Source: Patescibacteria group bacterium
GTDB taxonomy: Bacteria; Patescibacteriota; Patescibacteriia; 2-12-FULL-60-25
Length of the DNA stretch: 64,000 nucleotides
Assembly (NCBI GenBank): GCA_049325475.1
Contig: JBMOLN010000007.1
Location: 95,489 to 159,488 of the forward strand
Reading direction: 5' to 3'
In this document: in pieces, positions 1 through 64,000 of the stretch
Position numbering within the stretch: the first letter of the stretch is position 1
Layout: each line of letters starts with the position of its first letter
The notes under the pieces: model-generated
What the model saw: only the letters and a program-made list of their open reading frames with translations
What the model was told of the DNA's origin: nothing
Database searches by the model: none
Made by a program: the position numbers and the translations under genes

Positions 1-186
1 GCGATTCATAGCGTCGTATTAAAACAACAAGCGCCTGGGCATCCGAAAGAACAGTTTGCGCCAATTCTTCATCGGTTTTATTTTGGTATAAATCCGAATG
101 CATACCAGCATAATATAGTACGTAAATATCCTTGCAAGTCTTTCATTTTCTACAAAATGATTTTTATGCTAAAATAAGCTTAATAT

Positions 187-305
187 CAACTAGAATCTAG
201 TGCCTAGCGACTAACATCACGTATCGTGCATCCTGTATCGTCTGACGATTCACGTTATACGTTGCGAGTTTCGCGAATTGAGTTCTTGTGTCTAGTATCT
301 AGAGT
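187..305. repeat. phased heptanucleotide stutter array (17 units)
   Basis: CAACTAG AATCTAG TGCCTAG CGACTAA CATCACG TATCGTG CATCCTG TATCGTC TGACGAT TCACGTT ATACGTT GCGAGTT TCGCGAA TTGAGTT CTTGTGT CTAGTAT CTAGAGT, unbroken phase. Confidence 0.85.
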
Positions 306-320
306 CCAACATCCATTCGT

Positions 321-1496
321 ATGACAGCCATGCCTAATCTGGTGCCGCCAATGCCCAACCGGGCACCTCAAATACCTCCGCATATTTTTTTGCAACGAAA
401 AAAGGTAAAAAACCGCCCTGATGAATTGCTAGAACGTGTTGTTGAATCGCATAGCCAACACATACCATATTTTGATTACAAGCGGGCTGTTCACTTGGTC
501 AAATCTGCTTTTGAATCCGCAAATCAAGGCCGGTTGCGCGAATTGGAATCCGAACTCCAAAACCGTATCATCCGTTACTTATCACACCAACCTTCACAGC
601 TGCAAACCGTAGTTCAAAAAATTTTTAGCAATGCGCAAACCGTAATTAAAGACCCGCGCTTTCGAGCCGGCGTGTCTCAAGAAATTAGCCACCTGCAAAG
701 CGGTATTATTTCTGTTATTGCTGTTTTACAAAATATTGAAAATAACTTTAGACGCAGACAAAGACTTGGAATGTTGCCGGCCGAACGAGAACTGTACCTA
801 GGGACAAATGATTATTTGGATGCTGCCAGATGTATTGATTTAATCGGTATTGAATACGATTCAGAAGGACCGCAAGCGATTGATCTGTATCAAGTTAAAA
901 GTCCAAAAATTACTCTAACACGTAAAGAAATTCAAGACATTCAAGACAATCATCAATTATTCGTTGATGAACTTGCTAGCGGCGAATATGCTTTTCGCTC
1001 TAAATTAACTACGCGAAATTTAAGTTTAGCCGAAAAAGAATTAAAAGAGTTTCTTGCCACTGCGGCTGAAAATAAAGAACATGAAAATGTTGCTGAATTC
1101 TTAAAAAGACATTCTGACCTTCTATTGGCATTATTAACCGAACCTCCTGCATCCTTTGAAGATGAGGCTATCGAAGAATACTTAACAACAAATGGAATGG
1201 ATAATCAATCGTTGATTGATCTGCATCTGCTGTTTCAACCCAAAAAATTCCATGTCGCTTGTCAATTATTATCCGAGTTGGGGCTTGGTACGCCCAATCT
1301 AGACGAAACCCAAATCAGAACCATGGAACAATTTCATTTATGGGCTCTGCAATATTTACCACCCGCTGAAAAACTAAAAGCCATTTATACTGATTTTGAA
1401 GTAGAACCACAATATATTACTCAAGATACACAATACCGATCAATCATCGATCATGGCGGCCCGCAAATCATAATGCCCATCCGGCCCGGCCGCTGA
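321..1496 (+). CDS. hypothetical protein (possible PD-(D/E)xK nuclease-like core)
   Basis: 391-aa ORF with no competing frame. The central segment CIDLIGIEYDSEGPQAIDLYQVKS resembles the D..(E/Q)xK core of restriction-endonuclease-fold proteins (by eye only). The rest is unrecognised. Confidence 0.6.
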   Translation: MTAMPNLVPPMPNRAPQIPPHIFLQRKKVKNRPDELLERVVESHSQHIPYFDYKRAVHLVKSAFESANQGRLRELESELQNRIIRYLSHQPSQLQTVVQKIFSNAQTVIKDPRFRAGVSQEISHLQSGIISVIAVLQNIENNFRRRQRLGMLPAERELYLGTNDYLDAARCIDLIGIEYDSEGPQAIDLYQVKSPKITLTRKEIQDIQDNHQLFVDELASGEYAFRSKLTTRNLSLAEKELKEFLATAAENKEHENVAEFLKRHSDLLLALLTEPPASFEDEAIEEYLTTNGMDNQSLIDLHLLFQPKKFHVACQLLSELGLGTPNLDETQIRTMEQFHLWALQYLPPAEKLKAIYTDFEVEPQYITQDTQYRSIIDHGGPQIIMPIRPGR

Positions 1497-1533
1497 TATC
1501 CCGCTCTTGACATAATTACCATTTACCCCTAAT

Positions 1534-1812
1534 ATGCAAAATCCCTTCACCTTAACAAAGGATCAAGACGAAATGGCTGACACAAGCAACAAAGTCGGCC
1601 AATTGGCTGGCAAGTTAGGCTTTGTACCAACATCCGGATCCGTGGCTTTGCCCGGTGATGATGTTTACTCCCATATTTACGAAACTTTGGAAAAAGTAAT
1701 GGCAACGCCCGAGTACAAAGAGCTGGCACGTAAACGCCAAGCCGGCGAAATTACTCAAGAGCAAGCTCTCCAAGCAGTCGTGGAAATCGCCAAACAATTT
1801 GATTCAGAATAA
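1534..1812 (+). CDS. hypothetical small protein
   Basis: 92-aa ORF starting 37 nt after the previous stop, followed by an intrinsic terminator at 1834-1856. Confidence 0.55.
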   Translation: MQNPFTLTKDQDEMADTSNKVGQLAGKLGFVPTSGSVALPGDDVYSHIYETLEKVMATPEYKELARKRQAGEITQEQALQAVVEIAKQFDSE

Positions 1813-1833
1813 TCCTTTCCGTCCCTTCACTCA

Positions 1834-1856
1834 ATCGCCCTCCGGCGATTTTTTTA
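1834..1856 (+). terminator. intrinsic terminator
   Basis: ATCGCC-ctcc-GGCGAT followed by a T run. Confidence 0.7.
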
Positions 1857-2026
1857 ATACTCCTTAACCTCCTACGGTGATTCCTGCTTTTGACAGCAAA
1901 AGTAGGCGAAACTGCTGGGGTCTGCGATGCCCTCTCATTTCATGGGATGCTTATCCTCTTTTACCCACCATGGTTAGCGCATCCCCCAGACCCCATGCCA
2001 TTTCAAAACGAAGTTTTACATTACGT

Positions 2027-2146
2027 CTCCCTCTTAATTTTAAGAGGGAGATTCAGAGGGAGTTAGAAACCATATACCCTGACGAAAAAAGTAGGACTCG
2101 CCGCAGGCGGGATTAAAATAAATCCCCCTCTTGAGTTAAGAGGGGG
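2027..2146. repeat. CTCCC/GGGAG hairpin cluster
   Basis: CTCCCTCTTAA-tt-TTAAGAGGGAG (2027-2050) and CCCCCTCTT-gagtt-AAGAGGGGG (2124-2146), both perfect stems. Confidence 0.7.
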
Positions 2147-2166
2147 TAAGGGGAGTTATCACAATT

Positions 2167-2188
2167 CAAAAACCACCGGTCAGGGTGG
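2167..2188 (-). terminator. intrinsic terminator
   Basis: Minus strand CCACC-ctgacc-GGTGG followed by TTTTTG, 40 nt after the 2227 stop. Confidence 0.6.
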
Positions 2189-2226
2189 CTTTGAGTGAGT
2201 TTTTGGAAATAAGTGCGGTTAAGGTA

Positions 2227-3792
2227 TTACGTAAATGCGTAAGCCCCAACCCTTTCACTGAGGAATGTTCGATGTTCACTGTGGAGGAAAAGATTTTCAC
2301 TGCGGATTTCACAATCTGCATTGCGAATCGACATGCGCTGGCGCTCTCGCCATGCTTGCATGTCTGCGGCAGCACCTGCCTTTCGGCCGGCGTCTGCCCG
2401 CGAATCACTTCCGACGCGATCCAAGGCTCGGTCGGCGGGCCTGTATCTCTTGGCGGCACGAGCGTCTGTCGACATCAGTCGAACAAGTTGCTCGTCTTCC
2501 TGATTCACTGCGCTGCCGGCATTACTGCCAACTTGCGCATAGTACCAGGGTACTGATTCCAGACGCTCCAGACTGGCTCCCTCGCCCGACGCGGGCGCGG
2601 AAGTATTCTTGGTCGAACCCGAGTCTGCAGCATCTCGTTTCTCTCCAGAAGACTTCACCGCGAGCTTCAGGATCTGCTTTCCCTGCAGAGCGATTCCGAT
2701 CGCCTCGTCCTTGTGCTCGTTGAAAAAGTCCTTATAAGCTTCTTTGCCGGAAAGATCCCACTCCTCCTTCTTCAACTTCCACCGGCGTTCGGAAAACGTC
2801 AGCTTCTGCCGGTTCAAAGGTTTTGCGGAATCATAGGCATACGCGATTGTAGCCTTGAACGGATTGGCTTCCGCCACCCGTTTGGCATCCGTATCGTGAT
2901 CCGGGAAGCACCGGGCGTACTGCAGCCAATCCGCTCCCGCATCATTGAAGAGTTCGAGCGATCCGTCAGCCTCGACCTTGCAGACCGAGACATGCTCCGG
3001 AATGCAATTGATGCGATGCTTTGCCTCGACCGGCGCCCCGGAAGCGGGAACGTCTTCAACCTTGGGATTGCGCGCCATAAACTGGTCGTAGCGATTCTGC
3101 ACTACGTCCCGGCGGGTTCTCACCGTCCTGGGCTTGGCGCTTCCTGCAGGCCTGCTCGCCGTTCTTCGCGGCTTTTGTGCCGCGGGCTCGCCCGTCAATA
3201 CGGCATTGGTCGCCGCGGCTGCGGCATTGGCTTGCGCCAGCAGCACCGCGGCCTCGCCGGGTGTGAGCCTCTGCTTTTGCGGTTCGGGAGCGGTACTCGG
3301 CTTGGGAAGCCTGTTCGGGTCAATCGGACGCAGACGAGTAATCTCGTCCCTGCGCCGCTTGGCTTCCCGCTCCTCGGCTTCCGCCAATCGCATAGCCCTG
3401 AAACGGGCATCCGGTTCGGCAACCTTGAGGTTGTACTCATGCAGCCGCATGCGTTCCAAGGCATTCAAGCAACCCATTGCGTCAGCCTGACTGGATGCGT
3501 CCGGACCCTGCAAGAATCGAGCCAAAGGATACTTATCGTAGTAATCCTCCCACCACTGGGCTCGGCGCAAATAGTCGGATTCACACGCCATCTTTTGGCG
3601 GTGCCACTGATCGAGGTTATGATGCTGCTGCCAGTAACTGTTGTACGCGTTCAACACGCATACTTCAGTCACCTTATCAGCGCACATGTTCCGCTTATAC
3701 TGTGACGATCCCTGTGCCAATACCGGCAAAGAGAACAGCGTCAAAATCAAGAAGATAAACAAAGGAAAGAGATACCTTTTGGCCTGTTTCAT
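2227..3792 (-). CDS. secreted hypothetical protein (G+C-rich gene)
   Basis: 521-aa ORF with signal peptide MKQAKRYLFPLFIFLILTLFSLPVLAQG and an Ala/Pro/Arg-rich linker. G+C is far above the flanks; overlapping antisense ORFs are GC shadows. Confidence 0.7.
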   Translation of the reverse strand: MKQAKRYLFPLFIFLILTLFSLPVLAQGSSQYKRNMCADKVTEVCVLNAYNSYWQQHHNLDQWHRQKMACESDYLRRAQWWEDYYDKYPLARFLQGPDASSQADAMGCLNALERMRLHEYNLKVAEPDARFRAMRLAEAEEREAKRRRDEITRLRPIDPNRLPKPSTAPEPQKQRLTPGEAAVLLAQANAAAAATNAVLTGEPAAQKPRRTASRPAGSAKPRTVRTRRDVVQNRYDQFMARNPKVEDVPASGAPVEAKHRINCIPEHVSVCKVEADGSLELFNDAGADWLQYARCFPDHDTDAKRVAEANPFKATIAYAYDSAKPLNRQKLTFSERRWKLKKEEWDLSGKEAYKDFFNEHKDEAIGIALQGKQILKLAVKSSGEKRDAADSGSTKNTSAPASGEGASLERLESVPWYYAQVGSNAGSAVNQEDEQLVRLMSTDARAAKRYRPADRALDRVGSDSRADAGRKAGAAADMQAWRERQRMSIRNADCEIRSENLFLHSEHRTFLSERVGAYAFT

Positions 3793-3946
3793 CGATCCTC
3801 CACTTTTTCATTTGAAGGTGCGTTGTCTATTCACTCTGCTTGCGCAGATATTTGACTTTGCCTTAAATATTACATTTTGTCAAGAATAATAAAACAATAT
3901 GAACTCTGCTTGCAGAATTCTGATTTTTTAGCTAAATATAGCTAAA

Positions 3947-4735
3947 TTATTTAACTAACCACGATATCACCAATACACCCAGTACCACCCTGTACCAAGC
4001 AAAGGGAATAAAAGTCTTTGTCTTAATATAGGCCAAAAACCACTTGCTCACCGCATAAGCAACTATAAACGACACAATAAAACCTACAAACAGCAGCCAC
4101 AATTGCGATCCTGCGAGGCCATTTTCATATTTCAGCAACGAATACCCGCCCGCAGCCAGCAAAGTCGGCACCGCAAGTAAAAACGAAAATCGCACAGCAA
4201 ACACTCTGGAATATCCAAGCAAAAGCAATGCGATTATTGTAACTCCCGATCTGGATGTTCCCGGTACCATAGCCAAAGCCTGCGCCAACCCAATCAACAC
4301 GGCATGGTTATAACTAATTGCTTCTGTTTTATCGACATCCGACGTCTGACGTCTCGACTTCTCAATAAAATAAAAAATCGCACCGTAAAAAATCAGCGCT
4401 CCGGCAACCACCCAAGGCGAAAAAAGATACTGATCAATCAAATCGCCAAACAAAATACCCAGCACAGCAGTTACGAAAAAGGCAATTAAAATCCTCCCCC
4501 ACTTTTCTTCCAAAGACCTCCAATCCCATTTTTCCGGCCAAAGATCTTTCCAAAAAATAACAATCACCGCTAAAATCGCACCCGATTGAATCACGATATC
4601 GAACATTTTTGTAAAAGATTCCTCAAAAGCAAACCATTGATTAAATAAAATCAAATGCCCTGTAGAACTTACCGGCAAAAACTCCGTAGCGCCCTCAACT
4701 ACTCCAAGTATTATTGCTGTTAAAACGTCTTGCAT
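3947..4735 (-). CDS. uppP: undecaprenyl-diphosphate phosphatase
   Basis: N-terminal GVVEGATEFLPVSSTGHLILF signature of UppP/BacA. Polytopic membrane protein of typical length (262 aa). Confidence 0.9.
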   Translation of the reverse strand: MQDVLTAIILGVVEGATEFLPVSSTGHLILFNQWFAFEESFTKMFDIVIQSGAILAVIVIFWKDLWPEKWDWRSLEEKWGRILIAFFVTAVLGILFGDLIDQYLFSPWVVAGALIFYGAIFYFIEKSRRQTSDVDKTEAISYNHAVLIGLAQALAMVPGTSRSGVTIIALLLLGYSRVFAVRFSFLLAVPTLLAAGGYSLLKYENGLAGSQLWLLFVGFIVSFIVAYAVSKWFLAYIKTKTFIPFAWYRVVLGVLVISWLVK

Positions 4736-4737
4736 AC

Positions 4738-5016
4738 TTACTTTTTAACTTCTGATACCTGACTTATCGACCTATCGACGTCCGACTTCGATATGTATTT
4801 GTTCACCGCATAAGCCAAATACCCCGTCGCCAAAGCAGTTATCCCAATATCATCCAGCCAACCCAAAATCGGCGCCAAATCCGGAATTAAATCCGCCGGC
4901 CAAATCAGATACAAAATCGCAAAACCTACCGCTGCCTTAGGCTTCCAATCCGTCTTTTTATCTTTAAAAAAATTAATTAAATTTTTCCAATATGGTATAA
5001 ATTTCGTATTTTTCAT
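4738..5016 (-). CDS. DUF1232/YkvA-family membrane protein
   Basis: 92 aa with a LIPDLAPILGWLDDIG motif typical of DUF1232. Sits 2 nt upstream of uppP. The C-terminal residues are encoded by a stutter array. Confidence 0.7.
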   Translation of the reverse strand: MKNTKFIPYWKNLINFFKDKKTDWKPKAAVGFAILYLIWPADLIPDLAPILGWLDDIGITALATGYLAYAVNKYISKSDVDRSISQVSEVKK

Positions 5017-5027
5017 ATCTTTAGATA

Positions 5028-5546
5028 TTACACTTTTAACGTTCGACGTTCGACGTTTCCGGTTTTATAATATTCATCAATTTTCTTTATAAGATCTTTA
5101 TACGATAATGTCACTAAATAAAAATCATGCACCGCATTCCAAGCCGAAATATTTTGTAATTTCGGACGCGGTATAATCATCCAATGAAGATGGCTCATTG
5201 ATCCGCCCGAATACGGCCCGATTTGCATGGTAATATTAAAAGATTTGGTTTTAAAAAGTTTAGCTAGAAGTTTTTTAGATGTTAAAAGAACCTTGGTAAA
5301 ATCCTCCCATTCTTCTTTATTTAAATGATCAAGCTCACAAACGTGCCTTTTGGGAATAATCATCAAATTTCCATCCATATAAGGATATTTACATGCCAAA
5401 ACACTCCAAAAATCGCTTCGCAATTGCTTGACCTCTTGGTCTTGCAAGGTATCGGCATCGCAAAAATCGCAAAAATCTTTCTTCTTCTTGCGGCTCCTGT
5501 AAATTGCGCGATTAGGTTCAAAAATCCTCATATATAGATAATGCAA
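5028..5546 (-). CDS. HIT-family nucleotide hydrolase/transferase-like protein
   Basis: GGSMSHLHWMIIP matches the histidine-triad region (HxHxM variant, third His replaced). Start codon is uncertain (M1 or M6). Confidence 0.6.
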   Translation of the reverse strand: MHYLYMRIFEPNRAIYRSRKKKKDFCDFCDADTLQDQEVKQLRSDFWSVLACKYPYMDGNLMIIPKRHVCELDHLNKEEWEDFTKVLLTSKKLLAKLFKTKSFNITMQIGPYSGGSMSHLHWMIIPRPKLQNISAWNAVHDFYLVTLSYKDLIKKIDEYYKTGNVERRTLKV

Positions 5547-5657
5547 CCTTAACTTAATATTAATGATTCTTCCTTGATTTAAATCAGATTAATCATTTTC
5601 TATCAAAGTAAATCTGGGTTAAAAATACCATGCTTAGTTTAGCATGGCTTATTTAGT

Positions 5658-6146
5658 TTATCCAACGGAACGCATCTTTTTAATAATATCCGTTGTATGC
5701 AGTTTGGATTGGGCGTTGAGTAATTGCACTTCTATGCCCGCCGCTTTGGCAAAAGCGTATCTGTTTGCTTCGGGGTCAAATGCGGTTGTCTGCGATGCGA
5801 TAATAACATGGGGCATGATATTCCGCACCGCGCTCTCCAAGTCATCATAGATAACAACCCTGTCAACAGCCTCAAACGCGGCAATAATGCGGGCTCGGAC
5901 ATTTTCGGACAAAATCGGCCTTTCAGATCCTTTTTGAGATTTGATTCTCGCATCGGAATTTATACCTACAAAAAGATAATCTCCGTATCCGGCCGCCCTC
6001 TCAAGATAACGGACATGGCCTTCATGCAGCAAATCAAAGGCTCCGTTTGTAAAAACTATTTTGCCATTGCTTTTTTGCTTTAATGCCTTTGCATGAACCG
6101 CTATCTGCTCCAAAGTTAAAATCTTATACGATGTGGCGCAACGCAT
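5658..6146 (-). CDS. cytidylyl/adenylyltransferase-like protein (RfaE domain II-like)
   Basis: IVFTNGAFDLLHEGHVRYLERA plus GINSDARIKSQKG..RPI matches the nucleotidyltransferase HxGH family, closest to heptose-1-phosphate adenylyltransferase. Confidence 0.8.
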   Translation of the reverse strand: MRCATSYKILTLEQIAVHAKALKQKSNGKIVFTNGAFDLLHEGHVRYLERAAGYGDYLFVGINSDARIKSQKGSERPILSENVRARIIAAFEAVDRVVIYDDLESAVRNIMPHVIIASQTTAFDPEANRYAFAKAAGIEVQLLNAQSKLHTTDIIKKMRSVG

Positions 6147-6275
6147 CCAAGCCTCCTTGAAAGTACCTTAAATACATTAAAAAGACCGGATGATTCTGTC
6201 AAACGGATTAAGTTCAGAATTTAAAGTTCCAAGTTCTATGTTCCAGGTCGCAAGCTCCAAACTGCATGATGCATA

Positions 6276-7085
6276 TCAAAACGCGTATGCCTTTAAATAA
6301 TCAGCCAGATCTTCAAATAAAATAAATACCTCCTGCGGACCCGCCGCATACGGCGCCACTTGATACGGATCAAAAATAAAAATAATTCTATCTTGCGTCA
6401 AATGAAAATTTTTAAAATTCTCAGAAGAGGGACCCGCCCCGTCCATCACCCAATCCTCATCACTTAAATCGCGACTCATCAACTCGTTTATTGTATAGTC
6501 GGAAATGAAGTCCAGATAATACCGCTTTTTTCCGGTCTTGATGTCAACCTTTTCGGCCATAGGATTAAAAACATCCTCAATGGTCATAAGTTTACCGCTC
6601 TCTTCAAGATTATAATTAAATGTATTGAAATATGAATTGGGATGCGCTCCGCCCATATAAACACTTGCTTGCATTATTATACTGACAAAAGCATTATCAT
6701 TGCGGTTTACATAATAACTGATACTTAAAAACCACGGCCCGGGATCGTATTCATGCTCGCTTGCTTTAAACTCATTCAAAAAATTATTTAACTCTGTCTG
6801 AACATGATCATAAACGTCTTGATTAATCTTTTTGCTTATTAAATCGTCGCCTCCGCTGAAATCAGGATATCCGATTTCATAATAATATCCGTCCTGTTCA
6901 TCTTCCAATTTCACCGTCTTGTATTCCAGATCTTTTGTTGATGTCGTATTCAAAATTTTAAGAGGCTCAGCCGGTTTAGGAACCTGCTCTTGCACTTCTT
7001 GCGAATCGGAATTATCTATACTCATCTCCTCGCAGCCCGTAGCTATAAAAATGACTGCAATTAAAATCAAAAAATACTTTTTCAT
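6276..7085 (-). CDS. DUF3298/DUF4163-like lipoprotein
   Basis: Lipobox IFIATGC. GGAHPN and DPYQVAPYAAGP motifs are typical of DUF3298 (RsiV-like) domains. Confidence 0.7.
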   Translation of the reverse strand: MKKYFLILIAVIFIATGCEEMSIDNSDSQEVQEQVPKPAEPLKILNTTSTKDLEYKTVKLEDEQDGYYYEIGYPDFSGGDDLISKKINQDVYDHVQTELNNFLNEFKASEHEYDPGPWFLSISYYVNRNDNAFVSIIMQASVYMGGAHPNSYFNTFNYNLEESGKLMTIEDVFNPMAEKVDIKTGKKRYYLDFISDYTINELMSRDLSDEDWVMDGAGPSSENFKNFHLTQDRIIFIFDPYQVAPYAAGPQEVFILFEDLADYLKAYAF

Positions 7086-7415
7086 AGTCTTACTATCTTA
7101 ATGTATAAACCAAGATTGTAAAAGTTCACCTGCAGTCCCGCTCCCTCGTTAACAGTGACCAGTGACCGGTCGCTGGATGCAACGTACGTTGACCCGTAGT
7201 CCGGTTAACCAGTTATCCGGATTACTGTTAAACGGGATTACTGCAATACGTTTTGGATTCGTAGTTTGTAGTTTGAGGTTAGAAATATTAAAAAACCTCC
7301 CAAAATAGGAAGGCGAGAATTATTTGCAATACCTGCTGAATATCCGCGGACCCGAATCGCTCACTCGTTGATGGCACATGCGTAGGAAATAATCACATTA
7401 ATCAAAATGTTAGCT

Positions 7416-8429
7416 TTATAGATTTATTCGGCTTGTATATTCTTCATCCATAAATTTCATAAGTTCACGCGCCAACTTGCCCGGATCGTGGCGGATCAAA
7501 CTTCTGGCAAGCTTGTCGCCCATTACCGGTCGCGCAATTCTTTCCGAAAGAATATCTACGCGCAATACCAAATAATCGCCGGCAATTAAATCATCTTCAA
7601 CCAATGCTTCGCCCGCACGGGTATACTTTTCCAGCACCGGCTCCGGAATTATTGCCGAGTTGACCAACACCGCATTCAGCCTTGCCGGAGCAATATATGA
7701 CTTCAATCGCTCAACAAAACGCGATGCCCGATAGTCGTCCGTCTGACCGGGTTTGGAAACCAAATTCAATACATAAACCAATTCACCTGTTGCAGCATCC
7801 AGAGCTTCGGCAACTCCCTGCACCAGCAAAACCGGCACCAAACTGGTATAAAGATCACCCGGCCCCAGAACAACCATGTCCGCTTCGCGGATGGCCTGCA
7901 ATGCTTCGGGATTGGCCATGACCTGCGGCTGTAAAAAGCATTCACGGATTGGCGCTCTTTTGCTTTGCGGTGCATCAATAGCATGTTCGCCCTCAACCAC
8001 CGTTCCGTCTTCAAGCTCTGCAAACAGCCTGGATGCTTGCGCCGAAACCGGCAATACCCTTCCTTGCACGCGCAAAATCTGATGCGCCATCATAATTGCG
8101 CTTTCCGCCGATCCGTACATCATCTCCAACGCCGACAAGAAGATATTGCCAAAATTGTGGCCCGCGAGTTCGCCCTTGGTAAAACGATAGTTAAGAAGAT
8201 TCCGTAAAGCATCATCACCTTCAGCAAGCGCCACCAAACACTGGCGGATATCGCCAGGAGGCAAAACACCAAGTTCATCGCGCAGACGGCCGGTTGATCC
8301 GCCGTCATCCGCAATAGAAACAACGGCCGTCAAATCCACATCGTGCCGCTTAAGTCCTGAAAGCACCGTAAAAGTCCCTGTTCCCCCGCCAAGCACGACA
8401 ACCTTTGGTCGCGATTTTTCTTGATTCAC
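7416..8429 (-). CDS. YvcK/CofD-family gluconeogenesis-factor-like protein
   Basis: VVVLGGGTGTFTVLSGLK N-terminus and overall 337-aa layout of UPF0052/YvcK. GTG start preceded by GGGAGA. Confidence 0.85.
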   Translation of the reverse strand: MNQEKSRPKVVVLGGGTGTFTVLSGLKRHDVDLTAVVSIADDGGSTGRLRDELGVLPPGDIRQCLVALAEGDDALRNLLNYRFTKGELAGHNFGNIFLSALEMMYGSAESAIMMAHQILRVQGRVLPVSAQASRLFAELEDGTVVEGEHAIDAPQSKRAPIRECFLQPQVMANPEALQAIREADMVVLGPGDLYTSLVPVLLVQGVAEALDAATGELVYVLNLVSKPGQTDDYRASRFVERLKSYIAPARLNAVLVNSAIIPEPVLEKYTRAGEALVEDDLIAGDYLVLRVDILSERIARPVMGDKLARSLIRHDPGKLARELMKFMDEEYTSRINL

Positions 8430-8530
8430 TTTTATCTCCCTTCGCAGATTCTGAGTTTATCGAAGAACAAAGGATCAATACATCATGAACTATCATAAAA
8501 ATACTTGAACGTCAATACATAAACTATATT

Positions 8531-8553
8531 AAAAAACGCCGTTGTTAGCGGCG
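8531..8553 (-). terminator. intrinsic terminator overlapping stop codon
   Basis: Minus strand CGCCG-ctaacaa-CGGCG followed by TTTTTT. Confidence 0.6.
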
Positions 8554-9084
8554 CGTAGCTTTTTTTGAAAGATCAAGATACTTTTCATAAGTGCCTTTTC
8601 GCATGTTGCGGCTGCCCCTGCATCTTGGAAAATGAGCGCACCCCCAAAAATACTTGCTCGTATATGAATTCTGTTTCGGAATCATATTTGTACCGCAATC
8701 GGGACAAGTGGGAATCAAGCCTTTAAGCGCGGCTTCCGCTCTTTTAGCTTCAATATCCATCTTTTTCTTTCTGGCTTGATAACCTTCATTATCCGCAATA
8801 CCTCCGTGCTCAAGACAAATCGCCTTATACTCAATTTGAGTAATGGGGTCACATGCTTCTACAGTATATTCTTTGAACTTAAATGGATGCTCAACCCATA
8901 GAACCCTTACCTTTAAAGGTGCCTGATCTTTATCATAGGCAATAAAAGTCTGCCTTGTGTATTCCTCATTATAGCCGCTTTGCCTTTCCCAATTCTCGCA
9001 CTCCAAAAAAACGATTCCCTTATACCCGATATTCAAATAATCATCCAATTCAATCATGTCCTTGCTCCTTTTGTTAAAGATCAA
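8545..9084 (-). CDS. hypothetical protein with C-terminal topoisomerase-type C4 zinc ribbon
   Basis: CPDCGTNMIPKQNSYTSKYFWGCAHFPRCRG matches the zf-C4 topoisomerase DNA-binding ribbon. The N-terminal domain is unrecognised. Confidence 0.6.
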   Translation of the reverse strand: MIFNKRSKDMIELDDYLNIGYKGIVFLECENWERQSGYNEEYTRQTFIAYDKDQAPLKVRVLWVEHPFKFKEYTVEACDPITQIEYKAICLEHGGIADNEGYQARKKKMDIEAKRAEAALKGLIPTCPDCGTNMIPKQNSYTSKYFWGCAHFPRCRGSRNMRKGTYEKYLDLSKKATRR

Positions 9085-9240
9085 TGACTAAAGCTATACC
9101 GCAAATTACTTGCATAGTCAATAACTCTCACCGCAGGCGTTGGACTCTGGACGCAAAACTCAAAACTCTAGACTCGAACTTCGTTAACCCGCAGTCCCGC
9201 CCTTAGTGTAGTCGTAGGAAGCGGCACGAGACGTTTCAAT

Positions 9241-9280
9241 ATCGACGTACTGACGTATCGACGTACCGACGTATTGACGA
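9241..9280. repeat. octanucleotide stutter array (5 units)
   Basis: ATCGACGT ACTGACGT ATCGACGT ACCGACGT ATTGACGA. Confidence 0.85.
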
Positions 9281-9334
9281 ATCATCCTCTTTTTGATATA
9301 CAAACCCCGGTACACTTCACAAAAGGAAAAGCCG

Positions 9335-10099
9335 ATGGAACATAATTGGTCATGCGTGGATCTGCATCGTGTGCAAGTTATTTCTTTCGATGTGGCATTT
9401 ACACTGCTCGGTTTAAATGTTTACCGGATCTCCGAACTCGTTCAAAAGCACCTTGATATTCCCTGCACTCCGGCTCAACTTATGAACATGGAACGTGCAA
9501 TACGCGGTGAATACACAAGAAATTACGATAAATCTCATGCAGTTCAAGGCAAGTGCATTACCGAAATCATGACCGAAATGATTAGCAGGCAGCCGCATCT
9601 ATCCATCGACGTCAAAACAATCGACGCTTTCCATTCTGCGCTTCAAAAAAGCCATCTGCAAACAAATCTATTCCAAATCATCTACCATGATGCTTTGGCG
9701 GCATTGGATTATATTAAAGAATTCACAGGCCTGAAACTAATTGTCATCAGCAATGCGCCGGTAACGCTAAGGCGGGATCTGGAACGCATCGGCCTCCTTC
9801 ATTACTTCGATCACGTGCTTGGCAGCGCCGAAGAAGGTGTCGGAAAACCGGACCCGGAGATCTTTACCCGCGCCGCAGATCGTTGCGGTGTCAAAATCGA
9901 AGACATTCTTCACATTGATGACAATCCGCATGTCGGAGTGTTGGCGGCACAGCGAGCCGGCATGCAAGCCGTGCTTTACGACCCCGAATTCTGTTTTTAC
10001 CCTCGCATGATTCCTGCGCCCGTCATCAAAAATCATCTTGAACTGGCCCGCCGCCTTTCTGTTACGCAAGAAAACCGGGACGATTTTTACTGGCTCTGA
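9335..10099 (+). CDS. HAD-superfamily hydrolase
   Basis: ISFDVAFTL (motif I), GKPDPEIF and IDDNPHVGVLAAQRAGM motifs. ATG at 9335 is preferred over the TTG at 9293. Confidence 0.8.
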   Translation: MEHNWSCVDLHRVQVISFDVAFTLLGLNVYRISELVQKHLDIPCTPAQLMNMERAIRGEYTRNYDKSHAVQGKCITEIMTEMISRQPHLSIDVKTIDAFHSALQKSHLQTNLFQIIYHDALAALDYIKEFTGLKLIVISNAPVTLRRDLERIGLLHYFDHVLGSAEEGVGKPDPEIFTRAADRCGVKIEDILHIDDNPHVGVLAAQRAGMQAVLYDPEFCFYPRMIPAPVIKNHLELARRLSVTQENRDDFYWL

Positions 10100-10292
10100 C
10101 TTCTATTTTCAACTTCTCTTCATGAGAGTTTTTTTAATCCTGATTTTCATCTCGTTGACCCGTGATCCTGTTAACCCGTTAACCAGAGGTATTCTCGTGA
10201 TAACGGTTTAATCCCGCCACGAACGGGACCCCGCCTTCAAAAAAATATTTAAATTATTGTGGCGGGGCGGATATACTTGAGCACGATAAAAG

Positions 10293-10321
10293 TTGTTAGT
10301 TGTCAGTTGTCAGTTTATAAT
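10293..10321 (+). promoter_or_regulatory. sigma70-like promoter TTGTTA-17-TATAAT, ATG 6 nt downstream (leaderless-type)
   Basis: Hexamers at 10293-10298 and 10316-10321. ATG of the kinase-like gene is at 10328. Embedded in a GTCAGTT heptad stutter. Confidence 0.45.
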
Positions 10322-10327
10322 ATTGCC

Positions 10328-11302
10328 ATGGAACAAATGCCTCAAATCTCCAGCCGTCCCGCTCCCGAAACATTGCGTTTGGGGCATTGGCCCGATCATG
10401 AAAACCAACCCGCAGCTCCGGAAACTATGCGTTTGGGCCGCTGGCCGGATCAACCTCTTCAATCTCAAGAACCGCCAGAACAATCCCGGCTGGAAACGTT
10501 AAGAACCATAGAACATACCGAAGACATCGCCACGCAGCTTTCTATCGAGATGTCGCGCGCCTATCCTTACCGCCAGGAACAAATTTTAACGCGGTTAAAA
10601 CAAGATGCCGACTTGCGCAAGAAGATTCTTGAGTCAAACGAAATCGGCGGCATAGCCAAAAACAAACCTCTTTTAATCAGATTGGAAAACGGACAAGACG
10701 CTGTTTACAAACCGCAAAACCGCGAACAAGCCGAGCTGGCCCGTGGCATTCCAGTCGGCTCATATGCCGCGCGCGAATGGCTGGTTGCGCAAATAGACCA
10801 GGCTTTACAGTTGGATTTAGTCCCGCCCACGGTTTTACGTGATGGCCCGGAAGGTATGGGCTCCGTACAAGCCTGGCAAGATAATTGCGAAGTCGGCATG
10901 GGCGTTGATTACTGGGAATCTCCGCGCGTAGAACAGATCAAGCTCGCATTACTTGACGCCATCACCGGCAATGTCGACCGGCATGCGGGTAACTTTTTAG
11001 TTGAAAAACAAACCGGACGTTACGTGGCTATTGATAATGGACTCGTCTTCTCTTCCAATGCCGCAGATCAAACCTGGTCCGCCGCTTTGCGCGAGGTCGG
11101 TGGTCAAAACCTTTCTGATCAAGATATGCAAGTTATCGGTTCTCGCATAAATGCTTTTTTTCACGCTCCCGGAGTGCAACAAGTTCTGCGCCGCGCCTTT
11201 GATCTTGCATTGGGCTATGAAGCTGAATCCGCTTGGGAAAAATTCGTTTCATCGTTACGAAACATTGAACATAACCACCAACTGCCCAAATCCGAAAAAT
11301 AA
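10328..11302 (+). CDS. PI3/PI4-kinase-fold protein (SCO1664-like)
   Basis: AVYKPQ..., VPPTVLRDGPEGMGSVQAW, GNVDRHAGNFLV and AIDNGLVF match the catalytic and activation-loop motifs of the PI3_PI4 kinase fold. The N-terminus has a tandem APET(L/M)RLG(H/R)WPD repeat. Confidence 0.6.
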   Translation: MEQMPQISSRPAPETLRLGHWPDHENQPAAPETMRLGRWPDQPLQSQEPPEQSRLETLRTIEHTEDIATQLSIEMSRAYPYRQEQILTRLKQDADLRKKILESNEIGGIAKNKPLLIRLENGQDAVYKPQNREQAELARGIPVGSYAAREWLVAQIDQALQLDLVPPTVLRDGPEGMGSVQAWQDNCEVGMGVDYWESPRVEQIKLALLDAITGNVDRHAGNFLVEKQTGRYVAIDNGLVFSSNAADQTWSAALREVGGQNLSDQDMQVIGSRINAFFHAPGVQQVLRRAFDLALGYEAESAWEKFVSSLRNIEHNHQLPKSEK

Positions 11303-11303
11303 T

Positions 11304-11594
11304 ATGAATAATCCGGAAAACAATCTTCCTAATCCTGAGCACCGGGAATATCCCGAGGTGGATTTGATTAAAATTGATCCTGCTTCCAAAGAAAAAATTG
11401 TCGTCGCTACCTGCAAACTTATAGGCGGTCGGGTTGAAATCATCGGAGAACCGAATTTTGTTAAAATCTTAAAACAAGGCGTCAAAACCTATCCTAACCA
11501 AAACATAATCATGCCCAATCAAGGCAAAGTATACCTTGATGCCGTTCAACAACAATTCCGCAGCGCCTATCTATTCGCCGAAGCTAAAAAATAA
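11304..11594 (+). CDS. hypothetical protein
   Basis: 96-aa ORF. Its ATG lies 1 nt after the stop of the kinase-like gene, which suggests coupling. Confidence 0.45.
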   Translation: MNNPENNLPNPEHREYPEVDLIKIDPASKEKIVVATCKLIGGRVEIIGEPNFVKILKQGVKTYPNQNIIMPNQGKVYLDAVQQQFRSAYLFAEAKK

Positions 11595-11613
11595 AAACCC
11601 GACAAAGTCGAGG

Positions 11614-11895
11614 TTAGAGCACGCCCATCATAAATCGATGTTGGCGCACAAAAGCGATTGCCAAAGGATCATCTTTTCGCCATACAAAGACGGTCATTTT
11701 TTGATCAATGTTGATCATGGGAGGCGTATAAAAATAATCCTTGGGTAATATTATATTTAACAAAGAACGCAACTGCGAAATCTCCAACAAACATTTCGGA
11801 TCCGGCCAGCTAAGCTGGATTGCAAAACCGCTGTACTTCATCTGAGTCGCATAACCCATCAAACGCAGTACTGCTCTTAATAGGATTATCGCCAT
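11614..11895 (-). CDS. hypothetical protein
   Basis: 93 aa from the second ATG, preceded by GGGAGGTGG. No recognisable domain. Confidence 0.35.
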   Translation of the reverse strand: MAIILLRAVLRLMGYATQMKYSGFAIQLSWPDPKCLLEISQLRSLLNIILPKDYFYTPPMINIDQKMTVFVWRKDDPLAIAFVRQHRFMMGVL

Positions 11896-12034
11896 TCCAC
11901 CTCCCATAAAAGACTATCCAAATTCTCTTGTCCGGTCAACTAAAAACCCCCTCAAGATTTCAAGGGGGCAAAATCCGCCTTCACGTAATGAAGACGTATA
12001 GACTTCCGACTTATAGACGTCCGACGTTTAGAAG

Positions 12035-12153
12035 TCCGTAGTCCGCAGTCCGCAGTCCGTAATCCGAATTCAGAGTTCAGAGTTTAGAGTTCAGAATTCC
12101 TAGTTCGTGGTTCGTAATTCGTGGTTCGTAGTTCGAATTTCAAATCCTCAATT
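12035..12153. repeat. phased heptanucleotide stutter array (17 units, TCNNNNT)
   Basis: TCCGTAG TCCGCAG TCCGCAG TCCGTAA TCCGAAT TCAGAGT TCAGAGT TTAGAGT TCAGAAT TCCTAGT TCGTGGT TCGTAAT TCGTGGT TCGTAGT TCGAATT TCAAATC CTCAATT. The last units encode the C-terminus and stop of the ABC exporter. Confidence 0.9.
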
Positions 12154-14041
12154 CCTGCTTGTCCGCAAGTGCGCGGAATGTTGGAGAAAGTTCATAAAGT
12201 TCGGCAAAGGAATACGCTACGGCTTCAATTTGCGGTTCGCCGTTTTGTAATTTATTGGCGGGCTTGAGTACAATAAACTTGTCGCAAATGCGCCGCACCG
12301 TGCTAAGACGATGCGCAATCACAAGCGCACCCTGATCTCCGGCAAGCGCCAGCTCCAAGCCCTGCTGCACTTCCCACTCCGTGAGTGAGTCCAAGTTGCT
12401 CGTTGCTTCATCAATTACCAGAAAATCTGGATTCTTGATCATGGCCGCGCCAATCATAACGCGCTGTTTCTCACCGCCCGAAAGCTGCAAGCCGTCTTTG
12501 CCAACCTTGGTTTCGAGCCCATGAGTGAGCCTGTCTTCAAAGTCAATCTTATACCGCCGCATCAACTCCCATATCTCATCATCGGTAATCCGCGCACGCT
12601 CTTCTTCCGAAAGGCTATAGAGCAGATTGTAGCGCAAAGTATTGTTAAAAATCTGCGGATGCTGGGCAATATAACCAACATGCTTAAGCCAGGAAGCCAG
12701 CTTTACATCACGCAAATCATAACCGTTCACACTAATCGATCCGTATTGCGGATCCATATGCCGTAGAAGCAAGCGCATCAGCGTGGTCTTGCCCGAACCG
12801 GAAACGCCCAGCAGTGCGACCTTTTCTCCGGGTTCGATGGTAAATCCTACATTGCGCAAAACCGGCCGTGGATCTTTTTTTACATCATCGGTCTCTTCAT
12901 CGTCATCTTCATCAGGTTCCTGACCCGGATATGTATGCGAGATTTGAGAGAACTCCACGCAAAATTCCTTTGCGCCGTTCAAATCTTTTGCATCCGATTT
13001 TTCCACTACATCGGGCTCGATCTTCAGAGCTTCGCTCAACGATTTTACGGACGGCATGTTGAAATTGAAATGTCTTTCAATTTCACTCACGCGCCACATA
13101 TTATCCGCCAACTTTTGCACCCAGGCAAACAGCGGAAACAACAAACCCATGTTCCAGTTGCCTTGCCAGACATTCCACACGCCATAACCCATAATCACGA
13201 TCGTGAATATATTCGTAATCAACGAACGGCTTGAAATCTGACCTATGTACCACAGCCAAAACCATCTGTCCCGCACCAGCAATGCTGATGAATCTTTCCT
13301 ATGCACCTTGATTTCGGGTTTTTGCTTGGCATTTACGGCCACTCGCTCATACTTGTCGATGCGTTCCGTGAAAAACTTGTTTATACGCCGGAATTCTTTA
13401 TCAATCGGCAAGCATGCTTCAATGGTCCGCCTGTTCAAAAACAGCGACCAAAGAAAATGCATTGCCAGCATTCCGGTAGCCAACAATCCGGCAACACCGC
13501 TTAGCATGAACAATAAAAACCACGCCAGTGCAAGATTAAGAAACACGGCATAGCCATCGAACAACAGGGTGGTTTCCATTTCACTGGCCTTCCAGCGGCC
13601 TTTGTCGATATTGGAAACACCCAATTCCGAAGCATGCTGAATATGCTGCCCGGCAGACTTTTGGAACATGCGCTTTAGAATGCTCTGATCCCAATTCACC
13701 ATGTGCTCACCTAACAAGTATTCGCGCGATCTGAAGTGTAGCCACATAAACAGTATGTTGACTGTGTAACAAAAAGCGAAAGCCGCAAACCCCTGCAATG
13801 CAAGAATTGCATTCCGATTCTGTATGCCGTCAAAGATATAACTAACCGCATACGGCGCCATGGTACTAAACAATATGGTAAATATTTCCAGCACCATAAA
13901 GCGCCTGAAATATTTTTTGGTCACGGGAGTCTGCTTTTCATCCCACACCCACTTAACCAATCGTGCGGTTTCCCGCATATCAAGCAAGTACTGCCAGATT
14001 GTTACCGGTGGTCTGCGTTTAACGTCCGCATCTTCGCTCAT
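12140..14041 (-). CDS. ABC exporter, fused permease/ATPase (MsbA-type)
   Basis: Six-TM N-terminal half, Walker A GVSGSGKTT, signature LSGGEKQRV, Walker B FLVIDEATSNLD. Acidic insert EPDEDDDEETDD lies just before the NBD. Confidence 0.9.
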   Translation of the reverse strand: MSEDADVKRRPPVTIWQYLLDMRETARLVKWVWDEKQTPVTKKYFRRFMVLEIFTILFSTMAPYAVSYIFDGIQNRNAILALQGFAAFAFCYTVNILFMWLHFRSREYLLGEHMVNWDQSILKRMFQKSAGQHIQHASELGVSNIDKGRWKASEMETTLLFDGYAVFLNLALAWFLLFMLSGVAGLLATGMLAMHFLWSLFLNRRTIEACLPIDKEFRRINKFFTERIDKYERVAVNAKQKPEIKVHRKDSSALLVRDRWFWLWYIGQISSRSLITNIFTIVIMGYGVWNVWQGNWNMGLLFPLFAWVQKLADNMWRVSEIERHFNFNMPSVKSLSEALKIEPDVVEKSDAKDLNGAKEFCVEFSQISHTYPGQEPDEDDDEETDDVKKDPRPVLRNVGFTIEPGEKVALLGVSGSGKTTLMRLLLRHMDPQYGSISVNGYDLRDVKLASWLKHVGYIAQHPQIFNNTLRYNLLYSLSEEERARITDDEIWELMRRYKIDFEDRLTHGLETKVGKDGLQLSGGEKQRVMIGAAMIKNPDFLVIDEATSNLDSLTEWEVQQGLELALAGDQGALVIAHRLSTVRRICDKFIVLKPANKLQNGEPQIEAVAYSFAELYELSPTFRALADKQELRI

Positions 14042-14218
14042 GGTCCGTCTCCTTTGCTTTTGTCAAAGTCCGTATTTTCAGCCTTGGCTGATAAAACCTA
14101 GGTTTAAGAATTTAGGTGAAGTTCGAGGCGCGATCGAGCATTTTTGCGAAACGTACCTGATGTACGTTGAGCAAAAAGCGGAAATCGTAACAAAGAAATT
14201 CGCCAAATTCTAAACCGT

Positions 14219-14247
14219 AAAAAAATATCTTGCGCAAGGCAAGATAT
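14219..14247 (-). terminator. intrinsic terminator (9-bp perfect stem)
   Basis: ATATCTTGC-loop-GCAAGATAT followed on the minus strand by T7. Confidence 0.7.
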
Positions 14248-14274
14248 TAATAATTTTTAAAATAATATTTGATA

Positions 14275-14391
14275 TTAAAAATCCTTAATATATTGCCTTA
14301 ACACCTCTTCAGTTCCGTTTTGGACAGCATCAAAACCGCGCCCGCCACGGACAGCATTTGGTGTTTTAACTTGTAGCAATATATATTTCAT
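14275..14391 (-). CDS. possible 38-aa small protein (or sRNA) in its own transcription unit
   Basis: ATG-initiated MKYILLQVKTPNAVRGGRGFDAVQNGTEEVLRQYIKDF. Lies between a consensus promoter (14404-14432) and a strong terminator (14219-14247). No clear SD. Confidence 0.3.
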   Translation of the reverse strand: MKYILLQVKTPNAVRGGRGFDAVQNGTEEVLRQYIKDF

Positions 14392-14403
14392 ATTGATGCC
14401 AAG

Positions 14404-14432
14404 ATATTAGCAGATACATATCTATCTGTCAA
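14404..14432 (-). promoter_or_regulatory. sigma70-like promoter TTGACA-17-TAATAT
   Basis: Minus-strand hexamers at 14432-14427 and 14409-14404. ATG of the 38-aa ORF lies 12 nt downstream. Confidence 0.5.
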
Positions 14433-14478
14433 GACTTAAATCTCAGCTTTAATCAAAATTTTTAGCTTATTTTAATAC

Positions 14479-14501
14479 AAAAAAACACCTACGCATAGGT
14501 G
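14479..14501 (-). terminator. intrinsic terminator
   Basis: CACCTA-tgcg-TAGGTG followed on the minus strand by T7. Downstream of the DUF457 gene. Confidence 0.65.
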
Positions 14502-14598
14502 CTAAATTCTCATCAACCATTAATCACCCGCCACAAACTAAGCCATCAACTAACAACTGATAATTCTTATTTCTTCATCATGCATTCTGCACTATACA

Positions 14599-15117
14599 TT
14601 ATGCACCATTAATCGAAATATGAATCAGCCCCGCATACGTCAATAAAAACAATAAAATCCCAACTAATCCCAATCCAAAAATCATATGATCTACCCATCC
14701 TCCGGTATCCACGCATAAAAATTTGGGCAAAAACCTGAAATTTTTTTTACAAGGATAAAGATATTCGCATCCCTGCGGATTAAAACCGTCGATAAAAGGA
14801 TGCGAAGCAAAACCCAGCGTAAACATCATTGGCGCCATTGCATGAATAGGAAATAAAAAAGTTGAACCAAAAATCACCAACGGCATAATCAACAAAGAAT
14901 GAAACAATGATCGATGCCGCACGCGATCAATCAGCAACAGCCTAAGCAATCCCTTTGTCCACTGATGAATGGTCGCGTGCCGGTTATCCAAATCCGGCAG
15001 CAATGCCGCAATTCCGCCAATCAGAGGCAAAACAATAAACCACGAATCTTGCGGCACAAACAAAAACGCGGCCCATGCCGTATTCGCACCGACTACAAAG
15101 TGAGTTTTTCCTGTCAT
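14599..15117 (-). CDS. DUF457 membrane-bound metal-dependent hydrolase-like protein
   Basis: MTGKTHFVVG start and a His-rich polytopic layout typical of YdjM/DUF457. The upstream M at 15150 is also possible. Confidence 0.65.
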   Translation of the reverse strand: MTGKTHFVVGANTAWAAFLFVPQDSWFIVLPLIGGIAALLPDLDNRHATIHQWTKGLLRLLLIDRVRHRSLFHSLLIMPLVIFGSTFLFPIHAMAPMMFTLGFASHPFIDGFNPQGCEYLYPCKKNFRFLPKFLCVDTGGWVDHMIFGLGLVGILLFLLTYAGLIHISINGA

Positions 15118-15216
15118 GGGAACAAGTATAAACCACAAACAAAAAACCACAAAGAGCCGTCCAATACCGCCAAGTAACTCTTTATGGTTTGTGCTTTATA
15201 ATTTTTTTGCTTTTTG

Positions 15217-18200
15217 CTATCGGCAAACATCTGAACCGGCTATATTGTTATTAAAGTAAGCGAACAAATTTACTCCGTTAATAAACTCTTCAATATTACT
15301 GCCGGTTACAGCTAATTCCAAATCATAATCACCTTCTTCCCAAAAAACATAAACCGCGCTTGGATTTTCATATTCCCTTGCAACCAGTCGCTTGCCATCT
15401 CTGTCTTGATCTCTGGAACTTACAGGTTCCTTCGCCCAAGAAGCTGTTCTGTCAGCAACAAACTCATCCAAACTCATGCCATAATCAGCCGCATGAACAG
15501 CAACTGTGATATTGTCACCATAATAAACCGCATTTTCAAAATCATCAACAGGAGTCATCCTTTTCCAGTTTTTTGGATATCCAATCTGATAGCCCAATTC
15601 GCAATTCACATAAATCTGCATATCTGCCGACTCATCCCAAATAATCAACGGCGCATTTGTGGCGGGTTTAAATGTCTTAACAATTTCCTGCATATCCCTT
15701 ACAGCCTGTTCCGAAACATCGCTTGGCTGGATGCCGTTAAAGTAACTCCAAGCATAAACAAATTTCGCATCACGGCCAATCTCCTCATCCCAGCACAAAT
15801 CCAGTTCCTCACAATCTTTTCGCTCCCATTCCCAAGAATCATGTGTGTAAACATTTATTATCATCATTTTAAACCAACCCGACTTATCGGAATACTCAGA
15901 ATCTTCTTTTGTCGGCAGATAAAACTGTGCAACCGCAACAACATTCTCGCCATCAACCCCCGAAGTCTCCGCCGTATAACCCTTCCAGCTTGGAGTCAAT
16001 GTTAACTCATAACCATATTCACTATCTTTATAACTCAACGAAACCTCCCCGCTCTCCGATACAACTTCCTCTGTTTTTTTATTATTCGATGTTCGAGATT
16101 CGTTAACCAGATCATCATTATTAAACGTTTGACGTTCGACGTTTGAGGCCACGGCTCTGTAATCATTTCCAACTTCTTTTTGCTCGCCGGTGTATCTTCC
16201 TGCGACAATCAATAAAAACAGCAATCCCGCTATCAATGTTAAAATCAATACGGCAATACCCAAAGTTTTTTTATCCTTTTTACGAAGTTTGATAAAAAAC
16301 ACAATGCCTCCAATAAACAAACTAAGCGCCAAAACAAGCATCAATATAGACCAGCCATCAAAAACCGGCTCAAACATAAGCGGAGGAAACTCCTTTAAAA
16401 AAACTTCTCCTCCCAAACCGGGCACATTCTCTTCCGGATACAATCCTGACGCAACATCTGTTAAATAATCAACCGAACTATTTGCCGCTCCCTTCTCGCG
16501 GAGCTTAGGCTCTATTATTTTATCATCGATTGTCAGAGCGGCTTGTAATTTTTCAGAATCCAATTCAAGCACAAGATCCGAACCTTGTTTTACATCAATA
16601 TTTTTATATTCATAAATTTCAAACTCTCCGCTATCCGTGGGGTAGGATGTCATTACACTCGCCTTCCCGCTGTCAATTCCCGCCGCCTTAACTTCATACT
16701 TGCCATCCTTCGGCATCATAAAATATGAAATAACCTCATTATCCGCAAAAGCTCTGACTTCCGGATAAACAGCTGAATCCTCAACAACGAAATTGCCTTC
16801 CGCGTCATAACCAACTCTTGCACCCGTATCTTTATTTATAATCATTACATTAAATGGACACTGTACCACAACCCTGACTTTATCGCGCGCATCAAATGCC
16901 ATCATGCGCTCTACCATGTATTTCATCTGCGCGTCACGAACATCCTTATAGGCTCTTTCCGCAATACTGGCGTTGATTTTGTCCTTTATATTCTGATCCA
17001 AATTATTAAAATATTGTTGTTCCGCGCTGGTCAGTTTGAGTTCCGGCCTTTGGACTCTTTGGTACACGCCTCCGCATAACGGATAAAACGGCGGATCACA
17101 CTGAAAACCGTGCGCCTGCCCATCCACCATATCCTCCCAATCGGAAATTCCGTAAATACCATGACTGTTCATCAACCATAAATCAAAAATCTTGGCCGCA
17201 TCGCTCCAAAGCGTTCCCTTTTCATAAACCGCTACCGCAAGATGCCCGGCCAGCGTATTCAGCACAGGCGGGGCCAAAACTTCAATCGGTCCGTAATCAT
17301 AATATTTTTCGATGATGGATCTTTCCGTAGCGTCTTTACTCAACCGCAAACGATCCAGCATATTGATTACGCGTGTCTGCTGTGATCCGCAAACCCAAGG
17401 CTCGTATTGTTCTTTTAACCTTCTCGCATAATCCAGACTTGCCTGATTAGATGAAAAAGTCTCAATAGCCATAGCTTTTAACACGCGATTATTAGTGGGA
17501 CAGCTCGCGCACCAAACACCTTGCCGAGCGTATGGATTTAACGGAATCTCATTATATTTTTTAACAATATATTCGTAAGCTTCCTGCTTGGACAAATCTC
17601 GCGCGCAATCCTCCGGACAATTTGCATGCGTCTCCCCCGGTTGGCACATCCAATTCCCGCACCAAATGCTGAATCCCGGAGTAAGCGTGATTCGCGCTTG
17701 CGGATTTCCATTTGCATTTACAGCCTGTAAAACCAAAGTCGATGTTACAAAGTCCCTCGGCTGTTCTGTCGTTGTATAAGTTAACTTTACCTGGCCTTTT
17801 GCATCAGTCTCGGCAGACAATTGCTTAACCGCCCCTTCTTTATCATCATCAATTTTACTTCTCTCATCTTGCAAGCGATAAGAAACTTCCTGGCCCGCAA
17901 GCGGATTTCCGGCCTGCATAACAGTTACAACAAAATCCATTGATGTTTTCCCGTCTGCAACCATTTCAACATCTCTGGGAGAAATCGAAACATCGATATC
18001 CGATCCGCACCGTGCCTCGCAAGATCCCCCGCAATCAACCCCATCTTCATCGCCATTTTGCACTCCATCAAAACAATTCGGTTCAGGTGCGGCAACATCG
18101 CTAACTTCGATCGCTTCGCAGCACTCCCTGATAACCCGGCTTGGACTTAGCAATGCATTCTCCTCAGCACGAGAGACATCCCCGCATTCATTCTTACAAT

Positions 18201-18663
18201 CAAGCATCACTTTTTCGATATCATTCGGTCTGCTTATATAACCATTGTCACAATCCGAACTCCTCCCGGCTGCGGCGGTTGCCGCTTCACAAGTCTCCGT
18301 GCAGTTTCGAATACAATTACCGGCCTTATGCCAGCCTTGATCGGGTGCGAGATAATAATCCCTCCTGCCCTTTAAAGCAGCATCTCTCTTTTCTACGCAG
18401 ACAATGGCATCGGCTTTTGCCGCATCATCAAACTTACTGATATCAACCCACTCGCCGCAAGGAGCCCAAGGCTCTTTATCGTTCCACTGACTGTATAAAA
18501 TTTTCGGATCAAAATCATCCTCTGTAGCCAACGGCTGCGCATTGGAATCTTTGGAAACCGATAAAAACAGCAGTACCGATAAACCTGCGAAAAATAAACT
18601 AAATAAAAATCCCGCAACCATCGGGTAAAAGTTTAGATTCTGTGATATTTTCTTTTTTGGCAT
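15217..18663 (-). CDS. large Cys-rich surface/membrane protein with Ig-like domain
   Basis: 1148 aa. N-terminal TM/signal, a Cys-rich region, a Big_1-like segment (VSISPRDVEMVADGKTSMDFVVTV..), two central TM helices and a duplicated C-terminal domain. Confidence 0.8.
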   Translation of the reverse strand: MPKKKISQNLNFYPMVAGFLFSLFFAGLSVLLFLSVSKDSNAQPLATEDDFDPKILYSQWNDKEPWAPCGEWVDISKFDDAAKADAIVCVEKRDAALKGRRDYYLAPDQGWHKAGNCIRNCTETCEAATAAAGRSSDCDNGYISRPNDIEKVMLDCKNECGDVSRAEENALLSPSRVIRECCEAIEVSDVAAPEPNCFDGVQNGDEDGVDCGGSCEARCGSDIDVSISPRDVEMVADGKTSMDFVVTVMQAGNPLAGQEVSYRLQDERSKIDDDKEGAVKQLSAETDAKGQVKLTYTTTEQPRDFVTSTLVLQAVNANGNPQARITLTPGFSIWCGNWMCQPGETHANCPEDCARDLSKQEAYEYIVKKYNEIPLNPYARQGVWCASCPTNNRVLKAMAIETFSSNQASLDYARRLKEQYEPWVCGSQQTRVINMLDRLRLSKDATERSIIEKYYDYGPIEVLAPPVLNTLAGHLAVAVYEKGTLWSDAAKIFDLWLMNSHGIYGISDWEDMVDGQAHGFQCDPPFYPLCGGVYQRVQRPELKLTSAEQQYFNNLDQNIKDKINASIAERAYKDVRDAQMKYMVERMMAFDARDKVRVVVQCPFNVMIINKDTGARVGYDAEGNFVVEDSAVYPEVRAFADNEVISYFMMPKDGKYEVKAAGIDSGKASVMTSYPTDSGEFEIYEYKNIDVKQGSDLVLELDSEKLQAALTIDDKIIEPKLREKGAANSSVDYLTDVASGLYPEENVPGLGGEVFLKEFPPLMFEPVFDGWSILMLVLALSLFIGGIVFFIKLRKKDKKTLGIAVLILTLIAGLLFLLIVAGRYTGEQKEVGNDYRAVASNVERQTFNNDDLVNESRTSNNKKTEEVVSESGEVSLSYKDSEYGYELTLTPSWKGYTAETSGVDGENVVAVAQFYLPTKEDSEYSDKSGWFKMMIINVYTHDSWEWERKDCEELDLCWDEEIGRDAKFVYAWSYFNGIQPSDVSEQAVRDMQEIVKTFKPATNAPLIIWDESADMQIYVNCELGYQIGYPKNWKRMTPVDDFENAVYYGDNITVAVHAADYGMSLDEFVADRTASWAKEPVSSRDQDRDGKRLVAREYENPSAVYVFWEEGDYDLELAVTGSNIEEFINGVNLFAYFNNNIAGSDVCR

Positions 18664-18790
18664 ATAAAAAATAACAAATGAAAATTATTGCCAGTTTAAC
18701 ATAAAGATCAACTAAAAACTACAAATTGCAAAACATCTGCCAAGCCCGGCTCTTTATAATTTTTGCTTTACACTTTTTAGCTGTTCAATT

Positions 18791-18815
18791 TAAAAACCCG
18801 CAAAGACTGCGGGTT
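18791..18815 (-). terminator. intrinsic terminator
   Basis: AACCCGCA-loop-TGCGGGTT followed on the minus strand by TTTTT. Downstream of the G+C-rich propeller gene. Confidence 0.7.
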
Positions 18816-18838
18816 AAAGTTTAATCATCCGGCACCGG

Positions 18839-20455
18839 TCAAGGCGACCAGTGCAGGATGGTTCCGTTGTTGCCGACTATGTACACGTCATTTGGACCGC
18901 TGCTCCATCCGGCCCTCAAACCCGTGCCGGAAGGCAGAGAAATTTTTGACCAGACCGCGCCGTCGTAATGCCAGACGATTCCGCCGGAGTATGGCAGGGC
19001 GTACACATCATTCGGCCCAGAGCCCCAAACCGCACTGCCGGTGGCGTCGGTTTGCACCTCGGTCCAGTTATTGCCGTCATAGTGCAAAGGATGGCCTCCG
19101 CTCACCATCATCCACGCGTCGTTGTCGGCCGAACCCCAGACGGCTTTGCCCTTGGCTTGGAATGAGAGCTGCCAGCTGTAGCCGTTCCAGCGACCGATAT
19201 CATTGTTGTCCACCGTCCATACCGAGCTGTAGGAAGCGCCCCAAACTTTCCAGGTGCCCGAGCTGGCCCAACTGCCCATGTTCTTGGTCTGCCAGTTGCC
19301 GTTCTTTTGATGGCAGGCTTTGCCTTCGCCCTCATAGACTGCAATGACCTCATTTGAACTGAACACCCGGATGTCGCTGAAGTCGGGATGGTAGTCATCC
19401 GCGCAAGGTTCCTGACCGGTCCATGTCTGGCCATCCGTTGAATGCAGGAGTTTGTTGTCCGAGCACGCGGCCCAGATATTGCCGGCTCCCGAGCCGTGGA
19501 TGGCCGCAACATAGTAGTTGCCGCCCGCGTAAACCTGGCTCCAGGCCGCTCCGTTGTACCGAAAGATTTTGCCGTACTCGCCGCTTATGAAAACATTGTC
19601 CGGACCGGAACCCCAAACCGTGTAAAGGTCGTCGCTCGTGGGTGCGGACAAAATGGTAAACGGCGGACGGCAGATTCCGGCCGCACAGGTTTCCGGGTTC
19701 GTGCAAGCCGGGCCGTTTCCGCACTTGCATGCGCCTCCCGCGCACGTATCCGCGAGCTCGGCATTGCAAGCCAAGCAGACATGTCCCGAAGTCCCGCACT
19801 GATCAAGGCCAACCGCCGTGACGCAGACCGTTCCCTCACAGCAGCCATTTGGGCAATTGGTTGCATCGCAATGCGGCGGCTCGGGCATACATTCGTAGCT
19901 CTGGCCGCTCGCTTCGCAAACCGTGCCGGCCGTACACTCGGGGTCCACAATCTGCCACGCGCTTGCGCAATCGTTGCAGTCGCCGGCCAGCGCGCCGCAC
20001 AACATGGGCTGATTGCCCAAACATTTCACGTCGCCGTTGGCAGGACAATTCTGTGGTCCGCAGGTACAGCCCGCGTCCGCATTTTCCCCGGTCCCGGCAT
20101 CCTGATCAGGCGGGGTGGCGGCGGTATCGGCTTGCGCATCGATTTTGACGCCTGCGTCCTGTGGATCCTCCGCATCCGGTAACCCTGCGTCCTGTATCTT
20201 TTTGACGCATCCCGCAACTTTCCCGGTCATCTTACATTCTTCGTCGCTCGCGCATTTTTGAGATGCTTGCGAAACGCCGATGCAGTAAACGTATTCATGA
20301 GGAGTTACGCAGTGTTCTATAACCGGACACATGCTTGCCGCGCCTTCGGGCTCGAAACCGCCGGGTTCGCTGGCGCATGCGTACAGAATCAAGACGAACA
20401 CGCTTGCCCCGATCAACCATGAAGCATTGGTGGGAGTGAGGCTCCGACTGTACAT
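18839..20455 (-). CDS. secreted Cys-rich protein with C-terminal 7-bladed beta-propeller-like repeats (G+C-rich gene)
   Basis: Signal-like N-terminus, a long Cys-rich region, then about 7 repeats of WGSGPNDVY..G..G.I.HYDG..W. Confidence 0.8.
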   Translation of the reverse strand: MYSRSLTPTNASWLIGASVFVLILYACASEPGGFEPEGAASMCPVIEHCVTPHEYVYCIGVSQASQKCASDEECKMTGKVAGCVKKIQDAGLPDAEDPQDAGVKIDAQADTAATPPDQDAGTGENADAGCTCGPQNCPANGDVKCLGNQPMLCGALAGDCNDCASAWQIVDPECTAGTVCEASGQSYECMPEPPHCDATNCPNGCCEGTVCVTAVGLDQCGTSGHVCLACNAELADTCAGGACKCGNGPACTNPETCAAGICRPPFTILSAPTSDDLYTVWGSGPDNVFISGEYGKIFRYNGAAWSQVYAGGNYYVAAIHGSGAGNIWAACSDNKLLHSTDGQTWTGQEPCADDYHPDFSDIRVFSSNEVIAVYEGEGKACHQKNGNWQTKNMGSWASSGTWKVWGASYSSVWTVDNNDIGRWNGYSWQLSFQAKGKAVWGSADNDAWMMVSGGHPLHYDGNNWTEVQTDATGSAVWGSGPNDVYALPYSGGIVWHYDGAVWSKISLPSGTGLRAGWSSGPNDVYIVGNNGTILHWSP

Positions 20456-20468
20456 GCTTGCCTCCTTT

Positions 20469-21176
20469 CTAGAGCAGCAGCGAATAGGCGCAGTCGCCGT
20501 TGGGGCCGGTCATCTTCACCTCGCTCTGGCAGTAACGCAGCTGGGTTTCGTAATTGTAGTACTGCTCGCTGTTATCTAGGCAATCAATCATCCAGATCGT
20601 GCTTGCCTGAACGCAGCAAAGTGCGGCGCACAAGCCTTCGCCCGAAGTGAAACCGTCATGGTTCTTGCCCGCCTCGTTCATGCAATTCGCTCCTTGAGAT
20701 GCGGACCATGCAGTGCAGGCCGAAACCTCCACCGGATTGGGCATGATGGCGGCAATGGAATCCAGCAAGCCCAGTACAGACATGAACTGGCTCAAGCCCT
20801 TGCTCAAGTTGCCCACCAAGGCGCCGATCGCGCCAACCACGTCGTTGATGTTTTCGCTATCCATGACGTAATCGTACGTTTGCATGACTTGATCCTCCGC
20901 ATCCGGCGGGATCACATAGCCGTTGCGCTTCAGATCATCCATGTTGACGACCGCGTAAAGGACCAAGGCCAGATCCTCCCGACAGACCTCGGAGACCGGG
21001 ACCTTGTGCAGACGCGCCCGTTCCACCTCGAAGTAACTTGTTTTGACCCGGTTTTGCAGTTCGATGTACGGGGCCGCATGGTCAGGCTCGTCCTTCCGTT
21101 CAACCGTGCATCCCGCCATCTGCGAAACGCCGATCATAATTGCCACCGCGATTCCGAACAGGTATTGCTTCTTCAT
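20469..21176 (-). CDS. lipoprotein, hypothetical (G+C-rich gene)
   Basis: Lipobox SQMAGC. 235 aa, 13 nt upstream of the propeller gene, with the same elevated G+C. Confidence 0.75.
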   Translation of the reverse strand: MKKQYLFGIAVAIMIGVSQMAGCTVERKDEPDHAAPYIELQNRVKTSYFEVERARLHKVPVSEVCREDLALVLYAVVNMDDLKRNGYVIPPDAEDQVMQTYDYVMDSENINDVVGAIGALVGNLSKGLSQFMSVLGLLDSIAAIMPNPVEVSACTAWSASQGANCMNEAGKNHDGFTSGEGLCAALCCVQASTIWMIDCLDNSEQYYNYETQLRYCQSEVKMTGPNGDCAYSLLL

Positions 21177-21326
21177 TCTGAGTTCTCCTTTTTTTCAAGG
21201 TTCATTTACTTAATAAATATCAATCTTCTTGTTTTTCGTAAATTCATTCATCAACAAATTCGATACTAATGTGTAAAATGCTTGATATCTTAACAAAAAT
21301 ATGATATAAAAAAAATATATCTTTTT

Positions 21327-22073
21327 ATGTCTATTCTCATCCCTCAGCATATCAGCGATGAATTGCGAAAACTTGGGTTGCAAAAATCCGAGATCACGAT
21401 TTATTTGTTTTTACTGCAAAACGGACTCTCTGGACCGCCCGAAATTTCCCGCGCAACCGGAATCGCGAGGCCTAATTGTTATACAACCTTGCAATCATTA
21501 AAGGCGAGTAATTTTATTGAAGAACGGCGTTATGGTAAGCGGAAAAAATATTCACCGAAAAATCCGGATAACATTCTTAATTTTATTGAATCCAAAAAAC
21601 AAATCTTAAACAGTCTGCTGCCGGATCTAAATGCCATGCATGCCTCAAAATCCGGTAAACCGTCAGTAATATTTTATGAAGGTTTCGAGGAGATCAAACA
21701 GTTATACAATCAAACGCTTGAAGCCGAAGTTGCCTATGGCCTGGCTTCTACGAATAAACTTTTTAAACAAAATCCTGATTTTTTTGCTGATCATCTAAAA
21801 AGATGCAAAGCTAGGAATATGATTTTTTATGATATCTTGACACAAGATTCCAAAAAAGAAGCACTGGAAATCAATAAACCCATCTTAAAAGGGCTCTATC
21901 AAATGAAATTTTTACCCAAAGATATTTCGTTATCGGCGGATATTTTAATTTGGAACGACAAGATCTCGCTCTATTCGTTCGAGAAGGATGTTACGGCCAT
22001 GGTTATCAAAAATCAACAACTCGCTGATGCTCTCAAAATAATTTATAAACTCGCTTGGGATCAACTTAATTAA
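21327..22073 (+). CDS. TrmB-family transcriptional regulator
   Basis: N-terminal winged helix LGLQKSEITIYLFLLQNGLSGPPEISRATGIARPNCYTTLQSL. Divergent from the G+C-rich island. Confidence 0.7.
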   Translation: MSILIPQHISDELRKLGLQKSEITIYLFLLQNGLSGPPEISRATGIARPNCYTTLQSLKASNFIEERRYGKRKKYSPKNPDNILNFIESKKQILNSLLPDLNAMHASKSGKPSVIFYEGFEEIKQLYNQTLEAEVAYGLASTNKLFKQNPDFFADHLKRCKARNMIFYDILTQDSKKEALEINKPILKGLYQMKFLPKDISLSADILIWNDKISLYSFEKDVTAMVIKNQQLADALKIIYKLAWDQLN

Positions 22074-22113
22074 TGTCCAATAACCAATGACAAATAGCCG
22101 GAGTTTATTATTT

Positions 22114-22473
22114 TTAAGTTTCACTTAAATTCTTAATAAAACCGGCAATCATCTTTGAAATTTCAATTAATCTGTTTGATAGCCCATCAAAATCATCTGG
22201 AGAGATATAGTTCAACATAACCGCAAGATGCAGCATTGATCTTACTTCACCGCACGAGCCCTTGGCGATATTCAAATAATTTATAAATGCATTTGTTGTA
22301 CCCCCCTCATAGCCTTCCGCAATATTATTCATAACAGAAACCGCAGCACGTTGTATTTGATCTCTGAAAGAATAATCCTTGCAATCTTTAAATACTGCAT
22401 AAATTTCATAAGTTAAAGCCTTTGATTCCTGCCAGATCTTCATGTCCTCAAACTCAATGAACCTCATTACCAT
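22114..22473 (-). CDS. four-helix-bundle protein (23S rRNA IVS / Avd-like family)
   Basis: FRDQIQRAAVSVMNNIAEGYEG and KGSCGEV motifs characteristic of the TIGR02436-type family. Confidence 0.85.
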   Translation of the reverse strand: MVMRFIEFEDMKIWQESKALTYEIYAVFKDCKDYSFRDQIQRAAVSVMNNIAEGYEGGTTNAFINYLNIAKGSCGEVRSMLHLAVMLNYISPDDFDGLSNRLIEISKMIAGFIKNLSET

Positions 22474-22510
22474 ATTTAACTAAAATATTTAATGCAACTC
22501 TTGTTATTTG

Positions 22511-23053
22511 CTATTTGCTATTGTCTATTAATGAAGCAAACCTCTCCCTCAACTTACTAAGTTTCGGAATAATTATGGCCTGACAATATGCTTTGTCGGG
22601 ATTTTTTTTATAATAATCTTTATGATAATCCTCAGCTTCATAAAAATCCGCCAAAGGTTCCACCGCAGTCACAATCGGATTATCAAATAAATTTTGCTCT
22701 TCCAAATCCTTGATAAATGCTTCGGACTTTTGCTTCTGATCTTCATCAGTACACAAAATGATAGACCGGTATTGCTCGCCAACATCATTGCCTTGACGAT
22801 TTATTGTTGTCGGATCATGCATTGCAAAAAATACACTCAGCAAATCCTCGAAAGAGATAACTTGCGGATCATATTCCACCCTGACAACCTCCGCATGTCC
22901 CGTATCTCCACCACAAACCTGCTCATAACTTGGATTTGCAACAGTTCCGCCCGCATATCCGGGAGTCACAGCAACAACTCCTCGTAACTGTTTAAACACA
23001 GCCTCGCTGCACCAAAAACAACCCGAACCAAAAACGACTATTTTATTTTTCAT
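22511..23053 (-). CDS. msrA: peptide-methionine (S)-S-oxide reductase
   Basis: GSGCFWCSEAVF active-site motif and GHAEVV. 180 aa. Confidence 0.9.
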   Translation of the reverse strand: MKNKIVVFGSGCFWCSEAVFKQLRGVVAVTPGYAGGTVANPSYEQVCGGDTGHAEVVRVEYDPQVISFEDLLSVFFAMHDPTTINRQGNDVGEQYRSIILCTDEDQKQKSEAFIKDLEEQNLFDNPIVTAVEPLADFYEAEDYHKDYYKKNPDKAYCQAIIIPKLSKLRERFASLIDNSK

Positions 23054-23124
23054 ACTGAATTTACTTTAAACTGACAACCATCAACTAACAAGAGTCAAAT
23101 AATATCGCGAAGCGATACCAACAT

Positions 23125-23152
23125 TGTTAATTCTTAATTCTTAATTCTTAAT
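23125..23152. repeat. heptanucleotide array (TGTTAAT, then TCTTAAT x3)
   Basis: Read directly from the sequence, between the msrA start and the permease stop. Confidence 0.85.
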
Positions 23153-23161
23153 TTAGGGGCG

Positions 23162-24370
23162 TCATTCGCTCCTAAGCGCATCCACCGGATCCAAGCGGCT
23201 CGCCTTCCACGCCGGATACATGCCAAAAAATATTCCCACAAACACCGAAAATAAAAATCCAATCAACGATCCCGTCAAAGATGCCGCAACAGTCAAAACT
23301 CCAAAATGATTAATAATGGGTACAGCCGCCATGGCCAAACCGATTCCCAAGATACCTCCAATCATTGATAAAGATACTGCCTCTGCTAAAAACTGAAATA
23401 AAATATTAGCACGCTTGGCTCCGATTGCTTTGGAAATACCGATCTCTTTGGTTCGTTCTGCGACCGAGACAAGCATGACATTCATAATACCAATACCAGA
23501 AACCAATAAAACGATTGCCGCAACCGATGTTAGCAGCATAGCCATAATATTTGCCGATTCTTGTGCAGCTCCCACCATACTTCCCGCATCCATCAACCTG
23601 AAATCATCATCTTGCGTTTCTTTTAATTTATGTTCCTCACGTAAAATCGCTGCAATCTCTTCCATAGCCGCATCAACATGATCCGGGGAATCCGCCAAAA
23701 CCATGAGGCGCAACCCGGCCCGCGATCCTAAAAGGGATTTGCTGGCAGTTTCATAAGGTGAAAACACGGCATCATCAAAGCTCATCATGGGCATATTTGC
23801 CCCATTCTCTGAAAGAATACCGATAACCTCAACTTTTCTGTTCGCCACGGAAATAATCTGTCCTAGTCCGGCCGCAACATCATCACCAAATAATTGCACG
23901 GCTGCTCCATGGCCCAAAACAACAACTTTACCGCGTGCTGCATTTTCCTCTTCCGTAAAAATTCTGCCGGACTGCAAAACCAAATTTGTAATATTAAAAA
24001 AACTGGCATTTGTTCCATAAATACTCAAACTTGCATCCGTGGATCCGTAAGATACCGTACCATTGCCCTGCTTCATAGCCGCAGCTTGAGAAATATACTG
24101 CCCCTTCTGTAATATTACCGCTACATCCTCTTGCGACAATTTGGACGAAGCTGTCATAGCCCCGGGTCTGCCGCGGCTGTCCATGACAAAAATCGAAGTC
24201 ACGCTTAAATTTTTAAATTGATTGGCAATGCTCTGTTTAGCCGCCTCACCAATGCCAAAAACCACTATAACCGTTGATACGCCGATAATAATTCCCAGCA
24301 TAGACAAAGCCGTCCGTGCTTTATTGGACTTTAATGCATCTACCGCCATTACATATAAATCACCTATCAT
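23162..24370 (-). CDS. ABC transporter permease (MacB/FtsX-like)
   Basis: N-terminal TM, large extracytoplasmic domain and a C-terminal FtsX-type 3-TM bundle. Overlaps the ATPase stop by 4 nt. Confidence 0.85.
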   Translation of the reverse strand: MIGDLYVMAVDALKSNKARTALSMLGIIIGVSTVIVVFGIGEAAKQSIANQFKNLSVTSIFVMDSRGRPGAMTASSKLSQEDVAVILQKGQYISQAAAMKQGNGTVSYGSTDASLSIYGTNASFFNITNLVLQSGRIFTEEENAARGKVVVLGHGAAVQLFGDDVAAGLGQIISVANRKVEVIGILSENGANMPMMSFDDAVFSPYETASKSLLGSRAGLRLMVLADSPDHVDAAMEEIAAILREEHKLKETQDDDFRLMDAGSMVGAAQESANIMAMLLTSVAAIVLLVSGIGIMNVMLVSVAERTKEIGISKAIGAKRANILFQFLAEAVSLSMIGGILGIGLAMAAVPIINHFGVLTVAASLTGSLIGFLFSVFVGIFFGMYPAWKASRLDPVDALRSE

Positions 24371-25065
24371 ACTCTATAATTATCATCGGTTACTACACCG
24401 TCACGCAAATAAATAACTCTGTCTGCATAACGCGCAATATTATTCTCATGCGTCACCATCACAATGGTTCTGCCTTGCTTTTTTAAATCCAAAAATATTT
24501 CCATCAAATCCTTACTGGATTGCGTATCCAGTGCGCCAGTTGGCTCGTCCGCCAAAAGCAGCGTCGGATCATTCATTAGCGATCTGGCAATAGCTACTCT
24601 TTGCTGCTGCCCGCCCGAAAGCTCTGTTGGCTTATGATGCATCCTGTCTCCCAAACCCAAATCCGTTAATAAACTCCTCGCTTTTGTTAATCTTTGCGCT
24701 CTTGGCATACCCCCATAAAGTGCCGGCATGGCCACATTTTTTAATGCTGTGTATTTGGAGAACAAATTAAACTGCTGAAAGATAAAACCGATTTTTTTAT
24801 TGCGGATAAAAGCCAAAGTATAATCATCTCTTACCTTGCCGATATTTTCACCAAAAAAATAATACTCTCCTTCGGACAACGGATGAAGGCAGCCTATGAT
24901 ATTTAATAGAGTAGACTTACCTCCCCCCGACGAACCCATAATAGCCACAAACTCTCCATTTTCAATTTTAAGATCAATACCGCGCAAAACCGGCACTTCA
25001 TCGCCATTGGATAAAAAATAAGATTTCTTAACCCCTTTCAACTCAATTGCCGAAGCTTTGCTCAT
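24367..25065 (-). CDS. ABC transporter ATP-binding protein (MacB/LolD-like)
   Basis: Walker A GSSGGGKST, LSGGQQQRVAIARS, Walker B LLLADEPTGALD. Confidence 0.9.
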   Translation of the reverse strand: MSKASAIELKGVKKSYFLSNGDEVPVLRGIDLKIENGEFVAIMGSSGGGKSTLLNIIGCLHPLSEGEYYFFGENIGKVRDDYTLAFIRNKKIGFIFQQFNLFSKYTALKNVAMPALYGGMPRAQRLTKARSLLTDLGLGDRMHHKPTELSGGQQQRVAIARSLMNDPTLLLADEPTGALDTQSSKDLMEIFLDLKKQGRTIVMVTHENNIARYADRVIYLRDGVVTDDNYRV

Positions 25066-27050
25066 AGCCTGATAAACATTTGGCCTCCGCCCGAAGGGCC
25101 GCCGGATGAATTCGAGCCTGATCCGGTTCTGCTTGCACCGCTTCCCGATCCTGACGCCACAGTTCCGGAAACATACAAAACTTTATCGCCTTCTTTAAGG
25201 CCGCTGATAATTTCCACCACCTTGCCATCAGTAAATCCGGTTACAACCGGCGTCCATTCGCCGCTTTCCATCTGCACCGAAGGTTTGCCATTTACGTTTT
25301 TAACCGCGGATACCGGAGTTACCAATACATCGTTACTCTCCGCAACAGCAAATTCCACAAAGGCCGTCATACCCTCGCGGATGCCCTCCGTGCCATCCGA
25401 TTGCAGTAAAACCTTAACCGGATAACTTGTAATACCATTTGAGTTTTGTTGTGATATAACGGAAACAAAACTCACAGAACCTTCAACCTGCACATCCTCG
25501 AGTGCATCAAAAGTCACATATGCTTTTTGTCCTACTGAAATTTTATTTATATCCGCTTCTTCAATACTTACCTCAATAAACAGAGTATCTTTATTCAAAA
25601 TCTGCACAAAAGCCCCGGATTCATCTTTGGAAATCAAATCTCCTTGTTTGCCGTTAACCTCAACAACCTCGCCGTTAATCGGTGATTTTAAGGTCGCTTG
25701 GTCAATATTATACATAACCCTGTCCAAACTGATCTTGGCGTTTTCCACGGATATTCTTGAGCTGGTCAAATCAACTTCTTTTGGCGGTTCCATCAAAGCA
25801 TCATAATTCAATTTCGCCTGTTCCAAAGAAATTTCTTTTAAACGCAAATTCGCATCCAATGTTGCCAGATCCTGCTCGGCCTTCTTTTTTGCAGCTTCCA
25901 AATCAGCCACGGCTTTTTCATAATTTATCTCGTAATTAGCCAAATTATTTTGCGCTGAAATTATACTTTGTCTGGACGATGAGATAGAAGACAAACTGCT
26001 AGCTATGGACGATCTCATGGAAGAAACCGACGATTTCAAAGAATCCAATTCGCTTTGTGTAAAATCAGCCGACGTCATGGAATAATCCAAAACTCTTTGC
26101 AAATCCAAATAATGAGCCTGCAAGGCTTCCAATGCCGTTTTAGCTGTGTCTGCCGCCGATTGTATGCTTTCATGAGAGCTATCCGCTGAAAGTCCGATCA
26201 TAACGGAATCCAGAATATTTTTTTGCGTTTTGGACAAATTATAACTAATCTCAGCCGCAGTATATGAACCCGAATTCAAAACCCCGATATACGGTTTGTA
26301 TTCCAAGGCGCCAACCTCATCATCAACTCCCAAAATATCATCGGATTTTGAGAGGGCGTTGCCGATGGTAATAGCCACTGATTGTACCGTATTAAACAAG
26401 CCCTCATAAGCATTTTGCACAATCTGACTTGTATCTGCATTCTGATTCAATTGTAAATTCAGCTTAGCGGTTTCCACGCTTCTCTCTGCATTGGCAATAT
26501 TTTGCTCTGCCGTTGCCCTGGATTGTTCATTGGAAATCTTTATTTGCTCCAAAGCAATCTCCGCCTGCTCAATGGAAGCTTTAGCCTGCGCTATCTCCTG
26601 GTCTGTTGGCGGCTGCAGCTTTAATTCTAAATTATTCAAAGCCGATTTATAAGAATTTTGCGCGCTGCGCAAATCAAATTGGTTGGACGCCGTATCCATT
26701 GTCGCAATCTTATCTCCCTGCTTGATTTGTTGCCCTTCTTTTATATAAAGATTGTTAATCGTGACACCGGTCACAGGATATGAGAGCGCAACCATATCAT
26801 CAGCGGTTACTTTGCCGTCAGCTTCGATGGCAACCCGGACATCATCGCGTTTTACGGTCCAAACTTCTTGCTTAGCCTGTGCAACCTGCGTTGAACTGTC
26901 CTTTCTTATACCAAAATACCAAACCGCAACAGATATTACAGACAATAAAACCAGTGCTGATAAAATCTTTTTCAACCCCCAACCCCCTGTAAAAACTCTT
27001 GTCACTTTGGACTTTCTACTTTCCTCTAGTATCGATTTTTCATCAGACAT
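25062..27050 (-). CDS. HlyD/MacA-family periplasmic adaptor with extended coiled coil
   Basis: N-terminal TM, lipoyl-like GDKIATMD, a very long coiled-coil region, a beta-barrel end and a Ser/Gly-rich tail. Confidence 0.8.
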   Translation of the reverse strand: MSDEKSILEESRKSKVTRVFTGGWGLKKILSALVLLSVISVAVWYFGIRKDSSTQVAQAKQEVWTVKRDDVRVAIEADGKVTADDMVALSYPVTGVTINNLYIKEGQQIKQGDKIATMDTASNQFDLRSAQNSYKSALNNLELKLQPPTDQEIAQAKASIEQAEIALEQIKISNEQSRATAEQNIANAERSVETAKLNLQLNQNADTSQIVQNAYEGLFNTVQSVAITIGNALSKSDDILGVDDEVGALEYKPYIGVLNSGSYTAAEISYNLSKTQKNILDSVMIGLSADSSHESIQSAADTAKTALEALQAHYLDLQRVLDYSMTSADFTQSELDSLKSSVSSMRSSIASSLSSISSSRQSIISAQNNLANYEINYEKAVADLEAAKKKAEQDLATLDANLRLKEISLEQAKLNYDALMEPPKEVDLTSSRISVENAKISLDRVMYNIDQATLKSPINGEVVEVNGKQGDLISKDESGAFVQILNKDTLFIEVSIEEADINKISVGQKAYVTFDALEDVQVEGSVSFVSVISQQNSNGITSYPVKVLLQSDGTEGIREGMTAFVEFAVAESNDVLVTPVSAVKNVNGKPSVQMESGEWTPVVTGFTDGKVVEIISGLKEGDKVLYVSGTVASGSGSGASRTGSGSNSSGGPSGGGQMFIRL

Positions 27051-27051
27051 A

Positions 27052-27750
27052 TTAATTTTGCGCTTGTGAATTTCCTCCGTTATTCATCCTCCTCATCCCT
27101 CCGCCCATAAGCGAAACGAATTCCGCGACTTTCTTATCCTGAACTTCCTGGTTCAGCCAAACGGTTATCATACTGTCTTTTTCAATATCCGAAAAAGACA
27201 ATTGATTACCGGCACCCGGTTCACCTCCCGGCCTGAATCCGCCTATTATCGGAATCCCGACAGGTATTGTAATAGTTTCCGATCCGATGCTTCTTTCTTT
27301 CAACTGTTTAATCATTTCTTTACGCGCTTCTTCCATGGCCGTTCTGTCAAAAGCCTGTCCGTCTTGCCCTTGTCCGCGAAATCCTCCGCCCATTCCCGGA
27401 CCGCCCATCATCCTGCCTCCGCCGGTGCCGCCGTTCGCTCCCAAAGCCTGCGTTGGATTAAAACCCGATCCTTGTCTTTGATTCTGATTGGCATCGCCTT
27501 GTGCATCTCCCGTTCCATCAGGTCTTGCTTGGCGCATCGGCATATCCTCTTCATTAAATAATAAAATAGTCATCTGGTTGCCAACCATATTGCTCACCAT
27601 ACCCATCATATCCGGCTCCCTTTCCGGCCTCTGCACCATCAAAACCTCGTCTTGCGGCAAGTTCTGCGTCGCCTCTGCTTCCGCGCTTCCGCACCCTGGC
27701 AATAAAAAAACGCTTAACAAAGCGGTTGCAACAAAAAACTTATTATTCAT
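27052..27750 (-). CDS. Gly/Met-rich lipoprotein, hypothetical
   Basis: Lipobox LLPGCGS and a GGxGMGGG low-complexity centre. First gene of the efflux operon, 1 nt from the adaptor start. Confidence 0.6.
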   Translation of the reverse strand: MNNKFFVATALLSVFLLPGCGSAEAEATQNLPQDEVLMVQRPEREPDMMGMVSNMVGNQMTILLFNEEDMPMRQARPDGTGDAQGDANQNQRQGSGFNPTQALGANGGTGGGRMMGGPGMGGGFRGQGQDGQAFDRTAMEEARKEMIKQLKERSIGSETITIPVGIPIIGGFRPGGEPGAGNQLSFSDIEKDSMITVWLNQEVQDKKVAEFVSLMGGGMRRMNNGGNSQAQN

Positions 27751-27897
27751 AGATATTTCTTGCCTATTTATACGCAAAAAACTTATTCTTCTTTCACAAC
27801 TCTGTCAAGAGCAGACGCTAGACGCTGGACTCTGGACACTAAACTAAAGTACTCAATGCTCCGTGCTCCGTGCTCCGCGCTTGAATCCTCCGAAGCT

Positions 27898-28983
27898 TCA
27901 TGCAAAGGAGGACGTGCTCCGTGCTAAAAAATAGATACAATATACCAAATACAAAATACCTGTAGTGAAGTAAATAAAAAGATTCGCCCACCAAATATCT
28001 TTGATCGATAGCTGACCGCGGCTTCCCCCAACTTTGGGAATGCAAATCCTGCTCCCGTCTTGCGCAAAACAATCACCTCCAAGCTCGATATCCCGCGCTC
28101 CGGCAAATGTCACAATCGGAATCCCGCCATTTGGCGATGGTCCTTTTTGCGCGTCTCTCCTCCAAGCTTTTATCGCCAAAAACGGATGTTGTTTGGTGAA
28201 AAATGCTGCAGCGGCTATGAGCGCTCCGGTAATCCGTGCCGGTATCCAATTCACAACATCATCGGCCTTGGCCGAAAACCAACCGAAATCACGATACTTT
28301 TCATTTTTATAACCCACCATTGAATCCAAAGTATTTATCGCTTTATAGGTTAGCGCCAACGGCCCTCCGCCGATCATGGCAAAAAATAACGGCGCAATAA
28401 TTCCATCTGACAAATTTTCTGTCAATGTCTCAATCGTTCCGCGGATTATTCCTTGTTCATCTTCACGTGAGCAATCGCGGCTGACGACTGTCTGCAAACG
28501 ATTTCTGGCCGCTTGCAAATCTCCACGGCGCAGCAGACCTACAATCACCCGCCCTTCTGCTGTCAGCGACCTTATAGCTAAGGCATAAAATATCATAATT
28601 ACATTTACCGCCACGCCAAGTCTCCAATCAATAATTATGCTAATGATATAAATCGCACTTGTAATAATCAGTGTCACATCAACAACAACCAACCATAAAA
28701 TAATCCCTGCGGCTTTCAGCTTACGAGCCGTATCTGTGTATCGTGTATCGTGTATCTTGTATCTTGTATCCTGCATCGTCTGACGTTCAGCTGAAGGTTC
28801 GACGTTTCGCGTTTCACGTTTCGCGATTTGCACTTCCTTCTGTCCTTCAACCTTTGTCCTTAATCCTTTTTCAATAAATGAAATAAACGCCCCCATCCAC
28901 CTAACCGGATGCGGAAGCCATTTTGGATCGCCCAGAATCAAATCCAAAGCAATTGCCAGCAATATTAAGTAAATATCTGCCAT
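27898..28983 (-). CDS. cbiB: adenosylcobinamide-phosphate synthase (CbiB/CobD family) with in-frame repeat insertion
   Basis: ILGDPKWLPHPVRWMG N-terminal signature and polytopic layout. About 40 extra residues after the first conserved loop are encoded by a heptad stutter array. Confidence 0.8.
   Translation of the reverse strand: MADIYLILLAIALDLILGDPKWLPHPVRWMGAFISFIEKGLRTKVEGQKEVQIAKRETRNVEPSAERQTMQDTRYKIHDTRYTDTARKLKAAGIILWLVVVDVTLIITSAIYIISIIIDWRLGVAVNVIMIFYALAIRSLTAEGRVIVGLLRRGDLQAARNRLQTVVSRDCSREDEQGIIRGTIETLTENLSDGIIAPLFFAMIGGGPLALTYKAINTLDSMVGYKNEKYRDFGWFSAKADDVVNWIPARITGALIAAAAFFTKQHPFLAIKAWRRDAQKGPSPNGGIPIVTFAGARDIELGGDCFAQDGSRICIPKVGGSRGQLSIKDIWWANLFIYFTTGILYLVYCIYFLARSTSSFA
28730..28828. 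repeat. phased heptanucleotide stutter array inside the cbiB coding sequence (14 units)
   Basis: GTATCTG TGTATCG TGTATCG TGTATCT TGTATCT TGTATCC TGCATCG TCTGACG TTCAGCT GAAGGTT CGACGTT TCGCGTT TCACGTT TCGCGAT. Translated in frame on the minus strand, including DTRYKIH/DTRYTDT. Confidence 0.85.
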
Positions 28984-29040
28984 GCATTGACATTAGCCTA
29001 AAATCATGCCAGAATGCAAGACACCAACAAAGGAGATCGG

Positions 29041-29778
29041 ATGCATCATGTAAAGCGCAAACCCGACTTTACTATGCTAAGTTTTGCCAAACCGATTTCC
29101 TGCTTAAGCTGGGCGCCCCTTGGCGGCGGCAGACGCAACGGAATTCGTTTTGTGGTCAATCGCACCTTGCCAAAAAATGATCTGCGGCCCTTGCCGGTTC
29201 TTCAAGCCGACACCGAACAATTCATCGCCGAACGCGGCATGAGGTTGCCCGAAACCGTGGCCATGCTCACCACCGCCTCACAAAAGTTTCTCGGCTGTTC
29301 CATTGCTCGCAACAACAAAGGCTTGCTCATGGTCGCACTTTGCACCGTGGGCTTGGGCAATGCCGTAGCTCCCGGAGATCACGCAGCCTATGATGAAGAA
29401 CGCGGGCAAACCCCGTCCTCATCCGGCACCATCAATATCATTTTGACCTTAAACCGCAACTTGACCGAAAACGCCGCACTCGAGCTCATGCATACCATGG
29501 CCATGGCCAAAGCTTCAATCATGGTCGAACTCGGTCTTGTAAACCGGCACGGTCAACTAAAGCTGGCCACGGGCACGGATTGCCAGGTCCTCTGCTGGGA
29601 CCAAGATCATGAAATCACTTTGGCATACGCCGGCATGCACACCCGGCTCGCCGAACTGGCCGCCGGGGCAGTCCGCAAAGCCATGCTCGAATCCATGGCC
29701 AAGCGCCTCGGCGCTGAATATTCCAACGATTCCGAGCTGCTCCGGCTGGCTCGCTCTCGCTTTACCGCTACCCGTTAG
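29041..29778 (+). CDS. adenosylcobinamide amidohydrolase-like protein (CbiZ-like)
   Basis: Divergent from cbiB. LSWAPLGGG resembles the CbiZ N-terminal motif. The assignment rests partly on context. Confidence 0.5.
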   Translation: MHHVKRKPDFTMLSFAKPISCLSWAPLGGGRRNGIRFVVNRTLPKNDLRPLPVLQADTEQFIAERGMRLPETVAMLTTASQKFLGCSIARNNKGLLMVALCTVGLGNAVAPGDHAAYDEERGQTPSSSGTINIILTLNRNLTENAALELMHTMAMAKASIMVELGLVNRHGQLKLATGTDCQVLCWDQDHEITLAYAGMHTRLAELAAGAVRKAMLESMAKRLGAEYSNDSELLRLARSRFTATR

Positions 29779-29873
29779 CGGTTCTTTTATAACTTGATTA
29801 ACCGGATTAGCAAGATTTATCAGGATTGTTATTCAATAGTCGTCAGTCATTAGTCCTAGTCCTAGTGACCAGG

Positions 29874-29911
29874 CCGTAAAGGCCCCCGTGGGGCCCACGG
29901 CCCCTTTACGG
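29874..29911. repeat. G+C-rich imperfect palindrome
   Basis: CCGTAAAGG...CCGTG-gggcc-CACGG...CCTTTACGG nested hairpin embedded in A+T-rich stutter sequence. Confidence 0.6.
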
Positions 29912-29922
29912 GGTAATCGGAT

Positions 29923-30006
29923 GCTAGTCGCTAGATACTAGATGCTAGTAGCTAAATTCCAAATACCAAATACAAATATTGAATTGCTAATTGCTAATTG
30001 CTAATT
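29923..30006. repeat. phased heptanucleotide stutter array (12 units)
   Basis: GCTAGTC GCTAGAT ACTAGAT GCTAGTA GCTAAAT TCCAAAT ACCAAAT ACAAATA TTGAATT GCTAATT GCTAATT GCTAATT. Confidence 0.9.
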
Positions 30007-30021
30007 TATAATGTATATAGT

Positions 30022-31593
30022 ATGAAAAGTTTCGCACTTTGTTTAATGATCGCCGGCGGTCTTTTTATTTTTGCCAACAATGCTCAAGCTGCAGCCGATG
30101 CTTGCAACAATCCCTACATGTCGCTTAAGCAAGGTGACGAAATCCATTATCAAAGCGATGATACAAACCGCAGTTTTCAAATCCTTGTAGGTGATTCCGA
30201 AAAAGGAAAAACTACAATAAATTATCAATTCCCCAATTCATCACTAACCCAAAACATTTCTTGCCAGGATAAAACTGTTTTAGCCGGCAACTTTGTCGAC
30301 ACTTCCGCAAAAGACCTGGCTTTAACTGCTCAAGAAGTAACCGGTTCATTTCTCCCGGGTGATGTCCAACTCGGTTCCAGCTGGAGTACCAACTACAAAG
30401 CTTCTCAAAATATTGATAACAAAGAAGTCCTTTATACTATTCAAATTGATCACTGCGCCATAGCCGAATCCAGAATCAAGGTCCCGGCCGGCACTTATGA
30501 TACTTTAAAAATCCGCCTCACCGGCACAATCTCTTCAGATAATCCGGATGCGCCCACCCAAACCATCCGCCAAGATCTTTACTTTGCCAAAGGCATTGGC
30601 CTCATCAAAATCGTAGATAAAAGCAACAACCAAAACATCGAAACCGTAGCAACATATATCAACGTGGGTGACTGGAAGGAAACCGCCGCCAACATTGCCG
30701 CGCCAACCGCTGTTGGATTAGCCGCAGCCAACACAGCCATCGCCACACAAGGAATTCTCTCCGTAGACCTCGGCCGCTATCTTTGGTTTTTCATCACTGA
30801 ACCGCTTTTATTCTTCAGACGCCGCAAGCGCCGCGCTTGGGGCACGGTCTATAATGCTCTAACCCGCATTCCCGAAGATCTGGTTATTGTCCGTGTCAAA
30901 AATAAAAGCGGTAAATCGGTTTACACTCAAGTCACAGACAAAGAAGGTCGATATTCATTTTTAGTCCCCGAAGGCGAATACAAACTCGAAGCCAAAAAGA
31001 CCGGCTTCAGTTTTCCCACAAATCTGGCTAAAACTAAAAAACAAGATGCGCAATTCTTGGATATTTACCACGGAGAAACCATTAAAGTCGGTAAAAACGG
31101 AAAAGTCATTACCAGCAACATCCCTATTGATCCGGTTAAAAAAGATGATAAAGATAATGAAATTATTAAAAAAGATTATTGGCATACAACTCAAGAATGG
31201 ACTGCCTTAGCCGGCCCGGTCGTCGGCATTGTGGCTTTTATTCTCAATCCATCTTTAATGATTGGTATCGCACTCGTCATCGGACTGTTTATTTATCTTT
31301 TCTTCCGCCGCTTCGCCATGAGCCTCACCCCCAAACAATGGGGCACTGTCCGCGATGACATTGCCAAAATCCCCGGTTCCGTAGTCAGAGTTTTTATTAT
31401 GCCGTACAACAAACTCGCCGAATACGTTGTCACGGATTCCAAAGGCCGCTTTCATCTGCGTGTCGGCCAATGCGAGTATTACTTAACCGCTACCAAAGCC
31501 GGCTACAAACCCCTTAAGACTAAAAACTTCAACATCTCCAAAGCCAAAGAACCAAAAGTGATTACAGAAAGCTTGAAGCTGGAGAAGGTGTAA
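30022..31593 (+). CDS. membrane protein with two carboxypeptidase-regulatory-like domains
   Basis: Signal peptide MKSFALCLMIAGGLFIFANNAQA. Two VTD(K/S)(E/K)GR(Y/F)..(V/L)..GEY.L.A.K.G(F/Y) modules separated by TM helices. Confidence 0.7.
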   Translation: MKSFALCLMIAGGLFIFANNAQAAADACNNPYMSLKQGDEIHYQSDDTNRSFQILVGDSEKGKTTINYQFPNSSLTQNISCQDKTVLAGNFVDTSAKDLALTAQEVTGSFLPGDVQLGSSWSTNYKASQNIDNKEVLYTIQIDHCAIAESRIKVPAGTYDTLKIRLTGTISSDNPDAPTQTIRQDLYFAKGIGLIKIVDKSNNQNIETVATYINVGDWKETAANIAAPTAVGLAAANTAIATQGILSVDLGRYLWFFITEPLLFFRRRKRRAWGTVYNALTRIPEDLVIVRVKNKSGKSVYTQVTDKEGRYSFLVPEGEYKLEAKKTGFSFPTNLAKTKKQDAQFLDIYHGETIKVGKNGKVITSNIPIDPVKKDDKDNEIIKKDYWHTTQEWTALAGPVVGIVAFILNPSLMIGIALVIGLFIYLFFRRFAMSLTPKQWGTVRDDIAKIPGSVVRVFIMPYNKLAEYVVTDSKGRFHLRVGQCEYYLTATKAGYKPLKTKNFNISKAKEPKVITESLKLEKV

Positions 31594-31638
31594 CTCTTCC
31601 CGGCAGTTTCCCTCTCCCTGTCTCGCTGGCACTCGTCG

Positions 31639-31668
31639 ACCCTCCCCCGTATGCAAGGGAGGGTTTTT
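31639..31668 (+). terminator. intrinsic terminator
   Basis: ACCCTCCC-10 nt-GGGAGGGT followed by TTTTT. Confidence 0.7.
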
Positions 31669-31749
31669 AATTACTATTTGTTACTTTCCCCTTTCCCTCG
31701 CACGCGGGGGAGAGGTCCCTGAGTTTATCGAAGGGGGAGAGAGGGAACT

Positions 31750-31777
31750 AAAAACCTCCCGACTGCACATCGAGAGG
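31750..31777 (-). terminator. intrinsic terminator
   Basis: Minus strand CCTCTCGA-tgtgcag-TCGGGAGG followed by TTTTT. Confidence 0.6.
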
Positions 31778-31783
31778 CAAGAA

Positions 31784-32593
31784 CTACCCTTCATGAGAAA
31801 AAACCGCATTGGCGGAATCAACAACCTTATCCACGTCTTCGTGGATTTTATAGCGCGAGAGAACGCTTAACGCGCCAAAGAAAAGCGCACCGGTAAACAT
31901 AATAAACACCGGCAATGTATCCTTGAACCAGCCCGACTCATAAGGCATACAAACCACCAGACCCAATGCCTGCAACAAAGCTTTGATCTTGCCTGCCGCC
32001 GAGGCTTTTGATGGCCGCATCATGGCCATGATGGATTTACGCGTACGCGTCACTTTTCGTGCCGCCCGTTTATCCAGCCAAGGTTTGATCTTGGGTTCCA
32101 CTCTGCGCTTAAACCAAAGCACTACTGCTTTGCGCATGAGCGTACCGAATACATCTATCAAAATAATCCCAAAAGCCAGCCAAGGACTGATAATTCCGCG
32201 CGCCGCGAAAATAGCAATGAGAGGCAAAAGCGTCAGCTTATCAATCAACGGATCCAGCCACTCACCTATACGCATGTCTTTTGCGGTTCTGGTAATGGCG
32301 TGCATCACATATGCCTTTGCCATTTTACCGTCAGTTCTGTCCAGTGCTGTGGCAAAAACCACAATAACGAATCCCCAAAAATAACTTACATAAAAATGCA
32401 CGGCCACACCCGCCCAAAACACAGGCAAGCGAATCGCCGAGAGGACATTGGGCGAAAGCGGTGTATTGCGCCCGGCCCAGGCTAATGCACGGTAAGGAAT
32501 CGCCAACACCAGCACTGTGACGATCAAGCCGCTTGCTAAACAAATAAATGCTTTCAGCTCCCAAGGGAGAGATGATTGAAGGATTTCGTCCAT
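31784..32593 (-). CDS. CDP-alcohol phosphatidyltransferase-family protein (atypical motif spacing)
   Basis: DRTDGKMAK...GEWLDPLIDK fits D-x2-DG-x2-A(R/K)...G-x3-D-x3-D, but with about 16 rather than 8 residues before the Gly. Confidence 0.65.
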   Translation of the reverse strand: MDEILQSSLPWELKAFICLASGLIVTVLVLAIPYRALAWAGRNTPLSPNVLSAIRLPVFWAGVAVHFYVSYFWGFVIVVFATALDRTDGKMAKAYVMHAITRTAKDMRIGEWLDPLIDKLTLLPLIAIFAARGIISPWLAFGIILIDVFGTLMRKAVVLWFKRRVEPKIKPWLDKRAARKVTRTRKSIMAMMRPSKASAAGKIKALLQALGLVVCMPYESGWFKDTLPVFIMFTGALFFGALSVLSRYKIHEDVDKVVDSANAVFSHEG

Positions 32594-32725
32594 TTCCCCC
32601 TCCTTTTTTCTCTTTAGGGTTAAAGAACCGCAATTATTTAAGCAAAAAACAAAAGTAAAAGCAAGGTCACAACCCCATCACAAACCCTTGACAAAAAGAC
32701 TTATTTAGACTATTTTCGACTTGCC

Positions 32726-33523
32726 TTGGCCTACGGCCGGGTAGAAAGGAAGGGTACATACATGCGTATGTACAGCAATTTCGGAGAAAGCCAGTTGATC
32801 ATTGACCCAGTCGAACAAGATTTGCGGCAACATCTTCAGCCGCACGTGGTAGAGAGAATTCTTTACCACCTGGACACGGAGACTGGATCCTTGGAAAACG
32901 ATTTCGAGGTCCAAACAATTTTCGTTGCCAGCGTGCAATGGACGCCGTTCTCCTTGCACGTCATCTATCGCACCAAACGGCGCGATCCCAAAACCGGCGA
33001 AATCAAAGATGGTATGCAATTCATGCTCATGCGTCCTTTCCACGAAATGATGCGTGCCCTGCTCGTAACCGCAGACGGCTACGTCGTCATGCAGCGCGAG
33101 TACCGCCGTACCCTCGGCCAATGGATTGATATGCACTGCGCCGGCGGAACAAAAAAGAATGAAAAGCTGGATACGCTGATTTCGGAAATGATTTCCGAAA
33201 CCGGCTGCCGGCCTTCCAAGCAGTCAACCATCTGGCTGTTACGCCGCTCGGTAACGGACGACGGTTCGCTCTCCGATCCGTTAAACTACCTAGCACTCGA
33301 CATGGTGCGTCCGCCAAATGACGGTATTCACGACAACGTCGAAGACAACATCAAGGGAGTGATGTTCATTCCCTTCGAGGAATGGCGCGAAAAAGCTCTG
33401 GACGGTGAATATGACGATCCGTTTAGTGAAAACTTCGCGGCGCGTTGCAGTTTGGATCCACAAACCAAGCGTCTCATTGTTCGCGGTAAACGCGCCGAAA
33501 TCCTCCGCAGCCCCAAAGGATAA
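32726..33523 (+). CDS. hypothetical protein, degenerate Nudix-like box
   Basis: 265-aa ORF preferred over the shorter antisense 32705-33136. GGTKKNEKLDTLISEMISETG loosely resembles a Nudix box. Confidence 0.45.
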   Translation: MAYGRVERKGTYMRMYSNFGESQLIIDPVEQDLRQHLQPHVVERILYHLDTETGSLENDFEVQTIFVASVQWTPFSLHVIYRTKRRDPKTGEIKDGMQFMLMRPFHEMMRALLVTADGYVVMQREYRRTLGQWIDMHCAGGTKKNEKLDTLISEMISETGCRPSKQSTIWLLRRSVTDDGSLSDPLNYLALDMVRPPNDGIHDNVEDNIKGVMFIPFEEWREKALDGEYDDPFSENFAARCSLDPQTKRLIVRGKRAEILRSPKG

Positions 33524-33580
33524 TTTCTTGCCCTGCATCCATGGGGCTTTTTAATTAAAAAACCGCAGAGTCATCTGCGA

Positions 33581-34213
33581 TTATAAAAGATTCAAATGTG
33601 CTAACTTTGCGGACAGATCGTCATCTCTATTTGCATCCTCCAAATTATAGTGATGAGCAACCAGCCCGTATTCACCTGCAGCCTGTACATAACGAGCCAC
33701 ATCATCAACAAAAAAACATTCATCCGGTTTGCATCCCGCCAAACTCACAGCCTCTTTGTACATCCGCCGATTCGGTTTGCGTACTCCAAACATAAAACTT
33801 GCAGCCGCGCCAGCAAAACTCAAACCTGACAGCTTGATGATCCATTCCAGACGGATTGGATCCGTATCCGAAAGCGCATACAAACGCAATTTGTGATTTC
33901 GTTCCAAGGCCCGGCTCCAAAGACGAATCACCGGCTCATTTCTGGTAAAAATATCAGCCCAAATCTCTGCAAAATTTGTCTTCGGCAAATCCGAGCCAAA
34001 TCGCTTTCCCATAAAAATCCTGAATTCATCAAACTTCATGGCACCCGTCTCGAGCTCATAAAGAGCTTTTTTAGCTTGTTCATCAAGATTTAACAACCGA
34101 TCGATTTCGTCTGCATGCATAGATACCAATTCCCGGCTCAAACGATCCGCCGCTCGATAACGGTTGAATGGAGTCAAAACATTTCCCAAATCAGTTAAAA
34201 TTACTTGAATCAT
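33581..34213 (-). CDS. HAD-superfamily phosphatase
   Basis: ILTDLGNVL (DxG variant of motif I) and FVDDVARYVQAAGEYG motifs. Confidence 0.75.
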   Translation of the reverse strand: MIQVILTDLGNVLTPFNRYRAADRLSRELVSMHADEIDRLLNLDEQAKKALYELETGAMKFDEFRIFMGKRFGSDLPKTNFAEIWADIFTRNEPVIRLWSRALERNHKLRLYALSDTDPIRLEWIIKLSGLSFAGAAASFMFGVRKPNRRMYKEAVSLAGCKPDECFFVDDVARYVQAAGEYGLVAHHYNLEDANRDDDLSAKLAHLNLL

Positions 34214-34313
34214 GTAAGCCTCCTTTCAAAGGACCTAAAAAAATATTACAAAATTTCTCCTCTTTGTCAATGCTATTGTTGGACAATAAAAAAATCCCTC
34301 GTTTCCGAGAGAA

Positions 34314-34730
34314 TTAGTCGAACAACAACCCAGGAACCAAACCATAAACCTCTTCCCAACTTTCCGCCCAATGCATGTCCGGCAGGTTCAAAACCAATGC
34401 CCGCATGTACTCGCGCGAAGCAACGCCCGGCTCAACATGTACGATGGTTTGTTTAGCCTCAATAAACGCAAAAGCGGCTAAAAATCCCAACTCGATACGC
34501 GCAGTAGGACCTGCCGTATCAGCATCATGATGCCAAATCACCAATGCGGCTTTATCCATCATCTCAATATCTTGGGCCAACAGCAGCTCCATCTGTTCCG
34601 CGGTCTTCGCCTGTTCCCAACGCGGATCCGTATTATCCAAAACTTCACATACCTCAAGATGTTTCTTGGCTTCCTCACGCCACTTGGTCGCCATTGTGCC
34701 TAAAAGCGCTACCGACTTTTTCTGATTCAT
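34314..34730 (-). CDS. nucleoside 2-deoxyribosyltransferase-like protein
   Basis: Rossmann-like VALLGT start and DKAALVIWHHDADTAGPTARIELGFLAAF, resembling the D.GT..E.G.A signature of the NDT/CMP-hydrolase family (by eye). Confidence 0.45.
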   Translation of the reverse strand: MNQKKSVALLGTMATKWREEAKKHLEVCEVLDNTDPRWEQAKTAEQMELLLAQDIEMMDKAALVIWHHDADTAGPTARIELGFLAAFAFIEAKQTIVHVEPGVASREYMRALVLNLPDMHWAESWEEVYGLVPGLLFD

Positions 34731-34739
34731 TGCACTGAC

Positions 34740-35120
34740 TCACTCATCAATTGACTTAAAACAACCCATTAGCAAAATAGTCCCTTTGCCATGCCCGTAA
34801 TCACAACCTATTTTTACATCACTAACGATGTGTTGGCATTGTTTGCAGATCAACACTCCCCGAACAAGCGCTCCCTCTCCGGCCCTTCCGTTGCATGGCG
34901 GTAAAAGCTCATGCTTGATTCCGCCCGGATGGTCATAGCAGAAGTAATGGTAGTTGCCATGTTCGGCAAATGCGCCGTGCCTGCGAATCCCGCAACGCTT
35001 GCAGCGGTAAAAATGTTTATGCGATTTTGTGCCGTTTCCTTTAACCGGACACTCGCGCTCGTCCTCGCTCCAATCATGCGTGCCGTTCGTATCATCAAAC
35101 AACGGACGGAAGGTTTTCAT
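34740..35120 (-). CDS. Cys/His-rich hypothetical protein (possible HNH-like beta-beta-alpha-metal finger)
   Basis: CKRCG...YDHPGG...LICKQCQH has the CxxC...DH...CxxCxH spacing of HNH-type fingers. Weak, by eye. Confidence 0.5.
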   Translation of the reverse strand: MKTFRPLFDDTNGTHDWSEDERECPVKGNGTKSHKHFYRCKRCGIRRHGAFAEHGNYHYFCYDHPGGIKHELLPPCNGRAGEGALVRGVLICKQCQHIVSDVKIGCDYGHGKGTILLMGCFKSIDE

Positions 35121-35132
35121 GGTTTACGCTCC

Positions 35133-35507
35133 TTACAGTTCCAAGTTGCTATGATCGCGCCGTCCCCAATACCACACCACATTTCCATTAATGGCATCAT
35201 GAGTAATGTAAATATTACTCTTCTGAACCGCATCGCGATGCATAATAAAAAGAATCAACTTCTTGACCTGTTCTGTAGTCAAATTCGCCCGGTAAAACAA
35301 AACCAGCTGATTACCTCTTCGCTCATGAGCTAATAATTTTTGAGAGACATTAAGATCTTGGGCTTCCGGCCAGCGCAAAAACCAAACCGTAAACTCATTC
35401 GGTCCTGTAGAAGAAATGTAAAATTCATATTGTTTAATGAATAATTCGTAGCACGCAAATTGGACAACCTGCTGCAAGGTCAAACCTTCTTTGCAGTACA
35501 ATTGCAT
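35133..35507 (-). CDS. hypothetical protein
   Basis: 124-136 aa ORF, 12 nt upstream of the Cys/His-rich gene. No recognisable motif. Confidence 0.5.
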   Translation of the reverse strand: MQLYCKEGLTLQQVVQFACYELFIKQYEFYISSTGPNEFTVWFLRWPEAQDLNVSQKLLAHERRGNQLVLFYRANLTTEQVKKLILFIMHRDAVQKSNIYITHDAINGNVVWYWGRRDHSNLEL

Positions 35508-35650
35508 TGCTTTTCTCCTTTTAGACAATCCTGAAGTTTTCAAAGATCATAGAACAGCCTGCACAAAGATTTGCATAAATAATTGCTTTGGTCAAGGATA
35601 AAAAAGAAGAGCTCCCGGAGCTCCTTGATTCAAGCTGATCAATTTCCAAA

Positions 35651-36193
35651 CTATCTTTTTTCATTCTTCTGCTCCATGAGCTTTACATAACCGGTTTCTA
35701 TTATCTGATCTTTCGGGCATCCGAGTTTAACCAGCAATTCTTCCAATTTTTCTAGATATTTAGCTTTATTCTTCTCCTCACTCTCAGGCACTTCTACAGC
35801 CACCTCAACAAAATCGCCCAGCTCGCGAATCTGATCAAAATTAATTTCTATTCCCTGAAACATAAAAGCGTCTCTAACCTTATCAATTTCCACCACATAC
35901 ACATATCCGCTGTTTGTCAGAATATCCTCCAATAAATCCGGATCACTTAAAGGCAAGTCAATATCATGCCACGAAACATCTTTACCCTTTGACTTGGTCT
36001 TAAAAGATAGAATTGCCTTGTCTTTTTTACGGCGAATCCGCAAAACCAAAACTCTGTCAATATCAGCTGCGTGCTTTAAATACGTATCAATCTGGCGTTC
36101 GCCCATGGAAACCGTTTCTACATCCGGCAAAGAATTGACGCCTTCCAAAAAAGCATCTTTATCTGTAACTCTGGCACGAATTTCTATTTCCAT
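35651..36193 (-). CDS. CYTH-domain protein (class IV adenylate cyclase / triphosphate tunnel metalloenzyme family)
   Basis: Starts MEIEIRARV (ExExK/R signature). 180-aa size and acidic strand pattern typical of CyaB/CYTH. Confidence 0.8.
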   Translation of the reverse strand: MEIEIRARVTDKDAFLEGVNSLPDVETVSMGERQIDTYLKHAADIDRVLVLRIRRKKDKAILSFKTKSKGKDVSWHDIDLPLSDPDLLEDILTNSGYVYVVEIDKVRDAFMFQGIEINFDQIRELGDFVEVAVEVPESEEKNKAKYLEKLEELLVKLGCPKDQIIETGYVKLMEQKNEKR

Positions 36194-36197
36194 ATTA

Positions 36198-37220
36198 TTA
36201 ATCCCTGATTAATGATTGAATTTCTTGTAAAGCATCCGAATGCAAAAACTCTTCTACATCCATGGTTGTCTGCTCATTCTCTTCCTGCAGACAAAGCCGC
36301 ACCTGATATTTTCTGTCCGGACGCCTCTCCAAGCGGATACCGTAAAACTGTTCCTCACAAGTACCATCCGTTGCGCGCGGGCACTGACTGCACATGCTGG
36401 CAAGTTTAAGATCGCGAATTTGTTTAAAACCGATTTCATATCCGTTAGGCAATCTGTAAATCGTTGAGCACGAGGAGGATCCGGGATTAGCCTTGCGCAA
36501 AACCTCAACAGCTCCCATATCTTTTAAAATTTTACGTATTGCTAAAATCGATTCCATGCCGTTTCCCAAATCATTTAACAACCTTAGCGGAATTTGATGT
36601 TCTCTGGCCCATTCGATTATCTTGGAAACACGCCCCGCATCTTCGGCCGTGCTGACGACCGTATTGATTTTTACTGCAGCGCCTATTTCTTTGGCGCGCA
36701 AAACACTTTTCAATTCCTGCTCAACTTGAGCATGAGCCCAGCTTAAAGTTGGCAAGCGCCTTTTACCGCCTTTACGGCTCACACCCCTGCCTTCTTGAGT
36801 TGATAAAAATTCTTGCGGATCAACCGAGTGAACTGAAAAATTAAAACTGCGCAAGCCTGCTGCAAACAACCTTTCCAATTCTTCTTCACTGAACTGACCG
36901 TTGGATGTTGTTTTTACCTCCAAACCCATAGCCGCTAAACCGGCTGCAATGGTTGCTAATTCCGGATTCTTTGTCGGTTCGCCGCCCGTAAAATGAACTT
37001 CTTTAATTTCGGGTAATGCTTTTTGAAAAGCCGCAATAATTTCTTGTATTTCCGGCCCCCAATCCAAATCGATAATATCTCTGCTCCCCTCACTATGACA
37101 AAAAGAACAACGCCAAGGGCACTTATCCGTCACCTTGATCCTTAAAGCTTGTTCGCGCTTTATCACGAAAGGATTTTCTCCGGAGGTAGCTTCCATTCGC
37201 ATAATATAAGACCCCACCAT
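36198..37220 (-). CDS. radical SAM protein, MoaA-like
   Basis: LRIKVTDKCPWRCSFCHSEG (CxxxCxxC), FTGGEPT, TTSNG, VKINTVV and a C-terminal CSQCPRATDGTC cluster parallel the MoaA layout. Confidence 0.85.
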   Translation of the reverse strand: MVGSYIMRMEATSGENPFVIKREQALRIKVTDKCPWRCSFCHSEGSRDIIDLDWGPEIQEIIAAFQKALPEIKEVHFTGGEPTKNPELATIAAGLAAMGLEVKTTSNGQFSEEELERLFAAGLRSFNFSVHSVDPQEFLSTQEGRGVSRKGGKRRLPTLSWAHAQVEQELKSVLRAKEIGAAVKINTVVSTAEDAGRVSKIIEWAREHQIPLRLLNDLGNGMESILAIRKILKDMGAVEVLRKANPGSSSCSTIYRLPNGYEIGFKQIRDLKLASMCSQCPRATDGTCEEQFYGIRLERRPDRKYQVRLCLQEENEQTTMDVEEFLHSDALQEIQSLIRD

Positions 37221-37237
37221 TATACAAAAAAAATCAC

Positions 37238-37663
37238 CTAAGTACCAGGTGATAAAAACAGAATCTTCATTTCTTGCCTATGTCTTGGCAACACTTGAAG
37301 GCTTTCAACTGCTTCTTCAAGAGGCATCCAGACAACCTCCGTAATTTCATCCGTATCGGTAGGCGAACTTTGTGGCTTTGAAGTATGCCCGATATAGTTA
37401 TGATAAATATAGTGCAAATCAGGAGTAATATTCTCGCTGATAGAAGCAAATCGTACATTGGTTAACGCGGTTCCGGTTTCCTCCAAAAATTCACGCATTG
37501 CGCATTTTTCCAAACTTTCCCCGAATTCAAGATGCCCTCCGGGGATTGTTAAACAGTGGGACATTTTTTTGCTTCTTACCAGGCAAATGCGTCCCTCATT
37601 ATCCAGACAAAAAATACCAACCGCGTTTTCAATCTTCCCTTGCATGATTTCACTCCTAGGCAT
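37238..37663 (-). CDS. NUDIX hydrolase
   Basis: Canonical Nudix box [23 protein letters not shown]. Confidence 0.85.
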
Positions 37664-37835
37664 TTAGATTTGCATAGATATAACCGTATGTCAAGGCTTT
37701 AATCAAGATCTTGCCAAACACGAAATTATACTGTATAACTATCCTCACATTCAAACAACGAATCATTGATAAATATCGCTAAAGCGAATCCAAAATTGGT
37801 GATTGTTGTTTGATGATTGATTATTACAGTTTTAT

Positions 37836-37910
37836 GGTGGCCATGGTGAAGCGGTATCACAGCAGATTGTGGCTCTGCTATCACGGGTTCAACTCCCGTT
37901 GGCCACCCCA
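37836..37910 (+). tRNA. tRNA-His (GTG), with encoded G-1 and CCA
   Basis: Hand-folded cloverleaf. Acceptor GTGGCCA/TGGCCAC, D stem GTGA/TCAC, anticodon stem GCAGA/TCTGC with loop TTGTGGC, T arm ACGGG-TTCAACT-CCCGT. The extra 5' G pairs with discriminator C. 3' CCA is encoded. Confidence 0.9.
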
Positions 37911-37911
37911 T

Positions 37912-38091
37912 GAAAACGCCAGTCCAATTTTCGGGCTGGCGTTTTCATATGTGTAGTTAACAGAGGGAGTTGAACCAGGGGATGGTAAGGGGAGAGGCTC
38001 CCCTTACATATTGAGGGTGACAGCCCTGAGTTTACGAAGGGCGATAAGAGGGGCGGAAGCCCCTATTAAGAGGAGTGTAACGACGACGTGA
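37912..38091. mobile_element. 180-bp insert bracketed by 21-bp direct repeats of the tRNA-His 3' end (possible integration scar or miniature element)
   Basis: AACTCCCGTTGGCCACCCCAT occurs at 37891-37911 (within the tRNA) and again at 38092-38112. The insert carries GGGAG/CTCCC hairpins and no ORF. Confidence 0.35.
37913..37945 (+). terminator. terminator-like hairpin after tRNA-His
   Basis: AAAACGCCAG-13 nt-CTGGCGTTTT. Confidence 0.55.
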
Positions 38092-38117
38092 AACTCCCGT
38101 TGGCCACCCCATAAGAA

Positions 38118-38141
38118 GTCGACCTTATCTGTCGACTTTTT
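38118..38141 (+). terminator. intrinsic terminator after second copy of tRNA 3' end
   Basis: GTCGAC-cttatct-GTCGAC followed by TTTTT. Confidence 0.65.
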
Positions 38142-38215
38142 GTTATTCTTCCGAATCAAATACCTAAAAAACAGCGTCTTGCGTCTTGTCGAAGAAAATC
38201 CTGAACCTATTTTTG

Positions 38216-39394
38216 TTACACCATCCCCAAACCCAGCGCCACAAACATGCCAACTCCCAAAAAAAAGATTATTAAGCCGGCTATTAAATGCAAAGTCTTT
38301 AATCTTTTTTGTCTCCATTCCTCTGCCTTCTCCACCGATGTAAATCCCCAATAAATCAAGAAAGTAATGATCAGCATCGGTAAAATGAAAATAAAATTAT
38401 AAAGCAGCAAATACAGGAAGGCGGTATTTCTGGTCGCCGTTTTTGACAGCAATCCCAAAATCACAATATAAGGCCCTGATGTACACGGAAGTAAAAATAA
38501 ACTCACCACAAAGCCGATCATGAACGCGCCCGGTACAGAAGTTACTCCGCGGATCACGGCTTTAAGTTTAGGACGCCAGCTCATGGGCACTTCCATCACA
38601 AACCATTTTCCATACCATAAAAAATCTTTTAGATTGAACAATCCTATAATAATCGCGAGCACGGCCACGGCAATATAAATATAATGTGTTGCACCCGAGA
38701 TTTGTATTGCCGAATATAAACCGACGCCCATCAACAAATAGGAAATATAAATTGACGCAGAAAATGCCAAACCGGCCAAGAGCGCCCGCCTTCTGGAAGA
38801 CCCTGCTAAAACCGTGGTCAATAAAATAATCAAAACCGCAAAAGCGCAAGGATTAATTGCATCAACCGCAGCTGCCGCTAAAATTGCCGGAATGGTTATT
38901 GTTTGCACAAACTCAATCTTTTCCGGACTTTGTAAAGGATCACTCTCCCCTACGATATGTAAAATCTCATTTTCTTGTTCTGTTGATTTTACTAATTTAT
39001 CCGCCGGCGAACCGCAATCCGCTTCACTGCAACGTATAATTTCTTGCTCCAACGACTGGCCAATGGCACTGCTAAAACCCACAATCACTTTATCATCAAT
39101 AAAAACGGTCGGTACCCCTTCAATCTGACGGCCATAAGCGTTCGCCAATTCTTGAAACAAAGCCTGCCCGTATCTGTCTGAATAAATTTCATAATCTTGC
39201 ACTTTCAAATTCGGATATTGACTCTCCAATCTTTCCAAGAAAGATTCCATGGCCGCGCAATGAGGGCATCCTTGCCCGTAAAAAAAATATAATTCAACAT
39301 CCTTCTGCTCTTGCGCATAAACATCGGCAACGCTTAATACAATAAAAAATAAAAATGATACTATTATGGATTTTAATGCCACTTTGTATTTCAT
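38216..39394 (-). CDS. thioredoxin-fold / CcdA(DsbD)-type thiol-disulfide transporter fusion
   Basis: Signal sequence, GQGCPHCAAME (CxxC) thioredoxin-like domain, then a polytopic domain with INPCAFAVL and LPCTSGPY motifs of the DsbD_2/CcdA family. Confidence 0.8.
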   Translation of the reverse strand: MKYKVALKSIIVSFLFFIVLSVADVYAQEQKDVELYFFYGQGCPHCAAMESFLERLESQYPNLKVQDYEIYSDRYGQALFQELANAYGRQIEGVPTVFIDDKVIVGFSSAIGQSLEQEIIRCSEADCGSPADKLVKSTEQENEILHIVGESDPLQSPEKIEFVQTITIPAILAAAAVDAINPCAFAVLIILLTTVLAGSSRRRALLAGLAFSASIYISYLLMGVGLYSAIQISGATHYIYIAVAVLAIIIGLFNLKDFLWYGKWFVMEVPMSWRPKLKAVIRGVTSVPGAFMIGFVVSLFLLPCTSGPYIVILGLLSKTATRNTAFLYLLLYNFIFILPMLIITFLIYWGFTSVEKAEEWRQKRLKTLHLIAGLIIFFLGVGMFVALGLGMV

Positions 39395-39429
39395 ATTTCT
39401 TATTTCTTATTTCTTAATTCTTATTTCTT
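39395..39429. repeat. heptanucleotide array (ATTTCTT x3, AATTCTT, ATTTCTT)
   Basis: Fills the gap between the DUF134 stop and the ccdA-fusion start. Confidence 0.85.
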
Positions 39430-39432
39430 ATT

Positions 39433-39711
39433 TTAATCTTTTATAATCTTAATCGCTTTCCCCTCAACCAATCCTTGCGCGATTTTTTTATACGCTGACG
39501 ATAAAATCCGTTGAAAAGTACTTTGCGAAGTCTGCATCTTTTTTGCGGCTTCATTCTGATCCAGCTCTTCAATATTTTTTAAACGCATAGCTTCCATCTC
39601 TTCATGAGACAATTCCACAAACTCAAGATCCCTCATGGGGATGCCTTGTGGTTTAAAAAACGTCACATGAGGATCAAATTGTATTCTCCTGCCCAGTCTT
39701 GGTCTTGGCAT
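39433..39711 (-). CDS. DUF134 (UPF0251) DNA-binding protein
   Basis: MPRPRLGRRIQFDPHVTFFKPQGIP start and a sigma-70-region-4-like HTH (AAKKMQTSQSTFQRIL). Confidence 0.8.
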   Translation of the reverse strand: MPRPRLGRRIQFDPHVTFFKPQGIPMRDLEFVELSHEEMEAMRLKNIEELDQNEAAKKMQTSQSTFQRILSSAYKKIAQGLVEGKAIKIIKD

Positions 39712-39786
39712 ATACAAACATTTTAACGCAAAAATGGAACAAAGTCTCTAAACAAAATCAGAAACCCTTGTTCACTTTTGCAAAAG

Positions 39787-39990
39787 TTAGGCATTACGGC
39801 CTAGACCGCGCCCGATTCCGCGGCCACGGCCACGACCCAGGCCTTGACCCTGACCTCTGCCGGTTCCGCGGCCGTTGTTTGATTTACCCGACCCTTGAAG
39901 CCTTGGCGCAGTGGGTTGGCCGCAATTACCCATTCTTTGGCCCGTTCCCGGCCCTTGGCCTTGCGGACCCGTTCCATCATAATTGGGCAT
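39787..39990 (-). CDS. DUF5320-family Gly/Arg-rich small protein
   Basis: MPNYDGTGPQGQGPGTGQRMGNCG followed by GRGxG repeats. Typical partner of DUF134. Confidence 0.65.
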   Translation of the reverse strand: MPNYDGTGPQGQGPGTGQRMGNCGQPTAPRLQGSGKSNNGRGTGRGQGQGLGRGRGRGIGRGLGRNA

Positions 39991-40221
39991 AAATTTATTA
40001 AATTAGCAGTTAGAAATTATTAATTAGCAATAAATTAGTTATTTAGAGTCATTTCTAATTGCCAATTGCTATTTGCTAATTAACTATATTGAATATATAC
40101 CCATAACTATATTTTGTCAAATAATCCAAAAACCCCGAGATCTCCCCGGGGTTAATAATAATTCGCAAAGCGACTCCAGCATTTTTAATTCTTAATTTAA
40201 AAAAGCCCTTATGGGCTTTTT

Positions 40222-41595
40222 TTAGTGATTGCAGTTTGGTCCATGCACATGCCCATGCTCCGCCTGATGTTCAGCTTCCTCTTTGGCGAATTTATCCATT
40301 ATATCTTTATAATCCTTAATTCCCTTTTCTTTCATAAATTCCAAAGTTTTTCTGTTTTTCATCATGGTCTCCACATAATCACGATATTCCGGCGAGCTCA
40401 CGCGGTCTTTTGTTTCTTTATCCTGCACCATGGCTAAAATCCTGTCGATCTCATTATCAACTTCTTCAGCTTCAGCCTGCAATTTATTTTCTTTGGCTAA
40501 ATTATTGATGTAAACCGCTGTCTTAACTCTCTTGATGGCTTGCGGAACAAGATCCAATCGCAGCTCATCAGCCGTCTTTTTTATACTCGCCAAATAATCT
40601 TCCATTCTGCCGCCGCGGCGCTCTATATCATGAGCCAACTCATCATACATTCTGCGTACTTCTTCTTTAATCATAATTTCCGGTACTTCCGTAAAATTGC
40701 TTTTTTCTACAACCGTTTCCAACAATTCTATCTCCGCCGATTCCATTGCCCGTCTCTTTTCTTCGGATTCCATATTTGCCCGCAACAACTCACGCAGTTT
40801 AGCCACGCTCTCTTGCCCCAGCTCTTTGGCAAAATCCTCATTTACTTCGGGTAACTGAATCTCATAAACATCATTAACCGTCACATCAAAATCAATATCC
40901 CTGCCGGCATACATTTTTTGAAAATGATCGGCCGGGAACGGCAAAGTAAATGTTTTATGATCGCCTTTGTTTAAACCAATCAACTGATCGGCAAATTTGG
41001 GAATATAATGCTCTTCACTTAAATAAACTTTATAATTCTTGGCAGTACCGCCTTCCAAAATCACATTATCCTTTTTCATTTCCAGATTGATATCAACCAT
41101 GCCTTCTTTTTGCGCCGGCTTTAAAGACACTACTTCCTTTCGGCGCATCTTTCTTAACTCTTCAATCGCTTTATCAATTTCTTCTTCTTTTGTTTCCTTG
41201 GATTTAACTTCCACGAACGGCTCCGCAATGTTGAAAGCATTGGTAATCTTTGGCATTACCGCAACCGTGCAGGTAAATTTCATATCCTGACCGGGAGTTA
41301 ATTGATCCACCGCAATTTCTGGCGAGCCGATTGTTTCAAAACCCTTGTCTAAAACAGTTTTCACGTACCAAGCACGCACGACTTTCTCCAAAGCTAATTG
41401 CCAAATACCCATCTCTCCTCCAACAGCTTTGGCGATTTCCGCATACGGAGCTTTGCCCGGTCTGAAGCCCGGAATGGATTTTGCCTTGCCCGCCTCTTCA
41501 ACCACCGCATCAATATACGGTTTGGCTTCATCGGGCGTAACTGAAAATTTTAATTCGATTTTTGAGCCTGCCAGCTCATTGATAATTGGTTCCAT
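40222..41595 (-). CDS. tig: trigger factor
   Basis: N-terminal ribosome-binding region with GFRPGKAP, a central PPIase-like region and a C-terminal arm. Unusual His-rich tail EHQAEHGHVHGPNCNH. Confidence 0.9.
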   Translation of the reverse strand: MEPIINELAGSKIELKFSVTPDEAKPYIDAVVEEAGKAKSIPGFRPGKAPYAEIAKAVGGEMGIWQLALEKVVRAWYVKTVLDKGFETIGSPEIAVDQLTPGQDMKFTCTVAVMPKITNAFNIAEPFVEVKSKETKEEEIDKAIEELRKMRRKEVVSLKPAQKEGMVDINLEMKKDNVILEGGTAKNYKVYLSEEHYIPKFADQLIGLNKGDHKTFTLPFPADHFQKMYAGRDIDFDVTVNDVYEIQLPEVNEDFAKELGQESVAKLRELLRANMESEEKRRAMESAEIELLETVVEKSNFTEVPEIMIKEEVRRMYDELAHDIERRGGRMEDYLASIKKTADELRLDLVPQAIKRVKTAVYINNLAKENKLQAEAEEVDNEIDRILAMVQDKETKDRVSSPEYRDYVETMMKNRKTLEFMKEKGIKDYKDIMDKFAKEEAEHQAEHGHVHGPNCNH

Positions 41596-41688
41596 AATTC
41601 ATGGACTATAACAGAATTCGGCTTTTTGTCAACCAAAAAGACCGGAATCATCCGGCCTTCACTTTATAACGTTATGACGTTATGACTT

Positions 41689-43257
41689 TTACCTAATGTA
41701 CAGCAGCGGATTCACCCTGGCTCCATTCACATAAACTTCGTAATGGATATGCGAGCCTGTTGATCTGCCCGTTGAACCCATCATGGCAATCACCTGTCCG
41801 CGCTTTACCCTGTCTCCGGCTTTTACAAATAATTTGGAAGCATGCGCGTATCTGGTCTGCATTCCGTTTTCATGGTCAATCAAAACCTGTAAACCGTAAC
41901 CGCCGGAATTCCAGCCGGAAATGGTCACTACTCCGTCTTCAGACGCATACAAAGGAGATGTGTAATCGCCGTCGATATCCAAACCCGTATGGCGCCAGCC
42001 GTAATATTGGGTAATTACATGGCCTGAAGTCGGCCACAAGAGCTTGGCGGTCGGAGCAGCCTCAACTTTATCGGCCGGCTTGGAAACCGAAAGGTTCTCG
42101 GCCGGCGCCTGATAACTGCCCACACCGGGCTCATTCAATGTCTCTCTGCTTGTTCTGGATCTGCTGACCGCGATGATTCTTTCTTGCTCAATCCGCGGAG
42201 GTTCGCCGCCGGGTATAATAAGCTCTTTGCCAACTTGAACCATCTCATCCGGCAATTGATTGGCGCGGACAATCTCATCCACCTCTCCGCCGTATTTATT
42301 GGCGATTGATAGCAAGGAATCTCCCTTTTTAACCGCTACCAAAACTCCGGATACTGGTAAAATCTTCAACGAATCACCCGGCCTGATATATTGCCTTTCC
42401 GACAAATTATTGGCCCACAGAATTGTACCAACATCTATGCCAAAATCTCTGGCAATGGTACCCAGAGTATCGCCCTGTTTAACAACATAAGTTTCCACGC
42501 CGTTTCTTTTTGGCGTCACCCTTTCCTCTTTCTCCGCATCTTCTTCGTCGATCGGCCTTAAAACCAAAGTACCCGGCAAAGATTGGGAAAATACTTCCTG
42601 ACTCTCATCTTCCTCCGAATAATTAAAATCAATATGCGGAATTGCTTCAATCGTGCCTTCTGCCAAATACGTAGGATCCGATATTTGCTCCGGAACATAT
42701 AAATCCTCTTGCACGATTTCCGCTTCGCCGTTCGTCATCAGCGTATAAAGCAAACTTTGCTGGCCCGCTTCATGAGCTAAAACTTGATGGCTTTGGATGT
42801 TGGCATAAACCGTAGATGCCGCCGCCAAACACAATGCGACATGAAAAAGATATTTATTTGTAATAACAAAAAGCAACAAACCCCGGGCCGGTAAAGCCAA
42901 ACGCAAAATACGCAGCCTCATCATCACAAACAATCCGTACAAAGGCAGAATAAAAAACCGTAACAGAACACGGCCGATCGGCTTTAATGCCTCATAGATT
43001 ATTTTTACAAAAAAATATTCTATTGCTTTTTTTATTGCACGAACCCCTCGGAATGCTGCGATTCCGACAGAAGTCCAGAATGCTGATGGTGTTTTCTTAA
43101 AAATATCTACCCCACGGGTAAAAACGCATAATCCAGCTAAATAACCGTATTTTAAGATCCGCATTAGCCAAAAAATGTGTTTATTAAGCGAATTATTAAC
43201 TAATCGACATTTTTGGTAGGTGAATACAAAGCTAACAAGGCATAAACCGCTTGTCAA
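41689..43257 (-). CDS. M23-family metallopeptidase with two LysM domains
   Basis: YVVKQGDTLGTIARDFG and VAVKKGDSLLSIANKYG LysM motifs. HTGLDI and GSTGRSTGSHIHYEV M23 motifs. N-terminal TM region; start uncertain. Confidence 0.85.
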   Translation of the reverse strand: MTSGLCLVSFVFTYQKCRLVNNSLNKHIFWLMRILKYGYLAGLCVFTRGVDIFKKTPSAFWTSVGIAAFRGVRAIKKAIEYFFVKIIYEALKPIGRVLLRFFILPLYGLFVMMRLRILRLALPARGLLLFVITNKYLFHVALCLAAASTVYANIQSHQVLAHEAGQQSLLYTLMTNGEAEIVQEDLYVPEQISDPTYLAEGTIEAIPHIDFNYSEEDESQEVFSQSLPGTLVLRPIDEEDAEKEERVTPKRNGVETYVVKQGDTLGTIARDFGIDVGTILWANNLSERQYIRPGDSLKILPVSGVLVAVKKGDSLLSIANKYGGEVDEIVRANQLPDEMVQVGKELIIPGGEPPRIEQERIIAVSRSRTSRETLNEPGVGSYQAPAENLSVSKPADKVEAAPTAKLLWPTSGHVITQYYGWRHTGLDIDGDYTSPLYASEDGVVTISGWNSGGYGLQVLIDHENGMQTRYAHASKLFVKAGDRVKRGQVIAMMGSTGRSTGSHIHYEVYVNGARVNPLLYIR

Positions 43258-43354
43258 TGTAATTATCCACTGAATTGTTCACTCACTGACATATATTGTT
43301 AAAAATTATGTTAATTTAGCCAATTTTCAAACGCGCAAAAATATAAATAATTGA

Positions 43355-43819
43355 TTAAGCCGCTACAGCAACCCGCACCGGTTCTGTAGTTGCCGGCGCC
43401 TCATTTTTTTCTGATTTTTTCTTGGGATTTTCAATTGTATAAATGAGAGCCGACAGCATTTTGTAAATCACGGTATTTGTTTCCTTCAGCCGGTTAACCG
43501 TTTCTTTATGTTCCGGAAACAAATCACTTATAAGCATCAACGAAGTTTCGCAAACCGCGGTATTGTTGCGCGCATAATTCAAATGCTTTACAAACTCATC
43601 TTTAACTCTCTTCTGCTGTCCCTGCGCAATTTGCGCCGACATGGAGAGAGCCGCGCGGTTTAATTGCGCTGCAAGTGCATACCTCTCCTCTTGCGGCAAA
43701 GCATGAACCAACTCATGCACGCCCTTGGCAAATTCAAATGCCTGTTGCCAAACCACCAAATCTCGAAACGATGTTTGCTTATATTCTTTTTTTTGTGAAG
43801 TATTGTTTGAAGTAGTCAT
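43355..43819 (-). CDS. four-helix-bundle protein (23S rRNA IVS / Avd-like family)
   Basis: FRDLVVWQQAFEFAKGVHELV...AAQLNRAALSMSAQIAQG. Start is probably MTTSNN rather than the upstream M. Confidence 0.75.
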   Translation of the reverse strand: MTTSNNTSQKKEYKQTSFRDLVVWQQAFEFAKGVHELVHALPQEERYALAAQLNRAALSMSAQIAQGQQKRVKDEFVKHLNYARNNTAVCETSLMLISDLFPEHKETVNRLKETNTVIYKMLSALIYTIENPKKKSEKNEAPATTEPVRVAVAA

Positions 43820-43909
43820 ATACGTAGTAATAAATGTATTGCGCGTTTGAAAGCTGACCATGACGTTAGCACGTCTTCCCGTTCATCTGTACTCCGGAAA
43901 ACTTTAAGG

Positions 43910-44263
43910 TTAAGGCGGTCGTAAATGAAAAATTAACTTCGATAACATTCTAATAATATAATTGCTTCTTTCATAAATAACTTTATGGGTTGCTTCATTA
44001 ATGTATTTAAAGCGCAGAGCCAAACACAACAAAGACCGAACTTCACTGCAAGATCCTTTTGCAATAAATAAAAACCTGACGAATTCTTTATTCGAATCTC
44101 TTTCAAAGCCTTCCGTGATATTGCTGGATACAGATACGCTGGCTCGACGAATTTGATCATTAAAGGACCAATCTCGACACAATCTAAATGCCTCAAAAAC
44201 ATCAACAGCTAATTCCATTGATTGTTGCCAAGCTTTAATATCTTCAACTTGTTTAAAATTCAT
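43910..44263 (-). CDS. four-helix-bundle protein (23S rRNA IVS / Avd-like family)
   Basis: FNDQIRRASVSVSSNITEGFER and KGSCSEV motifs. Confidence 0.8.
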   Translation of the reverse strand: MNFKQVEDIKAWQQSMELAVDVFEAFRLCRDWSFNDQIRRASVSVSSNITEGFERDSNKEFVRFLFIAKGSCSEVRSLLCLALRFKYINEATHKVIYERSNYIIRMLSKLIFHLRPP

Positions 44264-44359
44264 ATTTGTTGACTGTATTAACTCTGGTTAACGGGTATAC
44301 GGGACTACTGATCAACTTGACTCGAGTCCTGAATCCATCATTCAAGTTTAAGCCTCTAG

Positions 44360-45877
44360 TTATAAAGAGTGTTCAATTTGTCGATACTGAAGCGCCTCGG
44401 CCACATGCTCCGGCAATATTTGCTCCGAAAATGCTAAATCGGCAATGGTAATCGCGACTCTAAGCACTCTGAAATACGATCTCGCCGAGAGATGAAATTT
44501 ATCCGTGGCTTGTTGCAATAATTTCTTTGCCTCCGGAGCTTGCTTAAAGCATTTACGAACTTTATCGCTGGTTAACTCGGCATTTGTTGCCGCACCGGTC
44601 ATTTCAGATCTTGCTGTTTGCCTGTCGCGGGCAGCCTGTACTCTTTTTTGAATTATCTTCGACCTTTCTCCTTCCTTTAATTCCATCAAATCTTCAGTTT
44701 TAACCCGGGGAACATTCACCCGCATATCAATCCTGTCCAAAAGCGGGCCGCTGATCTTTTTTCCGTACTGCAAAATCTTAACCGGCGTGCACACACATTG
44801 TCGGTGCAAATCTCCATAATATCCGCACGGACATGGATTCATCGCCGCGATCAGCGTAAACCTTGCCGGATAGCAAACCGTTCCTTGCGCTCGTGATACG
44901 GAAACCATTCCGTCTTCCAAAGGCTGCCTTAAATTTTCTAAAACTTGTCTTGAAAATTCCGGAAACTCATCCAAAAACAAAACTCCGCGGTGCGCAAGCG
45001 ATATTTCACCCGGTTTGGGGATGGTTCCGCCGCCGACCAAAGCCGCCCCGCTCGCCGTATGATGCGGCGATCTGAATGGACGCGTACTGCATACTCCGTC
45101 GCGCGGCAAAACTCCGGCCACCGAATGGATCCTCGTCACCTCAAGTGCTTCATCGCGCGTTAAAAGCGGCAATATGCCGGGCAAAGCACGGGCCAGCATG
45201 GTCTTGCCCGAGCCCGGCGACCCTGATAACAAAATATTATGCCCGCCGGCGGCAGCAACTTCCAGCGCCCGCTTGGCTTGCTCTTGTCCGCGCACGCCGG
45301 CAAAATCCAAAGCTTCATTATGTTTCAAGATTGTTCCCAAATCCAAAGTCGGTTGCTGCGGTAAAACCTTTTCACCTTTAAGATGCTCTATTACATCATT
45401 CAAACTCTGCGCCGCAAATATTTCTACATCATTCACAAAAGCCGCTTCCTTAGCATTTTGCTCGGGCACGATGAGCTCTTTCACGTTTGAAGTTTTTGCG
45501 TACAATGCCGACGATAATGCTCCATGCACCGGCCGAAGCTTGCCGTCCAAAGCCAGCTCCCCAACCATAATCGGCCAGCCTTTTTCCGGCTCCTCAATCT
45601 CTCCATTTCTTGCCAATATGGAAATCGCGATTGGTAAATCATAACCAGAACCGCCTTTGCGCAAATCCGCCGGCGCCAGATTAATCGTCACTCTATGCCT
45701 CGGAAAATAATATCCTGATCTTTTAAGCGCGCTCCTAACCCTCTCCCTCGCCTCCTGCACCGCCGCATCCGGCAAACCAACAACCGTAAAATTCGGCTTG
45801 CCAAAAGATAAGTCGGCTTCAACGCAAACTGAGTGAGCATCCAAGCCAATTATGGCAGTGGTAGGGATAATGTTCAT
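44360..45877 (-). CDS. comM: YifB/ComM-family Mg-chelatase-like ATPase
   Basis: Lon-protease-like N-domain, Walker A GSPGSGKTM, GVLFLDEFPEF Walker B, C-terminal Mg-chelatase subunit ChlI domain. MNIIPTT start chosen to avoid overlapping the upstream gene. Confidence 0.9.
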   Translation of the reverse strand: MNIIPTTAIIGLDAHSVCVEADLSFGKPNFTVVGLPDAAVQEARERVRSALKRSGYYFPRHRVTINLAPADLRKGGSGYDLPIAISILARNGEIEEPEKGWPIMVGELALDGKLRPVHGALSSALYAKTSNVKELIVPEQNAKEAAFVNDVEIFAAQSLNDVIEHLKGEKVLPQQPTLDLGTILKHNEALDFAGVRGQEQAKRALEVAAAGGHNILLSGSPGSGKTMLARALPGILPLLTRDEALEVTRIHSVAGVLPRDGVCSTRPFRSPHHTASGAALVGGGTIPKPGEISLAHRGVLFLDEFPEFSRQVLENLRQPLEDGMVSVSRAQGTVCYPARFTLIAAMNPCPCGYYGDLHRQCVCTPVKILQYGKKISGPLLDRIDMRVNVPRVKTEDLMELKEGERSKIIQKRVQAARDRQTARSEMTGAATNAELTSDKVRKCFKQAPEAKKLLQQATDKFHLSARSYFRVLRVAITIADLAFSEQILPEHVAEALQYRQIEHSL

Positions 45878-45887
45878 AATCAAGCTG

Positions 45888-46265
45888 TTAGCTTTTAGCC
45901 GATAGCTTATAGCCATCGTTATAAATGCTATTTAAAAAACCATTCAACATCTTTAATAACTCAACCACTTCACTTAAAATATCACCCATCTCATTCTTTT
46001 TTATATATTCCAAATCTACTGCCAAATAAATCATAGACTGAACCTCAACACATGATGCTTTCGCTATACGTAAAAAATAAACAAGTTCACGATCATTTCT
46101 TCTTGCGTAACCCTCGGCTATGTTATTCATAACAGAAAGTGACGCTCGTCTTATTTGATCTCTAAAACCAAAATCTCTACTATCTGAAAATAACTTATAG
46201 ATACGTACTGTTAATTTTCTCGCTTTTTGCCACACTAACAAGTCTTTAAACGAAATGATCTTCAT
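45888..46265 (-). CDS. four-helix-bundle protein (23S rRNA IVS / Avd-like family)
   Basis: FRDQIRRASLSVMNNIAEGYAR and KASCVEV motifs. The last ~10 residues are encoded by a TAGC-word stutter. Confidence 0.85.
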   Translation of the reverse strand: MKIISFKDLLVWQKARKLTVRIYKLFSDSRDFGFRDQIRRASLSVMNNIAEGYARRNDRELVYFLRIAKASCVEVQSMIYLAVDLEYIKKNEMGDILSEVVELLKMLNGFLNSIYNDGYKLSAKS

Positions 46266-46522
46266 ATATCTTATTCTGATATAAACCGATCGCCATCAGC
46301 TAACAGCTATCCGCTATCGGCTAAGTAAAAAAGAAGCCCTTCCGGCTCCTTCGTCTTTGCACCTATTACTATTGTAACGAGAGATAAATGTTTTGCAAGT
46401 TAATTAACAATTCCCAAAACTTTCTATACTTTTCTTAACAAACAGCAACATTTTTTGTCATCTTATTTCAACAATCCACAAACAAACTTCCGACGTATCG
46501 ACGTCCGACGTATCGACTTCCT

Positions 46523-47020
46523 TTACTCGTCATCTTCCTGCTTGCGGCTGCGCAAATAATACACCCCCGCATACCCCGCAATCCCGAGCGTAATCGCAAT
46601 ATCCGCAATATTGATTATTGAAGTATTAAACAACAATATCCAGTCAAAAACATAACCATTTACAATCCGGTCAATAAGATTACCGAGCGCGCCGCCTAAC
46701 ACGTAAGACAAAGCCCAAAACTCACCCGGGCGTCCATCCATAAAAGATTGCTTCATTACCATTCCCAAGACCGCAAGCGCAAACAATGTCAAAATCATTA
46801 TCAGCCAAAACGGAATCGGCAAATTACCAAGCAAACCGAAATTCTCATGCTTGGTTAATGCCAAGACGCCCGGAATCAACTCCCTCGTCATAATCCATTC
46901 CAGCTTTATTGCATATTTCAATATCAAATCCAAAATCAGCACGTCTAAAACTGCGCTGACGCCAAAAATTATCATCTTTGTTTTCTTGGAACACGTACAA
47001 CGCAAAGTCAACATACTCAA
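46523..47020 (-). CDS. lspA: lipoprotein signal peptidase II
   Basis: Four TM segments and GGALGNLIDRIVNGYVFDW motif. Confidence 0.85.
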   Translation of the reverse strand: MSMLTLRCTCSKKTKMIIFGVSAVLDVLILDLILKYAIKLEWIMTRELIPGVLALTKHENFGLLGNLPIPFWLIMILTLFALAVLGMVMKQSFMDGRPGEFWALSYVLGGALGNLIDRIVNGYVFDWILLFNTSIINIADIAITLGIAGYAGVYYLRSRKQEDDE

Positions 47021-47061
47021 ACTACTATAAACTTACAACTGACAACTTACAAGAGTAAATC

Positions 47062-47085
47062 AAAAAAACAGAGCTGCCTCTGTTT
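47062..47085 (-). terminator. intrinsic terminator
   Basis: Minus strand AAACAGAG-gcag-CTCTGTTT followed by a T run. Downstream of the dksA-like gene. Confidence 0.6.
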
Positions 47086-47136
47086 CTTTTAATCCTCTAT
47101 AAGCTATCAGCCACCCGCTAAAAGCCATCAGCTAAG

Positions 47137-47502
47137 TTACAGTTCCTGCGTCAACGTCTTTTTGCATTCAATGCAGCTGGTCGAAGCCGGCCTGGCCGTT
47201 AAACGTTTTTCATCGATTTCTTTGCCGCAATACTTGCAAATTCCGTATTTACCCTCATCGATTAACTTTAATGCTTTTTCAACATCCTTTAATTCAGCTT
47301 GAACTCTGGCTTCAATGGAAACAATATCCGCGTACTCCGTGATTTCCGCCGCATTATCATCTTCCGAATTGGATCCCGACTCCGGATATGAAGCATCCAA
47401 ATTATTCGGATCCTTGGATCCCAAATCCGCCAGCTCATGCGTTAAGCGGCTTTGTTCTTCCATCAGCAATCCTTTAAATTGTTCGATTTTTGAGCTATCC
47501 AT
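47137..47502 (-). CDS. DksA/TraR-family C4 zinc-finger protein
   Basis: Coiled-coil N-terminus and CKYCGKEIDEKRLTARPASTSCIECK. Confidence 0.8.
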   Translation of the reverse strand: MDSSKIEQFKGLLMEEQSRLTHELADLGSKDPNNLDASYPESGSNSEDDNAAEITEYADIVSIEARVQAELKDVEKALKLIDEGKYGICKYCGKEIDEKRLTARPASTSCIECKKTLTQEL

Positions 47503-47612
47503 ATACATTAATATATCAGATTATTATTCCAGAAAGTATATACTAAGTCAGCCAAACTGGCAATATCAAATACATCAACAAAAAAATCCCTTAATCAAGG
47601 GATAAAAAGACA

Positions 47613-48005
47613 TCAAGCCAAGATTCTCTGCATCATGATCATGCCGATCAAAATTCCCACGCAAAGCAACATGAACCAATATGCGATTTTTAAATCCGCT
47701 TTCCAAAGTATCAGCAAAAACGAAGCATATGTAATCACAATCAAACTTAAAGCCAAAATTTTTGCAATATAATGGTCAAATAAAATCCAAGATAGATAGA
47801 GATAAAGTACGGATGCGAATAAGCCGGCGCACGCATGGGCAAATGGTGTAAAAATTCCGAACCATTTTTCCGCTCTGCTCCGATTATCTTCTCCGGGCGG
47901 CGGAATGGATTTTATCCAGGTAATCTTCTTGGGCCAAAATGACGGACGCTCTTCTTGCATTGTTCCCTCCCGCATCAAGTTAATATGAAGTTTCCAAATG
48001 GTCAA
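47613..48005 (-). CDS. hypothetical membrane protein
   Basis: 130-aa ORF with three hydrophobic helices. No motif recognised. Confidence 0.5.
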   Translation of the reverse strand: MTIWKLHINLMREGTMQEERPSFWPKKITWIKSIPPPGEDNRSRAEKWFGIFTPFAHACAGLFASVLYLYLSWILFDHYIAKILALSLIVITYASFLLILWKADLKIAYWFMLLCVGILIGMIMMQRILA

Positions 48006-48059
48006 ATGCCATACCTCGCTCTTGCCTGATAGTCATTCTTGCGCTACTCTAAAAACTCT

Positions 48060-49145
48060 ATGACCCCTTCCGAAGAAATATTAAAAATCACGCAGGATCT
48101 TATCCGGTTTGAATCCAGTAAAAACAATCCCGAAGAAATCAATAAATGTTTTAATTACCTGGAAAATTATCTTAAAGATACCGGTCTTAAAATTGAAAAA
48201 ATTGATATTAACGGCTATCCGAATTTAATTGTCACTAAAGGCACAAAAACGCCTATAATTTTCTTAAGCGGCCATCTTGATGTTGTGGAGGGCTCTCCCG
48301 AACAATTTGCTCCCAAAATCGTGGATGATCGTTTATACGGCCGCGGCGCTTTGGATATGAAAAGCGGCGTAGCCGTCATGACATATATAATGAAAGAATT
48401 CGCGGATACTAAACATGACTTTGGTTTGATTTTTACAAGCGATGAAGAAATCGGCGGCTTCAACGGCACCAAAGCGCTTCTGGACCGCGGATATTCCTGC
48501 CAAGCGGCTGTAATACCGGACGGCGGCTTAGCCATTCACCGTGTCATGCATAAAGCCAAAGGCGCGATTTGGATCGAACTTAAAAGCACTGGCATTCCCG
48601 CCCACGCTTCCCGTCCCTGGCTCGGTGAAAACGCCATCAATAAACTGCTTCTCTCCATTGATAGGATTCAAAATCTGTTTTTGGATGTTTCCAAACACGA
48701 TAATGATCACTGGAATGCCACCTGCAATATCGGCACCATTCAGGGCGGCGACGCTCCCAACCGCTTGGCCGAATCCGCCAGCGCAATTTGCGATATCCGC
48801 TATACTGAAAATGATGACCCCGAATCAATCCTGAAAAAAATCCAAGATACTTTGCCCGATGGCGTCACGGCCAACCTTAAACTTGAAGTTGATACAACCT
48901 ACACCGCACCCGACAATCCGTTTTTAATCGCTTATCAAGATTCTATAAGGTCAATCGGACGCGAACCCGAATTAAGCGCGGACCACGGCAGTTCCGATGG
49001 CCGCTTTTTCTCGGCCAGAGGAATTGCTGTGCTCATGAGCGAGCCGGACGGCGGCGACCCGCATTCAAAAAACGAATGGGTTTCCATTGCCGCATTACAC
49101 GATTACTACCAAGTCCTCAAAAACTTTTTAGATAAAGTGGCATAA
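48060..49145 (+). CDS. M20-family metallopeptidase (ArgE/DapE-like)
   Basis: SGHLDVV, GRGALDMKSG and TSDEEIGG motifs. ATG at 48060 is preferred over the TTG at 48039. Confidence 0.85.
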   Translation: MTPSEEILKITQDLIRFESSKNNPEEINKCFNYLENYLKDTGLKIEKIDINGYPNLIVTKGTKTPIIFLSGHLDVVEGSPEQFAPKIVDDRLYGRGALDMKSGVAVMTYIMKEFADTKHDFGLIFTSDEEIGGFNGTKALLDRGYSCQAAVIPDGGLAIHRVMHKAKGAIWIELKSTGIPAHASRPWLGENAINKLLLSIDRIQNLFLDVSKHDNDHWNATCNIGTIQGGDAPNRLAESASAICDIRYTENDDPESILKKIQDTLPDGVTANLKLEVDTTYTAPDNPFLIAYQDSIRSIGREPELSADHGSSDGRFFSARGIAVLMSEPDGGDPHSKNEWVSIAALHDYYQVLKNFLDKVA

Positions 49146-49194
49146 TAACACCCCATTCTTAGCTCTAATCTTAAGGCTTAAAAATTTAACATAA

Positions 49195-49286
49195 GCTCCT
49201 TTCCCTTGCCCTGTGCCTCGGAGCTTTATGCGAAGTGGTATGCGGGGGAAAGGTCTCCGACGCATGTCGGAGGGATAGAGGGAGCA
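49195..49286. repeat. CTCCC/GGGAG-rich hairpin element upstream of cassette 1 promoter
   Basis: TTTCCCTTGCCC...GCGGGGGAAAGGTCTCCGAC-gcat-GTCGGAGGGATAGAGGGAG. Similar layout at 50375-50453 and 31686-31748. Confidence 0.5.
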
Positions 49287-49314
49287 TTGACAAAACCCTC
49301 TTTTTATGTAATAT
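49287..49314 (+). promoter_or_regulatory. sigma70-like promoter TTGACA-16-TAATAT
   Basis: Hexamers at 49287-49292 and 49309-49314, upstream of small-protein cassette 1. Confidence 0.5.
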
Positions 49315-49439
49315 TTACCCATTGTTCCTACACAAAACCACCAAACAAGCCCTTGCAAAATTCTCTATCGCAACCTGCCCATCCTTGAGAAAGGAGGGGT
49401 TTGGGGTGGATTTGAGTCTTGCTAAAAGGGGAAATAACC

Positions 49440-49745
49440 ATGCCCAAAGACAAAAAAGCCATCTTTGCACTAATCAACAAATCACTCGATACACTCGCAA
49501 AGCTGGAAGCATCTCTCCAGCGAGATGACGATCCTGATGCTATCATGGATCTCATGGATGCTCACGCCCAAGGCACCGAAGAAATGCTCGACAGTGTTGT
49601 CGAACACCTGAAAGCCAAAGACTTGGAGAAGTGCCGGCAATGCGATGCGGTGGACTGTCCGCTTCATCCCGATAATAACGGCCCGAAAACACCGCGGGTA
49701 GAATTCATACCCGATCCGGACATTGATCCAAGATCCCTAAACTAG
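49440..49745 (+). CDS. small helical protein with KC-x2-C-x4-CP-x-HP motif (paralog A)
   Basis: ATG preceded by AAGGGG, downstream of a TTGACA-16-TAATAT promoter. C-terminal KCRQCDAVDCPLHP. Paralogous to 50532-50807. Confidence 0.55.
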   Translation: MPKDKKAIFALINKSLDTLAKLEASLQRDDDPDAIMDLMDAHAQGTEEMLDSVVEHLKAKDLEKCRQCDAVDCPLHPDNNGPKTPRVEFIPDPDIDPRSLN

Positions 49746-49754
49746 GAGAATATA

Positions 49755-50051
49755 ATGGCGATTTTCAAAGCTTGGCGCATCAACACCTGGCCGCTTACAA
49801 CCGAGTACCATACCGAATGTATCGGCGGTGCTCTCCATCTTTGCTGGAGGAAGACTGTAAACCTTCAGCGCGGCCGCCGCATTCTTGTGGACGTCAATCT
49901 CCACGAGGCCTGCCCCTGCGACGGTTCCTGCGGCCGCAAAACCACAGTCGCGCGCAGAATCCTGCGCAAAGCGGTTGATCTCTCGTTCGGTCTGCGCCAA
50001 AGCCTCAAGCCTCGCATTCACGCGAGGAGAAAAAAGAGGCAAGCGCCATGA
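49755..50051 (+). CDS. small basic Cys-containing hypothetical protein
   Basis: AGGAG lies 6 nt before the ATG and its stop overlaps the next ATG (ATGA). The composition looks odd and an antisense ORF (49737-50102) competes. Confidence 0.35.
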   Translation: MAIFKAWRINTWPLTTEYHTECIGGALHLCWRKTVNLQRGRRILVDVNLHEACPCDGSCGRKTTVARRILRKAVDLSFGLRQSLKPRIHARRKKRQAP

Positions 50052-50215
50052 CCAAGGAAGACGAAAAACTGCTGGCCGAAATATTCCAGGCCATTCTGGC
50101 AATCGAAAACGGTGCCGTTCCGCAAAAAACCGAATTCCAACTTGCGGATTGCACTGTCACAATTTCCAGCGAAGAAGAAATGGAAGACGAAGCTCCGCCC
50201 GAAGATCTCAATTAA
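50048..50215 (+). CDS. 55-aa acidic hypothetical protein
   Basis: Hand-translated MTKEDEKLLAEIFQAILAIENGAVPQKTEFQLADCTVTISSEEEMEDEAPPEDLN. ATGA-coupled to the upstream ORF and followed by the terminator at 50225-50246. Below the ORF-track length cutoff. Confidence 0.4.
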   Translation: MTKEDEKLLAEIFQAILAIENGAVPQKTEFQLADCTVTISSEEEMEDEAPPEDLN

Positions 50216-50224
50216 ATCATCTAT

Positions 50225-50246
50225 GTCCCGTTCTGGGACTTTTTTT
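50225..50246 (+). terminator. intrinsic terminator
   Basis: GTCCC-gttct-GGGAC followed by T7. Confidence 0.7.
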
Positions 50247-50374
50247 GACCATGATTACCCTGATTTTAATTTACGATTAGCAGGATTATTATTTTATTGT
50301 TCTTCCCCGCTTAGACCTTTCCCGATATTTATCAAGAAATCTTCCTCTTAATGCGGTTTCAATTCTTCCCTAAT

Positions 50375-50453
50375 CTTACTTCTTTCCCCTGCTCGCGGGG
50401 GAGAGATGTCCCGCAATAGAATAATTAAAGGGGCAGAGAGAGGGATGTACGGC
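50375..50453. repeat. CTCCC/GGGAG-rich hairpin element upstream of cassette 2 promoter
   Basis: TTTCCCCTGCTCGCGGGGGAGAGATGTCCC...AAAGGGGCAGAGAGAGGGATG. Compare 31688-31748: TTTCCCCTTTCCCTCGCACGCGGGGGAGAGGTCCC...GGGGGAGAGAGGGAAC. Confidence 0.5.
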
Positions 50454-50482
50454 TTGACAAATCCCCCAATTTCTGCTACATT
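50454..50482 (+). promoter_or_regulatory. sigma70-like promoter TTGACA-17-TACATT
   Basis: Hexamers at 50454-50459 and 50477-50482, upstream of cassette 2. Confidence 0.5.
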
Positions 50483-50531
50483 GAGCAATCGACTCAAACG
50501 CAGCACCCTCTCAAAATAGAAAGGCAAAAAC

Positions 50532-50807
50532 ATGACCGATCTCAACGTTCCCCAAATGATTGCACTCGCAATCAGTGAAAGCACACTGAAAACCCTCGCG
50601 GCCATAGAACATGGCCCGGAGGAAACCCTCTCGGCTCTGACCGAGCAAATCAACCTATTGACGACCGCTCGTCAGGCGCTCGAGAACATGCTCAACCCCG
50701 ACCCGGCCAAGTGTGCCTCATGCAAAGAAATCATTTGCCCCAATCACCCCTCGCATGCCAAGCCGCCGGCCGAAAGCCCAGCCGAAGACCACGACGGTCT
50801 CGGTTGA
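50532..50807 (+). CDS. small helical protein with KC-x2-C-x4-CP-x-HP motif (paralog B)
   Basis: Own TTGACA-17-TACATT promoter, GAAAGG SD, KCASCKEIICPNHP motif, terminator at 50840-50861. Confidence 0.55.
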   Translation: MTDLNVPQMIALAISESTLKTLAAIEHGPEETLSALTEQINLLTTARQALENMLNPDPAKCASCKEIICPNHPSHAKPPAESPAEDHDGLG

Positions 50808-50839
50808 TAAATTTTGGCAGATACGATCTGCCAACTCAA

Positions 50840-50861
50840 GTCCCGCCCCTGGGACTTTTTT
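50840..50861 (+). terminator. intrinsic terminator
   Basis: GTCCC-gcccct-GGGAC followed by T6. Same stem as the 50225 terminator. Confidence 0.7.
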
Positions 50862-51036
50862 GATCCTGATTTACAGCACGTTTCTCCGTAGTCCTGTTAA
50901 CCCGTATTCCGGAGTCAACTCTGGACAACGATTTACGGTTGCACTGGAATACGTTGTATATTCGTAGTTCATGACGTAGGACGTAGGACGATTGGGACGA
51001 ACCCTCGCACCGTACGGTGCAGGGCGTGCGACAATA

Positions 51037-51065
51037 TTGACCTTCCCCTTATTTTTTGATATAAA
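51037..51065 (+). promoter_or_regulatory. sigma70-like promoter TTGACC-17-TATAAA with TGn extension
   Basis: Hexamers at 51037-51042 and 51060-51065, TG at 51057-51058. Upstream of cassette 3. Confidence 0.45.
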
Positions 51066-51223
51066 TAGCCCGGAACCTTCAATCCAACAGGCGGAAACAA
51101 TCGCCTGCTTCCCATCTCTACTTCACATACCGTCCCAAATCGACGTATCCACGTCCGACTCATCGACGATATTAATGTGAGATAAAGATGAGAACCTCCA
51201 ATCAAATTGAAAGGAGAAAAACC

Positions 51224-51477
51224 ATGGGGTAAAAATCATACAACACCGCAAACTGCGCTCCCGCAAACCCGGCGTTCGTCTTGCTTATCGTGAAATCTGC
51301 ATTGACGGATGCCTGCATCGCATGGATTTGGTAATGTATCAAATTGTTCTAGGCGAATTCCGCTGTACGGAAGTATATCGCTTTCCCGATGAAAAACCTT
51401 GTAGTTGTAAAAAATCATCATCCTCCCCCATTAAACAGATCATAGACAAGATAGCATCTGTCTTCTCTGCCCCTTAG
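51224..51477 (+). pseudogene. frameshifted (G-tract) small Cys-rich ORF in third cassette
   Basis: AAGGAG-N7-ATGGGGTAA gives a 2-codon ORF. The adjacent frame is open for 82 codons (VKIIQHRKLRSRKPG...CIDGC...CSCKK...) up to TAG at 51475. One extra G in the GGGG run would fuse them. Confidence 0.3.
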
Positions 51478-51612
51478 CGGGCATTTTTTTAACCAAGATT
51501 TCCGGAATTTAACTTACGATTAGCAGGATTATTAATTAAACCGATAAGCAAATGAGCCACTAAGCGATTAAGCTTATTGGCTTTGCGGCTTTGTCGCTTA
51601 GTAGCTTCGTAA

Positions 51613-51647
51613 TAGAATCTAGAGTCTAGAATCTAGAGTCTCGAGTC
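51613..51647. repeat. heptanucleotide array (TAGAATC TAGAGTC TAGAATC TAGAGTC TCGAGTC)
   Basis: Ends 7 nt before the rsmE stop codon. Confidence 0.85.
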
Positions 51648-51653
51648 TGCCAT

Positions 51654-52349
51654 TCAGTTGCAAGCCATATAACTCGCAACAATCGCCGCCGTCTCGGCTC
51701 TTAAGGTTAAACTTCCCAAATTTTGCAATAAAAAACCCGCCCTTTTTGCTTGCTCAACTTCCATGTCACTCCATCCACCTTCCGGCCCGATCCAAACTCC
51801 CGCTCTTTGCGGATTCTTCTGCGTCGGCGCTTCAGACTCAATGTTTAAATCATAAAAATAATTCACTTCATGATCTCTCGCCCGTTCCATTGCCGATGCT
51901 AAAGGTATTGGATCGTTTACAAGCGGCACATGCCCCCTGCCCGATTGCTCGGCCGCTTCTTTGGCAATTAATCTTACCCTGTCCATTTTTAAACTTTGCT
52001 TGACTGTTCTTTCAGTGATGATCGGCACAATCTCCCAAACCCCGACTTCAGTCGCCTTCTGCACCACTAACTCAAAATTCTCTCTTTTCAAAACCGCGCA
52101 GAATAAAAAAACTTTTTTAGATGTTTCGACGCTGATCTCTTTTGCATCTTCTAAAATAATCGTAACCGACTTTTTATCGATACTATCAATCCTCCCCACT
52201 GCTTCACGTCCATATCCGTCACATAAAATTAACGCTTGTCCCGTCTGCATGCGTAAAACTTTTGTTACTTGATGCGCAAAATCCTTGTCATCAATAACAA
52301 GTTCTTTTTTATTTAAATCAAATTTGCCGATAAATCGATGTAACTTCAT
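51654..52349 (-). CDS. rsmE: 16S rRNA (uracil1498-N3)-methyltransferase
   Basis: MKLHRFIG start, PUA-like N-domain, IGPEGGWSDMEVEQA SPOUT motif. Confidence 0.85.
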   Translation of the reverse strand: MKLHRFIGKFDLNKKELVIDDKDFAHQVTKVLRMQTGQALILCDGYGREAVGRIDSIDKKSVTIILEDAKEISVETSKKVFLFCAVLKRENFELVVQKATEVGVWEIVPIITERTVKQSLKMDRVRLIAKEAAEQSGRGHVPLVNDPIPLASAMERARDHEVNYFYDLNIESEAPTQKNPQRAGVWIGPEGGWSDMEVEQAKRAGFLLQNLGSLTLRAETAAIVASYMACN

Positions 52350-52459
52350 AAACTTATCGTACAACGTACATCGTACATTGTACAAAGTCCATAGCAATCA
52401 CTGACTGCCGTCTAACGACAATCGTCAATCAAATAATAATCCTGCTGATCATTTTAAAA

Positions 52460-53090
52460 TCAAGACACGTCGTTCGCGAACGACCGTGTCAAGGTAATCC
52501 TGGTAAAAAAAAGAAGAGCCGTGTTGCGCCCTAAGAATTGATAATTTTTGTGGCGTCACAGCTCTAGGCCAAGACGCGGATCAACTCTCGTGGGCAATTA
52601 ATCGGCAAAGCCGACATTGAGAAGGAGCGAATCGCTCCACGATTTTGATACTAGCGGTATCCCTGGCCAATAAGACCACTGGTTCATCCCATTCCTGGCA
52701 AGAACTTCGAGACTTGCAATGAAGTCTCATAAATGAAGTGTGCCTGGTGTGCGTGTCAGGTCGCTATGCATGAAATGTCCTGCACAATGAGCTGACACGC
52801 CGTGTTTTTAGTTTTGTTTTTTGATTTCAATGTGTCGCGTTAAACGCGGCGGGAATGAGATAATCCAATTCATGGATGTCCATAAGAACAGGTTATGGAG
52901 ACCCATTATTTAAAGTGGTTTGAAATGTACTATGAGGTAATCAATAGAGTTGCCTGCAAACCGACCATGAGCATGGCTTGCATGTGCCATATACGACACG
53001 AAACGCGCTTGCAAATCAAGCGCTTCCACACAAAGAGCGTTATAAAATCTAAAGTACGATTGTGTATAATTATTATATCGTACTTTTTGA
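52460..53090. ncRNA. candidate structured non-coding RNA(s), class unknown
   Basis: About 630 nt with no credible ORF and at least 11 stable hairpins (for example 52464-52490, 52751-52800, 52709-52728). Promoter-like and terminator-like signals exist for both strands. Confidence 0.3.
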
Positions 53091-53100
53091 CTTTTATCAA
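53072..53100 (-). promoter_or_regulatory. sigma70-like promoter TTGATA-17-TATAAT (minus strand) at edge of ORF-free region
   Basis: Minus-strand hexamers at 53100-53095 and 53077-53072. Overlaps a plus-strand terminator-like hairpin, so the interpretation is ambiguous. Confidence 0.35.
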
Positions 53101-53176
53101 TGGTGAATAACTTATTATTGTTATTTATGCCAAAAAAACCGGTTTAAAATCATTATCCACATCTTGTGGAAAAGTA

Positions 53177-54301
53177 TTAAAAATAACAAAAAATCACCTT
53201 CTCATTTTCAATTGAAATTTGAATTTGTTTAATATCCCAAAAACAAATGTCAGTCCATGAACAAATATTATTAATACTTGCCGCATCAAACAAAGCAATT
53301 TGTTTCCCCGGGCATGTCAAAGTTCTGACACTTTCTCTGCCGATCAATGAAATATCCGAATCAACAACCAAACCCTTTACTCCGCTCATCAACTCATTAA
53401 CATCAGTGCTGGTTGTAAATCTGTCGATTCTATATATCCTTTTAACCACATCGCCGTCCTCCAGCTCAAACTCCTTCTCTTCCACCATATCTGCTCCGGC
53501 GGCAATCCCAATTAAATCATCTGCTTGGCGTGTCGAAGGCACATAATCCACAGCTAGCGAACTTGAAACCGCTTCCCAGCTGATTACGCCCTTATTGGCC
53601 AAATCCAAATCATATCCGCTTTGCATTAAAAACGTCTCAACAATTTCCGTTGCATTACCATCCAAAGACACTGCCGATTTCTCCGCATTTGCAAATGAAA
53701 TATACTGCAAATCAGCAACGTTCATATCCGTACGCCAAACATGATCCTCCAGCTCGCCTTGCACCGATCTTGGCAGAGCAAGTTCATCGCCGGCATCCCC
53801 AAATACCTCTTGCAGATTCATATTTAATTTTGTATTTACAGTCTTTTTCCAAACAGGCCCCAATTCTTTATACGCAGAAGATCTTTGCCGGATAAACTCA
53901 TTCATATTTACACCTTCAATAATCCACGGCCCTTTGCCTTCTGTGATAATACTTAATAAAGAAAACCTCACAGCATATGCTCGCAGTTCGCCGTTTATAT
54001 CTTTCGCCAAGCCTGCGTAAGTCGGAAAATACTTGTTATTTTTCGCAACCTGCCGCCAAACATCAGGCGCATCCAAATCCAAAGAGCTCTGCGCCGGCAA
54101 AACAGCGGAAACCGCATTATTTTGCGCCACAGGAAAACTCGCCAAATGCCAAATCAATACATATACGGATAACACCGCAATCGCAAAACTCCCCGCCGCA
54201 ATAGCGAGGAGCTTTGGCAAAGCACTCCGTTTATTAGCCGTTCCGTAAGATAGGATGGGCGAACCCCGGAATGCCGCATCACGTATTAACGAATCTCTCA
54301 C
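53177..54301 (-). CDS. membrane-anchored hypothetical protein
   Basis: 374 aa with one N-terminal TM (LLAIAAGSFAIAVLSVYVLIW). GTG start overlaps the pnp stop (GTGA). Confidence 0.65.
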   Translation of the reverse strand: MRDSLIRDAAFRGSPILSYGTANKRSALPKLLAIAAGSFAIAVLSVYVLIWHLASFPVAQNNAVSAVLPAQSSLDLDAPDVWRQVAKNNKYFPTYAGLAKDINGELRAYAVRFSLLSIITEGKGPWIIEGVNMNEFIRQRSSAYKELGPVWKKTVNTKLNMNLQEVFGDAGDELALPRSVQGELEDHVWRTDMNVADLQYISFANAEKSAVSLDGNATEIVETFLMQSGYDLDLANKGVISWEAVSSSLAVDYVPSTRQADDLIGIAAGADMVEEKEFELEDGDVVKRIYRIDRFTTSTDVNELMSGVKGLVVDSDISLIGRESVRTLTCPGKQIALFDAASINNICSWTDICFWDIKQIQISIENEKVIFCYF

Positions 54302-56601
54302 AGTTGAATTGCAAATGGATCATTGGATTGAGGCTTATGCGGCGGCCTTGGCGGTCTGTCATGACCCCTGTCATTACCTCCGGAGCCGTGATGATGTGGT
54401 CTTCCGCCGCCGTTTCCGTCTCGTCTTGGCGGTCTGGGTCCGCGCGGGCCTCTTTCATCTCCCCCGCCTCTATAATCCGGATTTGCCCTCTTAATGGACA
54501 AATTGATTCTGCCCATTGAATCTATCTCATAAACCTTAACCGTCACCTCATCTCCAATATTAACAACATCCGTCACTTTATCAACCCTTTGCGGCGCCAG
54601 TTCGCTGATATGCACCATTCCTTCCTTGCCCGGCAAAATCTCCACAAAAGCTCCGAAATCCATAATCCTGGTTACCTTGCCCGTAAACACCTCGCCAACC
54701 TCAACTTCACGGGTTAAATTTAAAATCATTTCCTTGGCTTTTTCCATGCCTTCAGCTGAAACCGAAGTAATATAAACCGAACCATCATCTTCAATATCGA
54801 TTTCCACCCCCGTAGCATCAATAATTTCATTAATCATCTTACCGCCCGGACCGATCACTTCTCTGATCTTATCAGGATGGATATGTATGGTTTCGATTCT
54901 GGGTGCATATTTGGACAATTCCGGTCTGGGTTCCGCCAAATTGGCTTGCACTACATCCAAAATCTGCAGTCTGGCCTTTAACGCTTTCTCAAACGCTTCT
55001 TTAACAACCTCCAGCGGCAAACCTCGAGTCTTGGTATCCATCTGAATGGCCGTAATTCCCTCACGTGTACCGGCTACTTTAAAATCCATGCCCCCTTCGC
55101 CGTCTTCCAAATCTTGAATATCGGTAATAACTTTCCATTTATTTTCATCTTCAATGGATGCGACGCCAATCGCAATACCTGCAACCGGTGCTTTAATCGG
55201 CACGCCTGCGTCCATCAATGCCAAAGATGATGCCGTAGCCGAACCCATGGACGAAGATCCGTTAGATCCCAAAACCTCGGAAACAACTCTGATGGTATAA
55301 GGAAAATCCTCTTTATTGGGAATGACCGGTATTAAAGCTCTTTCCGCCAATCCTCCATGGCCGATCTCTCTGCGGCCCGGTCCGCGATTGCTCTTGGTCT
55401 CTGATACCGCGTACGATGGAAAATTATAATGGTGGAAAAAGCGGCGCGTTGTTTTAAATTCCATTGTATCGATATGCTGTTCCATGCCCGGCCCGCCCAA
55501 CGTCACCAAAGACAAAACCTGCGTCTGCCCGCGCATAAACAAACCCGAACCGTGCGTACGGGGCAGCAAGCCCGTATCCGCGTACAACGCACGGACTTCA
55601 TCAATGCCTCTGCCATCCGCTCTTTTACCTTGTTCCAATATCATGTCTGTCACGGCTCCATCCACGAATCCCTCTAAAACTTCCATGGCAACCCTCCTGC
55701 GGTCTTTGCCGATTTCTTTTTCAGTCAAATATTTTTCCAAGCTATCCTTTAATTTATTTACAGCATTCTTTCGATCTTTCTTGGATCTTAAGGGCTCGGC
55801 GAACAATTCGTTTTTATGCTCATTGAGATATTCATTGGCCATTGCCTGCAATTCCTCCATATCCTTTTGTGCAGCAATCTCTTCCTCGCTCTTTGCGGTA
55901 AATATATCAACCTTGGTTTTTCCATGTTCTGCCGCGACCTTATTGATTAATTCTATTACCGGCGCAAAACTGTTCTGAGCAAACTCAATCGCTTTAAAAG
56001 CCGCGTCCTCGCATACAATATTCGTCCCGGCCTCAAGCATAACTGTTTTATTGTTGGCTCCGGCCACAATAACTTCCATTCCGCCCTGTTCCACTTCTTC
56101 ATATGTGGCATTCAAAATATACTGTCCGTCTTTTTGACCGATTCGCGCCGCTGCAATCGGACCATTCCATGGGATGTCGGAAATCATCAAAGCGCAAGAT
56201 GAACCGATTAAACCGATTACATCCGGATCGTTCTCGCCATCATGACTTAAGACCGTTGAAACAACAGCAATTTCGTTCCTCATTCTGTCATCAAACAAAG
56301 GTCTGATGGCTCTGTCGATCAAGCGGCCCGATAAAATTGCCTCATCAGTAGGCCTGCCTTCACGCTTAATATACCTCGAGCCTTTAATTTTGCCCGCGGC
56401 ATAAAACTTTTCTTCATAATCAACTTGCAAAGGAAAAAAGTCCAAACCTTCGCGGATGCCGCCCATGGTTGCCGTGCAAAGCACAACAGTGTCGCCATAG
56501 CGCACAGTACACGATCCATTAGCTTGCTGGGCTAAAAGATCAATGCCAATAGTCAGGGTTCTTCCACCCCACTCAATAGAGTATTCTTTTTGATTTTGCA
56601 T
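54298..56601 (-). CDS. pnp: polyribonucleotide nucleotidyltransferase (PNPase) with Arg/Gly/Pro/His-rich C-terminal tail
   Basis: Two RNase PH domains, KH (IREVIGPGGKMINEI) and S1 (GEVFTGKVTRIMDFGAFVEI) domains. About 60 extra disordered residues at the C-terminus. Confidence 0.95.
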   Translation of the reverse strand: MQNQKEYSIEWGGRTLTIGIDLLAQQANGSCTVRYGDTVVLCTATMGGIREGLDFFPLQVDYEEKFYAAGKIKGSRYIKREGRPTDEAILSGRLIDRAIRPLFDDRMRNEIAVVSTVLSHDGENDPDVIGLIGSSCALMISDIPWNGPIAAARIGQKDGQYILNATYEEVEQGGMEVIVAGANNKTVMLEAGTNIVCEDAAFKAIEFAQNSFAPVIELINKVAAEHGKTKVDIFTAKSEEEIAAQKDMEELQAMANEYLNEHKNELFAEPLRSKKDRKNAVNKLKDSLEKYLTEKEIGKDRRRVAMEVLEGFVDGAVTDMILEQGKRADGRGIDEVRALYADTGLLPRTHGSGLFMRGQTQVLSLVTLGGPGMEQHIDTMEFKTTRRFFHHYNFPSYAVSETKSNRGPGRREIGHGGLAERALIPVIPNKEDFPYTIRVVSEVLGSNGSSSMGSATASSLALMDAGVPIKAPVAGIAIGVASIEDENKWKVITDIQDLEDGEGGMDFKVAGTREGITAIQMDTKTRGLPLEVVKEAFEKALKARLQILDVVQANLAEPRPELSKYAPRIETIHIHPDKIREVIGPGGKMINEIIDATGVEIDIEDDGSVYITSVSAEGMEKAKEMILNLTREVEVGEVFTGKVTRIMDFGAFVEILPGKEGMVHISELAPQRVDKVTDVVNIGDEVTVKVYEIDSMGRINLSIKRANPDYRGGGDERGPRGPRPPRRDGNGGGRPHHHGSGGNDRGHDRPPRPPHKPQSNDPFAIQL

Positions 56602-56830
56602 AAACTAACGCATTACGTCGTACGTCTATACGTCAGAAGTCTAAAATTCAGACTTCCGACTTATCGACTTATTGACGTTTGTGTTGCTTGCCCTGAAACT
56701 AAATCCCGCGCCGTGGCACGTGATGTAATTTTACGTGCTCTTTGGATCCCTGTCTCAGGACAAACTAATAAACTTAATTAACTAATTTAATCCACCGTCC
56801 AGCGTCACTCGTCCCACGTCATTGTGTTAA

Positions 56831-56865
56831 TTCGGTGTTCAGTGTTCGGCGTTCGGTGTTCGGTT
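56831..56865. repeat. heptanucleotide array (TTCGGTG TTCAGTG TTCGGCG TTCGGTG TTCGGTT)
   Basis: Within the 507-nt spacer upstream of pnp. Confidence 0.85.
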
Positions 56866-57000
56866 GTATCGGCGCGCCTTTATAATGGCACGATTAAGCC
56901 AAATAGTCAAAACCGACCTCGTATCCCTGTGCATCCGTTAAACCGTTATACCGAGAATAGCTCTGATTAACGGGTCAACGGGAATACTGGCCAACTTGTC

Positions 57001-57112
57001 TCGAATCTAGCTTCTAGAGTCTGACATTGTGTATCCTGTATCGTGTAACGTCTGACGTTTCGCGCTATACGATTCGCGATGCGCGAACAGAGTTCTAGCG
57101 TCTAGCGTCTAT
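57001..57112. repeat. phased heptanucleotide stutter array (16 units) with the same word order as 187-305
   Basis: TCGAATC TAGCTTC TAGAGTC TGACATT GTGTATC CTGTATC GTGTAAC GTCTGAC GTTTCGC GCTATAC GATTCGC GATGCGC GAACAGA GTTCTAG CGTCTAG CGTCTAT. The last unit contains a stop codon. Confidence 0.85.
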
Positions 57113-57606
57113 TTAGCCAATAAGTAACTCTTTATCGCCTTTACAACTTTCGAATCTTCTTTCAAATCTTCAACAAAAAGAATATGCTCGCGATTAATAT
57201 ACATCCTATCCTCCGGACCATGTAATTCATTCCCTAACTTGATTATCTTTAAATCACCTTGGCCTTCAATAATTCCATTGGCCGAAGCCCTGTCTGTTTG
57301 CAAATAATAAATATTTTTCAACACCAGTTCTTCTTCGGTTTTTTCCGTTATCATTCCAAAATAAACTTGCCCGTTAGACAAAAACACAGCCTGATACTCG
57401 CCTTCATAAACAGCTTCATCCGCAACATCTGTTTTATCTTCTTGAGCTTCGCTGGCCGGCGTAATGGCTTTAAAAAACCCGAACGCCCCGATTAACAAAA
57501 TCGCCGCCGCCCCGGCTCCAAAAAAGAACAGCTTAAGATCTACCGCAGGTTTATGATCTTGATTTTCAATTTTCGGCTCTTGAGCCTCTATTTTTTTACT
57601 TGGCAT
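57109..57606 (-). CDS. membrane-anchored hypothetical protein
   Basis: 165 aa with a single TM (LFFFGAGAAAILLIGAFGFF). Immediately downstream of the giant gene. Confidence 0.6.
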   Translation of the reverse strand: MPSKKIEAQEPKIENQDHKPAVDLKLFFFGAGAAAILLIGAFGFFKAITPASEAQEDKTDVADEAVYEGEYQAVFLSNGQVYFGMITEKTEEELVLKNIYYLQTDRASANGIIEGQGDLKIIKLGNELHGPEDRMYINREHILFVEDLKEDSKVVKAIKSYLLAK

Positions 57607-57620
57607 ATAAATTTAACTAT

Positions 57621-57676
57621 CAGCTATCAGCTATCAGCTATCAGCTATCAGCTAACAGCTAACAGCTAACAGCTAA
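57621..57676. repeat. two-state heptanucleotide array: CAGCTAT x4 then CAGCTAA x4
   Basis: Exact units read directly, between the giant-gene stop and the next gene's start. Confidence 0.95.
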
Positions 57677-57770
57677 CCTTAGTATATCAAAAAAACAACC
57701 CCTTTCAAAGAGGCGCTCTTGTCATTGTCTCCCGGTCACTGGACTATGACTACGACTAAGTACTATGACA

Positions 57771-60700
57771 TTATTGATCGGTTGTCGTTGTCGTATCCGC
57801 ATTTGCTTCCGCTTCCGGCTCCGTTCCATCAGCCGCAACCTCATCAACTGTCTCTGTACCGGTAACTTCAGACTCCGCCACTGTATCAACAATAACCACT
57901 TCCGGCTCGTCCGGTTCTTCAGGAACTGCAATTATTTCTAGCTCATCAGACTCCGTGCTTGAATCCTCCATAGCTTCATGCGAAGGAGGACGTGCTTCAT
58001 GCTCCGTGCCGTCTTGTGTTGTTGTCGCCTCATCAACCAACACTTCTCCCAAAACATCCATATCATATTCAATCTTGGATGATCCCATTTCCGTTACTTC
58101 TATTTCCAATGTCGTGCCATTGCTCACAAACACCTTGCTATCATCATTGCCAAACGCATGCCAGTTAAACAATGTATCCTCATAAGTCTTATCACTTAAA
58201 ATGATATCAAATCCCTGCAAAGTAATATTTTTTACGCCGTATTGGAATTCGTGCAAGCCGACCGGAGTTATCGTCACGATGGGCAAAGTCTCATATTCAC
58301 CTTTAAACGAAACATGAACTTCCGACTCACCCGACATGATCAAAGCCTGACCCACCGTATCTCGGCCAAATACCATATGCTTTTTAACCGTCACAGTTCC
58401 CTCAAAAATCGCTCCGGCCACATGCAAATCAGGAATATCTCCTTCTTTCAGTTCACCGCCTTGCAAAGTTATTCCCAACACCGACGACTGAATTTGCTGA
58501 TCCAGATTATTCTTGGAGAACGAATCAAAGAATACCGCCATCTTCACATGCTTCACTCCATTAATTTCGGCTTCAACCTTGGACCAATCAACATTTTCCG
58601 CGGCTCTGGCCACAACATAGCTCACCGGCTCATCTTGCAAATCTTTCATGGCATGACCCGCAACATCGGATGAAACCAGGTAATCGCCGACTCTGATATT
58701 TTTGCCGTTATCGGCAACCCAAATTTCACCCTTGCCTGCCGCCATTACAATATGCGGATTATCCTTGCTCGGAGTCAATTTTGGTTCCAAAACACTTACA
58801 TAAGCACCCATAACTTCCGCATCATTGGCCTTAGTGCAAAGCTTAACCCCGTAAACATACTGCGAATCAGCTCTGTCGTGCAATCTCTTATTCTCGCCCG
58901 TCATCACAACCAGCATTCCGCTCGAAATTTCATCATCAGTCCAAGCATAATGCGACCCGGTAAATGCATTGTAAGAAACCACACTTCCATAAATGGATAT
59001 GGTTCCTTCTTCATAATCATCCTGCTTTAAAGATATAATCTTGCCGTCATTGGAAACCCTGCTGAACGCGGCTACCGCCCCGCCAACTCTGCGGACGTCT
59101 AATGGCAATTCCGGCACCACAACTCCGATTCCCAAATTACCGGCAAAGAAATTCAATTTACCCGATTCATTATAAATTGAATAATCCGCAGTGGGTGCCG
59201 TACTCGTGCCGATCAATAAATTCGTATTATAAACCGCCGCCGTCTGTTCTTCCACCGTTATACCGCTTAATCTGGAAATCTTACCCGTGCCAGAATTAAT
59301 TGCGGACCGAACCATTAAACCATGAGCATAGGTAATCGATCCGTCACCGCCGTTCATAACTCCCAACGTAGCCCCCATGGCATCATGCACCAAGCCGGAA
59401 CCTTCATTAACAGCCATAGCCTCCAAACCGACCAAACCCTGCAGTAAAGCCGCCTGCTGGTCGCTGTTCATGCTGGCAACCGACTTCATTCCTTTGGCAT
59501 ATCCGCCCGCTGAAGTTATCCTTGCACTCATTTGCGAATACAAACCTACAGCGTTCTCTTGAGCCTCCTTAAGCTCATCGCTGACTTGCAATTTGGCTTC
59601 CGGCGCGTCTGTACCGATGCCGACCTTGCCATCCGTCTTGATTGTTAATGCGCTCAAATCCTTATTGCCAATAGTCAGATCTCCCAGCTCGTTTTCCGAC
59701 AAACTCCAAGCCGCAGCACCGATATTCAATTTCTCCGTCCATACATTGGACCATTGATTTTCCTTGGCGCCCAAAGAAAACGCGTTCGTCACCTGCGGCA
59801 GCAAATCACCCGTGCTTGTTCCGCCGCGGAACGATAGCGCCCAATTCGTTTCATTGCCTCTCTCCGCAATCGAATCCAATGTATCCATTTCATAATACAA
59901 GGGAGTACCCGTGGCAAACTGCACCCAGCCGTTGGATAAACCGTCCCCCGATTGCTTAATGTACGTCGTGCCATTTACCGTATCAACCGCCAAGTCACCG
60001 ATATTGCCGGCTACCAATCCTTCCGGAGATTTATCAACTCTGTACACTTCAAAATCACCGCCCGCATTTTCAAATGTGGCTATGGCGTTCTCTGATTCCT
60101 GATTGGAATCAACATGTAATTTTGATTTCGGTTTTTCTGTGCCAACAGCCAATGATCCGGCCAAATAAGTATTGCCCTTGGAATCCACGCTTGCCGCTTT
60201 TGTTCCGTCCGAACTTGTAAAAACAAATTCCGTATTTCCGTCATTATCCCCCAGCACAACATTCACATTACTGCCCAATTCGGTTTGCAGTTTTAATGAA
60301 TTATCAAATGAATTGTATCCGATCTGCGATTGTCCGTCTTTGCCGTTAAACTTAACAACCTTGTCTTTGTTCATCCAAATATTTTCTTGAACTTCTATAT
60401 TCTTAATCTTGGCATCGCCGTTCACATCCAATTCCACAGTCGGATTATCCATATTGATTCCAATGCGGTGATTTAAGGTATCAACCGTCATAATGGGAGT
60501 TCCGCCGTCCGCATCCATAAACAAAACTCCTTGCGCCGAATCAAATAACGGCCGCAAAATTATCTGATCTCCTTGCGGCATCAAATACAAATCCGAATTT
60601 TCGGTTGTCAGCACCGTGGCCTTGCCCAATGCCGTCTCCAAAGAGAAGAAATAACTTTGTTCACTGGCCGGATTCAAATCAAAACTTTGCGAGAGTATAT

Positions 60701-63700
60701 CGCCCGTTGCCAAGGAAATCGGCTTTTCTGCCGCTAAAGCTCCATTGGTCAGCATCTGCAACGATGAAGTACTGCCTTGCAAAGTTAATCCCGCCAAATC
60801 AGCGCTTAATGTTTGTTGCAATAACCATATGCTGGATGCCGCGCCCACAGAATTTATGGCAAAACCGCTCTTTTGCACGCCAAAGCTGGTTCGAACAAAC
60901 ATCATCACCGTTCCGGTTGTTGCTCCATTGGCTGTGCTGGATGTAAACGATTCCATTGCTTGGCCAAGTATCATTCCTGATTCACTGGATTTCATGGCAT
61001 AACCCGGAATTGATGCTGATGTCAGGTTGTCGCCGACTTTAATTTCGCCGTTCTCCAAACTGACTTTTACAGGAACGCGACCTACCAAAGCAATGGGCCT
61101 GGCATTTTCATCTTTGGGACCGGAAAGCAAGAAACCCGGCTTGGTGGAAACAACACCAACCAAACTTGATTCATACGGCATTGAAGATTTTTTAACATAA
61201 CCTTCCCACACGTCATCCAAAGCCACAACGTCCCCGGCTTCCAGCGTGGGGTCTGCCGATGGATACATTTCCGCCAAGTCATAAGCGCCCGCATCCGTAA
61301 TTATTCCATGCGAGAATTTAAACGCGCCGATTGATTGGGAATCCCCGGCACCGCTCATACTGTAAGCCTCATTATCAAACCAAACCGAGCCCGTGGCATT
61401 TCCCGCTTCAAAAGCAATATCATACGAACCGGTTCTGGCTGTCTGATAATACCAAACTTCTCCATCACCCGAACTGTTGCCTCGTCCCGCATAAAGATAA
61501 CCATTAAAATCCGCAAAGGCGTATGTAGCCTCAAAGCCGGTTCCCGCATCCGAAAGATACGCATTGGAAACATCATATTTATATATCTGTCCGCCGCCCG
61601 CTGTTGTTCCTTCATATCCCATAAAAAGGAAACCGTCATAGCTTAGCAAAGCCGGAATGCGATAAACACCGCTGCCATTATTTTGTGAAACCGCAATATC
61701 ATACGTGCTATCGCAGAGCGTTGGCAAGCCCAAAACTCCCGGATCGCAGCTGTACAAATCTCCATCTCCGCTGTCATTACCGGCTCCAAAATATAACAAA
61801 CCCCTATAGACCGCTGCGCTCTCAAAAGAGTCGTAATTAGAATACGGATCCGCTAAACTTACAGACCAGTCGGAAGAGCTGTCGCAACGGCCGGCATCTC
61901 CGGCTGCCGTTGAATCGCACAACATTAAATCATTATCCGAACCGTTACTGTTGCCCATCAAACCATATAAACGATTGTTAAAAACCGCGAGCGCCGGCAA
62001 CTCTTCATATCCTGAAAAGGAAATATTCGTCCAATCCGAGGAATTATCGCAAATATTCGCATTGCCCGCCGCGGCCGGATTACAAACTCCCACACTGCCG
62101 CTGCCCGAGGATCCCGTATCATTGGCAGCGTATAAATAATTATTGAACTCAATAATCTGACGGATTCTGTACGGTCCGGATGGGAACGAGGCATCATTCC
62201 AATCACCGCTTTCGCAAATATCCGCATCACCCGTTAGCCCCGGATTACAATAATATATATCACCCTCTCCGGCATCATCGCCAAAACCCGCATATAGATA
62301 ACCCTTATATGCGTATAAAGTATTTACTTGGTCATAACCCGTATTATAAGCCTGCGACCAATCTGCTGAATTGTCGCAAACCGCTGTATTTCCTCCCGCT
62401 GTCGGATCGCAAACATATATATCACCTTCACCTCCGCCATCGCCCCGTCCCGCATACAAGTGGCCTTTATATGACACTAAAGATCTGACCGACTCATAAC
62501 CGCCTCCTGATAAACCCGTATTTGTCCAAGTGGTTTCGGTTCGAGACGGCGCCGTGCCCATTATCAAAGTATCGTCCATCCTGCCGTCAAAACCTCCGCC
62601 TGATGATGTCACTGCCGAAATCGCCGCATCCAAATCCGCCAGCACTCCCTGAACTGTCGTGGCATTGGAATTATCAAATTCGTCAAACACTCCAACCAAT
62701 GCCGCGCCCGATGTCCATGGCGATGTGCCGATAGCATCCAACCTGATTCCTCCGATGGATAAGAAATCCGTCAATGCCAACGACGTTCCGGAAGCTGAAG
62801 CAAAAATCAAATCATTTAAATATGAAAGTCCGGCCACATTCAAAGTATTTTGAATGATAAGCCCCGCGGTCGAAGTCCCGCCGGCAAATTGCAAACCATG
62901 AGTTGTAATCGCTCCACGATCTGTCACATATTGCAAATCAATATTTGCAACCGTTGTCGATACTGTTTGCAAATCAGTTTGAGTGCCCGCAAGGCTTGAG
63001 GAAACACTGGCGATATCCGCCGTATTCTGCGCTATGCTGGATGTTGCGTTGGCAAGATCGGTTTGAAGATTGGCAATATCGCCGGTCACGTTAACTAAAT
63101 TTGAAATTGTCGTTGCGAGCGTAGAAGAAACAATCGCGATTTCCGCTGAAATGGATGCCAGAGTCGATGTTGCCGCGGCCAATTCGGAAATTGCATAAGT
63201 AATATCATTCGCATTTTGTGAAATCCAATCATCAAAATCCGCCAGCACTCCTTGCACCGTCCCTGCATTCGAGTTGGCAAATTCGTCAAACACGCCAATC
63301 AAAGTCGCTCCGCTGTTTGTATTATTTGTTCCAACAGCGTCGAGCTTAATGCCGTTTATTGTCAGATAAGATGACAGCGCGAGAGCCGTACCCGTTGCAT
63401 AATCAAAATCCAAATTATCGATTGCAAAATTCGTTGCTTCTAAGTTTGTTGCAAATAAATTTGTCGTTGTCGCATTGCTTGCGATAAATTCCGCGCCCGC
63501 GGCTGAATTAAATCCAAAAGTCGTTGCGTAAAGATCAGTTGATGTTGCGGCGGTAAAGAGTGAGTAATCAGCATCCAAAGTCCCTTGCACGTTAAAGTCA
63601 GACGTTGATGTGCCTCCGGCAAATTGTATAGCCAAAGAAGTCACATTGCCCTCTTCTGTCACCTGCTGAAATGTCGGCGTAGAAGTCGCGATCTGCTGGC

Positions 63701-64000
63701 CGTTCACATAAATGGCCGTGGTGGAGACAACTCCCGAAACCGATAAATTTGTTGTGGTCACATTTGTCACATACATGCCGAGCCAGCGGTTGGCAAAAGA
63801 ACCCAGTTCATAAATATCCGGCGCCGAAGGCAATAATGCTGAATTTACGAATCCCAGCACAGCCAAATCCGTAGTCGTTGCCGTAATAAACGATGCGCCG
63901 TTCGCGTCAACTGTTCCGGCTATTGTCGTGTCCGTGCCAATACTGACTTTGGCGGTAGATGTTGCTCCCGTATACCCGATTGTTAAATTTCCATTTAAAG
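57771..64000 (-). CDS. giant fibre/propeller surface protein, 5'-truncated by window edge
   Basis: The frame stays open from 63866 to 64000 (hand-translated; the track's M is an internal TTG). More than 2070 aa, with duplicated ~150-aa N-terminal modules, Ser/Thr/Ala coiled segments, ~7 Cys-paired Kelch-like blades, recurring G(I/L)GT..P..KL(H/Q)V motifs and an acidic tail. Confidence 0.85.
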   Translation of the reverse strand, partial: LNGNLTIGYTGATSTAKVSIGTDTTIAGTVDANGASFITATTTDLAVLGFVNSALLPSAPDIYELGSFANRWLGMYVTNVTTTNLSVSGVVSTTAIYVNGQQIATSTPTFQQVTEEGNVTSLAIQFAGGTSTSDFNVQGTLDADYSLFTAATSTDLYATTFGFNSAAGAEFIASNATTTNLFATNLEATNFAIDNLDFDYATGTALALSSYLTINGIKLDAVGTNNTNSGATLIGVFDEFANSNAGTVQGVLADFDDWISQNANDITYAISELAAATSTLASISAEIAIVSSTLATTISNLVNVTGDIANLQTDLANATSSIAQNTADIASVSSSLAGTQTDLQTVSTTVANIDLQYVTDRGAITTHGLQFAGGTSTAGLIIQNTLNVAGLSYLNDLIFASASGTSLALTDFLSIGGIRLDAIGTSPWTSGAALVGVFDEFDNSNATTVQGVLADLDAAISAVTSSGGGFDGRMDDTLIMGTAPSRTETTWTNTGLSGGGYESVRSLVSYKGHLYAGRGDGGGEGDIYVCDPTAGGNTAVCDNSADWSQAYNTGYDQVNTLYAYKGYLYAGFGDDAGEGDIYYCNPGLTGDADICESGDWNDASFPSGPYRIRQIIEFNNYLYAANDTGSSGSGSVGVCNPAAAGNANICDNSSDWTNISFSGYEELPALAVFNNRLYGLMGNSNGSDNDLMLCDSTAAGDAGRCDSSSDWSVSLADPYSNYDSFESAAVYRGLLYFGAGNDSGDGDLYSCDPGVLGLPTLCDSTYDIAVSQNNGSGVYRIPALLSYDGFLFMGYEGTTAGGGQIYKYDVSNAYLSDAGTGFEATYAFADFNGYLYAGRGNSSGDGEVWYYQTARTGSYDIAFEAGNATGSVWFDNEAYSMSGAGDSQSIGAFKFSHGIITDAGAYDLAEMYPSADPTLEAGDVVALDDVWEGYVKKSSMPYESSLVGVVSTKPGFLLSGPKDENARPIALVGRVPVKVSLENGEIKVGDNLTSASIPGYAMKSSESGMILGQAMESFTSSTANGATTGTVMMFVRTSFGVQKSGFAINSVGAASSIWLLQQTLSADLAGLTLQGSTSSLQMLTNGALAAEKPISLATGDILSQSFDLNPASEQSYFFSLETALGKATVLTTENSDLYLMPQGDQIILRPLFDSAQGVLFMDADGGTPIMTVDTLNHRIGINMDNPTVELDVNGDAKIKNIEVQENIWMNKDKVVKFNGKDGQSQIGYNSFDNSLKLQTELGSNVNVVLGDNDGNTEFVFTSSDGTKAASVDSKGNTYLAGSLAVGTEKPKSKLHVDSNQESENAIATFENAGGDFEVYRVDKSPEGLVAGNIGDLAVDTVNGTTYIKQSGDGLSNGWVQFATGTPLYYEMDTLDSIAERGNETNWALSFRGGTSTGDLLPQVTNAFSLGAKENQWSNVWTEKLNIGAAAWSLSENELGDLTIGNKDLSALTIKTDGKVGIGTDAPEAKLQVSDELKEAQENAVGLYSQMSARITSAGGYAKGMKSVASMNSDQQAALLQGLVGLEAMAVNEGSGLVHDAMGATLGVMNGGDGSITYAHGLMVRSAINSGTGKISRLSGITVEEQTAAVYNTNLLIGTSTAPTADYSIYNESGKLNFFAGNLGIGVVVPELPLDVRRVGGAVAAFSRVSNDGKIISLKQDDYEEGTISIYGSVVSYNAFTGSHYAWTDDEISSGMLVVMTGENKRLHDRADSQYVYGVKLCTKANDAEVMGAYVSVLEPKLTPSKDNPHIVMAAGKGEIWVADNGKNIRVGDYLVSSDVAGHAMKDLQDEPVSYVVARAAENVDWSKVEAEINGVKHVKMAVFFDSFSKNNLDQQIQSSVLGITLQGGELKEGDIPDLHVAGAIFEGTVTVKKHMVFGRDTVGQALIMSGESEVHVSFKGEYETLPIVTITPVGLHEFQYGVKNITLQGFDIILSDKTYEDTLFNWHAFGNDDSKVFVSNGTTLEIEVTEMGSSKIEYDMDVLGEVLVDEATTTQDGTEHEARPPSHEAMEDSSTESDELEIIAVPEEPDEPEVVIVDTVAESEVTGTETVDEVAADGTEPEAEANADTTTTTDQ

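Follow-up and report, generated by a model that had tools for sequence, protein, structure and literature searches.

Degenerate heptanucleotide arrays in the spacers of a Patescibacteria genome and the inverted arrays that bracket S23p/IVP genes

About one third of the intergenic spacers in the 64,000-nucleotide stretch of DNA analysed here (the window) contain short, degenerate tandem repeats built of 7-nt units. Many of these arrays seem to be parts of small selfish hairpin elements resembling the intervening sequences (IVS) of rRNA. We consider it probable, at roughly 60 per cent, that they are the Patescibacteria counterpart of the heptamer arrays known as STRRs and long SSRs, produced by slippage of units and dispersed in the form of palindromic selfish elements similar to IVS.

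The source of the window is a Patescibacteria MAG, that is, a candidate-phyla-radiation (CPR) bacterium. In its intergenic DNA, identity at lag 7 was 0.324, whereas dinucleotide shuffles gave 0.265 ± 0.0046 (z 12.7) and the coding DNA 0.263; harmonics of the signal appeared at lags 14, 21 and 28. Local segments numbered 39 at lag 7 and 26 at its harmonic lag 14, compared with at most 12 at each of the other lags between 4 and 13 and at lags 15 and 16, and 34 of 84 TRF rows had period 7. The periodicity suggested by a previous sequence-only reading is therefore present in the window. That reading had placed arrays in almost every spacer, which was an overstatement: among the 48 spacers of at least 30 nt, 16 were significant at lag 7 and 5 at lag 8 (cut-off p<0.01), and 10-14% of the intergenic bases were inside arrays. 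All 11 arrays cited in it were verified, those of period 7 with lag-7 identities of 0.55-0.98 (P 4e-6 to 3e-27) and the one at 9241-9280 with period 8, as claimed (identity 0.75). The region 187-305, described as a tandem of 17 units, does carry the signal (lag-7 identity 0.55) but, tested as a tandem repeat at the level of the spacer, is weak (p 0.045) and represents a copy of the dispersed 115-nt element treated below.

An origin of the arrays in errors of assembly or sequencing is next to inconceivable. Nothing was found in favour of it except that one Logan contig ends inside an array, at 57066, as repeats can cause. Two independently assembled Logan contigs matched the window with 100% identity along 4.6 and 4.9 kb in which seven arrays are located, and the available assemblies of the window arrays were identical. 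Moreover, one array is in frame within a conserved gene, and four related genomes, obtained in other studies, have arrays of the same kind.

The mean Hamming distance between neighbouring units was 1.8-3.1 and rose to 3.8-5.8 at eight units apart, a distance-dependent decay of similarity that was matched by none of 2000 unit permutations; the impression that the words "morph" along the arrays was thus correct. Substitutions were distributed uniformly over the seven heptad columns (chi-square p 0.16-0.80). Such a pattern would arise if whole units were gained or lost by replication slippage or unequal exchange, which would keep the 7-nt phase, and if the units later diverged by ordinary substitution: neighbours would be alike and distant units unrelated.

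Strings common to different spacers were more frequent than in shuffles, both for 10-mers (160 vs 71) and for 12-mers (40 vs about 5, more precisely 5.4), and the window contains dispersed repeat families (D1, D3, D4, D5, D8, D10 and I1). A 58-nt segment was 83% matched, in inverted orientation, between two distant spacers (pair I1): the period-8 element of the CGTTAACC family at 10153-10211 (TRF period 8) and its inverted copy at 56938-56995 (fold z -2.2). A 53-nt segment was 89% identical between two gene ends. The claim that the same words recur in unlinked spacers thus holds for longer strings and dispersed families, but not for the exact 7-mers listed in its support, which were no more frequent than composition predicts (6-10 expected each). 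The string TGGACTCTGGAC had exactly two occurrences, in two spacers as claimed, at 9141 and 27826, 3 nt away from the positions given for it.

The 115-nt element is composite and palindromic and has three copies in the window. In copy A (187-312; nhmmer E 4e-38, self-reverse match E 3e-4) CTAG words, GTATC words, GTCTGACG, TTCGCG words and again CTAG words follow each other in this order. Copy B (56996-57115; nhmmer E 6e-36, + strand fold z -1.9; families D4, D8 and D10) adjoins the stop codon of gene 57109-57606. A partial copy is located inside cobD/cbiB (28730-28828, - strand; nhmmer E 8e-6), where its 99 nt make up 33 in-frame codons encoding IAKRETRNVEPSAERQTMQDTRYKIHDTRYTDT in a loop. 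The Pfam CobD_Cbib match (2.6e-89) spans this insert, which is missing from 11 of 13 homologues. An nhmmer search did not find the composite element in the relatives' loci.

Three of the four S23p/IVP genes of the window (22114, 43910 and 45888), as well as IVP genes in the loci L082 and L084, are bracketed by inverted arrays with duplex dG values of -30 to -50; the arms of the fourth gene, 43355, pair weakly (dG -14.5). Among metagenome IVP loci 65 of 70 were bracketed, compared with 4 of 70 in the control. Gene 45888-46265 (- strand) encodes a four-helix-bundle protein (PF05635, Pfam 3.5e-34; NCBIfam TIGR02436 2.6e-33). Its 5' arm of CAGCTAA vocabulary (46292-46324; pair I12, 89% complementary; family D3) has ORF-less relatives at 47089-47135 and 57609-57677, and its 3' arm (45883-45913; pairs I3, I6, I7 and I12) overlaps the 3' end of the ORF. 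Gene 22114-22473 (- strand; Pfam 3.8e-34) shares 72% identity with its counterpart in the orthologous position of L084. Its 5' arm (22497-22531; duplex dG -32.5; pairs I25 and I17) consists, on the sense strand, of AATAGCA words ending in CAAGAGT and overlaps the msrA stop codon; the same words flank the IVP genes in L082 and L084. The 3' arm, identified by the inverted-pair and duplex computations, is at 22074-22104. Two adjacent genes, 43355-43861 and 43910-44263 (43355-44263, - strand; Pfam 8.5e-23 and 9.3e-32), are separated by a period-8 arm (43864-43898; family D5, duplex computation), and a period-8 arm of CGTTAACC vocabulary lies upstream of the second (44279-44316; pair I2, duplex dG -30.4), with ORF-less relatives at 7187, 10153, 50879 and 56938. 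For each IVP arm vocabulary, the rest of the window contained 1-5 relatives without an ORF, compared with 0.05-0.25 for shuffled arms. IVP arms of other lineages were built of units of 9 or 8 nt, so that a period of 7 nt is not imposed by polymerases universally.

These data bear on the question of whether slippage could have acted purely locally, in which case every array would have grown at its own site out of a chance seed, and common words would reflect composition or chance. The recurrence of exact 7-mers at expectation is in line with such an origin, column-uniform drift fits neutral decay, and an excess of heptamers is found in CPR and other genomes generally. Per 100 kb, lag-7 segments numbered 61 in the window, 39 in cobD-clade relatives, 11 in other CPR loci and 6 in non-CPR loci; to this extent the arrays are a trait of the lineage, in support of the explanation that we prefer. 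A purely local origin, already disfavoured, is very unlikely in view of the shared 12-mers, the 58-nt and 53-nt matches, the three copies of the 115-nt element and the recurrence of IVP arm vocabularies at ORF-less sites. In the explanation that we prefer, array-bearing segments would, besides originating in place, also move between loci as small palindromic selfish IVS-like elements. Some of these would carry an S23p/IVP ORF between inverted arrays, and most would be ORF-less (hairpins, the 115-nt composite element, orphan arms). No insertion with defined ends or target-site duplication was seen, and no transposase was found within the window, so that we infer mobility from the multiple copies only. 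The elements would persist wherever selection tolerates them, at stop codons, in gaps between terminators and promoters, in 5' leaders and in in-frame protein loops or tails, and a dedicated function would be unnecessary.

The arrays themselves were found in such settings: some follow or overlap stop codons, others are part of promoter regions or 5' leaders, and others again are read in frame as coding sequence, as the 33 codons in cobD and as C-terminal tails of DUF1232 and HIT proteins. An edge was within 10 nt of a gene boundary in 10 of 24 arrays compared with 5.0 ± 1.5 at random placement (P 0.004), which bears out the remark that arrays often touch start or stop codons; the stop side accounted for seven and the start side for four. 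The longest heptamer array, of about 16 units (12033-12145; lag-7 score 48.5, identity 0.75, P 3e-27), overlaps at its start the stop codon of the - strand gene 12140-14041, which encodes an ABC transporter, and belongs to the 3' UTR, the terminator 11969-11946 lying beyond it. The array displays the unit-distance decay and is identical in Logan contig L169. Next to it is an array of GACGT words with a 15-nt (7+8) period (11987-12037; TRF period 15; families D1 and D14), whose family also includes 4747-4798, 9238-9283, 46471-46521 and 56615-56680. The first of these, made of GTCGA/ACGTC words (- strand; D1 and D14), codes for the C-terminal tail of the DUF1232 protein, and the third, the (7+8) array TCCGACGTATCGACG (TRF; D1), begins 1 nt past the lspA stop codon. 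Two further arrays follow stop codons closely, (ATTCTTA)x4.4 at 23123-23153 (TRF and lag-7), 8 nt past that of an FtsX/MacB-like gene, and the period-8 array (TTATGACG)x2.9 at 41664-41686 (TRF; lag-8 p 0.002), 3 nt past that of an M23 peptidase gene. The array (TAGAATC/TAGAGTC)x5 at 51613-51648 (TRF; lag-7 identity 0.86) is 5 nt from an rsmE-like stop codon, and (ACGTTCG)x2.7 (5039-5057, - strand; TRF) lies over the 3' end of a HIT-family gene. The 38-nt spacer between the stop codon at 39433 and the next start codon at 39394 is entirely occupied by (ATTTCTT)x6.7 (39387-39433; TRF score 80, lag-7 identity 0.93). An AAGTTCC-type array (6224-6260) follows the stop codon of the PdaC-domain gene 6276-7085, and AGACGCT-type and (TGCTCCG)x3.6 arrays (27813-27881) lie 3' of the stop codon of cobD; the word inserted in cobD of L084 and L082 is the CGGAGCA of the latter region. 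A CAGCTAA-family array (47089-47135; D3) lies directly after the stop codon of a dksA-like gene, ahead of the terminator 47089-47062. Classical hairpin-plus-T terminators are abundant and often adjoin arrays, which makes termination unlikely as a general role.

On the start side, three arrays of TTGTxAG words, at 10293, 23062 and 47023, are followed at the proper distance by a TATAAT-like box, in an orientation that follows the gene. TTGTTAG TTGTCAG TTGTCAG TT TATAAT (10291-10322, + strand; 10/12 matches in the promoter scan) contains a promoter-like site and is an inverted copy of 47023-47052 (pair I4, 90%). The array ACTC-(TTGTAAG TTGTCAG TTGTAAG)-TATAGT (47023-47056, - strand; D9, I4 and I8) overlaps a promoter-like site (TTGTAA-17-TATAGT), 9 nt from the lspA start codon, and ACTC-(TTGTTAG TTGATGG TTGTCAG)-TAAAGT (23062-23095, - strand; pair I8, family D9) lies upstream of msrA and is complementary to 22497-22517 (pair I17). 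These arrays would agree with the idea that the arrays are DNA binding sites (for a nucleoid protein, a regulator or an IVP pentamer) or promoter modules supplying TTGxxxx -35-like boxes or UP-like tracts. Arrays directly upstream of TTGACA or TTGACG in two orthologous spacers, the AAAGT core that IVP arms of other lineages have in common at 7-9 nt spacing, and the partial conservation of vocabulary across genomes point in the same direction. As a general explanation this is nonetheless unlikely: promoter-like sites were not enriched overall (43, 39 and 37 vs 35, 36 and 35 in shuffles), no heptad column is protected from change, arrays occur also in 3' UTRs and coding sequence, and 7-bp spacing does not hold sites on one helix face. 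A sequence-specific binding array is also unsupported by the words themselves, which have no common core, the most widespread 5-mer occurring in 6 of 39 arrays. In the slippage and dispersal explanation the TTGxxxx arrays could, as a side effect, be a source of -35-like boxes.

A few arrays are predicted to fold as hairpins. The RNA of the - strand of (CAGCTAT)4-5(CAGCTAA)4 (57617-57677; lag-7 identity 0.98, dG -42.9, z -9.6) would fold into a hairpin of 28 bp that is perfect only if G.U pairs, available on the transcribed strand, are counted; it lies just 3' of the promoter-like site 57708-57681 (TTGAAA-16-TATACT), and 10 nt separate it from the start codon at 57606 that follows. AATTAGC and ATTGCTA arrays make up the 40-nt arms (75% complementary) of a hairpin with a 19-nt loop (39992-40090, - strand; fold z -1.95) just downstream of the strong promoter-like site 40120-40092 (TTGACA-17-TATATT), and a hairpin with arms of 7/8-nt GACGT/GACTT words (56615-56680, - strand; dG -28.9, z -5.6) belongs to the leader of the gene for polynucleotide phosphorylase (PNPase). 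The promoter-like sites directly upstream of two of these hairpins would place them at mRNA 5' ends. It was also considered that the arrays might be selected cis-regulatory RNA elements, punctuating or stabilizing transcripts by stems that span spacers or bracket genes and that are cut by RNase III or protect mRNA ends, as has been proposed for the hairpins of cyanobacterial STRRs. In support of this, complementary arrays bracket IVP and msrA, and the equivalent 28-bp inverted-repeat stem of the Coxiella IVS is cut by RNase III, by which the IVS is excised (PMC4990558). A-rich arrays after stop codons (AT skew +0.34) and their T-rich complements before start codons (-0.16; p 0.012) also fit an RNA role. 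We regard it as rather unlikely, since only about a quarter of the arrays had an inverted partner above controls, most folded no better than shuffles (z +1.7 to -1.3), and mismatches in 52 distinct IVP stems were mostly transversions, with no sense-strand G.U bias (61 vs 69). In addition, arrays in orthologous spacers turn over, whereas the real terminator hairpin GCCATGCTAAACTAAGCATGGT is conserved between the window and L086 spacers. If the arrays spread as selfish elements, cutting of long stems by RNase III or stabilization of 5' ends could be a side effect. The orientation of the AT skew relative to transcription counts against the preferred explanation, as do the lack of a match to the composite element in the relatives' loci and the 9- or 8-nt units of IVP arms in other lineages.

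Other spacers contain several arrays: GCTAGAT, CCAAATA and AATTGCT arrays ahead of gene 29998-31593 on the + strand (29923-30023; lag-7), which are related to the IVP 22114 arms; TCCACCG-type and TTCGGTG-type heptamers (56791-56864; TRF, lag-7); a CAAAACT array (9151-9175) and the period-8 array TATCGACG (9240-9283) in a divergent spacer (9151-9283; TRF, lag segments); and, at 7153-7283, a CAGTGAC array, a period-8 palindrome (7187-7241) and a TTCGTAG/TTTGTAG array. The last spacer is 330 nt long in the window and 15 nt in L086. In general, orthologous spacers of the window and L086 had arrays of different words and lengths; that corresponding to 6224-6260 has an ACTGCAA array in place of the AAGTTCC-type, and the L086 orthologue of the DUF1232 gene has the same kind of C-terminal-tail array. 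In one cobD loop (CGGAGCR) was present 8.5 times in L084 and 2.5 times in L082. Comparison of syntenic spacers thus showed that relatives have arrays and part of the vocabulary, but that words and copy number differ at orthologous sites. Of the roles proposed earlier (termination or insulation, a binding array, a slippage footprint), the evidence favours slippage because of this copy-number difference, the decay of unit similarity, the column-even substitutions and the fast turnover of spacers. Periodicity, drift within arrays, their contexts and turnover, the strings common to different loci and the IVP brackets are observations, whereas slippage as the generating process, mobility and any influence on RNA are inferences. 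Relatives at about 63% CobD identity had 49 10-mers in common with the window compared with 19.7 ± 7.3 expected, and words such as AATAGCA, AACTACA, CGGAGCA and AACGTCG were shared. Purely neutral, fast-turnover arrays do not predict a common vocabulary at this distance, which may indicate a function.

REP/BIME/REPIN and Rickettsia palindromic elements (RPE) are likewise palindromic repeats of small size that occupy spacers and 3' UTRs, and RPEs insert in frame into protein-coding genes, as the cobD insert of the window appears to do. To our knowledge, REP and RPE lack internal 7-nt periodicity; the window arrays have no sequence similarity to them, and the window showed no transposase of the RAYT type. 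Classical STRRs, found in heterocystous cyanobacteria, consist of few fixed words repeated almost perfectly. The window arrays have in common with them tandem units of 7 bp and a location at numerous intergenic sites of a genome, but comprise dozens of words, drifting units and 8-nt and 7+8-nt variants in a Patescibacteria host. The STRRs often form hairpins between cyanobacterial genes of an operon, and their function is unknown, transcript stability or translational coupling having been suggested (PMC2670836). Heptanucleotides are reported to be the most abundant class of long SSRs, for which polymerase slippage has been proposed (PMC4679880, PMC4692102, citing Mrazek 2007), with GGGAATC in Xanthomonas and GGGGAYT in Nostoc as examples (PMC4692102, PMC4679880). 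Long SSRs share with the window arrays the over-representation of heptanucleotides, the intergenic location and the variation in length and sequence between close relatives at the same spacer; they are homogeneous, with one dominant word per genome, G-rich or G4-forming in the cited cases, whereas the window words are diverse, without G4 potential, and build dispersed composite elements. The 23S rRNA IVS of Coxiella, Leptospira and others are regarded as selfish and also exist in short ORF-less forms (PMC4990558, PMC11270868), and in Coxiella 2-3 GACAGAT heptamers precede S23p in numbers varying between strains (PMC4990558). Like these IVS, with their stem of about 28 bp, the window cassettes have a PF05635 ORF within terminal inverted repeats, but they lie between protein-coding genes, not in an rRNA helix, and their arms consist entirely of tandem arrays. 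Described element classes with such an architecture thus exist, contrary to the earlier reading, which knew of none, although a degenerate form with many words, in a Patescibacteria genome, and the tie to IVP cassettes outside rRNA seem undescribed. In marine Beggiatoaceae, cyanobacteria and Bacteroidetes, 2-6 units of TAACTGA stand a few nt upstream of start codons without RBS, and some of these arrays overlap ORF ends (PMC4679880). The AACTGAC/AACTTAC words of the window are one base from this repeat; the TAACTGA system has one dominant word, directed forward toward the start codon, whereas the AACTGAC words are antisense before start codons and represent one of many vocabularies.

In the crude intergenic DNA of the window (9,145 nt in 55 spacers) the fraction of bases equal to the base 7 nt further on (lag-7 identity) was 0.324, as against 0.265 ± 0.005 in dinucleotide shuffles (z 12.7), and harmonics were seen at lags 14, 21 and 28. 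The lag spectrum of coding DNA displayed a period-3 pattern only. A scan for local segments returned 39 at lag 7, 26 at its harmonic lag 14, and no more than 12 at any other lag from 4 to 13 or at lags 15 and 16, and TRF assigned period 7 to 34 of its 84 rows and period 8 to 11. All the arrays (degenerate tandem repeats of 7-nt, sometimes 8-nt, units) cited in the sequence-only reading were borne out, with lag-7 identities between 0.55 and 0.98 and a period of 8 for the one at 9241; the best arrays (57621, 39395 and 23125) reached 93-98%, the long ones 55-75%. The described morphing of words along the arrays was also confirmed, as the Hamming distance rose from 1.8-3.1 between neighbours to 3.8-5.8 eight units apart, a pattern that 2000 permutations of the units never reproduced. 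The extent of the phenomenon had been overestimated: arrays were said to form almost every spacer and to occupy most gaps between genes, whereas lag 7 was significant in just 16 of 48 spacers and lag 8 in 5, and arrays make up 10-14% of the intergenic bases of this compact candidate phyla radiation (CPR) genome, some of them reaching into coding sequence. Two independently assembled Logan contigs were identical to the window over several arrays, which speaks against an artefact. As regards population variation, the Logan, JGI and NCBI copies did not differ from one another, and exact-protein look-ups returned nothing. The probability that the arrays are artefactual is practically nil.

Arrays were found in all kinds of non-essential sequence. 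That they often touch gene ends proved correct: 10 of 24 abut gene boundaries where chance would give 5.0 (P 0.004), and most of these are on the side of the stop codon. They lie over or directly 3' of stop codons, with a classical terminator following (12033-12145, 41664-41686, 46471-46521 and 47089-47135), in a terminator-to-promoter interval (7153-7283), across promoter-like sites near start codons lacking a Shine-Dalgarno sequence (10291, 23062 and 47023), and where predicted transcripts begin (57617-57677 and 39992-40090). At 28730-28828 the array contributes 33 in-frame codons to a loop of CobD and is missing from 11 of 13 homologues, and the C-terminal tails of a DUF1232 protein and a HIT-family protein are also array-encoded. 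Gene calls are distorted by arrays through such tails, the in-frame insert and ORF extensions, and short-read assemblies of CPR genomes can be broken by them. A TATAAT-like box 7-10 nt 5' of the start codon, with no Shine-Dalgarno sequence, was seen at 41605-41632, 47024-47052, 23062-23095, 10293-10321 and 11908-11935; a clear GGAGG is present upstream of other window genes. The sequence of these start regions suggests that genes with the start-proximal box may be transcribed into leaderless mRNAs.

We interpret the arrays as heptanucleotide repeats of the STRR or long-SSR type that also multiply between loci as palindromic elements resembling rRNA intervening sequences (IVSs), and put the probability of this interpretation at about 60 per cent. 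The 7-nt phase would be preserved by gain and loss of whole units, presumably through slippage, judging by one copy-number difference: at a single site, the same CobD loop in two relatives, (CGGAGCR) is present in 8.5 copies in locus L084 and in 2.5 copies in locus L082. Ordinary substitution would then leave adjacent units alike and distant units unrelated. Substitutions between adjacent units were spread evenly over all seven columns, and this uniformity, together with the decay of similarity with distance, supports drift of that kind. Selection would purge arrays just where they are harmful, so that they would accumulate against stop codons, occupy leaders and 3' UTRs, and persist in-frame in loops and tails.

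The claim that the same words recur in unlinked spacers held in part. Exact 7-mers were not over-represented relative to composition, whereas 40 12-mers were shared between spacers compared with 5.4 in shuffles; TGGACTCTGGAC, reported to occur twice, is indeed present at 9141 and 27826. Such long shared strings contradict an origin of the arrays by purely local slippage, which we consider very unlikely. The density of CTAG was 2.84 per kb in spacers and 0.33 per kb in genes. Unlinked spacers are joined by dispersed families of GACGT, CAGCTAA and TTGTCAG words and by a period-8 CGTTAACC family, which includes a 58-nt pair with 83% complementarity. A composite palindromic element of approximately 115 nt, built of CTAG, GTATC, GTCTGACG, TTCGCG and CTAG in this order, occurs twice in full (187-312 and 56996-57115) and once in part, in cobD; none was found in the relatives' loci or the other loci searched.

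The window contains four genes of the S23p/IVP family (PF05635/TIGR02436, E 8.5e-23 to 3.5e-34). Three are bracketed by complementary arrays (22074-22531, 43864-44316 and 45883-46324), and the fourth (43355-43861) shows only weak pairing (dG -14.5); msrA is likewise bracketed by complementary arrays. The vocabulary of each bracket arm recurs at 1-5 ORF-less sites in the window, as against 0.05-0.25 for shuffled arms. The IVP genes of L082 and L084 are flanked by (AATAGCA)n-CAAGAGT on one side and ACTCTTG-(TTGCTAT)n on the other (duplex dG -46 and -50). Scanning metagenomes with a single IVP protein as query yielded 80 loci, of which 70 had both flanks present; inverted-repeat brackets were detected at 65 of these 70 and at 4 of 70 in the control. 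The arms were tandem arrays (mean 33 nt) with a period of usually 9 nt (AAGTTYATM), sometimes 8 or 7. At a distance from their IVP genes, the same genomes had 32 lag-7 segments per 100 kb compared with 5-8 at lags 5, 10 and 11. Nearly all non-rRNA S23p/IVP genes thus have a bracket of inverted tandem arrays, which mirrors the stem-plus-ORF layout of the 23S rRNA IVS. Co-evolution of the IVP protein with the period of the arms was weak at best (identity 0.635 vs 0.590). In L082 an array-bracketed truncated IVP gene occupies positions 17523-17875 in the spacer between a large surface-protein gene and ydjM, and the orthologous spacer of the window (15151-15216) is just 66 nt long, with an (AGCAAAA)2 remnant; IVP cassettes are thus variably present at orthologous sites.

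On the preferred interpretation, array-bearing segments would spread from locus to locus as small IVS-like palindromic elements, of which some carry an S23p ORF but most lack one. There are multiple copies, brackets and shared arms, and they point to mobility of the segments. A stronger proposal sees an unrecognised class of mobile palindromes with short tandem arrays as arms, in which S23p/IVP four-helix-bundle (Avd-like) ORFs would be the autonomous members and the ORF-less arrays and hairpins of the spacers their non-autonomous derivatives; it is unlikely. If it were true, the period-7 stutter would be what a novel type of mobile element, lacking any known transposase, leaves behind, and the heptamer STRRs of other phyla rich in IVP might share their origin with the Patescibacteria arrays. 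Since IVP genes are bracketed and the arm words recur without an ORF, the old idea of the IVS as a mobile element becomes testable by genome comparison.

The loci of four genomes with 62-64% CobD identity were syntenic with the window. The window had 61 lag-7 segments per 100 kb and these relatives 39; other CPR loci had 11, and loci from outside the CPR had 6. Some of the vocabulary is common to the window and the relatives (AATAGCA/TTGCTAT, AACTACA/TTTGTAG, CGGAGCA and AACGTCG). At orthologous spacers the words and lengths of the arrays differ, and one spacer of 330 nt in the window measures just 15 nt in the relative's locus L086. A terminator hairpin is conserved in sequence. Degenerate heptamer arrays, typically of about four units, were also seen in other CPR PNPase loci (L021, L055, L038, L045 and L013), with words such as ATTGATA, TTGACAA, AAGTAGT, AATTTCC and ATTGACG; in the two closest PNPase relatives (L002 and L003, 51-54% G+C) such arrays are nearly absent.

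On the sense strand, arrays 3' of stop codons are A-rich and arrays 5' of start codons T-rich, the latter often being the reverse complement of words in the former. This orientation rule, and a few excellent hairpins (57617-57677, z -9.6; 56615-56680, z -5.6), would agree with arrays selected for a role in RNA structure. We regard such selection as fairly unlikely, since many arrays are unpaired, the folds are weak, turnover is fast and there is no G.U bias. An inverted partner was found for only about a quarter of the arrays and most fold unremarkably, which rules out universal hairpin formation. Mismatches in the IVP stems had no G.U strand bias, a negative result for RNA-level selection on these stems. 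RNase III cleavage, 5' stabilisation and promoter effects would be plausible side effects of the arrays. Termination, one of the roles offered by the sequence-only reading, was rejected as the main role: hairpin-plus-T terminators of the classical type outnumber those in shuffles (41, 31 and 30 vs 22, 23 and 19) and frequently adjoin arrays. A binding array, another role suggested there, is not supported, and neither a CTAG or primase-site role nor a Rho-utilisation role is singled out by the data. TTGTxAG-TATAAT cases and the conserved words would suit DNA-binding sites or promoter modules, but the arrays have no common core (the top 5-mer occurs in at most 6 of 39) and no protected heptad column, which excludes a single binding motif and makes this explanation distinctly unlikely.

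CRISPR arrays consist of 23-50-nt repeats with unique spacers of similar length between them; the window arrays are 7-8-nt units head to tail with no spacers between units, and this candidate was rejected. REP/RAYT systems combine a cognate Y1 transposase with REP hairpins that have a conserved head, whereas no Y1_Tnp was found among the window ORFs scanned, the domain occurring only at the edge of the relative's locus L088. Rickettsia palindromic elements are dispersed palindromes inserted in-frame into protein-coding genes; the one in-frame case of the window, in cobD, works similarly and has no sequence relationship to them. The closest known systems to the arrays are cyanobacterial STRRs, followed by heptanucleotide long SSRs. 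Classical STRRs are near-perfect repeats of a few fixed consensus words in heterocystous cyanobacteria. The window arrays share with them 7-bp tandem units at many intergenic sites, but are many-worded, with adjacent units 1.8-3.1 substitutions apart, and reside in a Patescibacteria host. STRRs have been described as 7-bp repeats, with hairpins between genes, whose function is unknown (PMC2670836). Heptanucleotide long SSRs include GGGAATC of Xanthomonas and GGGGAYT of Nostoc (PMC4692102). Long SSRs in the sense of Mrazek 2007 (as cited in PMC4679880 and PMC4692102) are tandem arrays of 5-11-nt units. The window arrays are like them in exceeding chance length, with the 7-nt class dominant, and copy number varies between relatives at one shared site, the cobD loop of L084 and L082. 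Units of long SSRs are perfect or nearly so; some window arrays attain 93-98% identity at lag 7 and the long ones 55-75%. TAACTGA repeats adjoin start codons without a ribosome-binding site (PMC4679880). The assertion that no described class has this architecture fails, given STRRs, long SSRs and the heptamer-bearing rRNA IVS; a period-7 excess as such is no new biology.

For the IVP-linked arrays the closest known system is the S23p-carrying rRNA IVS. The Coxiella IVS has a 28-bp inverted-repeat stem, two to three strain-variable GACAGAT heptamers 5' of its ORF, and is excised by RNase III (PMC4990558); IVP ORFs are also known from CPR rRNA insertions (PMC11270868). The cassettes studied here share the PF05635/TIGR02436 ORF and the terminal inverted-repeat stem (three of the four window ORFs, L082 and L084), but those of the window lie between protein-coding genes and none is in an rRNA helix. 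With many drifting words, a non-cyanobacterial host and a location outside rRNA, the arrays work like these known systems without being members of them. In the literature searched, we came across no account of heptamer arrays in CPR genomes and nothing specific on tandem intergenic repeats there, nor any of non-rRNA IVP cassettes bracketed by tandem-array arms. What makes the arrays a useful lead is their density, the many degenerate words, the copy within a reading frame and the association with IVP. A heptanucleotide-repeat phenomenon that is itself unexplained is extended to CPR, and two puzzles, heptamer repeats and S23p/IVS elements, are joined.

The window has a G+C content of about 45% and a uniformly negative GC skew, and most genes are on the minus strand. 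Its housekeeping genes include PNPase (64-67% identity to its counterparts in MAGs assigned to Patescibacteria and to Candidatus Uhrbacteria), trigger factor, ABC and MacB-type transporters, cobD/cbiZ, msrA, lspA and BacA. The CbiB/CobD protein is identical to an NCBI entry from a Patescibacteria MAG. The sole match to Rfam-type RNA families in the window was tRNA-His (37837-37910), and the window contains no rRNA. The final 20 nt of this tRNA (ACTCCCGTTGGCCACCCCAT) are exactly duplicated at 38093-38112, an att-like direct repeat enclosing approximately 180 nt, which, going by the sequence, is possibly the remnant of an integrated element. The 15-mer CTGAGTTTATCGAAG has two exact copies (8451-8465 and 31719-31733) and a variant near 38040; the copy at 31719 and the variant lie within GC-rich GGGAG...CTCCC palindromic stretches (31594-31783 and 37960-38100), and a similar stretch is at 49146-49418. 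These form a separate dispersed element, unrelated to the heptamer arrays. Two spacers, 50968-51653 (686 nt) and 52398-53176 (779 nt), are unusually long for a CPR genome, and neither holds a called ORF or has a hit in Rfam at E<=0.1. Copies of the string GATTAGCAGGATTATTATT are at 50275, 51518 and, inverted, 52426. A giant minus-strand ORF (57771-63998, >2031 aa), with no match in Pfam or NCBIfam, contains internal repeats (60990/58644, 62617/63220 and 62047/62212/62374). A 53-nt hairpin-containing segment is present twice with 89% identity, at 27873-27925, where it lies at the 3' end of cobD, stop codon included, and is flanked by CGGAGCA heptamers, and at 57951-58003, in the 3' part of the giant ORF.

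Follow-up and report, generated by a model that had tools for sequence, protein, structure and literature searches.

Drifting heptanucleotide repeats behind an ABC exporter gene in a Patescibacteria genome

Immediately behind the stop codon of an ABC exporter gene in a Patescibacteria group bacterium, the DNA falls into a run of 7-base units which change step by step along the run. What kind of element is this, how might it have grown, and does it serve the gene at whose end it lies? We analysed the focal stretch (positions 12035–12153) within the 64,000 nt of DNA surrounding it (hereafter the window, in which the exporter is encoded on the minus strand) and at the corresponding loci of related genomes.

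Extent, periodicity and layout of the array

The first-pass annotation had listed seventeen plus-strand heptads at 12035–12153, and the sequence matches this list exactly. Identity within this stretch reaches 0.75 at lag 7 and 0.69 at lag 14, compared to 0.15–0.29 at the remaining lags from 3 to 15. The lag-7 score corresponds to z = 12.3 against 20,000 shuffles (shuffle mean 0.254, maximum 0.43), and no more than 0.017% of the 119-nt windows in the 64 kb score as high, every one of them at the focal locus. Using Tandem Repeats Finder, the stretch was resolved into sub-blocks of AGTCCGC (3.9 copies, 95%), TTCAGAG (4.4 copies, 87%) and TTCGTAG (5.6 copies, 78%), together with a 14-mer sub-block, TTCGTGGTTCGTAA, in 2.3 copies (94%); the longest near-perfect run amounts to about four units. 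The drift from unit to unit that had been described is real as well, as the mean Hamming distance rises from 1.75 between neighbours to about 3.7 between units at least five apart.

Fifteen of the seventeen units hold as an array (12035–12139), whereas the last two (TCAAATC and CTCAATT, 12140–12153) are conserved coding sequence. These two represent the stop and the ELRI codons, and in relatives lacking the array the exporter C-terminus is conserved (RQELRI*, MQEMRI*, RQGLKI*); the array proper is therefore limited to 15 units. Judged from the sequence, the heptads at 12140–12153 are ancestral coding sequence that fits the array frame by chance. Array and gene end are thus merged in the literal sense that the array begins at the base after the stop, but the C-terminus and the stop codon themselves are ancestral. 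At most, the exporter gene end may have acted as a seed of the array; seeding by the last 14 nt of the gene was considered and rejected, as these 14 nt agree with the first two units at only 7 positions, which is unconvincing. At its other end, the periodic tract extends past 12035 to about 11993. The gene end and the spacer behind it comprise the following features, given in the direction of the gene (L003 and L008 are loci of relatives):

12140–14041, minus strand: ABC exporter gene, 633 aa (open reading frame; Pfam ABC_tran, E 2e-31), with the stop TGA at 12140–12142 and the last residues QELRI
12035–12139, minus strand: core array of 15 in-phase heptads without indels, beginning at the first base after the stop codon
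11993–12034, minus strand: distal part of the tract, in which 'ACGTC' units of 7 and 8 bases alternate with a period of 15 (Tandem Repeats Finder, repeat-family grouping, BLAST)
11979–11993, minus strand: small hairpin CTTCATTACGTGAAG between array and terminator (MFE structure of the 3′ UTR)
11938–11969, minus strand: intrinsic terminator GCCCCCTTGAAATCTTGAGGGGGT followed by TTTTT (terminator scan, with a 10-pair stem and T-run at 11946–11969; fold)
11911–11939, minus strand: putative promoter-like site TTGACC, 17 nt, TAGTCT, then SD GGAGGTG and ATG (read from the sequence; arranged as in L003)
11614–11907, minus strand: conserved downstream gene, 97 aa (a 99-aa gene lies at the same position in L003 and L008)

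Homologues of the exporter carry ABC_membrane and ABC_tran domains. On the gene strand, the core array reads AATTCGA, ACTACGA, ACCACGA, ATTACGA, ACCACGA, ACTAGGA, ATTCTGA, ACTCTAA, ACTCTGA, ACTCTGA, ATTCGGA, TTACGGA, CTGCGGA, CTGCGGA, CTACGGA. All 15 units share one register with zero indels, and about half of the positions have changed. The terminator at 11938–11969 is the counterpart of CCCCC/GGGGG hairpins in L003 and L008, and it is located just ahead of the promoter-like site of the next gene, as in these two relatives. The array is best read as an unstructured part, about 105–150 nt long, of the exporter 3′ UTR between stop codon and terminator, and it is probably co-transcribed with the exporter.

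Positions 1, 2 and 7 of the unit had been described as nearly invariant, which reduces to a weakly non-random pattern: changes between adjacent units number 0, 2, 3, 2, 7, 6 and 2 at the seven positions. Compared to a uniform spread, this gives a chi-square p = 0.07, with p = 0.03 for positions 1 and 2, and position 7 itself varies (G, G, G, A, then T). With a positional bias this marginal (p about 0.03–0.07), the suggested selection on a T/C frame was not demonstrated. Across all arrays of the window, plus-strand TC (gene-strand GA) exceeds the opposite dinucleotide 1.96-fold, compared to 1.75-fold in ordinary coding sequence; 'GA' as a gene-strand frame motif common to all arrays was rejected because these ratios contain no special signal. 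Two further candidates were set aside, namely an enrichment of palindromes or restriction sites, for which the excess is modest (four-base palindromes at 87 vs 67 per kb), and small plus-strand ORFs over the array (47–48 aa), which are unsupported and overlap the exporter end.

A role in transcription termination had also been proposed for the array. Folded alone as RNA, it forms no significant structure (z = −1.3; 20/200 shuffles fold equally well), whereas the fold of the whole 3′ UTR is significant (z = −3.9) owing to the distal hairpins and the terminator. Both hallmarks of an intrinsic terminator, a G+C stem-loop and a U-tract, are absent from the array and present in the separate element downstream at 11938–11969, which leaves the proposal unsupported. 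Having no hairpin of its own, the array would thus be 3′-UTR filler and not a terminator. Comparison with Rfam yielded nothing above the gathering threshold at the locus, where the single match (23.5 bits vs a gathering score of 49.5) falls on the terminator; over the whole window, Rfam detected only a tRNA-His, located elsewhere. With a fold no better than shuffles and a negative Rfam result, the array was rejected as a structured RNA.

Heptad tracts in related genomes and across the window

The nearest other exporters, 64–66% identical, are encoded at syntenic loci; the contigs that carry them measure up to 1.4 Mb. The relatives compared were L003/L004/L009, L005/L006, L007, L008 and L014 (L007-like), where L003, L004 and L009 are identical to one another over the compared stretches, as are L005 and L006. 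The comparison of this gene end among relatives, which the first-pass annotation had put forward as a check, revealed no array at the orthologous site in five related genomes. In all of these loci, the exporter stop is followed by a terminator hairpin within about 2–50 nt, without a heptad array. Its absence at the orthologous sites points to an insertion or expansion specific to the lineage of the window. The independent Logan contig L001 (run SRR32167788) is base-identical to the window over 7.9 kb including the array, and among the copies compared, all identical, no length variants of the focal array were found. A degenerate gene-end search of the metagenome collection for strain-level relatives returned the L003 type only, and a scan of genome contigs gave only a remote Calditrichaceae match.

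At other sites, heptad arrays are present in the four syntenic relatives (about 65% exporter identity). We counted 297 periodic bases per 10 kb in the window and 131–218 in these four relatives, with an excess specific to period 7, while three more distant Patescibacteria loci of 60% GC showed 0 periodic bases and an AT-rich one only background levels. The heptad trait is clade-wide and clade-restricted.

Within the window, a strict threshold yielded nine period-7 runs, compared to 0–1 at each other period between 4 and 13. A looser threshold yielded 26 lag-7 tracts (1,899 bases), equal to 13.6% of crude intergenic vs 1.05% of genic bases; at the other lags, none were found at 5 and 10 and 55–282 bases at 6, 8, 9 and 11. 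Eight of the tracts touch a stop codon, five or six a start codon, and a few lie in mid-spacer. Their units are diverse (AAGAATT, TAGCTGA, TAGACTC, CCGAACA, CGATACA, CGGAGCA, AAGAAAT, AATTGCT and others), and no unit or frame shared across the arrays of the window was found. Many of these tracts drift in phase across 10–20 units, like the focal array. Tracts of the same class as the focal array include the following:

190–301, plus strand: composite 16-heptad tract, copy 1 of a dispersed block
6207–6275, minus strand: ACTTGGA/ATTCTGA-type array, 1 nt past the stop of a PdaC-like gene, resembling the middle of the focal array
23119–23157, minus strand: AAGAATT array flanked by the MacB stop (23162) and a hairpin, and conserved at the orthologous site in L005 and L007
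28723–28845, minus strand: 123-nt heptad tract, an in-frame insertion of 41 codons in CobD
29980–30023, plus strand: (AATTGCT)x3.6, forming a putative promoter of TTGCTA, 17 nt and TATAAT, then 9 nt to ATG
39380–39436, minus strand: AAGAAAT in 6.7 copies, running into the start codon of gene 38216–39394
51612–51649, minus strand: TAGACTC-type array abutting the stop (51654) of an RsmE-like gene
56830–56865, minus strand: CCGAACA-type array
57000–57111, plus strand: copy 2 of the composite block, abutting the stop of gene 57109–57606 (minus strand)
57609–57681, minus strand: TAGCTGA/TAGCTGT in 8.4 copies, the most perfect array of the window

Separately, we observed a 53-nt hairpin unit inside AGCACGG heptads at two loci.

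Probable growth in place and alternative explanations

Taken together, we consider it probable that the tract is a degenerate heptanucleotide simple-sequence repeat, grown by slippage duplication of 7 or 14 bases and by point mutation within the 3′ UTR. Local duplication plus mutation, as envisaged by the first-pass annotation, accords well with the nested 7/14-base sub-blocks (78–95%), with a similarity that falls with distance and with the lack of indels over 15 units. The same model also suits the exact fit of the tract between stop codon and terminator, its absence in the relatives and the preference for period 7 across the genome. During such growth in place, slipped-strand or unequal-exchange events would repeatedly duplicate units of 7 and 14 bases. 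Point mutations between the rounds of duplication would leave blocks of near-identical units joined by intermediates, which would appear as the stepwise drift. The array would fill the only space free of constraint, from stop codon to terminator, which would explain why its first base directly follows the stop codon and why it extends as far as the terminator. Slippage is the likely mechanism, and the tract itself would be neutral or at most a spacer, and not a dedicated signal. The focal array is one instance of a genome-wide property, heptad tracts of many units being found in most intergenic spacers, sister genomes included.

Several observations count against growth by slippage. Slippage was unobserved, all available copies of the locus being identical, and parts of the focal tract match other tracts of the window as well as a non-orthologous array in L007. 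For some arrays a purely local origin does not hold, as a 16-heptad block occurs twice and partly in CobD, and arrays at the ends of the MacB and DUF1232 genes are kept at orthologous sites across genomes with about 65% exporter identity. Such orthologous persistence is unexpected under pure neutral decay, although self-renewing tandem arrays could yield it; the zero-indel phase, kept despite changes at about half of the positions, could reflect a constraint on register. Block copying, the in-frame CobD tract and orthologous persistence together leave room for a dedicated mechanism or a binding protein.

The copying of blocks bears directly on the idea that the tract or its modules are a dispersed or mobile composite, copied from another locus and not grown in place, which we regard as unlikely. 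In its favor, 190–301 and 57000–57111 align over 112 ungapped nt at 75% identity (E 8e-21), that is 16 heptads in the same order, and the centre of this block recurs inside CobD; likewise, a module of AAGAATT units plus hairpin follows both MacB and trigger factor (E 5e-7). The ACGTC module of the focal tract has BLAST matches of 83–90% over 29–36 nt at 46486–46521 (83%) and 56615–56643 (90%), and this distal part is also related to 56615–56650, 4763–4798 and 9240–9283, while the middle of the focal tract resembles 6211–6248 (74% over 38 nt). However, neither the 64 kb nor about 130 kb of the relatives' loci yielded a full-length paralogue of the 150-nt tract, the best matches within the window being at most 38 nt long, and the internal 7/14-base sub-blocks at 94–95% identity indicate recent local duplication.

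Nor does the focal tract look like a palindromic mobile element. A search of the tract for terminal inverted repeats, a target-site duplication or a hairpin found none, and its DNA folds are not significant on either strand (z = −1.9 for the minus strand, −0.7 for the other). The terminal inverted repeats or stable hairpin that characterize MITE and REP elements are therefore absent, with no inverted arms detected. Among five DNA folds covering the focal and three composite tracts, three gave z between −0.5 and −0.8, composite copy B gave −2.2 and the focal minus strand −1.9; a palindromic mobile element was rejected because these folds are mostly non-significant.

Between L007 and L014, which share 81% nucleotide identity, the spacer between DUF1232 and BacA measures 348 vs 198 nt; among the additional sequence of L007 are 63 nt (nine heptads) and 37 nt of array, with unit types differing from those of L014. 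Going by these two sequences, arrays turn over fast. Some arrays nevertheless keep their orthologous sites: the window, L005 and L007 each have an ATTAA-type array behind the stop codon of MacB, and an ACGTCG-type array is found at the DUF1232 gene end in 5/5 genomes (the window and four relatives). In the window, L003 and L008, the latter array encodes the C-terminal tail of the DUF1232 protein (SNVERxxSNVEQ / SDVDRSISQV).

This persistence is one of the points that fit a binding platform, an explanation we hold to be unlikely, in which the array as RNA or ssDNA takes up one single-strand-binding protein per heptad (a Csp/S1-type OB fold, CsrA on GGA units, or Rho). Rho would act on the C-rich, G-poor and unstructured first half, and the 3′ UTR would be coated in register, tuning mRNA stability or termination. 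Indeed, the array is unstructured and would lie just ahead of the terminator in the transcript; the first 70 nt of its gene strand contain 18 C vs 10 G, and the remainder has GGA every 7 nt. The closest external match, a non-orthologous array in L007 (17734–17806, 73% over 73 nt), keeps the same orientation relative to its upstream gene, and promoter-proximal arrays flip with gene orientation (I4 and I8). In Bacillus subtilis, one CspB protein is bound per heptamer, and binding of S1, Csp or Csr has been proposed for the TAACTGA direct repeats of marine Beggiatoaceae, some Cyanobacteria and Bacteroidetes (MacGregor 2015, PMC4679880). Against a binding platform, the arrays have no unit or frame in common (ranging from AAGAATT to CGGAGCA to TAGCTGA), their GA/TC bias is no stronger than that of coding sequence, and a similar tract is tolerated within the CobD reading frame. 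Moreover, the exporter array is missing in all relatives and is thus dispensable for the exporter gene, and no candidate binding protein was identified.

A broader version, which we consider unlikely, combines writing and reading of the tracts in a lineage-specific system: a process of this Patescibacteria clade would write, copy and maintain tracts in a 7-base register at gene boundaries, where they would be read in register by a single-strand-binding protein. A polymerase, a recombination activity or a mobile mechanism could underlie this process. Its tracts would supply promoters (TTGCTA, 17 nt, TATAAT from AATTGCT), 3′-UTR spacers, DUF1232 tails and CobD insertions. The clade would have acquired the system either on its own or by exchange with Cyanobacteria, Beggiatoaceae and Bacteroidetes, which are likewise rich in heptamers.

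Phase variation, with the unit number switching or tuning expression of the exporter or the downstream gene, is very improbable. According to the abstracts of the respective studies, heptanucleotide tracts act in this way in the Haemophilus hmw promoters and the Vibrio ctxAB promoter, and array length does differ between related species at another locus. However, contingency loci have their tract in a reading frame or between promoter elements, whereas the focal tract is located past the stop and ahead of the terminator, outside both; it is also too degenerate for efficient slippage (longest near-perfect run about four units), and no length variants were found among the copies compared. Finally, that the array itself is a transcription terminator or structured RNA element is highly improbable: it does lie directly after the stop codon, where relatives carry their terminators, but it has neither G+C hairpin nor U-run, folds no better than shuffles, matches no Rfam family and is followed by a separate canonical terminator.

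Relation to known heptamer repeats and meaning

Growth in place by slippage, the explanation we prefer, links the tract to an established class. In most prokaryotes, no class of long simple-sequence repeats is more abundant than that of heptanucleotides, for which an origin by polymerase slippage has been proposed (Mrazek, Guo and Shah 2007, as summarised in PMC4679880 and PMC4692102). Simple-sequence repeats consist of head-to-tail units of 1–11 nt with a periodicity beyond chance, and the focal tract displays both: 15 units in one register with periods of 7 and 14, and a score (z = 12.3) within the top 0.017% of windows, with period 7 uniquely enriched. It shares with the prokaryotic heptanucleotide repeats, as the summaries portray them, head-to-tail 7-base units, a mostly intergenic location, an over-representation of period 7 and a proposed origin by slippage. 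In contrast to these, the focal array is far more degenerate, drifting through several unit types, and its host is a small Patescibacteria genome. A full-text literature search for heptamer repeats in Patescibacteria or CPR brought up no report; with the definition of a heptanucleotide repeat satisfied, the tract therefore represents a known repeat class in a new group.

The tract is best read as the Patescibacteria counterpart of three described systems. The first are the cyanobacterial STRRs, 7-bp units of Calothrix, Nostoc and Anabaena, which are described as being of unknown function, with a suggested role in transcript stability (PMC2670836, PMC4692102). The likeness extends to several unit families per genome and to intergenic sites, including those between co-transcribed genes. 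However, STRRs are near-perfect copies of few fixed units, whereas here dozens of variants occur and change within one array; the focal units differ from the defined STRR1–3 and drift, with a longest run of about four copies. No hairpin potential was seen in the focal tract, and the host belongs to another phylum and not to the (heterocystous) Cyanobacteria, as the exporter shows 100% identity to a protein that NCBI assigns to a Patescibacteria group bacterium MAG, on the 741-kb contig with MFZ6015453.1. The unit ACTGGGA in L005 resembles STRR1 read on the complement (ACTGGGG).

The TAACTGA repeats mentioned above are similarly abundant intergenic heptamer direct repeats that abut start or stop codons and in some cases fall within ORFs (PMC4679880). 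They differ in that a single heptamer is repeated, mostly in 2–6 copies and mainly just upstream of start codons, with related heptamers rarely repeated, whereas the window has no single unit and the focal array lies downstream of a stop. Among the Tandem Repeats Finder results for the window, no TAACTGA unit is present and more than 12 unrelated units are repeated; the nearest is CAACTGA at 10291–10315, in the opposite direction relative to its gene.

The third system comprises the GGGAATC and GGGGA(C/T)T heptamers of Xanthomonas and Nostoc, of which the Xanthomonas GGGAATC repeats lie at a mean distance of 28 nt from the ORF upstream (Rehm et al. 2015, PMC4692102). Similar to the arrays described here, they are intergenic, close behind the upstream ORF and variable in length and sequence between related species, but they are G-rich and form G-quadruplexes, whereas the focal units contain no G-runs. 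For the hairpin in AGCACGG heptads and the in-frame CobD tract, small dispersed repeats and palindromic elements offer a comparison. Elhai et al. reportedly described, in 2008, small dispersed repeats within heptamer arrays of Nostoc, similar to the 53-nt hairpin. Rickettsia palindromic elements are known for in-frame insertion of a repeat into conserved genes, like the CobD tract, but the insert in CobD is made up of direct repeats and is no palindrome.

Small, streamlined genomes are considered typical of Patescibacteria. In these 64 kb, heptad periodicity covers about 14% of the intergenic bases, and four sister genomes have the trait as well, so that heptamer repeats, known from Cyanobacteria, Beggiatoaceae, Bacteroidetes and Xanthomonas, are now also seen in a new and very different lineage. 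For genome analysis, the tracts give rise to inflated ORF calls at gene ends, can confuse software that searches for repeats or CRISPR arrays and are likely hotspots of assembly and strain variation in such MAGs. As drifting arrays keep intermediate steps, they provide a readable record of repeat growth. They also feed raw sequence into genes and signals, as illustrated by the block copies, the 41-codon tract in CobD, the C-terminal tails and the putative −35/−10 spacing. On present evidence, the single array after the exporter has no special function; it is ordinary, and the clade-wide heptad architecture is the more interesting result.

Copied blocks and dispersed repeats

A composite tract of 16 heptads, i.e. 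degenerate 7-base tandem repeat units, is present twice in the window (190-301 and 57000-57111) with its unit order kept: CTAGA-type, CGCGAA-type, ACGTCAGACG, GATACA-type and again CTAGA-type units. Between the two copies, 112 nt align without gaps at 75% identity (E 8e-21); hence, copying between loci involves whole arrays.

Another module, in which an AAGAATT/ATTAACA array precedes a small hairpin, was found directly 3' of the stop codon of a MacB-type permease in three genomes, namely the window and the syntenic relatives' loci L005 and L007:
Window, 23095-23165
L005, about 4826-4880
L007, about 4478-4545
A second copy of this module lies 3' of the trigger-factor terminator (window 40157-40197; 86% over 42 nt).

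Furthermore, a 53-nt repeat occurs in two copies that are 89% identical (window 27873-27925 and 57951-58003), each containing a CCTCC...GGAGG hairpin and each surrounded by AGCACGG heptads. The stop codon of CobD falls inside one copy and the other is located within the 3' end of a 2031-aa ORF; because this ORF contains a repeat copy, its last 60-80 codons may be intergenic-type sequence. A further dispersed family (GTTGACCCGTGATCCTGTTAACCCGTTAACCAGAG...) is intergenic; its members are 74-83% identical and loosely structured in 7/8-base units:
10130-10215
50856-50935
56938-56995, inverted
7187-7221
44279-44316

Heptads within and next to coding sequences

Within the CobD gene, we observed an in-frame insertion of 41 codons, GQKEVQIAKRETRNVEPSAERQTMQDTRYKIHDTRYTDTAR, which the 313-318-aa CobD orthologues do not contain:
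27898-28983, minus strand, CobD gene
28723-28845, minus strand, 41-codon insertion
The boundaries of the insertion and of the heptad-periodic tract agree within 2 nt, a near-exact overlap. Two of the three frames of the tract are stop-free, and the middle of the insertion matches the composite block found at 190-301 and 57000-57111. In L014, a locus resembling L007, CobD is called as two ORFs (236-739 and 776-1180; 167 and 134 aa), which could mean that the gene is frameshifted or a pseudogene, or that the contig is misassembled.

The DUF1232 protein has a C-terminal tail that is encoded by heptads of the ACGTCG type, at the following positions:
Window, 4738-4800, minus strand
L003 (syntenic relative), about 17170-17235
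L008 (syntenic relative), 20780-20870
The 7-residue protein repeat of this tail corresponds to three heptads (21 nt) and reads SNVERxxSNVEQ in L003 and L008 and SDVDRSISQVSEVKK in the window. At the same site in L007, the array is positioned just 3' of the stop codon and is not tail-coding. The spacer between DUF1232 and BacA differs by 150 nt between L007 (17684-18032) and L014 (11586-11784), whose genomes are 81% identical, and the additional segments of L007 are array pieces of 63 nt (nine heptads), 22 nt and 37 nt.

Palindromes, strand asymmetry and array orientation

Across the window, four-base palindromes are modestly enriched in 7-base-periodic tracts compared to other intergenic DNA (87 vs 67 per kb), CTAG, AGCT and ACGT being prominent. 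The exporter terminator stems in L005, L007 and L014 are also built from GACGTC. Plus-strand GC skew is negative over the entire window (1-64000) and nearly all genes lie on the minus strand; therefore, orientation with respect to transcription is inseparable from orientation with respect to replication in this stretch.

Two or three paralogues of 23S_rRNA_IVP (four-helix-bundle, S23p/Avd-like; Pfam E about 4e-34) are encoded in the window, including:
45888-46265, minus strand, Pfam 23S_rRNA_IVP
22114-22473, minus strand, Pfam 23S_rRNA_IVP
On either side of the former lie TAGCTGx heptad tracts (45883-45913 and 46292-46324), which are in inverted orientation. In the window, repeat family D2 was also detected at 44106-44190. 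Genes of the 23S_rRNA_IVP type are also found in L005 and L008.

Some arrays form a promoter-like geometry immediately 5' of start codons:
29980-30023, plus strand
10293-10322, plus strand
47023-47052, minus strand
23062-23091, minus strand
Here, (AATTGCT)3 provides TTGCTA, 17 nt, TATAAT, 9 nt and ATG, and AGTTGTC-type arrays provide TTGTTA, 17 nt and TATAAT or TAAAGT. These copies are inverted where the adjacent start codon belongs to an oppositely oriented gene; thus, array orientation follows gene orientation.

Follow-up and report, generated by a model that had tools for sequence, protein, structure and literature searches.

An in-frame heptanucleotide array in the cbiB gene of a Patescibacteria genome and its relation to intergenic repeat elements

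Rickettsia palindromic elements (RPEs) can reside within protein-coding genes without disturbing the reading frame (Ogata et al. 2000, reviewed in PMC10969869). They are dispersed palindromic repeats of ~100-150 nt, otherwise intergenic, that lie in frame in unrelated metabolic genes and are translated into segments of 35-50 aa with which the host protein can still fold and function, and in these respects they resemble the locus described here. The poly-psi motif of NeuO is encoded by an AAGACTC heptanucleotide VNTR in neuO of E. coli K1 (PMC3046976); like the array in cbiB, it is a coding heptanucleotide array read in three frames, with 3 heptads giving 7 aa (RLKTQDS in NeuO and DTRYKIH in cbiB). 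Full-length NeuO needs a frame-preserving array length, and the peptide is unstructured and dispensable for catalysis.

TAACTGA heptamer direct repeats have been described in marine Beggiatoaceae, some cyanobacteria and Bacteroidetes, together with the cyanobacterial STRR heptamers; as in our case, they are lineage-specific, abundant and mostly intergenic, with a minority in ORFs in a stop-free orientation, and the authors concluded, as we do, that insertions survive mainly where they are tolerated (PMC4679880). According to the summary of Mrazek et al. 2007 given in the same paper (PMC4679880), heptanucleotides were the commonest class of long SSR in most surveyed genomes, slippage related to the polymerase footprint was proposed as the cause, and units that are not a multiple of 3 were rare in coding DNA. 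Tandem repeats of Borg elements create intrinsically disordered regions (PMC9879509). No report of heptamer repeats in CPR, Parcubacteria or Uhrbacteria was found in the literature, an absence that is no proof of novelty.

We analysed a stretch of 64,000 nucleotides (64 kb; hereafter, the window) in which cbiB contains an array of 14 heptads (Table 1). Read in sevens on the + strand, words 1-7 are GTATCTG, TGTATCG, TGTATCG, TGTATCT, TGTATCT, TGTATCC and TGCATCG, and words 8-14 are TCTGACG, TTCAGCT, GAAGGTT, CGACGTT, TCGCGTT, TCACGTT and TCGCGAT, which reproduced exactly the words quoted in the initial annotation. The identity at lag 7 was 59/92 = 0.64 (binomial P = 1e-13), whereas lags 6 and 8 gave only 0.22 and 0.29, respectively; the only phase slip, of 1 nt, was at the first word. 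In gene sense, the GTATC-word block, which includes one 8-nt unit, reads GATACAA x2 and then GATACAC x3 and encodes DTRYKIH/DTRYTDT, the 7-aa repeat that follows from 3 x 7 nt, as the initial annotation stated; the TTCGCGT-word block reads CGCGAAA/CGTGAAA and encodes AKRETRN. At least four word families were present (AAGGACA, CGCGAAA, the core CGTCAGACG and GATACAx) rather than one word per family, and the longest run of identical heptads was 3. The array was open in 3/6 reading frames. Inspection of both insert junctions for terminal inverted repeats or a target-site duplication revealed nothing beyond a trivial AAG.

Table 1. Positions of the repeat features and genes within the 64-kb window
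Feature	Position	Strand	Basis or remark
Element A, ~118 nt, heptad-periodic, dyad-symmetric	193-310	+	Intergenic, just upstream of ORF 321-1496
Heptad arrays at or beyond the 3' end of cbiB	27803-27925		TRF and lag-7 scan
cbiB (adenosylcobinamide-phosphate synthase)	27898-28983	minus	Intact ORF, 361 aa
Translated insert, codons 46-88 (EGQKEV...TDTARK)	28720-28848	minus	Alignments and codon listing
Core heptad array, 14 heptads	28730-28828		TRF and lag-7 identity
GTATC-word block	28730-28779		TRF: period 7, 7.0 copies, 88% matches
Quasi-palindromic centre, CGTCTGACGTTCAG / CTGAAGGTTCGACG	28777-28804		Read from sequence; 11/14 positions complementary
TTCGCGT-word block	28798-28825		TRF: period 7, 3.9 copies, 85% matches
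14-nt (two-heptad) tandem duplication	28836-28869		TRF: period 14, 2.4 copies, 85% matches
cbiZ (adenosylcobinamide amidohydrolase)	29041-29778	+	Divergent partner of cbiB; start taken from the 245-aa gene call in L009
Element C, homolog of A	57003-57115	+	Intergenic

The product of the interrupted gene is a bona fide member of the CbiB family, as originally proposed. It matched PF03186 (CobD_Cbib) of Pfam at 2.6e-89 (299.7 bits versus a cut-off of 34.4) and TIGR00380 at 227.3 bits (cut-off, 165.9), the latter in two stretches with the insert between them, and it retained 30/30 invariant and 28/28 near-invariant columns of a 117-sequence alignment. An identical protein in NCBI is annotated as CbiB of a Patescibacteria MAG. 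AlphaFold2 modelled the whole protein with a pLDDT of 93 and a pTM of 0.90; neither a sequence search nor a fold search found a solved CbiB structure. The divergent cbiZ-cbiB pair was kept in relatives (gene calls with PF01955 in L009, L003 and L005), and this conserved genomic context supports the predicted conversion of AdoCby and aminopropanol phosphate to AdoCbi-P by the cbiB product.

Mis-assembly of repeat-rich reads, or decay of the gene, could account for such a segment, given that the source is a MAG and that tandem repeats are prone to assembly error. A Logan contig, which represents an independent assembly, was 100% identical over 21,086 nt and contained the same array in frame; the two assemblies may derive from the same reads, but two assemblers agreed exactly over 21 kb, the array (~115 nt) is shorter than typical reads, and comparable in-frame arrays occur in unrelated assemblies. 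As for decay, the ORF is intact with all invariant residues and a confident fold, and the frameshifts elsewhere in cbiB that the initial annotation had named as the sign of a pseudogene were not found. We consider an artefact or a pseudogene extremely improbable.

Compared with insert-free orthologs, cbiB has gained a net ~41 codons, located after the PHPVRWMG helix and before the second membrane helix. The minus-strand ORF reads the array stretch as EGQKEVQIAKRETRNVEPSAERQTMQDTRYKIHDTRYTDTARK and is open throughout, in line with the earlier statement that the array is in frame without stop codons. The insert had a GRAVY of -1.77, and its sense strand was 65% purine. Judging from the sequence, ribosomes would read through the array and add ~41 hydrophilic, charged residues to the protein. 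In the AlphaFold2 model, the pLDDT of the insert was 55-71, and that of every other 10-residue block was at least 86, except at the C-terminal residue; the insert appeared as a helical-hairpin extension (H26-59 and H67-118). The model did not show the clear disorder that had been raised as a possibility; the insert was modelled as helices, at modest confidence. It is consistent with an insert that protrudes from the loop, either flexible or as a helical hairpin, and leaves the catalytic fold intact. The loop probably faces the cytoplasm, as suggested by the positive-inside rule and by the two membrane helices counted up to the Arg-rich conserved domain.

The array in cbiB is one of many in the region. 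Our lag-7 scan detected 29 arrays in the window, whereas each of 20 local shuffles contained 0-3 and scans at other lags gave 0-6; the lag-7 identity was 0.327 in intergenic DNA and 0.263 in coding DNA (baseline, ~0.265). Most of these arrays were intergenic or located at gene ends, in a window that is 87% coding. Only the cbiB array and one short array in the window lay deep inside a gene; among orthologs, arrays were found in the CbiB loop of three other lineages. GCACGGA words supply the C-terminal tail LARSTSSFA and the stop codon of cbiB and run on into the 3' spacer (27857-27881); the same word also builds the loop insert of the orthologs P0003 and P0006. Relatives of the source genome were equally rich in heptad arrays. 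An Rfam scan of the window yielded a tRNA at 37837-37907 only, with no riboswitch and no family matching the arrays.

Two intergenic elements, A and C, were the closest relatives of the cbiB array (B) in the window. Element A is arranged in the order CTAG words, GTATC words, CGTCTGACG, TTCGCG words and CTAG words; its lag-7 identity was 0.54, and a self-match was also obtained with its reverse strand (E = 6e-5). With the array itself excluded, the two best BLAST matches of B in the window were at 221-247 and 57028-57059 on the same strand, and its Smith-Waterman scores against the A and C sites were 41 and 40, compared with 27 for the next best. An nhmmer profile built from 193-310 and 57003-57115 only matched 28754-28818 (E = 4.4e-7; model positions 24-83 of 118). 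The 11-mer ATCGTCTGACG of B recurs exactly at 237-247 and with one mismatch at 57047-57057, and the mean column identity of a three-way MAFFT alignment of A, B and C was 67%. These results substantiate the initial claim that the same word series is present at 222-277 and 57029-57084. By eye, an ungapped comparison of A with C suggested about 70% identity, which is an estimate rather than a computed value.

The relationship is confined to part of the elements. B contains the ordered series GTATC words, CGTCTGACG and TTCGCG words on one strand, but it lacks the CTAG-word flanks and the dyad symmetry of the whole element, having only the local central quasi-palindrome; the similarity covers ~60 nt of stop-free core. 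Its centre at 28777-28804 has ~19 nt more than A and C, corresponding to an inverted copy of the core CGTCTGACG, and there are 7 GTATC words in B versus 3 in A and C. The full elements A and C have stops in all six frames, and the CTAG flanks would bring stops into cbiB. Element C can fold into one long imperfect hairpin (-36.8 kcal/mol, z = -1.8). We also considered the arrays as structured RNA or DNA hairpins and rejected this idea: A and C gave whole-element folds, but with z of only -0.65 and -1.8, and the z of the cbiB copy was near 0 (-0.2 for its RNA fold).

In searches of larger collections, the word-series pattern GTATCNTGNATCNTGNANCGTCTGACG had no match in genome contigs, a collection that appears to be without the source genome as well, and the A/C core pattern had none in metagenome contigs. 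Eight matches of the A/C core pattern in viral contigs showed no lag-7 periodicity and were judged to be due to chance.

The proximal boundary of the insert has a different character. The tandem duplication at 28836-28869 overlaps the conserved native codons GLRTKV and reads AAGGATT, AAGGACA, AAGGTTG, AAGGACA and GAAGGAA in gene sense; this is evidence that native codons have stuttered in place. The whole segment might therefore have arisen in place, by 7-nt slippage from native loop codons, with its likeness to the intergenic arrays reflecting a constrained vocabulary common to the lineage. The AGAACAC array of Nitrospirota L015 and L014, which looks like multiplied native AGA-ACA codons, points in the same direction, as do the heptad words common to the window and other genomes (2/4 in L001 and 2/4 in L003, compared with about 0.1 expected). 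However, at each of three sites an identical 11-mer is surrounded by the same three word families, with their order and strand preserved, and drift in place is not expected to reproduce such an ordered series. Moreover, B is recovered by the A and C profile and has A and C as its two best matches in the window. Because the similarity spans only ~60 nt without flanks, and because of the extra central nucleotides and the additional GTATC words, a purely in-place origin retains some plausibility, although we regard it as unlikely. Of the initial proposal that an intergenic element had entered cbiB, the in-frame relationship to A and C stood; it concerns the core only, and, given the native-codon stutter, entry is only one of the possible origins.

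Comparison with orthologs confirmed that the segment has been inserted. In 93/117 orthologs, the first CbiB loop comprised 7-8 residues, as against 48 in the cbiB product, and the five nearest relatives without an insert (BLASTP identity, 61-63%) did not have the segment. None of the orthologs compared had a homologous loop sequence, including those of unrelated lineages, in which the initial annotation had looked for one as counter-evidence. Independent heptad arrays were present in the same loop of three other lineages, one of them belonging to Nitrospirota: 9 heptads of (A/G)CGGAGC (63 nt) in L001/P0003, of which L003/P0006 contains a decayed version; GCAACGA x4 in L008/P0077; and AGAACAC arrays in Nitrospirota L014 and L015. 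In the neighbour-joining tree, P0001 lies outside the P0003 and P0006 pair, with insert-free genes between them, and a single ancestral insertion common to cbiB and P0003/P0006 was rejected on the basis of the tree and the different words. The loop arrays of P0001 and of P0003 and P0006 appear, on this comparison, to have arisen independently. Inserts without heptads were found at the same loop in L007, L019, L033, L039 and L050, which shows that the first loop of CbiB is generally permissive. In a wider survey of this loop in genome contigs, the relatives among the matches listed showed at most 50% identity.

All four heptad inserts were hydrophilic as translated (GRAVY, -0.9 to -3.0); the sense-strand purine fraction was 0.65-0.75 in 3/4 of them and 0.52 in L008. 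Their antisense readings ranged from neutral to strongly hydrophobic (GRAVY, 0.0 to +2.7) and were often Cys-rich. The presence of in-frame arrays at a single loop in two phyla may, alternatively, indicate that the loop benefits from extensions.

The loops of P0003 and P0006 differ by exactly 7 aa, that is, 21 nt or 3 heptads, and those of L014 (QNTEHRTQNTEHR) and L015 (TQNTEHR) differ by one 7-aa unit; the copy number thus varies by 3 heptads between related genomes in each of two sister pairs analogous to the cbiB case. Such whole 3-heptad steps, together with the runs of 2-3 perfect heptads within the coding region (GATACAA x2, GATACAC x3) and the precedent of NeuO, which needs copy numbers in multiples of three (PMC3046976), would fit a phase-variable switch in which slippage by +/-1 heptad toggles CbiB and corrinoid salvage, as AAGACTC does in E. 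coli neuO. This explanation seems very improbable to us: neuO can contain as many as 93 copies, whereas the degenerate cbiB array has no more than 3 identical ones; the two assemblies agree with each other and preserve the frame; the genes of all lineages examined are likewise in frame; and CbiB is a metabolic enzyme with no surface or contingency function. Moreover, the P0006 insert was invariant in four strain variants that differ elsewhere by 2-4%. A search of metagenome contigs for strain alleles with a 25-mer flanking the cbiB array gave no match.

Extensions of this loop occur in at least 10 lineages of several phyla, raising the possibility that the extension itself is selected, for example as a docking arm, with repeats as the raw material. 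CbiB has been proposed as the anchor of a multienzyme complex, a membrane-anchored assembly for cobamides (PMC8092220), the activity of NeuO increases with the number of translated heptads (PMC3046976), and AlphaFold2 predicted a hairpin rather than a coil. Nevertheless, the inserts range in length from 7 to >40 aa and are unrelated in sequence between lineages, most orthologs keep the short loop, the insert sequence decays between P0003 and P0006, and the model confidence in the insert is low. An adaptive loop is therefore very unlikely in our judgement.

Taken together, the cbiB segment is probably a translated heptanucleotide tandem array in a permissive loop, homologous to the stop-free core of a ~115-nt dyad-symmetric intergenic element and most likely neutral. 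The Patescibacteria lineage fills its intergenic regions with heptad arrays whose words drift along the array. One such array lies in the first CbiB loop, which connects the amphipathic PHPVRWMG helix to the second membrane helix; it would have originated through slippage during replication or template switching, through ectopic recombination with arrays in intergenic DNA, or through both. Its survival would depend on three filters. First, the net length of the array would have to be a multiple of 3, so that any change would have to add or remove 3 heptads at a time (21 nt, 7 aa) or be offset by a compensating indel. Second, since translation of tandem heptads passes through each of the three frames in turn, the words would have to be free of stops in all three. 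Third, the purine-rich strand would be the sense strand, which would make the peptide hydrophilic. The insert is most likely a neutral passenger sequence in a permissive loop.

A bolder interpretation, which we consider doubtful, is that the arrays are no passive slippage debris and instead result from an active process specific to certain Patescibacteria and Nitrospirota. This might be, for example, a polymerase or repair activity stuttering 7 nt at a time, or the arrays might have a conserved vocabulary because they act as binding sites; the process would build promoters, gene-flanking inverted stems and dispersed palindromic elements and would repeatedly add new 7-aa-periodic segments to proteins. 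If so, the cbiB loop would represent the ongoing de novo creation of a protein segment, or a 7-nt-step frameshift switch acting on corrinoid salvage.

On our preferred explanation of a most likely neutral array in a permissive loop, a conserved enzyme can incorporate repeat DNA with a unit length that is not divisible by three, subject to array length, stop-free words and strand orientation. The first CbiB loop may serve as a natural permissive site that is useful for tagging this membrane enzyme. Drifting heptad arrays are abundant in a Patescibacteria clade and some Nitrospirota and are apparently undescribed, and heptad arrays within genes should not necessarily be annotated as frameshifts or pseudogenes.

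The locus differs from each of the known systems in particular respects. RPEs are MITE-like, discrete units that encode a conserved peptide and lack a 7-nt periodicity of their own, whereas the cbiB array contains the core only, consists of drifting heptads with a slippage-driven copy number, and showed no target-site duplication or terminal inverted repeat. In NeuO, 2-93 copies of a single perfect word are located at the N-terminus, cause phase variation at high frequency and tune activity. The array of cbiB, by contrast, is degenerate and composed of several words, occupies an internal position in a loop of a membrane protein, and shows no sign of switching. The TAACTGA and STRR repeats have one word per family and, within ORFs, lie mostly at protein termini or in hypothetical proteins (PMC4679880), in contrast to the many word families in fixed order found here, some of which form dyad-symmetric dispersed elements, and to the position of the cbiB array deep in a conserved enzyme. 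The long SSR survey of Mrazek et al. 2007, as summarised in that source, was without Patescibacteria, and the present arrays are imperfect, drifting series rather than pure SSRs. The Borg repeats are similar in that fast-evolving tandem DNA repeats give proteins new hydrophilic or disordered segments. Within ORFs, their unit lengths are reportedly divisible by three, whereas the cbiB array has a 7-nt unit and its frame is restored only by every third copy. The cbiB case adds a new example to a phenomenon already known and does not represent a system of a new kind.

The cbiB gene (minus strand, 27898-28983) encodes a 361-aa protein that matched CobD_Cbib (Pfam) at 2.6e-89 and TIGR00380 (CbiB) above the cut-off, although the latter match was split into two stretches at the insert site. 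The initial annotation claimed that a heptad array had been inserted in frame in this gene, and a 117-sequence alignment confirmed the claim: the stretch at residues 45-92 comprises 7-8 residues in 93 of the 117 sequences and 48 in the window CbiB, a net gain of ~41 codons. The relatives P0002, P0004, P0005, P0007, and P0008 lack the insert and join R-x-K-[VI]-x-x directly to L-K-x-A-G; the nearest orthologs were 61-64% identical by BLASTP. Structure prediction modelled the insert as a helical hairpin at modest confidence: AlphaFold2 (pLDDT 93.1, pTM 0.90) confined low pLDDT (55-71) to residues about 51-80 and merely extended the flanking helices (H26-59 and H67-118). The loop should be cytoplasmic by the positive-inside rule, because it is Lys- and Arg-rich and two hydrophobic helices separate it from an Arg-rich conserved domain (residues about 135-195).

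The check for a pseudogene came out against one: the gene is intact, has a confident fold, and keeps all invariant and near-invariant columns of the alignment. NCBI lists an identical protein, annotated as CbiB and encoded on a 741-kb contig from a 'Patescibacteria group bacterium' MAG, and 21,086 nt of the window, array included, were 100% identical to the Logan assembly of run SRR32167788. An artefact or pseudogene is thus extremely improbable. cbiZ is the divergent partner of cbiB in the window and in relatives, as expected of a cobinamide-salvage locus (Woodson and Escalante-Semerena 2004, cited in PMC8092220). Rfam detected no cobalamin riboswitch near cbiB or cbiZ in the window, where its sole match was a tRNA (37837-37907). 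GCACGGA heptads spell out the CbiB C-terminal tail, LARSTSSFA*, and run on as an array into the 3' spacer (tail and spacer array together, 27857-27925); this word also builds the loop insert (RGARSTE) in the orthologs P0003 and P0006.

When read in sevens, 28730-28828 reproduced exactly the words originally quoted for it. Lag-7 identity (the fraction of bases matching the base 7 nt away) was 0.64, versus 0.22 at lag 6 and 0.29 at lag 8 (P about 1e-13). In gene sense, the array reads AAGGACA, GAAGGAA, GTGCAAA, TCGCGAA, ACGTGAA, ACGCGAA, ACGTCGA, ACCTTCA, GCTGAAC, GTCAGAC, GATGCAG, GATACAA (twice), and GATACAC (three times); it includes one 8-nt unit and is translated as EGQKEVQIAKRETRNVEPSAERQTMQDTRYKIHDTRYTDTARK. 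Native codons are stuttered at 28836-28869, which supports an origin by 7-nt slippage.

The best BLAST and Smith-Waterman matches of the cbiB array were 221-247 and 57028-57059, both on the + strand (scores of 41 and 40; next best in the window, 27), and the 11-mer ATCGTCTGACG is common to all three. The two sites lie in the intergenic elements A and C, which share the word order CTAG words, GTATC words, CGTCTGACG, TTCGCG words, GAGTTC, and CTAG words. An nhmmer profile of A and C matched the cbiB array (E = 4.4e-7, model positions 24-83 of 118) and also the reverse strands of A and C themselves, indicating that both are dyad-symmetric. The proposed kinship with these intergenic arrays therefore holds for the ordered core words but not for the CTAG flanks, which are missing from the cbiB copy. 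The latter has seven GTATC words, versus three in A and C, and about 19 extra nt at its centre (28777-28804) that repeat the core in inverted orientation. In A and C, stop codons close every one of the six frames, but three are open in the cbiB array. Because 7 leaves a remainder of 1 on division by 3, translation of a tandem heptad passes through all three frames in succession; an ORF cannot retain a CTAGAAT-type word but can retain words such as GATACAA or CGCGAAA. Recombination with the intergenic arrays would account for the ordered series that the cbiB array has in common with A and C; an array that originated purely in place from a constrained vocabulary, which differs from our preferred account in origin only, seems rather unlikely.

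Heptad arrays occupy the same CbiB loop in at least three further lineages (see the table). In a neighbour-joining tree, P0003 paired with P0006, and P0001 (the window CbiB) fell outside the clade that also holds the insert-free P0004, P0005, P0007, and P0008; this position and the unlike words between lineages indicate that the loop arrays are separate events. P0003 and P0006 differ in length by exactly 7 aa, and L014 and L015 by one 7-aa unit (QNTEHRTQNTEHR versus TQNTEHR), so that in-gene arrays change by steps of three heptads (21 nt). The P0006 insert was identical across four strain variants despite their differences in other regions, and we give little credence to a NeuO-like phase switch. 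The sense strand is purine-rich (0.65-0.75) in three of the four heptad inserts (0.52 in L008), and all four yield strongly hydrophilic peptides; read in antisense, they would give peptides that range from neutral to strongly hydrophobic, often with many Cys residues. An adaptive docking arm is improbable, if marginally less so than the switch. The loop is generally permissive, because non-heptad inserts occur there too: a palindromic element in L007, whose genome lacks heptad arrays, and inserts in L019, L033, L039, and L050 among the matches listed. The original interpretation is supported, with two reservations: the array may have grown in place instead of entering the gene, and the cbiB insert is one of several cases in this loop.

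Repeat features in the window and in related loci (window positions unless a locus is named)
Feature	Position	Extent or strand	Description
Period-7 repeat	28730-28779	7.0 copies	Tandem Repeats Finder
Period-7 repeat	28798-28825	3.9 copies	Tandem Repeats Finder
Element A	193-310	about 115 nt	Homolog of C; contains 221-247
Element C	57003-57115	about 115 nt	Homolog of A; contains 57028-57059
P0003/L001 loop		nine heptads, 63 nt	(A/G)CGGAGC; translated RGARSTE x2
P0006/L003 loop			Decayed version of array of sister P0003/L001
P0077/L008 loop		x4	GCAACGA; protein 42% identical to window CbiB; genome also array-rich
Nitrospirota L014 loop	L014 3144-3176		AGAACAC array; translated (T)QNTEHR
Nitrospirota L015 loop	L015 3136-3159		AGAACAC array; translated (T)QNTEHR
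L007 (P0063) loop	L007 about 5150-5215		CCCCCCC...GGGGGG palindromic element, translated in frame as IPPLTKGGLGGILPLLKGDKGGF
AACGTCG	16112-16149	minus, ORF 15217..18663	Internal in 1148-aa Big_1-like protein, SNVERQTF
AACGTCG	5019-5073	minus, ORF 5028..5546	C-terminal tail GNVERRTLKV* of 172-aa protein
AACGTCG	28800-28815		Within cbiB insert, RNVEPSAERQT
CAAATAG arrays, PF05635 gene	22075-22105 and 22494-22530		Window
CAAATAG arrays, PF05635 gene	L001 2696-2749 and 3153-3187		L001
CAAATAG arrays, PF05635 gene	L003 17502-17552 and 17830-17880		L003

Heptad periodicity characterises the genome as a whole: 29 lag-7 arrays occur in the window, versus 0-3 in shuffled sequence and 0-6 when other lags are scored, and intergenic identity peaks at lags 7, 14, and 21 (0.327, 0.305, and 0.296 versus about 0.265), peaks that coding DNA lacks; relatives match the window in array richness. 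Entire spacers (12011-12162, 27803-27892, 29918-30037, and 57593-57699) are built of consecutive heptad blocks, with words that shift by 1-2 nt per step (e.g., AGTCCGC, GAGTTCA, GTTCGTG) and often contain short palindromes (CTAG, ACGT, TCGCGA, CAGCTG). The words AAATAGC, AAGATAC, and ACGGAGC (canonical form) are common to related genomes above expectation, and AACGTCG yields NVER(Q/R)T in three different window proteins. AATTGCT/TTGCTAT arrays (29982-30012, 22494-22539, and 40048-40100) give -35-like hexamers every 7 nt, and some may for this reason be stuttered promoters; 29984-30012, upstream of an ORF at 29998, reads TTGCTA, 17 nt, TATAAT. Inverted CAAATAG-word arrays on both sides of a small 23S_rRNA_IVP-family gene (PF05635) in three genomes could pair into a long stem around it. 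The groundwater Nitrospirota loci L014, L015, and L017 carry 1.0-1.3 lag-7 arrays per kb, as rich as Patescibacteria.

We consider it probable, neutrality of the insert included, that the cbiB array arose by 7-nt slippage and recombination, with template switching possibly supplying the central inverted copy. Selection for CbiB function would have purged out-of-frame, stop-bearing, and hydrophobic-orientation variants, and the ribosome would read through the remaining array, adding a flexible charged arm of ~41 residues to the presumably cytoplasmic loop with the fold undisturbed.

On its own, a single cbiB insert is a curiosity; the recurrence of 21-nt-stepping heptad arrays in one permissive loop in two phyla merits genome-wide follow-up, as does the abundance of such arrays in these lineages, which is apparently undescribed. 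A literature search of incomplete coverage turned up no description of heptad arrays in Patescibacteria. The closest functional precedent is the Rickettsia palindromic elements, which insert in frame into metabolic genes (PMC10969869). The closest mechanistic precedent is the AAGACTC repeat of neuO, in which each RLKTQDS unit takes three heptads and protein is made only at frame-preserving copy numbers (PMC3046976). Among the long SSRs of prokaryotes, the heptamer is the commonest unit according to Mrazek, as summarised in PMC4679880. As a class of repeat, the cbiB array comes nearest to the heptamer arrays found in Beggiatoaceae and cyanobacteria, a few of which are located in ORFs, in stop-free orientation and mostly at protein ends (PMC4679880). 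Unlike these precedents, the cbiB array is multi-word and drifting, is related to a dispersed dyad-symmetric element, lies deep within a conserved membrane enzyme, and comes from Patescibacteria.
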